From an uncultured Thermococci archaeon (GTDB taxonomy: Archaea; Methanobacteriota_B; Thermococci; Thermococcales; Thermococcaceae): a DNA stretch of 34,403 nucleotides. Positions within the stretch are counted from its first letter, which is position 1. Each line of letters opens with the position of its first letter. The stretch spans positions 1 to 34,403 of the forward strand of contig CAZTOS010000016.1 in assembly GCA_964615185.1 (NCBI GenBank), given 5' to 3'. This document shows positions 1 through 34,403 of the stretch, piece by piece. A program made the translations under genes and the position numbers. The notes under the pieces are model-generated. The model was not told where the DNA came from. It was given only the letters and a program-made list of their open reading frames with translations, and made no database searches.

Positions 1-110
1 TCGTATTCCTTCCCTGTAATTTGATACTTATTCATTGGCAAAAGTTGTATTTATCAATTTCCACAAAAATACTTTAAGGGTCAAAGAGATTCTCCATACC
101 GGGAGCAATA

Positions 111-1343
111 ATGTTAAGAAAAGCAAAGATTCTGATCCTTTTTATGAGTTCCCTAATATTCCTCTCAAATATTTCCTTAGCCTGCATTTGTCCATACAAA
201 GACGGATTCATCATTGGTTACGCTACATGGAAGTGGACATCCCACGGAGCAGAAGGAAAGAGGGCAATCCTCTTTTATAACGGCTCATTCTACGATATAA
301 CTCCAAGGAGATTAAAGATAGATCCTGCCAGTTCTGACCAGTTCTTTATGAATGGAATTGCCTGCGGAGCCACTAAAGACAAGGTAATCATCGCCAGCGA
401 AAATGGATACCTCATTTACACCTCTTTGACAGATTATTCCCTCAGATGGGAGTATGACAATTTTGGGACTGAGCATCCTGTTAAAGTTGTATGCTCACCA
501 AAACTCTGCCTCATTGAACGCTACAACTACCCAAAAGGCTCTGGGTTGCCCGGCTATACTTATGTCGTGATGTTTAATGGAACCAGCATAAACCACATAA
601 GTGAAAGTTCCTTCATAGCAGAACTCTTCAATGTAACAAACTGGAAACAGCTTGCCTTTGACAGCAAGTTTTTCATAAAAACCACCATCCCTGCCTATGA
701 TCCTGGAGGAGACAAATTCTACATCCTCCTGAGCGGATTTGTAAACACAACGTACTTTTCTTTGATAGCATCTTACAATGGGAATTTTCACCTTGAAGGC
801 TTTCTCCCCTCACCATATAATTTATCCGATGAATATGCAATCTGGAGAAACTATTACAGAGATTTTGCCTGCTTAAACGGTGAGTGTTACATTCTAATGA
901 AGGGAGGGAAGCTCGTAATCTGGCAAAACGGGGAAATCAAAGAAATGCAATTGAGCTATAACGCATCAAGGATTTTTATCCTCAATGGGGGTGTATTTAT
1001 AGGCCGTGAAGGATTATCAAAGCTTGTAGGCAAATGGTTGGCCCCATATGTCTCAGATATTGCGTACAATCAAGGGAAATTTTTAATCCAGCTTTCTGAT
1101 GGTACTTTATATCTTTTAGAGAATGGAAAACTAAAGAAACTATGGGTTGAGACAAAAGATGTCAAAAGTGAAACTATTCCAATTACCTCAACTCCATCTG
1201 GAATAAAGAATTTAACAACCTCAACCACCTTAGAAACACAAAAAAGCTATCATATCAACTATGATACTGTCATGCTTCTTGGCTTTATCCTTCTAATCAC
1301 TGCTATGTTAGGGCTTCTGATATGGAAGAAAAGGGAAAAATAA
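111..1343 (+). CDS. Secreted/surface protein with signal peptide, Thr/Ser-rich linker and C-terminal membrane anchor
   Basis: 410 aa ORF; hydrophobic N-terminus, beta-rich body, TSTPS/TTSTT linker, C-terminal TM followed by basic tail KKREK. Confidence 0.75.
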   Translation: MLRKAKILILFMSSLIFLSNISLACICPYKDGFIIGYATWKWTSHGAEGKRAILFYNGSFYDITPRRLKIDPASSDQFFMNGIACGATKDKVIIASENGYLIYTSLTDYSLRWEYDNFGTEHPVKVVCSPKLCLIERYNYPKGSGLPGYTYVVMFNGTSINHISESSFIAELFNVTNWKQLAFDSKFFIKTTIPAYDPGGDKFYILLSGFVNTTYFSLIASYNGNFHLEGFLPSPYNLSDEYAIWRNYYRDFACLNGECYILMKGGKLVIWQNGEIKEMQLSYNASRIFILNGGVFIGREGLSKLVGKWLAPYVSDIAYNQGKFLIQLSDGTLYLLENGKLKKLWVETKDVKSETIPITSTPSGIKNLTTSTTLETQKSYHINYDTVMLLGFILLITAMLGLLIWKKREK

Positions 1344-1418
1344 CCAATAATATCAACAACTTTAGTATAGTCGCTTAAAATACCACAAAGAGTTAAAATG
1401 TTCAAACCGTATTAGAAA

Positions 1419-2237
1419 ATGGTGGTACTCATGGTGGAGTTCATGAAGCTTTTGGAGGAGGCTTGGTATAGAAAATCTGATTTCATCCCGTTAATGTTAA
1501 TTCCAATGATCACAAGTCTCTTTTCACTTAACAATATTAAGAGGGTGTTGGACTTTCATGGATTTCACATCGGCGTTAAATTTCTCTTTCCAGAGGATAT
1601 ACCCAATCTCTGGAGTTTTGTCTCACTTCCAAATCCAAAGCCCGGAATAAACATCACTCTCGCAGGAGTCATCTCACTAATAGCTTTCACAATCATTGGG
1701 GCTTACCTAGCAGCCGGTTACCTCGGAAGCATAAAGCAGGGGCTTGAAAGTAGGACTTATGAGTTCTCCCACAATGCTGGAAAATACTTTATAGAAATGC
1801 TGAAGTTCAGGGTTCTAATACTCCTGATTCTATTTGCAATGATGGGCCTTGCATTGATAACTCCACTATTTGTACTCCTCGCACTCCCAATGATGATTTT
1901 CCTGACATATTTAATCTACGGAACTCCTTACCTCATAGTTTCTCAAGAACTAACGTTTGAGGAAGCACTTAGAAAAAGCTTGGACTTGGCTCTTAACGGA
2001 GGAAAATACGCTGAATACGGTATAAAATACCTCCTTTTTGCCATTCCAATATCAATAGTCATGACACTTTTGACAGTTAACCTAAACATCATTGGTATAA
2101 TTTTCGGAATCCTAATTACAGCCCCAATATCACTAACACTCACAACCACAACAATGACATTTTTCCTAGAGTATCTGAAACTTGGACACAAAGAATCTCC
2201 AGGTTTCATCACACCAACAGAATCCTCCTCAGACTAA
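1419..2237 (+). CDS. Polytopic membrane protein of unknown function
   Basis: 272 aa ORF with about six hydrophobic segments; start could also be 1431 or 1443. Confidence 0.75.
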   Translation: MVVLMVEFMKLLEEAWYRKSDFIPLMLIPMITSLFSLNNIKRVLDFHGFHIGVKFLFPEDIPNLWSFVSLPNPKPGINITLAGVISLIAFTIIGAYLAAGYLGSIKQGLESRTYEFSHNAGKYFIEMLKFRVLILLILFAMMGLALITPLFVLLALPMMIFLTYLIYGTPYLIVSQELTFEEALRKSLDLALNGGKYAEYGIKYLLFAIPISIVMTLLTVNLNIIGIIFGILITAPISLTLTTTTMTFFLEYLKLGHKESPGFITPTESSSD

Positions 2238-2364
2238 GGAATCAAGTCAAAAATACAGCATTAAACAAGAGAAAGCAAGGCTAAACAGAAATATTAGTAG
2301 CAGGGCCCATAGTTGTTAGGGGATTCTTTGGTGGGGTTTTATAGATATCCTAATTAAGGAGCAT

Positions 2365-2389
2365 GAGAGACGTGTTTATCACCTGCAAT
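2365..2389 (+). repeat. Repeat family A copy 1 (GAGAGACGTGTTTATCACCTGCAAT), putative Orc1/Cdc6 binding box
   Basis: Matches consensus TGTTTATCAYYTGYA; lies just past the cdc6 stop codon. Confidence 0.8.
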
Positions 2390-2414
2390 AACTTCAAAAA
2401 GTAGAAATAAAACA

Positions 2415-3674
2415 TTAGACAATTCCCCGCACACGGATTTCCCGGAAAACGGGGTTTGTAACATGGTCAAGAGTCCTGCCGAATTTCTCACTGAGAACTT
2501 TTTCCACCAAATTCAAAATTTTTACAGGCTCTTCTTCAATGTGAAATATTAATGTCTTGCCTCTTCCTCTCCCTAGGCCCTTCTCTTTGGAGGTTACCAA
2601 GCCCTGGGTCTCAAGCTTTGGAGTTATGTAATGCATCACATGGCGCATTGTACGGGGTGTCCACTCCAACTCATCACAAGCAATTTTGTAGAGATGGTAA
2701 ACAGTCCCGGTCATCGGCGTTATGCCAGAATCTTCAAGAAATGCTATTGCCCATAGGACAATGAGCTGGTCCAAGTCAAAGCCCTGAATGGTCTCCTTAA
2801 GCATGTCCTTATCAACAATTTCAACAGCTTTCCAAATTATATTCTCAGTGACTTTGTTAGTAGCCAAAAGACCAGCCTCTTTCAGAACTCTAAAGCCCCA
2901 TCTTAAATCTTTTCCACTCCTCTTTATTAAAGCAGCCAACAGTTTGGGAACAGCCTCATCAACGGTTCCAGGCTTGAAGGCTTTTTCAACTCTATCCTTC
3001 AAGATTTCGGCAAGTTCTATTGCATTGTATTCCCTGAAGTAAACAATCTCCGGAATGAACTTGGATCGGGTAAAATACTCCAGCTTCTGAAGAATATCTG
3101 TTCTATTGGAAATAACAGCAAAAGCCACATTTTCCTTTCCAGTAAGTTCGTCAAGCCTTGACATTCTGTAAATCAGAGCATTCATGGGCTCTTCTCTGTC
3201 ACGGGCTGAGCGTTTTATCTTGTCAATCTCATCAAAGATGAAAACATAAGTGCCAATGCTCTTTTTAAGATGTTTTGCAAGAGCATCAACAGCCTCACCA
3301 ACACCGAGCCCTCTGCTGGGAAAGTCAACCCCCAGTTCATGAAGCAGAGAGACTATGATCTGATAGTAGGTCTTGTCCTTACAGTTTACATATATCATTT
3401 CTGAATCAATCTCCTGTTCCTTGGCGAATGAGTTGTAGGATCTGGCTATAAGTTGGATGGCATGTGTTTTACCGGTTCCAGGTGGACCATGAATTAACAG
3501 ATTTCCAGGATGTATTCCTCTCAGGAATCTTCCAAAGTGTCTGGTTATTCGGGCTATCTCCTCTTCTCTAAATAAAAGATGATCTGGAATATAACTCTCA
3601 CTGAGAACTCCAGGATTTATAAGAATTGTCTCCCTCCTTATCTCCTCTTCAAGGATTTTTCGTGGGTCCATCAT
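2415..3674 (-). CDS. cdc6: Orc1/Cdc6 family replication initiator (mobile-element type)
   Basis: YIPDHLLFREEE N-terminal motif, Walker A GPPGTGKT, Walker B FIFDEID, GKDLR sensor-2, C-terminal wHTH with GRGRGKT wing; start moved to ATG 3674 behind a GGTGAT RBS. Confidence 0.92.
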   Translation of the reverse strand: MMDPRKILEEEIRRETILINPGVLSESYIPDHLLFREEEIARITRHFGRFLRGIHPGNLLIHGPPGTGKTHAIQLIARSYNSFAKEQEIDSEMIYVNCKDKTYYQIIVSLLHELGVDFPSRGLGVGEAVDALAKHLKKSIGTYVFIFDEIDKIKRSARDREEPMNALIYRMSRLDELTGKENVAFAVISNRTDILQKLEYFTRSKFIPEIVYFREYNAIELAEILKDRVEKAFKPGTVDEAVPKLLAALIKRSGKDLRWGFRVLKEAGLLATNKVTENIIWKAVEIVDKDMLKETIQGFDLDQLIVLWAIAFLEDSGITPMTGTVYHLYKIACDELEWTPRTMRHVMHYITPKLETQGLVTSKEKGLGRGRGKTLIFHIEEEPVKILNLVEKVLSEKFGRTLDHVTNPVFREIRVRGIV

Positions 3675-3714
3675 AAGGATCACCAAGACTAATATGATAA
3701 GCAACTTTTGGGGT

Positions 3715-3800
3715 TGTTTATCATTTGTAACTCTAAGGATATAAACCTTGTGATGGTCAGCAACCAAGCTTAGAGAAAGGAGAGGTGTTTATCATTTGTA
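3715..3800 (+). promoter_or_regulatory. Two family A boxes (TGTTTATCATTTGTA at 3715-3729 and 3786-3800) in the cdc6 upstream region
   Basis: Identical 15-mers about 40 and 110 bp upstream of the cdc6 start. Confidence 0.75.
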
Positions 3801-4026
3801 TTTACTCCCAAATATGGTTAAAATGCTTCTCCCTATTGCTTCTTTTGTATGAGCGTAGAGTCACAGGCTGTGCCAAACTCAATGAGCTTAAAATTTGCTC
3901 TCGTGGTGTTCCCGAGTTTTAATACTTTGAATTGCATTATCCTAGAAAGAGCATTGTAATGCTAATATTTTACAACAGAAAAAGACAACAAATGAGAAAC
4001 TTTAAATGAGTGAAATTAAACAAAAG

Positions 4027-4722
4027 TTAAACAATATTGAATGTTAGAATGTCTTTGAATAATTCCCTAAGTTTTTCTCCTAATTGCGGATTCTCGATAA
4101 GGAACCTCTCTATTTCATCTGCAAGGGCTCTTGGATGAATAGCATAGACAAAGGGTTTATCTCGATATTCAATAAGTACTAAAACTCTACCGCTCTCATC
4201 AATACTCTCCATGATTTCTTTTACAGCCTTATTGACTTCTTCACTTTCTTTTAAGATATCAACTCCGTAATGCACATGATTTAAGATTTTTCCAAAGACG
4301 TTTTCATCAAAGAACTCCTTATCCATGCTTTCAATGTTGTCAATATACTCAGTAAGGAGCTCCTTAACAAAAGGTTCCGACACTGCTGCAATGAAACCAT
4401 CTCCCATGTGGAATTGTACATTTATCACACCAATTTCCCCATTCACTAGCTGCGCTCAATGGTCCAGTTGAAAACATCAGCAGTAATGTCTATTGCAAGA
4501 AATAGTTTTCTTTAGCTGGTCTATCTATAAAACAGGAGGGCACTCCAATTGAAATATCTTCCCGATTTCTAAGGCAGCATTGAAGGAATTCCTTAGCTAG
4601 CTTTTCAAATTCCTTTATTTTCTCTTGTTTTCTTCTTCAGGTACATTGAAGTTTATCTCAGAGATCTTATCATCCATATCTATCTCAAAACCATTCTTTC
4701 TAAAGGTCTTTCTGATAAACAT
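4027..4722 (-). pseudogene. Probable frameshifted gene; C-terminal 139 aa ORF (4027-4446) remains open
   Basis: GGAGG RBS and ATG at 4722 give MFIRKTFRKNGFEID..., which stops after 35 codons; protein-like sequence continues in shifted frames (EKIKEFEKLAKEFLQ...) up to the 4446 ORF. Confidence 0.5.
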
Positions 4723-4781
4723 AATATCTTACCCTCCTTGAGATTGCGTAAATTTTTGAACGTGATCCTTGCGTTCTATTT

Positions 4782-7367
4782 TTATATTATTCCATGGTCT
4801 TTGAGTTCGTTAATTATAGGTTGAAGATATTCAACAAGTGAAGGATCCTTAGATAGTTTTCTCTTAATTGTTTTAGAAACATCTACTTTTGAAAAATCTC
4901 CGAGTCCATATTTTTTAAACTTTTTATCAAGCAATTCTGTTATCTTTTCTTGAGATTTTGTCTCCATAATACTTTTGATAGCATCATTGAGCTTTTTTAT
5001 CTTGGAAGGATCATGAATGAAGATCCCAAAATAGCAATCAGAAACACATTTTAAGTAAAATTCCTTATCAATCAGATCTTCGATTTCTTGATTCTTATTT
5101 CCCAAGAATACTAGTTCATAATCTTTTTTCTTCTCTTTATGACAGACTTCTTTTTCTGTCTCTTTCTTCTCTTCATCTTTTATATCTTCAAACTCTTGCC
5201 TTTTGTCCCCATCTAAAACAAAATAATGTTTAAGTTTGTTATCATGCCTACCGTATAAGCACTCCAATTGCTCGATTCTTTTTACTATTTCATTTTTATC
5301 AATACCATCCCCACCAGAAAGAGGATAGATATACCACTTCTCTGGTAAAACTCCAGCTTTTTGTAAACCTTCAAAAATGAATTTATCCGAAATGCCTTCT
5401 ACGAATAAAATTCCACCAAATTTTTCAATAAAATCCTCAAAAATTAATTTATCAAATCCCAATGCATATCTTATCGGAGCAATAATATCCTTCTTTTCAT
5501 TTGTCCATGGCTTTTGAATGGTTGTCCTATTTTCTTCATCTAGTTGTACCAACAAAACCCTATCTAATTCTCGTTCGTCAAAAAGAGATATCAGATGCGT
5601 GTTATATAATATCTGAACGTTCTTTGAAACCTCATTGATTGTTTTGAGAAAGTCCTTTTGTCCTCGTTCATGTAAAAAGACAGCAGGATCATCTAATAGC
5701 AAAACTATATCTTTATTTTCACCCCTTATTCTTAAATATTCTAAAGTTATGAGATATGCAAGATACCATTTAAATCCTCTAGATCTTGCTTCTGGAGGAG
5801 TCCTTTTTCCTGGAATAGGCCTGTGGTCATCATCTAACTCAACGATTTCGAAAGAAATACCTTTCTCCCAAACATTACAGGTAATATATACTTTTTGTTG
5901 TTCCCACAAATCTTCGAGAGTTCTTGAAAACTCATCTAGCCTATTATGAAGAAAGGTATTCTGGTTAGGTACATCCATTTCATCAAATTTCTCTAAGTCA
6001 ATTTTTAGGAGTTTAAATAGCCTTGCGTTAATTACGTAGTCTCCTTCCTCCTCATTAAGAGTTTGACTCCATTTTCCAGCTTTTCGTACAACTCCCTTTA
6101 GCTCCATTTCTTCTGATAGATAAACAAAATCTGGCCTTAATTTAGCTAGAGCCATGATCACAATTTTTTCGAACTGGTTTGTTGTCACAAGTTCTTTAAT
6201 TTTATTGATTTTTGATGTCATATTGTTATATAGTTTTATAAATAAACTACGAGGATTGAGAGGAGGCTTAATAGGATAAGAACGTCCACTAATATTTAAG
6301 GAAGAAATATTTGTACTCGAAGAGTTTTGTAGTTTCTGATGAAGGTCTTGTTTTACCGCCTCAAACCTTTCTATAATCCCTTTGTTTTTGGTAGATTTGT
6401 CAATCTCTTCTAATTTATTAACGACTGAGGTTATAGTGTTTAAGAAATTAGGGTTGTTCTTAACAGCTTCAATTCCTTTCGGGATTACCTCGGGGGGTAT
6501 ATTATTAGATTCCAAGATGTTTCTTACTTCAGCCTCAAACATGTTAATAAAAAGATCGGAAAGAGGAATACTTAATATAGATATCCTTATGATTTCTATG
6601 AGTATGTCCATGAGCTCTTCTAGTCTACTGTTTAACTCTGCATCATAAAAATCAACGCCAAAACGTCCATCCTCATATTTTTCAAGTTTAAGGAACCTAA
6701 TGGTTCCAAAATCTATTAGAGATGATGGTAGTTTTTTGAATTCAAAACCTACATTATCAAGTGATTTTTTAGCCCCATCTGTAAGAGAAGGTGCTACTAA
6801 AATTCCGCGGATATTCCCGTACTTTTCTCTTAGAGAGTCAACATAGGTCTCAAGTCGACGAACAGAAGTTAAATCAGCCCTTTTATTTACAATTTCAACA
6901 ACAACCAAAGCACCTTTTTTATCCTTACAAATCACGTCTACTATACCACTCGGTGTTTTCGTTTCCAGAGAGATAGGGACAAGCCCTAGTTCTTTTACAA
7001 TACTATAAAAGTCTGTCAATAGATTTGTTTTAAGAGTAAGAGGATACTCTCCAAGTATTTTTTGGACTTCAGATTCTATCACAAAATTTAACAGTTCTCT
7101 AAACTTTTCTCTGTTAATTATTTCAAAATATGCCTCCACAATAGGTTGATCAATTTTTTCAATACTTGCCCGTAGATCTACAGGGATATCCTCATCTTTC
7201 ATACGGGAATCTGTTCCGAACCAATTTAATGCTCTTAGTATGTTAGACTTTCCACTTTCATTTGGTCCAACTAATACAGTTACATCTCCAATATTGTTGA
7301 GATGCACTTCTCGTATTGATCTGAAATTCCTAATAATCACTTTAACAAGATAAAGAACTCTAGGCAT
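4782..7367 (-). CDS. OLD-family ATP-dependent nuclease (ABC ATPase + TOPRIM) with inserted NucS-like PD-(D/E)xK domain
   Basis: IRNFRSI, Walker A GPNESGKS, SRGFKW signature, Walker B LLLDDP, H-loop NTH, TOPRIM VEGISD...GG...LDGD; insert GIVDVICKDKKGALVVVEI...RGILVAPSLTDGAKK resembles the NucS C-terminal domain. Confidence 0.85.
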   Translation of the reverse strand: MPRVLYLVKVIIRNFRSIREVHLNNIGDVTVLVGPNESGKSNILRALNWFGTDSRMKDEDIPVDLRASIEKIDQPIVEAYFEIINREKFRELLNFVIESEVQKILGEYPLTLKTNLLTDFYSIVKELGLVPISLETKTPSGIVDVICKDKKGALVVVEIVNKRADLTSVRRLETYVDSLREKYGNIRGILVAPSLTDGAKKSLDNVGFEFKKLPSSLIDFGTIRFLKLEKYEDGRFGVDFYDAELNSRLEELMDILIEIIRISILSIPLSDLFINMFEAEVRNILESNNIPPEVIPKGIEAVKNNPNFLNTITSVVNKLEEIDKSTKNKGIIERFEAVKQDLHQKLQNSSSTNISSLNISGRSYPIKPPLNPRSLFIKLYNNMTSKINKIKELVTTNQFEKIVIMALAKLRPDFVYLSEEMELKGVVRKAGKWSQTLNEEEGDYVINARLFKLLKIDLEKFDEMDVPNQNTFLHNRLDEFSRTLEDLWEQQKVYITCNVWEKGISFEIVELDDDHRPIPGKRTPPEARSRGFKWYLAYLITLEYLRIRGENKDIVLLLDDPAVFLHERGQKDFLKTINEVSKNVQILYNTHLISLFDERELDRVLLVQLDEENRTTIQKPWTNEKKDIIAPIRYALGFDKLIFEDFIEKFGGILFVEGISDKFIFEGLQKAGVLPEKWYIYPLSGGDGIDKNEIVKRIEQLECLYGRHDNKLKHYFVLDGDKRQEFEDIKDEEKKETEKEVCHKEKKKDYELVFLGNKNQEIEDLIDKEFYLKCVSDCYFGIFIHDPSKIKKLNDAIKSIMETKSQEKITELLDKKFKKYGLGDFSKVDVSKTIKRKLSKDPSLVEYLQPIINELKDHGII

Positions 7368-7792
7368 AATTATCACATATTATTTTACCAAACTTTGAAT
7401 ATTAAAAAGTTTCTTTTTCCAAAGGTATACCACTATACTTCTCAACTGATGCTCCTCTCTGATATATGATTCTTTATCTTAATTATGATGAACCTTTACT
7501 TTCTCTTTAGAGTTGCATTGAATAACCGGATTATTCGCTACTATTTGAATACATCTAAGAAAGGCCTAAGAGTAGGAAATGATGTGTACCGAGTAAAACT
7601 TGAGGTACTCGGAAGATCTTGGCCTCAACTATTTTTGGAAGTTCCTTTTACCTTTTAATGCTGGTATTAACTCCATAGAACTTGTAAAATATGAAAAAGA
7701 GAACAGAATGAGTTAAACTAACGAAAAAATCAAAAAGTTAAACAATCTCATAACCCACAATTTCATTAAAGAAAAACATCTGAGCAAATTTC

Positions 7793-8280
7793 GAATTGCA
7801 TTTAATACAATTCATGTTCTCAGCATATGAAGACTCGTGTTTATCATTTGTATCTACTAACGCCAGTAGTGTCAATAGGAGCGATATATGGTTCCATTTC
7901 CCCTAAATAGCAAGACTCATCTCATATCGTACAACCATTGAATAAATACACACAGACACATGTTTATCACTTGTAACTATTATCGGAAATCCCCATAACT
8001 GAAACCCTAAATCAAAAACAAAAAGTTTATATAGCTCTACTGACTATAAACAAACAGTGTATATACTATTCTATTTATCTAGGTTATTTAGAAGGATAGA
8101 GAGAAAATAGAGACGTGTTTATCACTTGTATTACTTATAATAATAGTATAAATGAGGTGAATTCAAGAATTTTTGATAGAAATGCAGTGTTCTGGAGTTA
8201 CATGACTTTTTCCGAAAGTCTGTTACAAATGATAAACATCTCTCTGTCTCTACTATGTTGAATTGCTTTTAATACAATTC
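7793..8280. other. Putative replication origin: four family A boxes plus AT-rich spacer, bracketed by two palindromes
   Basis: Boxes at 7838-7852, 7961-7975, 8116-8130 (+) and 8224-8238 (-); palindromes at 7793-7813 and 8260-8280; no ORF in the track for 7377-8293. Confidence 0.65.
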
Positions 8281-8293
8281 GAGTAGTCATAAG

Positions 8294-9046
8294 TTATTGC
8301 TTTCCAACAAAGGAGAACTCAAGGTTTCTGATAAACTTCTCTAAATCTTTACTTCTAAGCCCTCTTTCTGCGAGCATGTTTCTGAGCATCAGTAGTTTTT
8401 CATAAAATAACCCGACAAGCCATTCAAACTTGTCTGGCTCAATGAGGGCTTTTTGGGCGTTGAGTTCATCAAGAATTGTACTGAAATTTATGCCGTGTTC
8501 AAGTAAGCGAAGTAAATCATCGATGTCTTTGATCCTACTGAGGGATGTCACACCTTTGAACAAGAATATGTCCTCAAGAGAGACCAGCTGGATTCTGAGA
8601 ACTTTTAAATTTCTAAACTCGTTTGGGATTATTGAGCGAGTTTTCATACCCTCTGAAAGTGCTATTCCCCTCAGAACTCTTTTTACAAAGACATCAAGAG
8701 TAAAATCGCTCATCCTTGGGTCGAGCTTTTTATAGACTGAAAAAGCTCCAAGTTTCACTTTGTATTCATGTTCGACTTCTTTTATATAAATGACCATTAC
8801 TCCTGGACCTACCCTAAGTTTGGGTGAGGGATTTGTGAGGACTTCATCAAGAGCTTTTAGAATATGAACATTTTCAACGATAATATCAATATCAACTGTT
8901 GCCTCTTTTATGCCCCTTAGTGCGAGATTGCCGCCACCTATGAGGTAAAGGGTTATCCTTTTAGGGATAACTCCTTGGGCAGCCAGCAGTTCAGCTTTCT
9001 CATCCAGCAGAGTAAACTCTTCAATCAATCTTTCTCTTGTTATCAT
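8294..9046 (-). CDS. Pol-beta superfamily nucleotidyltransferase (AbiEii-like), putative toxin
   Basis: YLIGGGNL...ATVDIDI motif, EDIFLFK...KDIDDL C-terminal motif; start at ATG 9046 with GGAGGT RBS, overlapping the upstream gene. Confidence 0.8.
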   Translation of the reverse strand: MITRERLIEEFTLLDEKAELLAAQGVIPKRITLYLIGGGNLALRGIKEATVDIDIIVENVHILKALDEVLTNPSPKLRVGPGVMVIYIKEVEHEYKVKLGAFSVYKKLDPRMSDFTLDVFVKRVLRGIALSEGMKTRSIIPNEFRNLKVLRIQLVSLEDIFLFKGVTSLSRIKDIDDLLRLLEHGINFSTILDELNAQKALIEPDKFEWLVGLFYEKLLMLRNMLAERGLRSKDLEKFIRNLEFSFVGKQ

Positions 9047-9971
9047 TTTCACGACCTCCAAAGTACTGACGATAAAGTTCTTTAACTTCGTCCCGGGAAG
9101 GGAATGGGTAACCTTTCTCTTCTCCATTGAGATATTGGAGAATCTCATCAACGATTTTGAGAACATCAAACTTAAGGGCAAGGTGTCTGAGCTTAGCAGC
9201 ACTGAATCTCTTAGCCTTCAGGAGGGTTATAATGTAAAGGAGATCTCTTGTATCAGGCTCTGTAACAGCCAGCGCATGAACAACGGCCTCTTCCATTGTT
9301 ATTCTCTTAGATGGCCAGTAATAGTGATAAACTCCTGCTGAAACTATGCTGAGACCAAAGTCCCCAAACCGGGACAAGCCTGTAAGCTGAAATGAGCCCC
9401 ATGCCGTACCTTTGAAGCTTCTCGTGGCGAGAATGAATTCGTTAACACCGCTCCATACAACTACTGCATCCTCACTAAAGCTCTTGGCTTTTATTGAATT
9501 CTGTAGGTGGAAATATTCATCGGCAAATTCCTTAATGAGTGAAAAACGCTCTGTGATGAAGTAACCCTCTTCGTTTTTCCCGACGATAAGTCTTTCCATT
9601 AACTCGGCCAAAACATGATGCACAGTGTAGCGGTTTACGTTAGCTTTCAGAGCAATCTCCCATGCTGGTCTTGGCTTTTCAACACCCATCCCACCAATGA
9701 CTTTGAGCTTTCTACCGGCAAGAAGAGAGGTAAAGTCTATGTGGGGGAATTTGGCTAAGAGTTCATGGTAAACTTCGAGCGGCTTAGTATTGGAAGGGAG
9801 AAGTATACTCTTTCTGCCTTCTCTTTTTCTCTCTATAAGACCTTTCCTTTCGAGAGATTTGGCGATTATAGAAAGCCTTGCCCTCGAAAGACCTAGTTGA
9901 GTAGAGAGTTCTTTAAGGGATGTTGGTTTATGAAGGGCTGAGAGAATCTTGAGCTCTGCTCGAGTAAGCAT
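9021..9971 (-). CDS. Tandem wHTH regulator, putative antitoxin partner of the nucleotidyltransferase
   Basis: N-terminal ArsR/MarR-like wHTH (SLKELSTQLGLSRARLS...LERKGLI), a second HTH, overlap with the downstream NTase gene. Confidence 0.78.
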   Translation of the reverse strand: MLTRAELKILSALHKPTSLKELSTQLGLSRARLSIIAKSLERKGLIERKREGRKSILLPSNTKPLEVYHELLAKFPHIDFTSLLAGRKLKVIGGMGVEKPRPAWEIALKANVNRYTVHHVLAELMERLIVGKNEEGYFITERFSLIKEFADEYFHLQNSIKAKSFSEDAVVVWSGVNEFILATRSFKGTAWGSFQLTGLSRFGDFGLSIVSAGVYHYYWPSKRITMEEAVVHALAVTEPDTRDLLYIITLLKAKRFSAAKLRHLALKFDVLKIVDEILQYLNGEEKGYPFPSRDEVKELYRQYFGGRENDNKRKID

Positions 9972-9980
9972 GATATCACC

Positions 9981-10028
9981 GTGCCAAAATTGTTAAACAT
10001 TTTATAAAAACTTTTTGATTTTTGGCAC
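9981..10028. promoter_or_regulatory. Inverted-repeat operator GTGCCAAAA...TTTTGGCAC around a TATA-like TTTATAAA
   Basis: Perfect 9-bp arms at 9981-9989 and 10020-10028, immediately upstream of the wHTH gene. Confidence 0.6.
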
Positions 10029-10042
10029 TATCTTTTTAGTAA

Positions 10043-11047
10043 CTACCAACTGAATTTATCAACTAATCTTCCCTGAGAATCATAAAGGTAGGCGGTATCA
10101 TGGTCATTGTTCCAGATTGCTCTCTTAGATCCCCAATAAAGATCATGAGAAGTATCTGTACCGCTTCCTGTGTGAAGAACGATCTCCTGTCCGGGCTGGA
10201 GAACTAACGAAGGGAAGTGATACGTGTGTCCTGCTTCATCCATTATTATCCATCCTTTCAAATTCACTGGATTTGAACCTTGATTCTTCAACACAACGTA
10301 CTCATCATTTAACTTGTCGGCATCTCTAACTTGGGTTCCACCTGCGTCGTAGTGGACCTTTAGAATAACAACTTTCCCAGTGGTAGCAGTATGTGTAAGC
10401 GTTGGTTCAGTAGAGGTATCTGCGTACTTTCCTATTTCACATCCCCAAAGTCCAAGTTTTTTGGATTCTGCGCTCTTCTGATATGCTATGTATTCCTGCT
10501 CTTTTAGGAAATCCCCCTCAGTGTAAACTCTGGCATAGCCTCTTTTGATGAGTAGAGCTGTGAAGTCTGTCCCGTTCTCAAGGTAGATGTAAGCTAACAA
10601 ACGACCGTAATATCCCCTCTTTCCAGCTTTAGGATCGAATTCAATGTAGATTACTTTATTCAAAAGAACGTCCCTTGTAAAAAATTTAGCTTTGATTCCC
10701 CAACTTGCAAGACATTTTAAATCTGTGATGTGATCGTACTCATTGGGTTTGTTTCTGGAAGCACTGGTTTCTGGAGTATCCACTCCCAGAAAGCGAATTC
10801 TCTCAATGGTTCCATTTGGAAAAGACACATCAATTGTATCTCCATCAATGACTTTTATTACATAGACCCTAATGGCGTTCGCGGGTATTGTTGGGGATGG
10901 AGATTGGTAGGATGGGTGGGATGAGACTGAATAATAGCTTGTTGCAGAAGTTACAGTTGGTGTGGGAGTATTTTCGCCCAGACAACCCGCTGTAAGTAGT
11001 ATAGTCAGAGTCATGGAAACCAGAATTAATGTGGCTTTGCGAATCAT
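10043..11047 (-). CDS. Lipoprotein thermonuclease (SNase) with C-terminal lamin-tail domain
   Basis: AGC lipobox, Ser/Thr/Pro linker, VIDGDT...IRFLGVDTPE...YGRLLAY SNase motifs, NDEYVVLKN...NLKGW...IWNNDHD LTD motifs. Confidence 0.9.
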   Translation of the reverse strand: MIRKATLILVSMTLTILLTAGCLGENTPTPTVTSATSYYSVSSHPSYQSPSPTIPANAIRVYVIKVIDGDTIDVSFPNGTIERIRFLGVDTPETSASRNKPNEYDHITDLKCLASWGIKAKFFTRDVLLNKVIYIEFDPKAGKRGYYGRLLAYIYLENGTDFTALLIKRGYARVYTEGDFLKEQEYIAYQKSAESKKLGLWGCEIGKYADTSTEPTLTHTATTGKVVILKVHYDAGGTQVRDADKLNDEYVVLKNQGSNPVNLKGWIIMDEAGHTYHFPSLVLQPGQEIVLHTGSGTDTSHDLYWGSKRAIWNNDHDTAYLYDSQGRLVDKFSW

Positions 11048-11188
11048 ATAGTTGCACCCATTTTTGCTAATCTTTAATTGAAATTTGGAGGTTTGATTAG
11101 ATAAAAATTTCTAAATGATCTCTCTTTTGATGTGGGCTAAAGTTGGAACGTTACTGTTATATATGATGAGTATCGTAATCATTATTCG

Positions 11189-11689
11189 GTGAGATTCGTG
11201 GGCTTAAGAAAGTGGATTTTGGGTTTTGATCCTAATGAATTTTATGAATTAAAAACGACACTTATTCGAATTGAGAATATTGAAAAAGAGATTCATGAAG
11301 TGAAGGAACATATAAAAGAACTCCAAAGATTGCTTAATGATAAGGCTGATAAGCAGACTGTGGATTTATTGTCAAAGATGCTTGAAACTGAACGAAAAAT
11401 CGTTGATTCATTAGAACAGGAACTTAAAGAGATAAAGTTAAAATTCGATACTTTAGAGTTATCTTCGGAATTAACAGAAACTCAAAAAGCCCCAGTTGAT
11501 GATTTTGAGTTAGAAGAACGATTAATTAAGTTGATTTCACAGGGTCATAATTCACCAACCGAATTAATACGTATGCTTGGTATTTCAGCAGATAAGCTTT
11601 ATCAGATAATTAATCGATTAATAACAAACCGAAAAATTAAGAAGATTAAGAAAGGGCGAAAAGTGTACTACATTTTGGTAGAAGAGTGA
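11189..11689 (+). CDS. Coiled-coil protein with C-terminal wHTH
   Basis: Heptad-rich N-terminal half; SPTELIRMLGISADKLYQIINRL...KKGRKVYY wHTH. Confidence 0.75.
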   Translation: MRFVGLRKWILGFDPNEFYELKTTLIRIENIEKEIHEVKEHIKELQRLLNDKADKQTVDLLSKMLETERKIVDSLEQELKEIKLKFDTLELSSELTETQKAPVDDFELEERLIKLISQGHNSPTELIRMLGISADKLYQIINRLITNRKIKKIKKGRKVYYILVEE

Positions 11690-11945
11690 AATTGATATTG
11701 TTCGTCCATGATTCGGAGCCGAATATTGATATCTGTGAGTTACTTTGTTTGTTATTTGTGCAAATTTATATAATAATGTTCTCTATTATGCATTGATAGT
11801 TGAGCAATCAAGATAATATCATAAAATACAATAACTTACGAATTTAGTCGAATTATGTAAATTATTATTATATTTTGGTATTTTGCTGAATTATGCTTTT
11901 TGATTGTTTATTTAAATCCGAATGCTTTTAAAATTCCTAATTGTT

Positions 11946-12140
11946 TTATAAAAGATCACCTTTCAAATATATCTCTATTCCTTTATGTGTTAGTTCAAAG
12001 GGATATTTTCTCATCCGCGCATTTTTCTGATGAGCAGATACCGTTTTAGTTCAATACTCCTCTCAAAGAAGCCAAGAATTATAACCCCATCAGCAACATA
12101 CTCTTCTACACCATATCTGCTGAGTTTTCATTTTTCTTCT
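11946..12140 (-). pseudogene. C-terminal remnant of a KaiC-like (RecA superfamily) ATPase
   Basis: Minus strand reads LSRYGVEEYVADGVIILGFFERSIELKRYLLIRKMRG, then after a frameshift MRKYPFELTHKGIEIYLKGDLL*; abuts the IS left end. Confidence 0.75.
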
Positions 12141-12250
12141 GAAAGCCTCGCCCTTTAGGGCGGGGATGCAGTAATTCTGATACCAGCCCTTAAACAAGAA
12201 AGCGAAAAACATTTAAGCAGTAATGCATACCATACACTAAGGGATTCATA

Positions 12251-12685
12251 ATGAAACCTGAATCACCAAGAATCAAAAGAACAAGACATGCAAAACACTT
12301 CATAACCTACCACTTTGTGTGGATACCAAAATACGGGAGGGACATTCTCACCGGAAAAGTCGCCGAGAGGCTCAAAGAAATGCTCAAAGAATACTCGGAA
12401 GAAATCGGGTGCGAGGTTATTGCACTCGAAGTAATGCCCGACCACGTTCACGTCTTCCTGCAAGCGAAACCAAACCTCTCGCCAGCCCAAATAGTGAACC
12501 ACCTGAAGGGCAAGACGGCAAGAAAACTCCTCCAAGAGTTTCCAGAATTGAGGAGCAAGACGACACACGGTCGCTTATGGTCTCGCTCTTATTTTGTAGC
12601 CTCAGTCGGCCACGTAACGGATGAGATTGTTAAACACTATGTAGAAACACAATGGGAGCGTGAATTAAAACGAAGAGGACAGTAA
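12251..12685 (+). CDS. tnpA: IS200/IS605 Y1 (HUH) transposase
   Basis: YHFVWIPKY, HUH motif PDHVH, LWSRSYF, catalytic Tyr helix IVKHYVETQ. Confidence 0.95.
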   Translation: MKPESPRIKRTRHAKHFITYHFVWIPKYGRDILTGKVAERLKEMLKEYSEEIGCEVIALEVMPDHVHVFLQAKPNLSPAQIVNHLKGKTARKLLQEFPELRSKTTHGRLWSRSYFVASVGHVTDEIVKHYVETQWERELKRRGQ

Positions 12686-13980
12686 CGCTAAAACTTCAGC
12701 CCTCAAAAGAACAAGAGAAAATCCTCCACCAGTTAGCCGATACTGGAGCTAAAGTTTGGAATAGAGTGAACTATCTCCGCAGGCAACAATTTTTCCAAGA
12801 GCAAATCGTGGACTTTAATACAACCGAGAAAACCGTTTATGGGGAATTCAAGCGGGAAATCGGATCTGCAACAGTCCAACAAATAGCAAGGAAGAACGCT
12901 GAAGCGTGGCGTTCATTCTTCTCACTCCTTCGAAAAAAGCGAAACGGAGAACTCTCCAACTGGTTCAAACCAAAACCACCAAACTATCTCAAAGAGGACG
13001 GGAAGAGGAAGCCCTTAATCGTCCTGAGGAACGACCAGTACAAGGTTGAGGGCAATAAACTAATCCTCAAAGGCCTCGGGAAATTCAAACGCCTGGAAGT
13101 CCAGTTCAAGGGAAGAATTCATCTCAGAGGCAAGCAAGGGCGGTTAGAAATCGTTTACGATGATGTGAAAAGAAAGTGGTATGCTCACATCAGCTTCACC
13201 GTTGACGAGAAAATGGAAGGAAATGAGTGGATTAAGCTCCCAAGAACTCCAAAGGGGAGCCTTTCGGCGGGTATTGACTTGGGAGTGAACAACTTAATGG
13301 CCGTCTATGTGGAGAGTGGGCAGAGTTTTCTCGTGAATGGGAGACCGTTGAAAAGCATTGACTTCTACTGGAGGAAGAAGATTGCCAAGTATCAGTCAAA
13401 ACTCAACAAGAGTGGAGCAAAGAAGAGTAGAAAACTCAAAAGAATGCACGAGAAGGCTAAGCTACAAGCGAAGCACTACATTAACACGGCAGTTAGACAA
13501 ACTGTCCGGAAACTCTACGATTTGGGCGTTTCTAAAATCATCATTGGCTATCCGAAAGGAATAGCTCGGAACTCTGATAAGGGCAAAAGGCAGAATTTCC
13601 TCCTCTCTCACGTCTGGCGGTTTAATTACGTCATCAAACGCTTGACGGAAGTTGCTGAGGAGTATGGTATCCTTGTTGAAGTCGTTGATGAGGCTTTCAC
13701 TTCTAAGCTTTGCCCCGTTTGCGGGAAGCCCCACGAGAGGGCTCGCTTCGTTAGGGGTTTGTTTAAGTGTCCCGCAGAGGGGCTTGTAATGAATGCTGAT
13801 TTGGTTGGAGCCTTCAACATTTTAAAGAAGGTTGTGAGAACCATAACCCCGAACCTGAGCGGTTTGTACGCTCAGAGGAGGGGTAACTGGCCGAAGACCC
13901 GGCCAGAGGGGCTGAAAAGCCCGCCTTTATTGGGCTTTAATGAAGCCCCTCAAACCTCCCCATCACTGGCGAGGGGTTAA
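12670..13980 (+). CDS. tnpB: RNA-guided endonuclease TnpB; expected start codon reads ACG
   Basis: Frame opens at 12664 and reads (T)KRTVTLKLQPSKEQ...; RuvC GIDLG, VDEAFTS, CPVC zinc ribbon, NADLVGAFNI; first usual start codon is GTG 12766. Confidence 0.88.
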   Translation, partial: TKRTVTLKLQPSKEQEKILHQLADTGAKVWNRVNYLRRQQFFQEQIVDFNTTEKTVYGEFKREIGSATVQQIARKNAEAWRSFFSLLRKKRNGELSNWFKPKPPNYLKEDGKRKPLIVLRNDQYKVEGNKLILKGLGKFKRLEVQFKGRIHLRGKQGRLEIVYDDVKRKWYAHISFTVDEKMEGNEWIKLPRTPKGSLSAGIDLGVNNLMAVYVESGQSFLVNGRPLKSIDFYWRKKIAKYQSKLNKSGAKKSRKLKRMHEKAKLQAKHYINTAVRQTVRKLYDLGVSKIIIGYPKGIARNSDKGKRQNFLLSHVWRFNYVIKRLTEVAEEYGILVEVVDEAFTSKLCPVCGKPHERARFVRGLFKCPAEGLVMNADLVGAFNILKKVVRTITPNLSGLYAQRRGNWPKTRPEGLKSPPLLGFNEAPQTSPSLARG

Positions 13981-14238
13981 CTCGTTGGAACCCTCGCCCT
14001 TCAAGACGGGGAGGAGGTCAGATGCGGAATTTTGGGTTTAAGGCTATTTAACTTTTGAGAAATCTCATCAGATGCTGTCTGACAAGTTAAAACATCAAAA
14101 ATTCATTCTAACAATACTCTTGTGGTATAGAAAATTATATAATCACTATTCTACTAAAAAGGAAATGGCAGGCCTCCGCTTTTCTTTTTCCATAACTCAC
14201 TTAAACAATGAATGAGGACACGTTATTAGTGAGGCATC

Positions 14239-14829
14239 ATGAAGAAAGTTAACTCGTACTCTGTTAAGTCTTCAAATATCATAACAAACGATATTCCTCC
14301 TAAAATAAACCAGAATAGCCTAATTGATTTTAGGAGAAAGCTTACTTCCTTGATAGTTAGGGATTTAATTGATGTTTACCTCAGAAACCCATATTATAAG
14401 AGACCGGTTCTTGTCTTTGGTCCAGACATTCTGTATGTTCACTTCGACAAGACGTTTTATGTAATTGAGCATGAAATTGGCAAAGCCCTAAATAAGTGGG
14501 CGAACTTAGCTCAAGCGTTTTCACTTAATGAATTAGCTCCGGTAAAGGCTGATGAGATTGTTTTGAATGAGTTTTATACTGTGCCTTTGTATCATGAGAT
14601 TTTGAGAGGGATTTTGCATGAAGAAAGGATGTTGAAATTCCTTGGTAATGAGCCAAGAAAATATACTAATAGAGAACTTAGGGAAATATCTAAGGCTTTG
14701 CTTAGTGGTAATGGCGCTCTTTTTGAGTTTGAGATGTTAAGCAGGGTTAAGAAGAGGGATAAGAAAGAAACGCTGGTGAGTAAGTCTTATCTTTTTGTGC
14801 CTCTTGAAAAAAGGCTCGAGTTTTTATGA
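14239..14829 (+). CDS. Hypothetical protein
   Basis: 196 aa ORF with GTGAGG RBS; no recognised motif. Confidence 0.65.
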   Translation: MKKVNSYSVKSSNIITNDIPPKINQNSLIDFRRKLTSLIVRDLIDVYLRNPYYKRPVLVFGPDILYVHFDKTFYVIEHEIGKALNKWANLAQAFSLNELAPVKADEIVLNEFYTVPLYHEILRGILHEERMLKFLGNEPRKYTNRELREISKALLSGNGALFEFEMLSRVKKRDKKETLVSKSYLFVPLEKRLEFL

Positions 14830-15038
14830 ATTTTATTAGAGCTTTCAAGTGCGAGTGGGTAGTTTTCATATTCCTTTTGAAAGCCCTATCTTGACAAGGA
14901 AAGAAACAGGCTGAGTAATCTCTTAAAGCTTTATCCTTTATGTTTTTAAGTAAAGAGGGAATTTACTTTCTACATTACGAAATTTGGAACTTCAAAAAGT
15001 TTAAGTAGTAAGACCTGATATTCATCTATGGTGGGCTA

Positions 15039-15317
15039 ATGTTTGAGGTTTATATTGATGATAGAGTCTTTAAAGAAGCTAAAAAGTGGTTTAAGAAAGC
15101 TCAAATTAAGCGGTTATTAGAATTTATTGAAGCCCTTGAAAATCATTCTATACCTCCAGGTTTTGATATTAGACGAGTGGAAGGAGTGGAAATAAAGAAC
15201 ATGCCCGCTTATGCGCTTCGCATTGGTAAATATAGGGTCTTTTATGGTGTAGATTGGGAAAATAAGAAAATCTACGTTGCTAAAATTGAACCAAGGGGAA
15301 GAGCATACAAGCGTTAA
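15039..15317 (+). CDS. RelE/ParE family toxin
   Basis: 92 aa; C-terminal YALRIGKYRVFY...IEPRGRAYK typical of archaeal RelE. Confidence 0.88.
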   Translation: MFEVYIDDRVFKEAKKWFKKAQIKRLLEFIEALENHSIPPGFDIRRVEGVEIKNMPAYALRIGKYRVFYGVDWENKKIYVAKIEPRGRAYKR

Positions 15318-15583
15318 ACTTCTTCAAGAAGAGTTAAAAGCCTTTTTTTAGCTTCTTCAGCTGAAACAACTTTGGCTTTTCCCTCTTGATACTCTTCGAA
15401 TCTCTTTTCAAGCTCTCTCAAAGTAGCCTCATCAACTTCTTCACTTGGAAGTTGTTCGGCTTGCAGTCTAAGCAATTCGATTTTAAGTTCTTTTAACTCT
15501 TTTTCCATATGTTCTATCCTCTTCAAGAGGGGATTGATATTAACGATTTTCTGCACCCTTAACACCTTCATGCTAAATTTCAT
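15314..15583 (-). CDS. Putative RelB-like antitoxin, convergent with the toxin
   Basis: Coiled coil then acidic EEVDE...EEYQEGKAKVVSAEEAKKRL, resembling archaeal RelE partners; start may be GTG near 15556. Confidence 0.65.
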   Translation of the reverse strand: MKFSMKVLRVQKIVNINPLLKRIEHMEKELKELKIELLRLQAEQLPSEEVDEATLRELEKRFEEYQEGKAKVVSAEEAKKRLLTLLEEV

Positions 15584-15817
15584 CTTTTAATGATTAAATA
15601 CTTTATCCTAGTCCATGACCTTGAAGGGGCTTTCAAAAGAAAAAGTAAGACTCTAAAAGATGATTGAAAAAGACAATTTGATGCTTAGGAGTTTATTGAC
15701 CTGATTATAGGCATTATGATTGTGGATATTATGAGTAGGGATCACTCTAAAAGAGAAATTGGTAGACAAAGCCATGAATGTTATTATAATCTTGGGACAT
15801 AGAGTTAATTTATTAGT

Positions 15818-16339
15818 TTAAAATTTAATTTTAAATGACTTATACCATGCCTTTGGACTTCCTACTGCAGTATTTACTTCGTATCTCTCTACTACTTGGG
15901 AGCTCCTTAGAAATTTTTCAATATGGTAATTTAAACTCTCTAAGTTTCCTTCAAAGAACCTTAATAGAACATCATATTTCCCACCTATGTAGAGTGTTAC
16001 CTCATATATCCTGGGATTTCTAATTGCGTTGCTTATGAATTCATTGACTTCTTCGATTTTTATTCCCTGCTTGAACTTTACGAGCACATCGGCATAACTA
16101 GCATTAGCAGCCTTTAGCAGGAGGAGGGCTATAATCTGAAGTATTCCTTCGTCTTGGAGTCGTTTTCTTCTCCGTCGTACAGTTGTGACTGAAATTCCAA
16201 GTTTTCTTGCAATTTCGCTGTCACTCATCTTTCCGTTTTCCCTGAGAAGCATGTATATCCTTATGTCTGTTTCATCAAGCTTTCTTTTAAATATCTTTTT
16301 TAGTAGCTCGATTTCCTCAGCTTTCCAATCTTCATTCAT
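15818..16339 (-). CDS. Lrp/AsnC family transcriptional regulator
   Basis: LDETDIRIYMLLRENGKMSDSEIARKLGIS...RRRKRLQDEGIL HTH; GKYD in a RAM-like domain. Confidence 0.9.
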   Translation of the reverse strand: MNEDWKAEEIELLKKIFKRKLDETDIRIYMLLRENGKMSDSEIARKLGISVTTVRRRRKRLQDEGILQIIALLLLKAANASYADVLVKFKQGIKIEEVNEFISNAIRNPRIYEVTLYIGGKYDVLLRFFEGNLESLNYHIEKFLRSSQVVERYEVNTAVGSPKAWYKSFKIKF

Positions 16340-16405
16340 GTCTTAATCCCCCCTTTATACTTTCCACTACAGCAATGCTTAGAGCAGGCATTCTTATTTC
16401 AGTTA

Positions 16406-16444
16406 CCTCCCCCTAATCATAATCAATGAAAGATTTAGGGGAGG
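16406..16444. other. Intergenic hairpin CCTCCCCCTAATC...GATTTAGGGGAGG
   Basis: 13-bp arms with one mismatch, between pcp and the Lrp gene. Confidence 0.45.
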
Positions 16445-16618
16445 ACAAAGTCTGTGCCCACTATACTTCACATTCTTTCTTTTCTTCCTTTAGTATTTTC
16501 TCGACGTCAAAACCTCCTCATATTTCTTCAGCTTTCTCTCAAAGAATTCCATGAAGAGCTATCAGAAAAGGGATTAAAAGGACAACGAGGACAAGCACTC
16601 GCATCTTCTTGACCTCAA

Positions 16619-17278
16619 CTAAATTGGCTCTTTGATATCTTCTTTTCCCTCTCTCATAAATCTAAGGGTTGTCTTTATAGCTATTTCAATTGCCTTGATT
16701 TCCAAATCCAGGCACATACTTGGTGTGTTTTTGCCAAGTAGGAAGAACTTGTTAACAACTTGATCCGGGGTGTATGGAACGTGAATGAAGCCTGCTTTTT
16801 TGGGATAATCATGAAGCTTTGAATAGTGGAGCGTTTTGAACATAACGTAATTACACAAATAGGTTCCAGCACTGTAGGAAATCATTGCTGGAACACCATT
16901 ATCTTTAAGCTCCTTTACTATTGCTCTAACTGGTAGGGTGGCAAAGTATGCTATTGGGGCATCTTTTTCTATAGGCTCATCAATTGGTTGGTATCCATCG
17001 TTGTCTGGAATTCTCGCATCCAAAAGGTTTAAGGCAACTCGTTCGACGGCTATGTTGCTGTAAGTTGGTGCCAGCCCTAAATTTATCACAATGTCTGGTT
17101 TTAGCTCATTAAGGATTTGCTCTAATTTTGGTCCAGCATGCTTAACAGAAACCGGCAAAACTTTCCCAGTTATCTGTGCTCCATCTATAGTCCTTCCGTT
17201 AAGGGTTTTAGCTATCATTTCTGTTGGATTTTTATCATCTCCACCAAATGGCTCAAAACCCGTGACTAAGACTTTCAT
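16619..17278 (-). CDS. pcp: Pyrrolidone-carboxylate peptidase (pyroglutamyl peptidase I)
   Basis: [34 protein letters not shown]; start overlaps the upstream stop (ATGA). Confidence 0.96.
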
Positions 17279-18450
17279 CTCTCTCCCTCCAAGTATTCGT
17301 AAGCTAATAGGGCATAGATTGCAGAGCCTTTCCAAAGAACACTCTCATCAACGTTAAACTTTGGATGATGGTGAGGATAGACTATGCCCCTCTTTTCATT
17401 TCTAATTCCCAAAAGGACAAATAATCCTGGGATCTTTTGAGCGTAGAAGGCAAAGTCTTCAGCTCCCAAAGTAGGTCTTGGCTCAACTATCTCTCCGAGA
17501 GGTTTCAATATCTTTCTTGCAAAATCTGCTAATCCTTTATCATTTATCGTTGGGGGGATGTACTCCATTGTGAGTTTAAGCTCTCCCTCACATCTCATTG
17601 ATTTTGCATAACCTTCGGTTATCTGCCTCATTCTTTCGATTATAAAATCTCTAACCTCTTCATTAAATGCTCTTATAGTACCCCAAAGTTCTGCAGTTTC
17701 TGGAATGACATTAAAAGTTGTTCCTGCTACAATTTTTGTAACGCTTATGACTGCAGGATCCAATGGATTTATTTCCCTCGAAATGATTTTTTGGTAAGCA
17801 TTTGCGATATCAATTGCTACAACTATTGGATCGATAGACATATGTGGTACTGCACCATGGCCTCCTTTTCCTCTTATTGTAGCTTTAAACGCATCTGCAG
17901 ATGCCAGTAAAGGCCCTTCCTTAATTCCGATTGTTCCGGAAGGCAATTCAGCCCATACGTGAATACCAAAAATAGCGTCTACATCATCTAAGTGTCCTTC
18001 CTCAACAATTTTTTTAGCTCCCAATCCTCCTTCTTCCCCTGGTTGGAAGATTAACTTTACTGTACCATTCACTTTATCCTTTATTTCAGCCAATATCTTT
18101 GCTGCTCCTAAGAGCATTGCTGTATGAGCATCATGACCGCAAGCATGCATCTTCCCTGGAACTTTAGACTTGTATGGAACATCATTCTCCTCCTGAACAG
18201 GCAAAGCGTCCATATCAGCTCTCAAAGCTACAGTTTTTTCCTCCTCTTTACCTCTCAAAATTCCAATAATACCAGTTTTTGCAGTCTTTATAACTTCATA
18301 ACCGAGCTCCTCTAGCTCTTTGGAAACGATGGATGAAGTTCTTTCCTCCTCGTACTTAAGTTCTGGGTACATGTGAAAGTCTCTTCTCCTCTCTATAATA
18401 TATGGTTCTAACTCCTTAGCCTTTTTAATAACAAACTCTTCTACTTTCAT
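17275..18450 (-). CDS. M20D amidohydrolase / thermostable carboxypeptidase (CpsA-like)
   Basis: [44 protein letters not shown]. Confidence 0.95.
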
Positions 18451-18491
18451 AACTTATCACCTCATATCGAATAAAAAAGGGAATAAAGAGG

Positions 18492-19934
18492 TCAGGTAAA
18501 TGCAACCTTAAATTTTTCAAAGTTTTCATCAGGTTTTGTCGCATATGCTACTATTATTGTTACAATGAAGTTTACAAGCAGGCCCCAAAGTCCAAAATGA
18601 ATTCCCAGGGGGTTATGCTTAAGTCCAAATTTTATGTATGTCACTGTTATTAATCCTGCAATCATTCCTGCTCCAGCTGCATATTTGTTCATCCTCTTCC
18701 AGAAGAGTCCAAGGACTGCTCCTGGGAACATTTGAGTTATACCTGAATAAGCTAGTAGCAATAGAGCAACTAATCTTCCTGGGGCATAGAGAGCCAAGAG
18801 CATTGCAACAAGTCCGAAGAGTATAACTGACACTCTACTAACCAGTACCAGTTCTTTATCTGATGCCTCTGGCTTGATTATAGTATATAAATTCTTGGAT
18901 AGCAATCCTGCAAGTGTCAATATAATTGCACTTGCTGTTGAAGCCGCTGCAGCAAATCCTCCTGCCCCAACTATTCCCAAGACCCAGGAGGGATATGATA
19001 CTTCTATTGCTTTCAGTACAGCTTCATCCGGAGTTGCTAATTTAATACCCATTGCAGCAATAGTCAAGCCGGCTAATATTACAGGTATCATGAAAATTGA
19101 GTATATGGGCAATAATGTATAGTTCTTCTTCAGCGTTTTTAAATCTCTTGCACTGTATATTGAGGGGTACATCTGAGGATACATGAAAAACCCAAGTCCA
19201 CATAAAATTAGAGTTGAAACATACCATGCAATTCCAAGAGGTGGGTGGAGTACTAAGTGTTCAGGTTTAGCTTGTGCCAGTGCCTTGAACATTTCACTAA
19301 CTCCTCCAAACTGTTTAAATGGAACTGCAAAGAGGATGGCCCATGCAACTATGAACATTAGAGTTGCCTGCAGGAGATTTGTCCATGAAATGCCTCTAAG
19401 ACCACTGGTGTAAACGTAGATCATCATTATTACCATTCCAATGACAATCCCTGCTTTTATTGAAATTGTGTTAAGTGACCCAACATTGACAATGTAACCA
19501 AGCCCCTGTAGCTGTAGCTGGAGGTATGGAACATTGAAAACAATACCGATAAGTGCTACAAGTGCCGCCAATGCTCTACTGTTATATCTTACATGGAAGT
19601 AGTCAGCTTGAGTTACACATTTAAAGTATTTTCCAACTTTCCAAACGTATTTTGCATAGAAATAACCAAAGGCATATGCTAAGGCTCCATAACCTATTGC
19701 ATACATTATTGGCATTCCATAGGAATATGCCCAACCTCCAGTTCCCAAGAATGCATAGGCGCTGTAAATTTCTCCCGCCATTAGAACATAGAGAAATATT
19801 AAACCCAAGCTCCTTCCTGAGACCAGGTATCCTTCTAGGTTGAATTTTCTCTTTATTCCTGCTAGAACTCCAACAGCTAAGCTTAACAGTACCCATCCGA
19901 TAATTATCGCAACAGGGAGTATTGCACTACTCAA
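18492..19934 (-). CDS. Sodium:solute symporter family protein
   Basis: About 13 TMs; YLVSGRSLG, SAYAFLG, DYFHVRY, YTSGLRG, AAASTA; likely TTG start 19934 (ATG 19970 alternative). Confidence 0.92.
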   Translation of the reverse strand: MSSAILPVAIIIGWVLLSLAVGVLAGIKRKFNLEGYLVSGRSLGLIFLYVLMAGEIYSAYAFLGTGGWAYSYGMPIMYAIGYGALAYAFGYFYAKYVWKVGKYFKCVTQADYFHVRYNSRALAALVALIGIVFNVPYLQLQLQGLGYIVNVGSLNTISIKAGIVIGMVIMMIYVYTSGLRGISWTNLLQATLMFIVAWAILFAVPFKQFGGVSEMFKALAQAKPEHLVLHPPLGIAWYVSTLILCGLGFFMYPQMYPSIYSARDLKTLKKNYTLLPIYSIFMIPVILAGLTIAAMGIKLATPDEAVLKAIEVSYPSWVLGIVGAGGFAAAASTASAIILTLAGLLSKNLYTIIKPEASDKELVLVSRVSVILFGLVAMLLALYAPGRLVALLLLAYSGITQMFPGAVLGLFWKRMNKYAAGAGMIAGLITVTYIKFGLKHNPLGIHFGLWGLLVNFIVTIIVAYATKPDENFEKFKVAFT

Positions 19935-20139
19935 GGAGGCCACCCCCAAGTTCAAACTTGTATGCTCCATAGAGGCATGCTGAGGTTAGTATGAGCCATA
20001 GTGTGTTCCAGAACATCAATGGTGGCATGCCAAGAATCAGGGGCTCTGGCTTGTTGAAGAACGGTGAAATCACTACATATGCTATCCATGGTAGAACTCC
20101 CAAAAGCAAGGCGTATTTTTGAGCCTGGCTTTTTTCCAT
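19927..20139 (-). CDS. Small two-TM SSS-associated protein (DUF3311-like)
   Basis: FNKPEPLILGMPPLMFW motif; directly upstream of and overlapping the symporter; GAGGTG RBS. Confidence 0.8.
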   Translation of the reverse strand: MEKSQAQKYALLLGVLPWIAYVVISPFFNKPEPLILGMPPLMFWNTLWLILTSACLYGAYKFELGGGLLE

Positions 20140-20361
20140 TGTGACACCTCCGCAAATATTGTGCAGTGATATGTACATTATGTACTAATTTATACCTTTT
20201 TGTTTAAAATTTTTCAAGAAATAGGTGTTAAGTTTAACTATTTTTTTAACAGTGGCAATACCCAAAATGTAAACATATGGGTAACTTTTACTCTTAGTAA
20301 TCCAAATTTGATAGAGTACGAATCGTATTGTTACTATCTCTTTCTCTATGTAAAAATATCC

Positions 20362-20615
20362 GCAAACAAATGGGCATTATCGGATCGTTCTAAAATGCTT
20401 GGGCCAGTAACTGATGGAGGAAAATTGTGTCTATTACCGCTCCAGGGTGCTGGGCTCAATGATAACACCAATCATTAAAGGAGGGCGTGAGGTTAATGTC
20501 TCAATTGCAGTAGAAGGAGTAAAGGTTGGGGATGACATTGTCATAGAAATAAAAGCATAAAGGTTTTGTCAAAGTAGCCTCTTCTGGTGTTGACACGACT
20601 AAAGAAGGGAGCCTT
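20362..20615 (+). pseudogene. Decayed N-terminal fragment of an acetamidase/formamidase family gene
   Basis: Across frameshifts: SKMLGPVTDGGK / IVSITAPGCW / MITPIIKGGREVNVSIAVEGVKVGDDIVIEIK / SIKVLSK / SSGVD. Confidence 0.65.
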
Positions 20616-20959
20616 ATATAATCTTAGGCAATAGGGGTTTTTATTCTACTACTCTGTTTGCTTAAGGCTTGACTTGTCTTCTCAGTGCTTCCCGTTCTGG
20701 CCTCTCTGTCCTGAAGGGCAAGACTTTCAAAAGAGAAAAAGTAATTGTTGCTATCTGTCCACATTAGGGGTGCTCTTTCCATTTCAAGCTCTCATAAAAA
20801 CTTGTTGGCCTGGATATATTCTATCATTGTTTCAGTGCAAAGTAACTAAGCTCAGACTAACTTCCCAGGAATTATTCTTTAATTGTTTGATAAATCTGAG
20901 AACTTCGATGTTTTATATTGTTTGATTGATATCTCTTATCTTTATTTAAGTGAGAACTG

Positions 20960-21328
20960 CTATTTCCATTTCTCAAATAGCTCTCTCTTGGTTTTTGCAT
21001 AAATTTCATCAAAGGCTTCTCTCCAGTCTTTGGTGAGCTTGAGAAGTCTGCGTGGCCTGTTTCTGGGATTCTCGACAAGTCTTGTTTCAATTATGCCAAG
21101 TTCTTCCATTTCAAACATGAGGTTTCTCCAGCTTCTGAGAGCAGTCCCGGGATTCACACCAAGGAACTCAGCAAGTGCCAGGTTGCAGAGCTCTTCAGCT
21201 TCACACTTGCAGTAATCTCTGTGTGTCCAGCAAGGCCCTCCTCTTTCCCGAAATGTTTTCTTTATCATGGGGGCATTTTCAAGGGCTACAATCATCTTCA
21301 TTACATTCCTGAGTGTGGCTCCTCCCAT
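20960..21328 (-). CDS. Small wHTH-type DNA-binding protein with a Cys/His cluster
   Basis: CWTHRDYCKC; LAEFLGVNP...MEELGIIETR...PRRLLKLT helix-wing pattern; ATG 21328 with GAGGT RBS. Confidence 0.7.
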   Translation of the reverse strand: MGGATLRNVMKMIVALENAPMIKKTFRERGGPCWTHRDYCKCEAEELCNLALAEFLGVNPGTALRSWRNLMFEMEELGIIETRLVENPRNRPRRLLKLTKDWREAFDEIYAKTKRELFEKWK

Positions 21329-21354
21329 GGTAATAACCTCAATGGTGAATAGTT

Positions 21355-21377
21355 CGAATTGCTTTAAAAGCAATTCG
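21355..21377. promoter_or_regulatory. Palindrome CGAATTGCTTTAAAAGCAATTCG, putative operator of the wHTH gene
   Basis: 11-bp perfect arms about 27 bp upstream of the start codon, centred on a TATA-like sequence. Confidence 0.7.
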
Positions 21378-21624
21378 GATATAATAGCGATTTGTCAAAA
21401 TACTCAGTTGGTGGGGAGTGTCCGGAAATATCCTCCTAAATGATATCTTAAGGAAAGTCAAGAAAAATTTTAAACTCGAAGTTCTATTAATATTAAAGTA
21501 ACTTTCAGCTTTAGAGAGAATCCTGTACCTATATGGAAATTCTTATATTTTAAAGTCAATCGTGTTTGCCAAAAGGGTAAAGTAGTTAATGAGGGGCTGG
21601 ATTTGAGAGTCTCAAAAATTTAAA

Positions 21625-21650
21625 AAGTGCCAGCCCTTGTGGACTGGCAC
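21625..21650 (-). terminator. Hairpin AGTGCCAG...CTGGCACT followed by T-runs on the minus strand
   Basis: 8-bp stem 10 bp after the stop of the 21661 gene. Confidence 0.45.
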
Positions 21651-21660
21651 TATTGCGACA

Positions 21661-22107
21661 CTACTCTGAATACTCTTTGATAGCACTTTGTATCTTACAT
21701 AGTAAATATTCCTGATTAGCAACTACTCTTGCAAGCCTCTCTATGTCACCATAGTAAGCACTGGCTTCAGCTGAAAGTGCCATCCACTCGAATAGTGCAC
21801 TAAGGAATGAAATATAGAACCTGAACCATTCTTCTGTCTTGTCTTGGATTTCGTTGTAGGTAATTAATGCAAGATAAAAATTACTATGTAGCTTTCTGGA
21901 CTTCTTAATAAGTTCATTTACAGACATTTGCTCATGATTCTTGATTATTGTATCCACAAAGCTCTCATAGTCATTGAACAGCTTGAAGTGAAGTCTTGCA
22001 TTCTTACGCCAAGGGAGTATTAGGTCCAACTTATCTGGCTGGTAGTTAATGACTTCTTCTTCGATTATTTGTTTGACATACTTCAATTCAGAACTACACT
22101 CTACCAT
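21661..22107 (-). CDS. Hypothetical alpha-helical protein
   Basis: Strong GGAGGTGAT RBS before ATG 22107; no recognised motif. Confidence 0.7.
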   Translation of the reverse strand: MVECSSELKYVKQIIEEEVINYQPDKLDLILPWRKNARLHFKLFNDYESFVDTIIKNHEQMSVNELIKKSRKLHSNFYLALITYNEIQDKTEEWFRFYISFLSALFEWMALSAEASAYYGDIERLARVVANQEYLLCKIQSAIKEYSE

Positions 22108-22433
22108 ATTTATCACCTCCTTATTTTTCTGCAATCTCTATTTGGAGATTGCTCTTGGTAGAGTTTTCTTCAATGTTCTACAAAAGCTTTTGGAACAAAA
22201 ATTCAAAAATTTTTATTTTTATTTGGTATTATAACAAAAATGCATCTAAATTATTGGTAAAATATAAATATTCATATTATTTTGTGTCCCATCAATAATA
22301 TCTGTTCAAGAAACACCAAGGTTGTTTTCTTTTTTTCTCCAAAATTTTTTCTCTTATTAAATAGTGGTTTTTAAACCCCTCCTTAAATGTATCTTTCAAG
22401 TGTATACTCTCTACTAGCACCTTTCTGTGAATT

Positions 22434-24368
22434 TTATGGCTTTTTTCTCAAATTTCCAATTAATATCACTCCAATCACTGAAATAATCCATGAAACTGCA
22501 TATATGAATGAATCAGGTTTTGTTGCCCTAATTATAACAAAGTCACAGGTTTCTTTTATCTCGTTTAAAACACATACCTGCACACTATACTCTCCCTCCC
22601 TCCTGTCAGTTTTTATTTTAATTTTAAGTTCTTGCGTTTCCCCGGGCTCAAGAGCAAAGCTTGATTTTGATACTTCATAGAACCAGTCTTTAGGAACTTC
22701 AGCAACCAGAGATAGGTTTTTCAGTTTTGTGTCCCCTGCATTTCTAACTTTCACCGGAATTGTTATTTCATCTTGAGTCTCATAATAGTAGGAATCCAGA
22801 ATAATCTTAATTTTTGGATCCTCGATAACGTGAAGCCTGAGAGCTTTCTCTGTGATGTTATCTGTAGTTAGGGTTCTGAAGGTTAGGTTATAAGTTCCTG
22901 GATGTAGTTCTTCAGCTCTTAGCTTTAGATATAGAACAGCGACTTCTTTTGGTGCCAGTTTAAGAGTAGAAATGGCTTTCTCTGAGGTTGGAGTTCTTAG
23001 CACCCACCACCTTATGTTCTTGGGTCCAGATAAATCAAATGTTATCTCTCTTTTCTCGTAACCCGAATTTTTAAGAATGAAGCTTATAGTAGTGTATTCT
23101 CCATTCAGCTCTACGTCTAATGTTTCAAAAGATAATTCGACCTTCGAAGGTTCCTTTTCTAAGATGACATCAAGCTCTCTATTCTCAACGGGGTTCAGAC
23201 TAACATTGATAGTTTTGTTCTTGTATCCTTTGGCAGCTAATGTCATTGTATAGGTTCCGGGATTTAGCTCAAACTCAACTCTCCCTTCTGAATCTCCAAT
23301 CTTTGTTAGATTCCCAAATTTCACGATTGGATATTTGATTGGGACTAAGTCCTCATTGAAGACTCGTATTTTTACACTTATAGGTTGGGTTCTACACTCA
23401 CCGAGAAAGCTGATATTGAATTGATAGCTATTTCCGTTGATAAGCACCTTGATTTTTCCTTTATTTGGACCAGTATATGGTTTTTCAGCAACTAAGTACA
23501 CAACTTTTTTCTCGTTTGGTTCCAGAAACAGAACTCTGGTTCTTTGATTTTCACTGTCATGAAAATCGACGTTCCAGTCTTGAGGCTTCTCAAGTATCCT
23601 AAATACCAGAAAATCCCCATCTCCGTGATTTTCCACAATTATTGGGAACTCAGCCCTTTCATTGCAAGAGACCTGAAGTTGTGAATAGGGAATTATGATT
23701 GTGAAATTTTCCCTATGTTCTTTGTCGGGAAGTTCTATTTTGATCTCCCCTACAAAGCTGTTTATTCTAAACCTAACTCTGTCACTTCTTGCGTTAGCGG
23801 GAATATCAATTATCAGATATAGCTTGATACTTTTTTCTGATCCAAGGAGTAGCTGTTTGATTGAGTAAGTCTTTTCAGAAGTTTCAAAGTGGGCTTTCCA
23901 ATTATTGGGTACATCTATCAGCTCAAATGTCAGTGTGAGGTTGTCCAGTGTGGGATTCTCTATTTCAATTGGTAGCTTTAGTATAGTTCCTGGAGTTGCT
24001 TTTACAACAAGTGGCTGATATCTAACCCTGAATTTTTCGGCATGTTGAACTCTCTGAACTTTTGCATCTGGACCATAGATAAGAATGTGTAGCCTTTCAT
24101 TTACCCACTTGCCGATAATAAGAGTGAAATTTCCAAATTCAATTTGCTTCCCGAATATTGCCTTTCCAAACCATATTATCTGGCTCTCATTTGTGATCAT
24201 TAAGTATGGTTCTCCAGAAAGGCTGAGCTGAAGCTGTATCATAAAATTGTTCACTTTCAAAGCATCATAAGTGGTTATGTGTTCGTTAAAGATGGGTTCT
24301 CCTTTTAGGGCTTGTGAAAGGGGGAGAACTGATAAAGATATTATGAGCAAAGTAAGAATTTTTCTCAC
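22434..24368 (-). CDS. Surface protein with repeated Ig-like (NEW3/COG1470-like) domains, a PEGA/carboxypeptidase-regulatory-like domain and C-terminal TM
   Basis: Signal peptide; repeated xENxG...P..W...L.P.E patterns; PGTYTMTLAAKGY; C-terminal hydrophobic helix followed by RKKP. Confidence 0.8.
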   Translation of the reverse strand: MRKILTLLIISLSVLPLSQALKGEPIFNEHITTYDALKVNNFMIQLQLSLSGEPYLMITNESQIIWFGKAIFGKQIEFGNFTLIIGKWVNERLHILIYGPDAKVQRVQHAEKFRVRYQPLVVKATPGTILKLPIEIENPTLDNLTLTFELIDVPNNWKAHFETSEKTYSIKQLLLGSEKSIKLYLIIDIPANARSDRVRFRINSFVGEIKIELPDKEHRENFTIIIPYSQLQVSCNERAEFPIIVENHGDGDFLVFRILEKPQDWNVDFHDSENQRTRVLFLEPNEKKVVYLVAEKPYTGPNKGKIKVLINGNSYQFNISFLGECRTQPISVKIRVFNEDLVPIKYPIVKFGNLTKIGDSEGRVEFELNPGTYTMTLAAKGYKNKTINVSLNPVENRELDVILEKEPSKVELSFETLDVELNGEYTTISFILKNSGYEKREITFDLSGPKNIRWWVLRTPTSEKAISTLKLAPKEVAVLYLKLRAEELHPGTYNLTFRTLTTDNITEKALRLHVIEDPKIKIILDSYYYETQDEITIPVKVRNAGDTKLKNLSLVAEVPKDWFYEVSKSSFALEPGETQELKIKIKTDRREGEYSVQVCVLNEIKETCDFVIIRATKPDSFIYAVSWIISVIGVILIGNLRKKP

Positions 24369-24369
24369 T

Positions 24370-25296
24370 TTAAGAACCTCCTTTGTACTTGTAAATCTTT
24401 ACTTCAGCCTCAGGATTCTCTTTGAGAATTTCATTCAAGTCTACATCCTTGATGTATCTCGGCCCTTTATTTGTTAGAACAACATCAAAGGGACTTAACT
24501 GAAGCTTTTGATTTATGATGTCCTTTAAAGGGAGTATTTTTGTGTAATAAGGCCCTCTCGTTTTCATCCAATAAACTTTGGGAACCCTGTTCTCTGTAAC
24601 CTCAAAGTACCCCTTTGGTGTTGCAAGATAAAATCTCTCATAGCCAGCTCCAATGATTTCCCCTTCCAAATCATAGCAAAAGCCTTCACAGTATGTGAGC
24701 TTTACAAAAACTCGATAAGTCTTACCCTCACGACAACCCTTTTCGAGATAAAGATTCCTTGCACCAACAAAAGTTGGCATGGCTGATCTGAAAACAGAAC
24801 GCCAGCCAATGTAGTAAATGCTAACTGTTGAAACAGCTAAAAATGAGAATATAAGGAAAACCACAAGCTCTTGTCTTGAGTTTGTCTTCACCGTAAGCCT
24901 CTGTGGAATGAAGTAAACTGGTCGTGGATTAGGCCAGAAGAGCATTACTCCAGTTTTAGTCATTCCATCTGCGACAAGATGGCTTAATGTTCCCACAGAA
25001 AAAGCCACTGCATACGTTAATTTCCCACCCGGATAGGTAATTGCAAGTGATAAACACGTCTCTCCAAGCCAGAACCAGAGGCTGTGTGTAAGTGTTCTGT
25101 GTCCATAACGTTTGTTGATCCATTTTGAAAGGGGTAAGAATAACATCCCTATACTGCTGGTTGGATTGTCGATGTCGGGGATTAAAGCCCCAAAGGCGAC
25201 TATTGCAAGGATGCCTCTTGTTATTGGGAGGCTGAAGATAGAAGCTGTTATCCCGTAGAAAAATATGGAGAAAACAATGTGGGTAAGTCCCATCAT
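24370..25296 (-). CDS. Membrane-bound metal-dependent hydrolase (YdjM/DUF457-like) with C-terminal extension
   Basis: THxxF, GALIPDID, GHRTLTHS, SHLVADGMT...GV.LFWP motifs. Confidence 0.85.
   Translation of the reverse strand: MMGLTHIVFSIFFYGITASIFSLPITRGILAIVAFGALIPDIDNPTSSIGMLFLPLSKWINKRYGHRTLTHSLWFWLGETCLSLAITYPGGKLTYAVAFSVGTLSHLVADGMTKTGVMLFWPNPRPVYFIPQRLTVKTNSRQELVVFLIFSFLAVSTVSIYYIGWRSVFRSAMPTFVGARNLYLEKGCREGKTYRVFVKLTYCEGFCYDLEGEIIGAGYERFYLATPKGYFEVTENRVPKVYWMKTRGPYYTKILPLKDIINQKLQLSPFDVVLTNKGPRYIKDVDLNEILKENPEAEVKIYKYKGGS
25040..25064 (-). repeat. Repeat family A copy inside the hydrolase coding sequence
   Basis: Minus strand GAGAGACGTGTTTATCACTTGCAAT, 24/25 identical to the copy at 2365-2389. 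Confidence 0.8.
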
Positions 25297-25361
25297 GATT
25301 CTACACCATTTTTTGTTTGTGTGTTTTTATTCGCCCTTCGAATCTGGCCGAATTTTGCACA

Positions 25362-26219
25362 TCAGTCATTTCTCACGGGGTACACAACCAAGCTCCTGAA
25401 TGCAAAGTAAAGCATCATTGAGATGAAGCTACCAAAGCTGTAGAGCTCCTTGTCTCCTGTGCCCCTTGAAATGTACTTGAAAGCGACAAGGCTGAAGGCT
25501 AAAATTACCAGTATTGGAAAGAGATTTATGGGCTTGTCCTGAATTGCTCCATGTTCATTCTCCCTCAGCTCTTCACCTTTCTTTAAGGCTTCAAGCTGGC
25601 TTTTAATGCAGAGGGCGTTTCTGTTACAGTTCTTCAAAATTCGCTCTTTCATTTGCTTGTTTAATGAAAGTCCAAGTTTTGACGATTCCTCCTCAATGAA
25701 TTTCTTAGCCTCCTCTTCAGTGAAAGGTTCCATTTCAATGGTCTTGAGTTCCCATACGAGCCTTTTCATCTCGGGCTTCTTGTAGAGCTTATCTACGTAC
25801 TCGTCATTAGCAACGCAGAGAAGTTTTACTTTCTTAGTTCCCTCTATAAGAAGTCGAAACGCTGTCGCTGAAGTTGTGGTGATTGTGTGAAAATCATCGA
25901 GGATTATGACCATTGAGAATTCCTTTCTATTTAGCTCGTTGGCAATGTATTGAGCCAGCTGTGGAATGCTTCCCCTCTTATAACTCTTCCACTTTTCATT
26001 GGCCTCTCCATCTTCAAGAACCATTTTCAGAATCTCGAGGAGGATTGCCTTTGGGGGCTTTGGCTGGGGGAAGTAAAGCCATATTTGAGATGCTCTGTCA
26101 TTCTCTTGGAGCAGTTCATTGACGAGATGAGTTTTGCCAACTCCATGCTGGCCCCTTAACAGGATATGACTCCCCTTATTAAGTTCCTTTAAAATCTCCT
26201 GTTTGAGTTCTTCTCTCAT
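25362..26219 (-). CDS. AAA-type P-loop ATPase with two C-terminal TM helices
   Basis: Walker A GQHGVGKT, Walker B IILDDFH, EPFTEEEA, hydrophobic C-terminal hairpin. Confidence 0.8.
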   Translation of the reverse strand: MREELKQEILKELNKGSHILLRGQHGVGKTHLVNELLQENDRASQIWLYFPQPKPPKAILLEILKMVLEDGEANEKWKSYKRGSIPQLAQYIANELNRKEFSMVIILDDFHTITTTSATAFRLLIEGTKKVKLLCVANDEYVDKLYKKPEMKRLVWELKTIEMEPFTEEEAKKFIEEESSKLGLSLNKQMKERILKNCNRNALCIKSQLEALKKGEELRENEHGAIQDKPINLFPILVILAFSLVAFKYISRGTGDKELYSFGSFISMMLYFAFRSLVVYPVRND

Positions 26220-26240
26220 TTTGAACCCTCTTTTGAGAGT

Positions 26241-27083
26241 TTATAAGAAAATGTACTCAATTTCACGGTAATATTCTGGCAGTGTTTTAGTAAATGGAAA
26301 AATTGATCCAGTTTGCGGCTCTATAATGTAAACGCCAAGCTGGTTTGTGCTGTTTATCTTAAAGAGTATAATGTTAAAGGCATGATTTTTAGAATACGCA
26401 ACACCCAGTGCCAGGAGAGAATAGTGGGTTTTGCTCTCTGAGTAGAGCCTCCATGCAAAGTCATCACAATCATTAAGCTCAACTTTGTACTTGAGTCCGG
26501 GGATCTTGGTCCAATTAATGAATGTCTCAAGTTTGTCTATGTTCTCTATTGGCGGAGCTATGTACACAATGTCGCTCGTAATGATTTTTGCCTTAGGGAA
26601 AATTTTCTTTAGCTCTTCTTCGATGTGGAGATTCATAAAGGCCACACCGTTTTCATAAATCTCCCTTTCACTAACTGGCAATGTTTGATTTTTGTCCTTA
26701 TTTATCTTCCTGAGAATCGAATTAATGTCCTCATTTGCATACTCCATTATCTGCTCAAGCTCCATGAGTTTAAACTCAGTTCTTTGAGCTGTAGTATTAA
26801 GTGAGTGTCTGAGCTCTACAAGGCTCTGATTGAATTTAGATAGCTGGGCATGGAGCGATTGTATTTCTTTTTGTTGTTGTAGGATTATTTGATTGAGACT
26901 TTCTTGGCTTGATTTTAGTGCCTGCATTTGGGTGATGCTTTTGTTTATGTCCTTGTGTATATTGTTTAACTGCTGAAGAAGTGGCATAAGAGTTGTTTCT
27001 TGAGTGTTGTCGTGGGGTGTAACTTGGGAAACAATAAAGAGAGTGGCAAATACAATGGTTGCAATTTCAATGTACCATTTCAT
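26241..27083 (-). CDS. Membrane-anchored coiled-coil protein with C-terminal papain/transglutaminase-like Cys-His domain
   Basis: N-terminal TM, long Gln-rich heptads, DCDDFA...HAFN...IEPQ motif. Confidence 0.75.
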   Translation of the reverse strand: MKWYIEIATIVFATLFIVSQVTPHDNTQETTLMPLLQQLNNIHKDINKSITQMQALKSSQESLNQIILQQQKEIQSLHAQLSKFNQSLVELRHSLNTTAQRTEFKLMELEQIMEYANEDINSILRKINKDKNQTLPVSEREIYENGVAFMNLHIEEELKKIFPKAKIITSDIVYIAPPIENIDKLETFINWTKIPGLKYKVELNDCDDFAWRLYSESKTHYSLLALGVAYSKNHAFNIILFKINSTNQLGVYIIEPQTGSIFPFTKTLPEYYREIEYIFL

Positions 27084-27210
27084 TTTACCCTCTCCTGGTT
27101 GTTTTCATACAAACTATGGTGGTAAAAACAATAAAAAATTTTCGATAGCTAATAGTAATCAGGATTTTGATAATAGTAATAAATTTATAAATGAGCAATA
27201 AGGAGAAAGT

Positions 27211-27807
27211 TCAAAGAGAAACTATAAACTTGATGATATCGCCATCGGGAGTATAAAGATATCCTGCATGAGATCTATTTCCATCAACTCTGAGCTCTCC
27301 CAAATCTGTAGATACCATGAATGTCTTCTTACCTACCTTTTTGAGCCCTAAGATACTTACTGGAGAATTCTGGAGATGCTCATAATATGCTTTAACAGCG
27401 ATAATGGCAAAATCCCCAGTAGTGGAGGGTTCTTCATTTACTTTGACTCTATATGTTGGGCTAAACATTGGGTTCTTTACCTGTTCAACTCCTCTGATGT
27501 GGAACTCTCTGATTTTTTCTTCAGGAGACTGTTTTTGAAGTGGTGGCTTGTAAACCTTGGGTCTTTTGGATGTGGCTTTGTAATGATAAAACAGCAGGAC
27601 TCCAGACAGTAATAACTCTTTTTCATTTTGTACTAACTTAGATAGAGCATTGGCAAGTACATCTGGATCTTCATTTCTGGATAAGGCTTCTTTGATAAGT
27701 CCTTCTAACTCGTCAATCTTTTCAAATGGTGGAGAACCTCTGTAGAGGTACCTTATCAAGCTGTCCTTTATTTTTGAGTCTACTAATAGAATTTTCTCCG
27801 TTTTCAT
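27211..27807 (-). CDS. Hypothetical protein
   Basis: ORF with likely start ATG 27807 (AGGTG RBS); no recognised motif. Confidence 0.65.
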   Translation of the reverse strand: MKTEKILLVDSKIKDSLIRYLYRGSPPFEKIDELEGLIKEALSRNEDPDVLANALSKLVQNEKELLLSGVLLFYHYKATSKRPKVYKPPLQKQSPEEKIREFHIRGVEQVKNPMFSPTYRVKVNEEPSTTGDFAIIAVKAYYEHLQNSPVSILGLKKVGKKTFMVSTDLGELRVDGNRSHAGYLYTPDGDIIKFIVSL

Positions 27808-28044
27808 GCTAGCACCTATTTTTAGCATTTTACCATTAATAGTTTTAAGCTTTTTGATTAGAGTGATAATTAATTTTTGGTTATTCTTTTTAACTAGCTG
27901 GTAAAAAGTGTTCATGAGGAATATCTTAATCAGTTTTATCTCTTATAAAACTTCATTTTTGGTGTTTTCTGAAATCTCTAGGACAAATTTTAAATAAAAG
28001 ACAGGTGAAATAATGTTCTTGTAAATAACATAGAAGGTGTCGAA

Positions 28045-29442
28045 ATGGAAGTAAAAAAATTTGATTTAAACATAGAAAAAATACTGGAAGATTGGGAGGT
28101 GTACCATGCAATAAGAGAAATCATTGCTAATGCTATTGATGAACAAATATTGACGAACACTGAACCTATTAAAATTTGGAAGGATGAAGAAGGCAGATGG
28201 CACATAAGGGATTTTGGAAGAGGGCTAAGGTATGAACATCTCACACAGAAAGAAAATGACGAAAAGCTCAGAAATCCACATGTGATTGGCAAGTTCGGTA
28301 TAGGACTAAAAGATGCTTTAGCTACATTTGATAGGCATGGGGTAAAAGTCGTTATAAAATCAAAATATGGAGACATAACTATTGGTAAGTCTCAGAAATA
28401 TGGATTTAAGGATATAACAACACTTCATGCTTTTATTTATCCACCATCGGATCCGAATTTCGTAGGAACAGAATTTGTTTTAGAAGGAGTTACAGATGAA
28501 GATATTAAAAAAGCAAAAGACTTGTTTCTAATTTTCTCTGGAGAGAGGATAATTGAAAAAACACCTTATGGAGAAGTATTAGAAAAGAAGGGCAACATAG
28601 CAAGGATCTATATAAATGGTGTAAAAGTAGCTGAAGAAGATAATTTTCTTTTCAGTTATAATATAACTTCTCTTACAAAAAAGATAAGACAAGCGCTTAA
28701 TAGGGAAAGAACAAATGTAGGTAGAAATGCATATTCAGATAGGATAAAGAGTATCCTGTTATCTTGCAAGAGTAGAGAAGTAGCTGAACGTCTCGTTAGG
28801 GATTTAGAGAGCTTTTCTATTGGTAATATGCACGATGAACTCAAATGGATAGCTGTTCAAGAACATGCTGTTAAAATATTAAATGCTATGGAAAAGGTCG
28901 TTTTTTTAACTCCTAATGAACTAATAAGTGCAAGTAATATGGTCGACGAGGCAAAATCTAGCGGTTATAGAATAATCACGATACCAGAAAACCTAAAAGA
29001 AAAAGTTAAGGGATTAAAGGATATATCCGGTAATCCTATTCGTGATTTGAACCAGTTCTACAAAGAATACGAAGAAAGCTTTGAGTTTAAGTTTGTTGAA
29101 CCACACCAGTTAACCGAAAAAGAGAGGAAAGTTTTCGAGATGACCGATAAAATATTCTTTCTTATTGGAGGCAAGCCTAAAAAGATAAGACAAGTAAAAA
29201 TCTCTGAGACCATGAGGAAGGAATTTGGATCTTGGGGCGAAACAACTGGAATATGGGATCCTGCTACTAGAACCATCATTATAAAGAGAAGTGAACTTGA
29301 AAGTATAGAGAGATATGCAGGAACTCTTCTACATGAAGTTGCTCATGCTCTTAGTAGAGCGAGTGATGTTAGTAGAGAATTCGAACTAGAGCTTACAAAT
29401 CTTTTAGGAAAAATTGCAGAAAAAGCATTAAAGCAACAATAG
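28045..29442 (+). CDS. GHKL (HATPase) ATPase with C-terminal HExxH zincin-like motif
   Basis: REIIANAIDE, DFGRG, IGKFGIGLK, GTEF; C-terminal GTLLHEVAH. Confidence 0.85.
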   Translation: MEVKKFDLNIEKILEDWEVYHAIREIIANAIDEQILTNTEPIKIWKDEEGRWHIRDFGRGLRYEHLTQKENDEKLRNPHVIGKFGIGLKDALATFDRHGVKVVIKSKYGDITIGKSQKYGFKDITTLHAFIYPPSDPNFVGTEFVLEGVTDEDIKKAKDLFLIFSGERIIEKTPYGEVLEKKGNIARIYINGVKVAEEDNFLFSYNITSLTKKIRQALNRERTNVGRNAYSDRIKSILLSCKSREVAERLVRDLESFSIGNMHDELKWIAVQEHAVKILNAMEKVVFLTPNELISASNMVDEAKSSGYRIITIPENLKEKVKGLKDISGNPIRDLNQFYKEYEESFEFKFVEPHQLTEKERKVFEMTDKIFFLIGGKPKKIRQVKISETMRKEFGSWGETTGIWDPATRTIIIKRSELESIERYAGTLLHEVAHALSRASDVSREFELELTNLLGKIAEKALKQQ

Positions 29443-29575
29443 CACTCCTTTCATAATTATATTTATTTAATGACAATGCTACAAACTAAAGCTCAGGCTC
29501 TATCTTGTCAACTAATTGAATGAATTAGTTGTATCTTTATGTTACTTATAGATTCCCAAGCCTTTTTGCTGTCTC

Positions 29576-30931
29576 TCATTTCTTTTCTATGTTAATCTCC
29601 TTCAGGGCATTTTGAAAATCTTCCATAGTCACCATAATGTCCTTGTAATGTTGGATTTCTTGAAGTCCTCTCCTTTTTGCAGCATTTATGATAGCTTTTC
29701 TGAGCAGATTCCTCAAATCTCTTAAGCTATACCCTTCAGTTTTCTTAGAAAGTTCAACCAAACTGACATCGCTTGCTAACGGCACACGTCGAGCATATAT
29801 TTTAAGTGCTTCAAGTCTGCCACCTTCATCTAGAGAAGGAACTTGAATTATTTCGTCAAAAACACTTAAAACTTCGGGATCAATGCTTTCTAAATTATCT
29901 GTAGTTGAAAGAACGATGACTCTTTGTGTCTTTCTTACTTCCTCTAACAAGGTAAGCAACTTGTATAGTATTCTCTTTTCGAATTCTCCCGCATTCTCTC
30001 TTTTTGGAGCCATAAGGTGCAAGTTATCAATAACAATGATAGCAGGGGCCTTTTGAATTGCTGTTTTGAAGGTATTTTCTAGAAGTTTAACTCCTTCCTC
30101 AGGAGTGAAACTCATAATCTCTGCGGCTTGGATATTAAGCAAAAAGTAATTTTTACTTTGAAGACTAAGGTTTTCTATAACTCCGCTGATAAAAAATGTT
30201 TCATTTCCGCTTTTTGGTTCACTATAAAGGAGTATTCCTGTTGTCGGAATCTGCATTTCATCTGGTATTCCTTTCAAATATAAAATAATAATCTGCTCCA
30301 CATACTTTTGAAGGTTTACATATGTGTTTTTCTCCGGTTTAATGTATCTACTGGATCTTTCTGAGATAGTAAGATCCGTAATTTCTGTTATTTGTACTAC
30401 CCCCGAAGGGGTTGTCGCTGTAACTACAAAAGTGAGCTCCTGACCAAGAATGCCAATTTCAATGTAGTCTCCTCTGACAACGGCTCTTTTAATGAGCCTT
30501 GAGTGAAGCCAGTTAATGAAGTCAGATCCGAAGTGAATTGGCTCAATTGGTGCTAAAACAACCTTCTTTGCCTCTTTGATTTCTGTTTTCCTTATAGTTA
30601 CCTTATCTCCAAGTCCAACTCCGGCGTTCTTTCTGATTGTACCATCCATTCTTATTATATCTGGAAAATTTTCATCTTCCGGATAAGCCGGCCAAACAAC
30701 TGCCGCTGTGTTTTTTGTACCGATAATCTCTACTACATCCCCAGGGCGAGTTCCTATTTTTCCCATGACTTTTCTACTGATCCTAACTATTCCTCTGCCA
30801 ACATCTCTCTGATAAGCAGAAGCAACTTTAAGTGTGATCTCACTTTCGAGTGTACCTTTCTCACTGGAAGACTCATCAGTGTTAGAAAAGTTCGACCTAC
30901 TATCTTTTTCTTTTTTTCCAAACAGAGACAT
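29576..30931 (-). CDS. CDC48/VAT-derived protein: intact N-domain plus one degenerate AAA module
   Basis: LKVASAYQRDVGRGIVRI...IIRMDGTIRKNAGVGLGD N-domain; Walker A reads YSEPKSGNET, Walker B IDNLH, no RPGR arginine finger. Confidence 0.85.
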   Translation of the reverse strand: MSLFGKKEKDSRSNFSNTDESSSEKGTLESEITLKVASAYQRDVGRGIVRISRKVMGKIGTRPGDVVEIIGTKNTAAVVWPAYPEDENFPDIIRMDGTIRKNAGVGLGDKVTIRKTEIKEAKKVVLAPIEPIHFGSDFINWLHSRLIKRAVVRGDYIEIGILGQELTFVVTATTPSGVVQITEITDLTISERSSRYIKPEKNTYVNLQKYVEQIIILYLKGIPDEMQIPTTGILLYSEPKSGNETFFISGVIENLSLQSKNYFLLNIQAAEIMSFTPEEGVKLLENTFKTAIQKAPAIIVIDNLHLMAPKRENAGEFEKRILYKLLTLLEEVRKTQRVIVLSTTDNLESIDPEVLSVFDEIIQVPSLDEGGRLEALKIYARRVPLASDVSLVELSKKTEGYSLRDLRNLLRKAIINAAKRRGLQEIQHYKDIMVTMEDFQNALKEINIEKK

Positions 30932-31272
30932 ATGACCACCAACAATTCATTATTATCTTAAAGCATAAAAATATGTCTATACCTAACTTACTCCCTACTG
31001 ATAGGACAAATTGTAAGAAACAAACTCGATGAGTCCAATGAGTACTCCGAGTATTTCCCATATATTCATAAAAATCGAAATGAACTTGGCATTAAGGTCC
31101 CCTAATGCAAACATTTTCCAGCTCCCCTCAATTTTAGCAAAACACTAACTAAAGCAAAATATTTATAGCAAATAAAACTAAAGCAAAAAGAAGGCTAAGT
31201 AATCAATATTTACCGGCAATGAATGTCTATAAATCTCATCCAAAATGTTTATATTCAAAAAGTCTCATAATA

Positions 31273-31290
31273 AGGTAATAATATTTACCT
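31273..31290. promoter_or_regulatory. Inverted repeat AGGTAA-N6-TTACCT upstream of abiEi
   Basis: Lies between a TTTATA box (near 31248) and the RBS; AATATTTACC also occurs at 31205. Confidence 0.45.
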
Positions 31291-31304
31291 GATGGTGAGA
31301 AAAC

Positions 31305-32078
31305 ATGAATAAAATGAAAGTCCTAACAAAGCTCTTGGAGCTTGGGGAAGTCTTCACAATTCAGGAAGCACTTGACCACCTTAAAATTGACAGGAACTTA
31401 ATGAAGTATTACCTCAAAGTTCTCTCCGAAGCAGGCTTCATAAAAAGGATTGGCAAGGGCATTTACGCTATAACACCAAATCCCAACGAACCCCCATCAG
31501 TCCATGAATTCGTTCTTGCTTCTCTCCTCGTAAAGCCAAGTGCCATAGCCTACTGGAGTGCCCTGAATTACTATGGTTTAACAGAGCAGATCCCTAATAT
31601 TGTCTTTGTACAGACACCAAGAAAGAGAGGCTATGAGAAAATCGTTGAATTCAACAACAGGAAGTTCAAAATAGTGACAGTGAAGCCCAACAAGTTCTTT
31701 GGTTTGAATATAGTAAAGATTGGGAGGAGAGATGTCAACATCACAGACCCAGAGAAGACCATAGTGGACTGTCTGGACAAGCCCAGATATTGTGGCGGAA
31801 TAATCGAGGTTGTGAAAGCCTTAAAGAATGCAAGCTTTAACCAAGAGAAGCTTTTACAGTACGCTCAAAGAATGGAAAACAAAGCAATTTTGAAGAGGCT
31901 GGGATATATCAGTGAACGACTGGGTTTAGGGTTGGAGGAAAAAATTCAACTTTCAGATAAAGATAGAAAAAGTTTTTCACTCCTTGATCCAACGATGCCT
32001 GCCAAGGGGAAGTTTAACTACAAATGGGGACTTCTGGTAAACGTTCCCAAAGATTACTGGGAGGAGTTGGAATGGTGA
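31305..32078 (+). CDS. AbiEi-like type IV TA antitoxin / regulator
   Basis: N-terminal wHTH (GFIKRIGKGIY), AYWSALNYYGLTEQIP, TDPEKTIVDCLDKP. Confidence 0.9.
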   Translation: MNKMKVLTKLLELGEVFTIQEALDHLKIDRNLMKYYLKVLSEAGFIKRIGKGIYAITPNPNEPPSVHEFVLASLLVKPSAIAYWSALNYYGLTEQIPNIVFVQTPRKRGYEKIVEFNNRKFKIVTVKPNKFFGLNIVKIGRRDVNITDPEKTIVDCLDKPRYCGGIIEVVKALKNASFNQEKLLQYAQRMENKAILKRLGYISERLGLGLEEKIQLSDKDRKSFSLLDPTMPAKGKFNYKWGLLVNVPKDYWEELEW

Positions 32079-32899
32079 TCGATGAAATCAAAAGGAAAAG
32101 CTTTGAATTAGGTTTGCCAATCTCAACAATTGAAAAAGATTATGTAATCGGCTGGATTCTTTACGGAGTCTGGAGGAGCGGACTCTGGAAGGACTTGGCG
32201 TTCAAAGGCGGGACGTGTCTGAAGAAAGCTTACTTCAGGGATTACCGCTTTTCTGAGGATTTGGACTACACTTTGACTGAGAAAGTTAGTGAAGACAAGC
32301 TTAAGGAGAGACTTGAAAGGATGCTGGAGTTCGCAAACGCTGGCCCAGTGGAGTTTTTGGGATTGGAATTTGAGCCCCGCTATGGAGTTAGGAATTTTGA
32401 AGGAGAACTGTTGGGATTTGAGATTAAGATCCCGTTCAGACTTGTCAGAAGAACGGGAATCCCATCAAAGATAAAGATGGACATCACGTTGGAAAAGTAT
32501 GAGAAGATTGTACTCCCGTTGCAGGAGAGGAAGTTACTTCATGAATATTCTGATGCGGACAAGTTTTCACTGGTGAGGCTGAAATCCTATAGTTTGGAAG
32601 AGATTTTTGCCGAGAAAGTCCGCTCGCTCTTTCAGAGGACAAGACCAAGAGATTTGTATGATGTGTGGAGATTGAGGGACATTATCAAATTGAAGACTGT
32701 TATTAGCATTCTTCCCGAAAAGTTCAGACTTAAGAATGTCCAGTTTGAGCTGGAACTCTTTAAAGAACGTAGAATCTACTATGAGAGGGCTTGGGAGAGG
32801 AGCTTAGCTCATCAAATAAATCCGCTCCCAGAATTTAATAGAGTCTGGAATGATGTTCTAAAATTCTTGAAGGAACTCAAGGAGAGTGTTAAGCTATGA
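32072..32899 (+). CDS. AbiEii/AbiGii nucleotidyltransferase toxin (DUF1814)
   Basis: IEKDY, FKGGTCLKK, RFSEDLDY, EEIFAEK, RPRDLYD; start at ATG 32072 overlapping abiEi. Confidence 0.92.
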   Translation: MVIDEIKRKSFELGLPISTIEKDYVIGWILYGVWRSGLWKDLAFKGGTCLKKAYFRDYRFSEDLDYTLTEKVSEDKLKERLERMLEFANAGPVEFLGLEFEPRYGVRNFEGELLGFEIKIPFRLVRRTGIPSKIKMDITLEKYEKIVLPLQERKLLHEYSDADKFSLVRLKSYSLEEIFAEKVRSLFQRTRPRDLYDVWRLRDIIKLKTVISILPEKFRLKNVQFELELFKERRIYYERAWERSLAHQINPLPEFNRVWNDVLKFLKELKESVKL

Positions 32900-33603
32900 G
32901 AATTAAAGCTGTTGTTTATTCTCGTGTGAGTACTGAAGAGCAAAATCCAAAAGCTCAACTTGAAGTTGTCTTACAATATGCCCAAGAGAGAGGTTATGAA
33001 GTCGTGAAAATTTTTGAGGAGCAGATTAGCGGGAGCACGGATCCACTGGAGAGGCCAGTTTTTAAAGAGCTCCTAAAATTCGTGAAAGAGAATGACATTG
33101 GGGCTGTTATTCTCTACGACCTTACCAGATTTTACAGAGCCGCAAGCCCCACACAAGCCCTTAACAAGCTCAGGCAAATTATGGATGAGTATGAAGTGTT
33201 CTTCGACTTTGCAAGAGAGCCGGAAATAGAGGATCCACTCTTTCGGGAATTCTGGATGTTCGTTAAGAGCTGGTTCGCCAGCTATGAGCGTTTGCAGATC
33301 AGTTTGAGGACAAAGTACGGCTTGATGAGGCTTAAGAGGGAAGGGAAGCTTTACCACAAGCCTTCAATTGTTCACTACTACGCTGCCTGGCTTTATGATA
33401 AAGACTTCAGTGAACTAACGAAGGAAGAGCTGGAGAGTGCAAGAAAGCAGTTAGTGAAGATTGTAAAGAAGTACTGGGACAATCCCGCCGTGAAGAAGAC
33501 GAAAATTGGGGAACTGTTAAAGCAGAATGAATTGAGGGAGATGTACATAAGGTTTCCAAAGGCTCCAGACAGTTATTTTACTTGGAGGCGGCTCTTGAAA
33601 TAA
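32896..33603 (+). CDS. Serine recombinase (resolvase/invertase family)
   Basis: VYSRVSTEEQ catalytic Ser motif, ISG...ERPVFKELL, DLTRFYR, ERLQISLRTKYGL; ATGA overlap with abiEii. Confidence 0.9.
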   Translation: MRIKAVVYSRVSTEEQNPKAQLEVVLQYAQERGYEVVKIFEEQISGSTDPLERPVFKELLKFVKENDIGAVILYDLTRFYRAASPTQALNKLRQIMDEYEVFFDFAREPEIEDPLFREFWMFVKSWFASYERLQISLRTKYGLMRLKREGKLYHKPSIVHYYAAWLYDKDFSELTKEELESARKQLVKIVKKYWDNPAVKKTKIGELLKQNELREMYIRFPKAPDSYFTWRRLLK

Positions 33604-33637
33604 TTTTGTTACTAAATTTTTTATTATTTTGTATACT

Positions 33638-34403
33638 CTAGAGTCCAAGATCCCAAGAGATTTTTTGAATTAAGGACTCACCTAAGTTCCCTTTCCTGTA
33701 ATGCTCCAAATATAAAGGTATAAATCCAGTCCTTAATATAGAAACAGCTTCTTTTTTTCTTAACTTAGGACGAACATATTTTATAAATAGACATCTCGAT
33801 TCTTTATACCCACGTAAAGCATTGAGTACTATATTTGAAATATAATCCGCAACTTGAATCCCAAAAGAATATGTAGAAACTTCAAATGCTATTGAATCCT
33901 TTATGTGAGAGTATTTTTCTACGAACTCTCCTCTAAGAAATATTTCGCTATAAAATCTAGATAATGGTTTTAGAAAAGCCACATCATATAATATAATCCC
34001 TCTTTTCCCTTGTTCTTTTAGTTCATCCTCAATTCGTAACATTATTGTTTGAAGGAAATCTCTCTCTATATCCCTTTGATTTTTAAAAACCCTTTCAAAA
34101 AAATATGTCCATACTACAATGATAACAGAACTTCTTGGTATTAGTTTAAGACTCTTCTCGAGAAATTCCATATAGTATTCATATCCCTTCTTACTATCCA
34201 CAAGGTATTTTTTAAGCCTCTTATTACATCTTTTTTCTAAGTTAGGGCTATTCTTTTCCTGACATATTTTCAAAAACCATATGTCAGAAGTCTTTAACTC
34301 TTCATCTTTTGGAATCCCATATTCTTCTTTTAAAGATAGAAACTCATTAGAGGCTTTAAAATATTCTTTTTCCGGAATCACAACAACACTTCTTAGGTAA
34401 TAA
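33638..34403 (-). CDS. DUF3800-like RNase H-fold protein, 5'-truncated by the window edge
   Basis: Frame is open to the window end (YYLRSVVVIPEK...); ELKTS and GIQVADY motifs. Confidence 0.72.
   Translation of the reverse strand, partial: YYLRSVVVIPEKEYFKASNEFLSLKEEYGIPKDEELKTSDIWFLKICQEKNSPNLEKRCNKRLKKYLVDSKKGYEYYMEFLEKSLKLIPRSSVIIVVWTYFFERVFKNQRDIERDFLQTIMLRIEDELKEQGKRGIILYDVAFLKPLSRFYSEIFLRGEFVEKYSHIKDSIAFEVSTYSFGIQVADYISNIVLNALRGYKESRCLFIKYVRPKLRKKEAVSILRTGFIPLYLEHYRKGNLGESLIQKISWDLGL

Follow-up and report, generated by a model that had tools for sequence, protein, structure and literature searches.

In Pyrococcus and Sulfolobus, chromosomal initiator genes lie beside repeated boxes for origin recognition (ORB and mini-ORB elements) of approximately 22 nt, to which Orc1/Cdc6 binds, as described in the available portions of two reports (PMC4640148, PMC1904270). 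For the archaeal order considered here, a single Cdc6 per genome was regarded as the rule in the accessible text of the former (PMC4640148). The DNA that we analyzed (the window) is the entire 34,403-nt contig C16 of an uncultured, thermophilic Thermococci archaeon, whose genome comprises 2,259,596 bp in 138 contigs. Like chromosomal ORBs, the window features repeated boxes of approximately 22 nt beside an initiator gene, inverted copies that flank a spacer within a long non-coding stretch, and an initiator with AAA+, lid, and winged-helix architecture. In contrast to chromosomal ORBs, the window boxes are unrelated in sequence, lack the TCCA-N-TGGA dyad and the G-string, and are located on a plasmid-type element, one of them within a gene. 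The window protein scored 196 bits against the chromosomal ORC1 equivalog, which is far under the cut-off of 501.

In haloarchaea, several Orc1/Cdc6 paralogues each need an adjacent origin of their own, and such modules, which occur on plasmids and chromosomes, are thought to be mobile as units, according to the available parts of a study of Haloarcula hispanica (PMC3936714) and of a survey (PMC3528665). The window resembles these origins in its putative initiator/origin pairing and presumed module mobility, but haloarchaea belong to another archaeal order and specificity in the window is drawn from co-variation rather than genetics. Within Thermococcales, the pTBMP1 family includes plasmids of T. 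barophilus MP (54,159 bp) and T. profundus (38,045 bp), and the accessible portions of the reports on it describe neither an origin nor boxes (PMC5823998, PMC3543421, and a 2026 bioRxiv preprint). Like the window, pTBMP1 contains collinear gene blocks and a convergent box pair, but its replication module differs. Orc1-2 of Sulfolobales is an Orc1/Cdc6 paralogue that functions as a global DNA-damage regulator, according to the parts available of two papers (PMC6061795, PMC9738581). It binds a non-ORB motif in promoters, as those parts describe, which bears on the sugar-uptake-linked W2 clade and the regulatory reading discussed below; Orc1-2 is chromosomal and global, whereas the W-type protein of the window is element-borne with local box clusters.

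In iteron-controlled bacterial plasmids, Rep binds iterons at the origin, its own promoter, and additional iterons that control copy number. Such plasmids resemble the window in having one initiator gene whose sites occur at a putative origin, in the gene's own promoter, and in more distant positions, and in the autorepression and titration logic that this layout would permit, but the initiator families are unrelated. In addition, the window boxes are irregular compared to iterons, with spacings of 71, 123, and 155 nt and one inverted copy, and handcuffing in this element would be pure speculation.

A two-part box on a single contig

A pattern scan of the window revealed eight exact matches to the 15-bp core TGTTTATCAYYTGYA (Table 1), which agree in position and strand with those listed in a preliminary description of this DNA. 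Among 100 dinucleotide-preserving shuffles, none contained any match, and allowing up to two mismatches yielded 10 matches in the window versus 0.92 expected. As that description stated for most cores, AGAGACG-like sequence precedes seven of the eight, such that these sites form a box of 22 nt in two parts (AGAGACG + TGTTTATCAYYTGYA); site 3715 lacks the AGAGAC-like half. The box consists of a GAGAC-like half, a 4-nt spacer, and then TTATCAYYTGYA.

The genome-wide scan proposed in the preliminary description placed all eight exact matches of the 2.26-Mb genome on C16, with zero matches for a reversed-pattern control. A relaxed 12-mer, TTATCAYNTGYA, matched 17 times, including 8 times on C16, which accounts for 1.5% of the genome. 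A 26-column weight matrix, trained on the same eight sites that it scores, assigned them 25-39 bits and the top other genome site 18.6 bits. The canonical mini-ORB core is TTCCANTGGAAA. Ten matches to this core were found in the genome, five of which adjoin chromosomal orc1 on contig C23, and the whole-genome scan detected none on C16; the box likewise contains neither the TCCAxTGGA core nor the G-string, as had been claimed.

Table 1. Positions of the boxes and associated features in the window (core, match to TGTTTATCAYYTGYA)
Feature	Position	Strand	Core	Sequence	Description
Box 1	2366..2387	+	2373	AGAGACGTGTTTATCACCTGCA	28 nt 3' of cdc6 stop codon; left junction of W replication module
W-type Orc1/Cdc6 gene	2415..3674	-			419 aa; ATG at 3674; ribosome-binding site GGTGATCC just upstream
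Box 2	3715..3729	+	3715		core only, without AGAGAC half; antisense to cdc6; candidate autorepression operator
TATA-like box, cdc6 promoter	3738..3745	-		TTTATATC	predicted by reading the sequence
Box 3	3779..3800	+	3786	GGAGAGGTGTTTATCATTTGTA	~35 nt upstream of TATA box
ORF	4027..4446	-			139 aa; no family match; W module member
SMC/ABC-type ATPase gene	4782..7376	-			864 aa; inserted NucS-like nuclease domain; W module member
Gene-free region, boxes 4-7	7377..8293				917 nt; candidate origin region
Box 4	7831..7852	+	7838	AGACTCGTGTTTATCATTTGTA	
Box 5	7954..7975	+	7961	AGACACATGTTTATCACTTGTA	
Box 6	8109..8130	+	8116	AGAGACGTGTTTATCACTTGTA	left arm of convergent pair; right-hand direct repeat bounding W module
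Convergent-pair spacer	8131..8223				93 nt; candidate unwinding and helicase-loading zone
Box 7	8224..8245	-	8224	AGAGAGATGTTTATCATTTGTA (on - strand)	right arm of convergent pair
Box 8	25042..25063	-	25042	AGAGACGTGTTTATCACTTGCA (on - strand)	within ydjM-family CDS 24370-25296

Judged from its sequence, the window protein is a full Orc1/Cdc6. The Pfam families AAA, Cdc6_lid, and Cdc6_C each exceed their cut-offs, TIGR02928 scored 242.8 bits (cut-off, 181.3), and PDB matches include 2v1u_A (E 8e-45) and 2qby_A (E 8.5e-41). Neither the Walker A and Walker B motifs nor the glycines in the initiator-specific-motif region vary, and identity to the chromosomal Orc1 encoded on C23 is 32%. Family and profile searches recognised no second initiator on C16 or on the pTBMP1-like contigs of the same genome.

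The boxes lie on the 3' side of cdc6, in its promoter region, and clustered in a gene-free region, as described earlier. Box 2, which is 41 nt upstream of the cdc6 start codon, follows the TATA-like box after 8 nt in the direction of transcription and spans the predicted transcription start, and the core of box 3 starts 112 nt upstream of the same codon. Four loci (the window, L031, L104, and L034) have an antisense box directly after the TATA box. For box 8, which the preliminary description had placed far from the others, the position was correct, but its location within a coding sequence had gone unmentioned. Over its initial 20 nt, AGAGACGTGTTTATCACTTG (window 25044-25063), box 8 matches box 6 exactly, and 4 of the 22 positions are changed in its pTBMP1 counterpart; box 8 may be due in part to the peptide TCLSLAI that it encodes and that pTBMP1 encodes as well.

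Within the gene-free region, the longest ORF encodes 57 aa, and no Rfam family matched. AT content in this region is 57-82% per 40-nt window and reaches 70-78% in the four such windows starting at 8120-8180, which cover most of the spacer between boxes 6 and 7. The spacer and its surroundings are moderately AT-rich (62-78%), without a striking unwinding element, which counts against a private origin. Convergent pairs with a 93-95-nt spacer occur at six loci: the spacer is 93 nt in the window, pTBMP1, and L031, 94 nt in L012 and L105, and 95 nt in L032, where the partner box is degenerate; in L034 and L033 it is 107 and ~63 nt, respectively. Spacer length is kept across loci and its sequence is not, except that the spacers of the window and pTBMP1 are nearly identical; the segments around them (window 8100-8254, pTBMP1 4755-4909) are 95% identical.

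Plasmid relatives and co-variation of box and winged helix

C16 is a mosaic relative of, and collinear with, pTBMP1, a plasmid of Thermococcus barophilus. Proteins of the shared blocks are collinear and 83-99.6% identical (NEW3/YdjM/ATPase, 83-98%; AbiE, 94-96%; DUF3800, 99.6%), and a resolvase fragment is 98% identical across half the protein. The replication module is swapped: the W-type cdc6 lies before the box pair in the window and a P-type cdc6 lies after it in pTBMP1, and the two proteins are 44% identical. pTBMP1 carries two exact boxes as the same convergent pair and no W-type cdc6, and the boxes can hence outlast this protein, whether as a relic or through another binder. The P-type cdc6 of pTBMP1 adjoins its own, different, classical-looking ORBs; no P-type ORB was found by searching the genome that contains the window. 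Small contigs are linked to the left end of C16 through a 55-mer overlap, and nothing is linked to its right end, such that the contig is not closed; together with the ordinary metabolic genes that it contains, this makes C16 a putative replicon at most. That C16 is a separate replicon is nonetheless plausible, based on its collinearity with pTBMP1, the ParA neighbours of sister clades, and the lack of another recognised initiator on the contig.

Among 97 Thermococcaceae genomes, the two-part pattern GASNNNNTTATCAYWTGTA matched 13 times in 7 genomes, compared to 4 matches for a reversed-pattern control. Twelve of the 13 either have a W-type cdc6 within ~8.5 kb or are located in pTBMP1, and the remaining match (genome G030) is ~170 bp from pTBMP1-homologous DNA. 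Between the window and the box-bearing loci L031-L034, cdc6 is the only gene in common, apart from one weak symporter match (26%). In the window, L033, and the P-type loci, a box is placed directly after the stop codon of cdc6.

The preliminary description had also proposed examining whether motif and winged helix co-vary among homologous cdc6 loci, and the box indeed changes with the recognition helix, with five protein clades corresponding to five box types. W1 and W2 proteins, with MRHVMHYITPK as helix and GRGRGKT as wing, accompany TTATCAYWTGTA, W4 proteins (MRHITHFVVPK) accompany GATATCGAGTGTAA, W3 proteins (MRHLTHYIGVK) accompany TTATCAAGTGAA, P-type proteins (MKHVINYIGAK) accompany GTTCCACTTCYTAACACACCCCC, and chromosomal Orc1 accompanies TTCCAGTGGAAA. 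In the AAA+ region, the window protein has more in common with W4 (63% identity) than with W2 (54-60%), whereas in the winged helix W4 is less similar (53%) than W2 (59-64%), and it is the W4 box that differs. Phylogenetic analysis placed the W and P types in one clade apart from chromosomal Orc1 (support 100/100), and W2 forms a monophyletic sister clade (100/100) with the recognition helix and box of the window.

A candidate private origin and competing readings

Because matching variants of protein and site occur in related elements, a private replication start with a self-control switch is the most likely reading. We assign a probability of roughly 0.6 to the proposal that the W-type cdc6 and its boxes comprise a private origin/initiator pair with autorepression, in which this divergent Orc1/Cdc6 would work with non-canonical origin-recognition boxes, and C16 would belong to a pTBMP1-family plasmid, either as such or as an integrated copy. 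The support for this proposal is correlative and drawn from comparison with relatives. An Orc1 monomer contacts DNA at two points, through its initiator-specific motif and its winged helix, and the two box halves would fit these contacts. The origin core would be the convergent pair (8109-8245), where two oppositely oriented initiators would bracket the 93-nt spacer for opening and loading of the MCM helicase, with boxes 4 and 5 as auxiliary sites. Occupancy of box 2, which separates the TATA box from the predicted transcription start, and of box 3, upstream of the TATA box, would shut the protein's own promoter. The least supported step is that boxes 1 and 8 might act by titration of the initiator or by pairing of plasmid copies.

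The private initiator/box pair of the preliminary description is thus well supported by comparison (exclusivity of the box in 97 genomes, cdc6 as the only common gene, and co-variation), whereas a purely replicative interpretation is weakened by the box pair of pTBMP1, which lacks a W-type cdc6, by the location of box 8 within ydjM, and by the genomic context of the W2 clade. At all six W2 loci, which are chromosomal, cdc6 is the first gene of a cdc6-EIIA-EI operon within a PTS sugar-uptake cluster, with EIIA and EI starting within a few nucleotides after cdc6, and boxes lie in divergent PTS promoter regions or, in T. aggregans, upstream of the first PTS gene. A real rival is therefore a role that is purely regulatory, which we consider possible but unlikely: W-type Cdc6 would bind the boxes as a transcription factor, the box clusters would be operators of cdc6 and its neighbours, and the plasmid would replicate by another module, either off C16 or unrecognised. 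The W2 clade, with the helix and box of the window, fits this rival, as does pTBMP1, which presumably replicates via a different Cdc6 yet keeps the boxes, and the parts available of PMC6061795 and PMC9738581 provide a precedent for an Orc1/Cdc6 paralogue as a global regulator. However, four boxes are 460-850 nt from the sole start codon facing the gene-free region, and box 1 is between two convergent gene ends, all of which are poor positions for operators. The sister clades W3 and P, moreover, have cdc6 genes that adjoin ParA partition genes in classical replication and partition modules, and the initiator searches described above recognised no substitute.

The junctions of the 5.7-kb W module, which is flanked by direct box copies (boxes 1 and 6), suggest another role for the boxes, namely as mainly recombination sites at the ends of a mobile cdc6 cassette or attachment-like sites, with the link to cdc6 reflecting co-mobility instead of binding. 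pTBMP1 presents the exact single-box state, with a crossover within the box, and its homology to the window (pTBMP1 4611-4783) stops within box 1. Boxes 1 and 8 are joined by a 28-nt inverted repeat (93%), and box-containing inverted repeats bracket cdc6 in genomes G015 (25 nt, 100%) and G005 (~115 nt, near-perfect). Yet the cassettes have no recombinase in common, several boxes are internal to the supposed element, and a convergent pair with a fixed spacer and a TATA-proximal box are atypical of element ends. Homologous recombination between repeated binding sites would suffice for the junctions, and co-variation with the winged helix would be left unexplained, which renders this role improbable. 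Least probable is that the boxes are operators of another element protein, such as the MarR/HVO_2833-like regulator (9021-9971) or a different helix-turn-helix protein: next to the gene-free region lies a winged-helix regulator gene pair (8294-9971), and pTBMP1 keeps boxes without a W-type cdc6, but the T. profundus plasmid encodes homologues of the pair (52-60%) and has no box, even with two mismatches allowed in the 15-mer or one in the 12-mer, box-bearing pTBMP1 encodes no such homologues, and the chromosomal box-bearing loci have only cdc6 in common with the window.

The W module also encodes the 864-aa SMC/ABC-type ATPase, which is probably defence or repair cargo, and the large extrachromosomal element that M. 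jannaschii carries contains a DNA match to its gene.

A two-part box and the divergent Orc1/Cdc6 encoded beside it

The eight boxes of the window are probably the DNA target of the divergent Orc1/Cdc6 protein encoded beside them, to which, judging from sequence, we assign a probability of roughly 0.85 with initiator and regulator readings summed. The 15-mer TGTTTATCAYYTGYA at the core of each box has eight exact matches in the window, with the coordinates and strands reported in the preliminary description, and none in 100 shuffles. Allowing up to two mismatches resulted in 10 window matches, versus 0.92 expected. The source genome comprises 138 contigs (2.26 Mb, 95.6% complete), with the window representing complete contig C16, and the whole-genome motif scan that had been proposed as a check placed all eight matches on this contig and none for a reversed control, which indicates that the box system is real and exclusive to this element. 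A relaxed 12-mer matched 17 sites in the genome, eight of them on C16; the other nine, including a palindrome near the end of C69, are without the upstream AGAGAC half-site and were taken as chance. Alignment of the sites extended the box to approximately 22 nt, AGAGACG-TGTTTATCAYYTGYA, with a GAGAC-like half at seven of eight sites and missing at 3715. Using a weight matrix built from these same eight sites, we obtained scores of 25-39 bits for the sites themselves and 18.6 bits for the best remaining site in the genome.

The core of the canonical ORB and mini-ORB, which we take to be TTCCANTGGAAA (a TCCA-N-TGGA-type dyad with an adjacent G-string), has 10 matches in the genome, including five on C23 beside the chromosomal orc1 and none on C16. 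The window box also contains no G run, in agreement with the earlier observation that it lacks both features, and it falls outside the sequence definition of a canonical ORB or mini-ORB.

The boxes lie after cdc6, in its promoter region, in a gene-free cluster, and at one distant site, as first described, with the distant copy located inside a coding sequence. The gene-free region has no ORF longer than 57 aa and no Rfam match. Start-to-start spacings of 71, 123, and 155 nt and one inverted copy depart from the tandem, regularly spaced direct repeats that characterize iterons. The layout corresponds to that of Orc1-dependent origins, in which several boxes, some inverted, surround a spacer in non-coding DNA beside the initiator gene. 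A convergent pair with a spacer of 93-95 nt is present in six loci, and the spacer sequence is unconserved outside the pair formed by the window and pTBMP1, the plasmid of T. barophilus MP. Furthermore, four loci (the window, L031, L104, and, with one mismatch, T. aggregans) place an antisense box immediately after a TATA-like box a short way upstream of cdc6. AT content is 62-78% in windows that start in the spacer, and 70-78% over its first two-thirds, compared with 62% for the whole window; a search around the convergent pair for a sharp AT peak or unwinding element found none.

Coordinates of the boxes and associated features in the window and in related loci
Feature	Position	Details
Box 1	2373 (+)	28 nt past cdc6 stop codon, between convergent gene ends
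Box 2	3715-3729 (+)	8 nt downstream of TATA-like TTTATATC (3745-3738, -); ~40 nt upstream of cdc6 ATG
cdc6 ribosome-binding site		GGTGATCC, before ATG
Box 3	3786 (+)	~35 nt upstream of cdc6 TATA box
Boxes 4 and 5	7838 (+), 7961 (+)	gene-free region 7377-8293 (917 nt)
Boxes 6 and 7	8116 (+), 8224 (-)	same gene-free region; convergent, spacer 93 nt
Box 8	25042 (-)	within ydjM-family CDS
Convergent-pair spacer, 93 nt		window, pTBMP1, L031
Convergent-pair spacer, 94 nt		L012, L105
Convergent-pair spacer, 95 nt		L032; partner box with 2 mismatches
Convergent-pair spacer, 107 nt		T. aggregans
Convergent-pair spacer, ~63 nt		G015
Convergent-pair spacer, ~50 nt		W3
P-type ORB pair, pTBMP1 (L036)	7998-8418	
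P-type ORB pair, T. profundus plasmid (L037)	24803-25208	
W2 loci	L032 9600-14250; L031 9590-14320; L034 7792-19560	also L012, L104, L105
GAATTGC-N7-RCAATTC, window	7793-7813, 8260-8280, 21356-21376	
GAATTGC-N7-RCAATTC, pTBMP1	9559-9579, 15131-15151	

The gene at 2415-3674 (-), hereafter W-type cdc6, encodes a full Orc1/Cdc6 protein with AAA+, lid, and winged-helix domains, all above Pfam cut-offs (PF00004, 46.6 bits; PF22703, 41.0; PF09079, 45.9), and it scores 242.8 bits against TIGR02928 (cut-off 181.3). The best solved relatives, matched over the full length, are the DNA-bound Orc1 structures 2v1u_A and 2qby_A. In an alignment of nine sequences that includes chromosomal Orc1, residues G63, G68, K69, T70, D148, E149, I150, D151, N190, R228, R258, G115, and G122 are invariant, and by our own reading of the alignment these would represent Walker A, Walker B, and sensor residues and the glycines of the initiator-specific-motif loop. 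The protein scores below the cut-offs of the chromosomal ORC1 equivalogs NF001625 (196.4 vs 501 bits) and NF001623 (171.1 vs 311 bits) and is a divergent subfamily member that groups with plasmid-type proteins. The sole other Cdc6_C match in the genome is the chromosomal orc1 on C23, which is 32% identical to the W-type protein and flanked by canonical TTCCAGTGGAAA-type boxes. The closest named homologues are from Thermococcus and Pyrococcus, an unnamed homologue (P0002) is 97% identical, and tblastn against plasmids revealed matches of 44% on pTBMP1 and 41.5% on a 38-kb T. profundus plasmid. A single-protein search of genome contigs returned only remote Cdc6 proteins (26-32%) from DPANN archaea and Methanosarcinales, and a scan of viral contigs found no relatives.

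Covariation of boxes and winged helices

A W- or P-type cdc6 is present in 9 of 97 Thermococcaceae genomes (E <= 1e-70). In a maximum-likelihood tree, the W and P types form one clade apart from chromosomal-type Orc1 (100/100), within which the tree separates W1 (the window's clade), W2, W3, and W4 as well-supported lineages and leaves the order of their branching unsettled. All W-type homologues at 53-60% identity, from G005, G032, G010, T. aggregans (G029), and metagenome loci L104 and L105, are accompanied by (G/A)TTATCAYWTGTA boxes with GAC or GAG ahead of them, 4 nt away as in the window. The sequence GASNNNNTTATCAYWTGTA has 13 matches in 7 of the 97 genomes (reversed control, 4), with 12 located no more than ~8.5 kb from a W-type cdc6 or within pTBMP1 and the thirteenth, in G030, ~170 bp from pTBMP1-homologous DNA. 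Between the window and these W-type loci, cdc6 is the only common protein, save a 26% symporter match.

Three other clades have boxes of differing sequence at corresponding positions. In G015 (W4), GAGAG-N-GGATATCGAGTGTAA occurs at three sites upstream of cdc6 and at one site 1 nt past its stop codon, and the W3 loci L106, L107, and L108 feature GACACTATRTTATCAAGTGAA upstream as three direct copies and one inverted copy. P-type genes have an ORB-like box, GTTCCACTTCYTAACACACCCCC, that includes a C/G run, and closely upstream of cdc6 inverted copies of it are paired at a distance of 200-270 nt; four metagenome loci (L111, L112, L113, and L117) contain P-type ORBs on both sides of the gene. Both the W3 and the P-type cdc6 genes adjoin ParA genes. 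A search of the T. profundus plasmid for the window-type box found none, as did a search of the source genome for the P-type ORB.

The winged helices follow the same division. MRHVMHYITPK and the wing GRGRGKT are common to W1 and W2, and the corresponding segments are each different in W4, W3, P, and chromosomal Orc1. Relative to the window protein, W4 is 63% identical in the AAA+ domain (W2, 54-60%) and 53% identical in the winged helix (W2, 59-64%). Thus, the covariation of motif and winged helix that the preliminary description offered as a check is evident, with the W3, W4, and P boxes differing in step with their winged helices.

Module exchange with pTBMP1 and the role of the boxes

Protein identity to pTBMP1 is 83-99.6% for approximately eleven ORFs of the window, among them the resolvase, which matches over half its length only, and 11,127 nt align with pTBMP1 in collinear order at 80-95% DNA identity. 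GC content is 37.8% for the contig, 40.6% for the genome, and 38.3% for pTBMP1. The contig ends do not overlap; the left end leads to C126 and then C133 through a 55-mer, and the right end is unlinked. Because the contig is unclosed and also carries a peptidase/symporter block and an IS200/IS605 element, we regard it as one portion of a pTBMP1-family plasmid or as an integrated copy of such a plasmid. The literature names this family, and the available text of those sources contained no description of an origin for it.

Comparison with pTBMP1 indicates that replication modules are exchanged at the boxes. Positions 4611-4783 of pTBMP1 correspond to window 2214-2385, 4755-4909 to window 8100-8254 (95%), and 9546-9689 to window 8247-8389, such that in a three-way alignment pTBMP1 tracks the left flank of the window up to the box and the right flank beyond. 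The 5.7-kb W module, comprising cdc6, ORF139, an SMC/NucS-type ATPase gene, and boxes 2-5, is bounded in the window by direct box copies at 2366-2387 and 8109-8130, and pTBMP1 represents the single-box state (4764-4785). After its inverted box, pTBMP1 contains a 4.6-kb P module that encodes an AAA_14 ATPase, a P-type Cdc6, and a FokI-like ORF and is flanked by the 8-nt direct repeat TCTCTACT (4895-4902 and 9545-9552). The W and P modules occupy opposite sides of one box pair. The P-type cdc6 of pTBMP1 has classical-looking ORBs of its own, GGTTCCACTTCTTAACACACCCCC, as an inverted pair just upstream, as does that of the T. profundus plasmid, and this pair is likely the true origin of pTBMP1. 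Since the P-type gene has its own ORBs, the TGTTTATCA pair in pTBMP1 is an orphan.

Parts of the stretch are present in 20 public runs from 15 studies, mostly hydrothermal-vent metagenomes, with no RNA run among those listed. Contigs from four runs, placed on 1-20000, provide mosaic cover, and none of those listed bridges 2387 to 8109. We treated the joints 3823-7954 and 3823-8109 as repeat artefacts, at most a hint, because one side consists of just 22-23 letters, which is the length of a box. Contig depth in these data gives neither copy number nor an origin peak.

For the role of the boxes on this element, we lean toward a private origin combined with autorepression of cdc6, as proposed in the preliminary description. 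This reading is favored by the plasmid backbone, the ParA-linked sister clades, and the absence of another recognised initiator in profile searches of the contig, as well as by the position of the convergent pair, which is remote from promoters within a long gene-free stretch, and by that of one box beyond the stop codon. The proposal appears largely right and has comparative support; the PTS-linked W2 clade and the orphan pair of pTBMP1, which retains boxes without the W-type protein, count against it. Box 8 differs from its pTBMP1 counterpart at 4 of 22 positions within a block of 88.8% DNA identity, so its conservation does not exceed that of the surrounding sequence in a plasmid without the W-type protein; this single comparison is compatible with chance as well as with a functional site retained only in the presence of the protein.

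The main alternative is that the W-type protein and its boxes are regulatory instead of replicative, and in W2 the system looks regulatory. In all six W2 loci, EIIA and EI genes follow cdc6 after only a few nt inside a PTS/amino-sugar cluster, with boxes located in the divergent PTS promoter regions. The T. aggregans pair of convergent boxes is placed upstream of the leading gene of the PTS operon, and the G005 boxes are within a ~115-nt inverted duplication that includes the TATA box. W2 could represent an Orc1/Cdc6 paralogue recruited as a PTS regulator, or else an origin that was captured along with the island. Regulation by an Orc1 paralogue has precedent in the available text of two reports (PMC6061795; PMC9738581), and a literature search on PTS, Thermococcales, HPr, and archaea returned one unrelated paper.

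A broader reading, less likely than the private origin, joins private origin and regulation by viewing W/P Cdc6 as a portable module of reader plus box, used as a private plasmid origin and domesticated as the W2 regulator. In this scheme, a few winged-helix changes would rewrite the box, with five natural protein/box pairs visible; on plasmids, the boxes would double as joints for swapping whole replication modules, as between the window and pTBMP1; and W2 would be transcribed as cdc6-EIIA-EI and bind the same boxes in PTS promoters, possibly under control of the adjacent EIIA proteins.

Other identities for the boxes were ruled out: promoter elements in general, since the AAATCTTTTTAAACTAAAG repeat of the T. 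profundus plasmid resembles a BRE/TATA promoter whereas the window box does not; ends of the IS200/IS605 element, since the insertion sequence at 12251-13980 has its own hairpin-like ends (12140-12166 and 13986-14012); and a terminal inverted repeat of a 22.7-kb element formed by boxes 1 and 8 (28 nt, 93%), since box 8 sits midway within an intact ydjM domain and the contig's genes keep the collinear order of pTBMP1.

Read as a private origin, the system would work like Orc1/ORB archaeal origins, although its box falls outside the canonical definition, and like the origin-specific orc genes of haloarchaea, as far as the available text describes them (PMC3936714). Thermococcales have previously been described, in the text available to us, with one Cdc6 and one origin; the portions consulted of Cossu et al. 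(2015; PMC4640148) report Cdc6 as unique except in Thermococcus sp. CL1, where no ORB was detected close to the second gene related to Cdc6. Literature searches on pTBMP1 and on Thermococcales Cdc6, plasmids, and origin recognition boxes found no description of these boxes. Systems of this kind are already known; what appears new is the box family, together with its covariation series and its contexts. The second-Cdc6 lineage, of which a Thermococcus sp. case was noted in 2015, gains a candidate DNA target, and the five natural protein/box pairs make a winged-helix recognition code of Orc1 directly testable by helix and box swaps. The candidate origin for the pTBMP1 family is compact, at ~140 bp plus one gene, with possible use in hyperthermophile shuttle vectors, and the PTS-linked clade would lengthen the short list of Orc1/Cdc6 paralogues turned regulators.

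Other features of the element and its relatives

In G015, a 1.65-kb cassette of cdc6 and boxes (L033, contig C7, 9610-11261) ends in a perfect 25-nt inverted repeat and is the sole occupant of the interval from an ACT-domain gene to the PheRS alpha gene, with flank homology resuming exactly at the end of the last box. It marks a synteny breakpoint, because its two flanks are 115 kb apart in a genus relative.

Within the window, a NucS-like nuclease domain interrupts the 864-aa SMC/ABC-type ATPase (4782-7376) after the Walker A region, and a DNA match of 68% identity is found on the Methanocaldococcus jannaschii extrachromosomal element of 58 kb; this is probably a defence gene. The pair at 8294-9971 consists of a MarR/HVO_2833-like regulator gene and an overlapping nucleotidyltransferase-like ORF; homologues of both (52-60%) are on the T. 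profundus plasmid and none on pTBMP1, and the pair is another swapped module adjoining the candidate origin region. A second element-specific motif, the 21-nt palindrome GAATTGC-N7-RCAATTC, has five genome matches, three of them on this contig: one on either side of the box cluster and a third that overlaps the start of a 137-aa ORF (20960-21373), which may encode a binder of the palindrome.

Positions 25362-26219, adjacent to and upstream of the box 8-containing ydjM gene, encode a 285-aa AAA_22/STAND-like ATPase that is 97.9% identical to its pTBMP1 counterpart and has a weak, sub-cut-off Hda/DnaA-like match (42.8 bits). AbiEi/AbiEii toxin-antitoxin, serine resolvase, and DUF3800 genes at 31305-34381 are 94-99.6% identical to pTBMP1 proteins, and the resolvase is full-length in the window (235 aa) and present only as fragments in pTBMP1. 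The IS200/IS605 element (12140-14012) encodes TnpA (12251-12685) and TnpB (12766-13980), and contig depth in public runs is very high at 13341-14007, which suggests that the element is multi-copy in vent communities. Finally, the gene for a nuclease with an SNase and lamin-tail domain (10047-11148) is missing from variants of the element, since contigs of two runs (X2 and X5, from different studies) lead from 10046 to 11149 through an identical stretch of 40 other letters.
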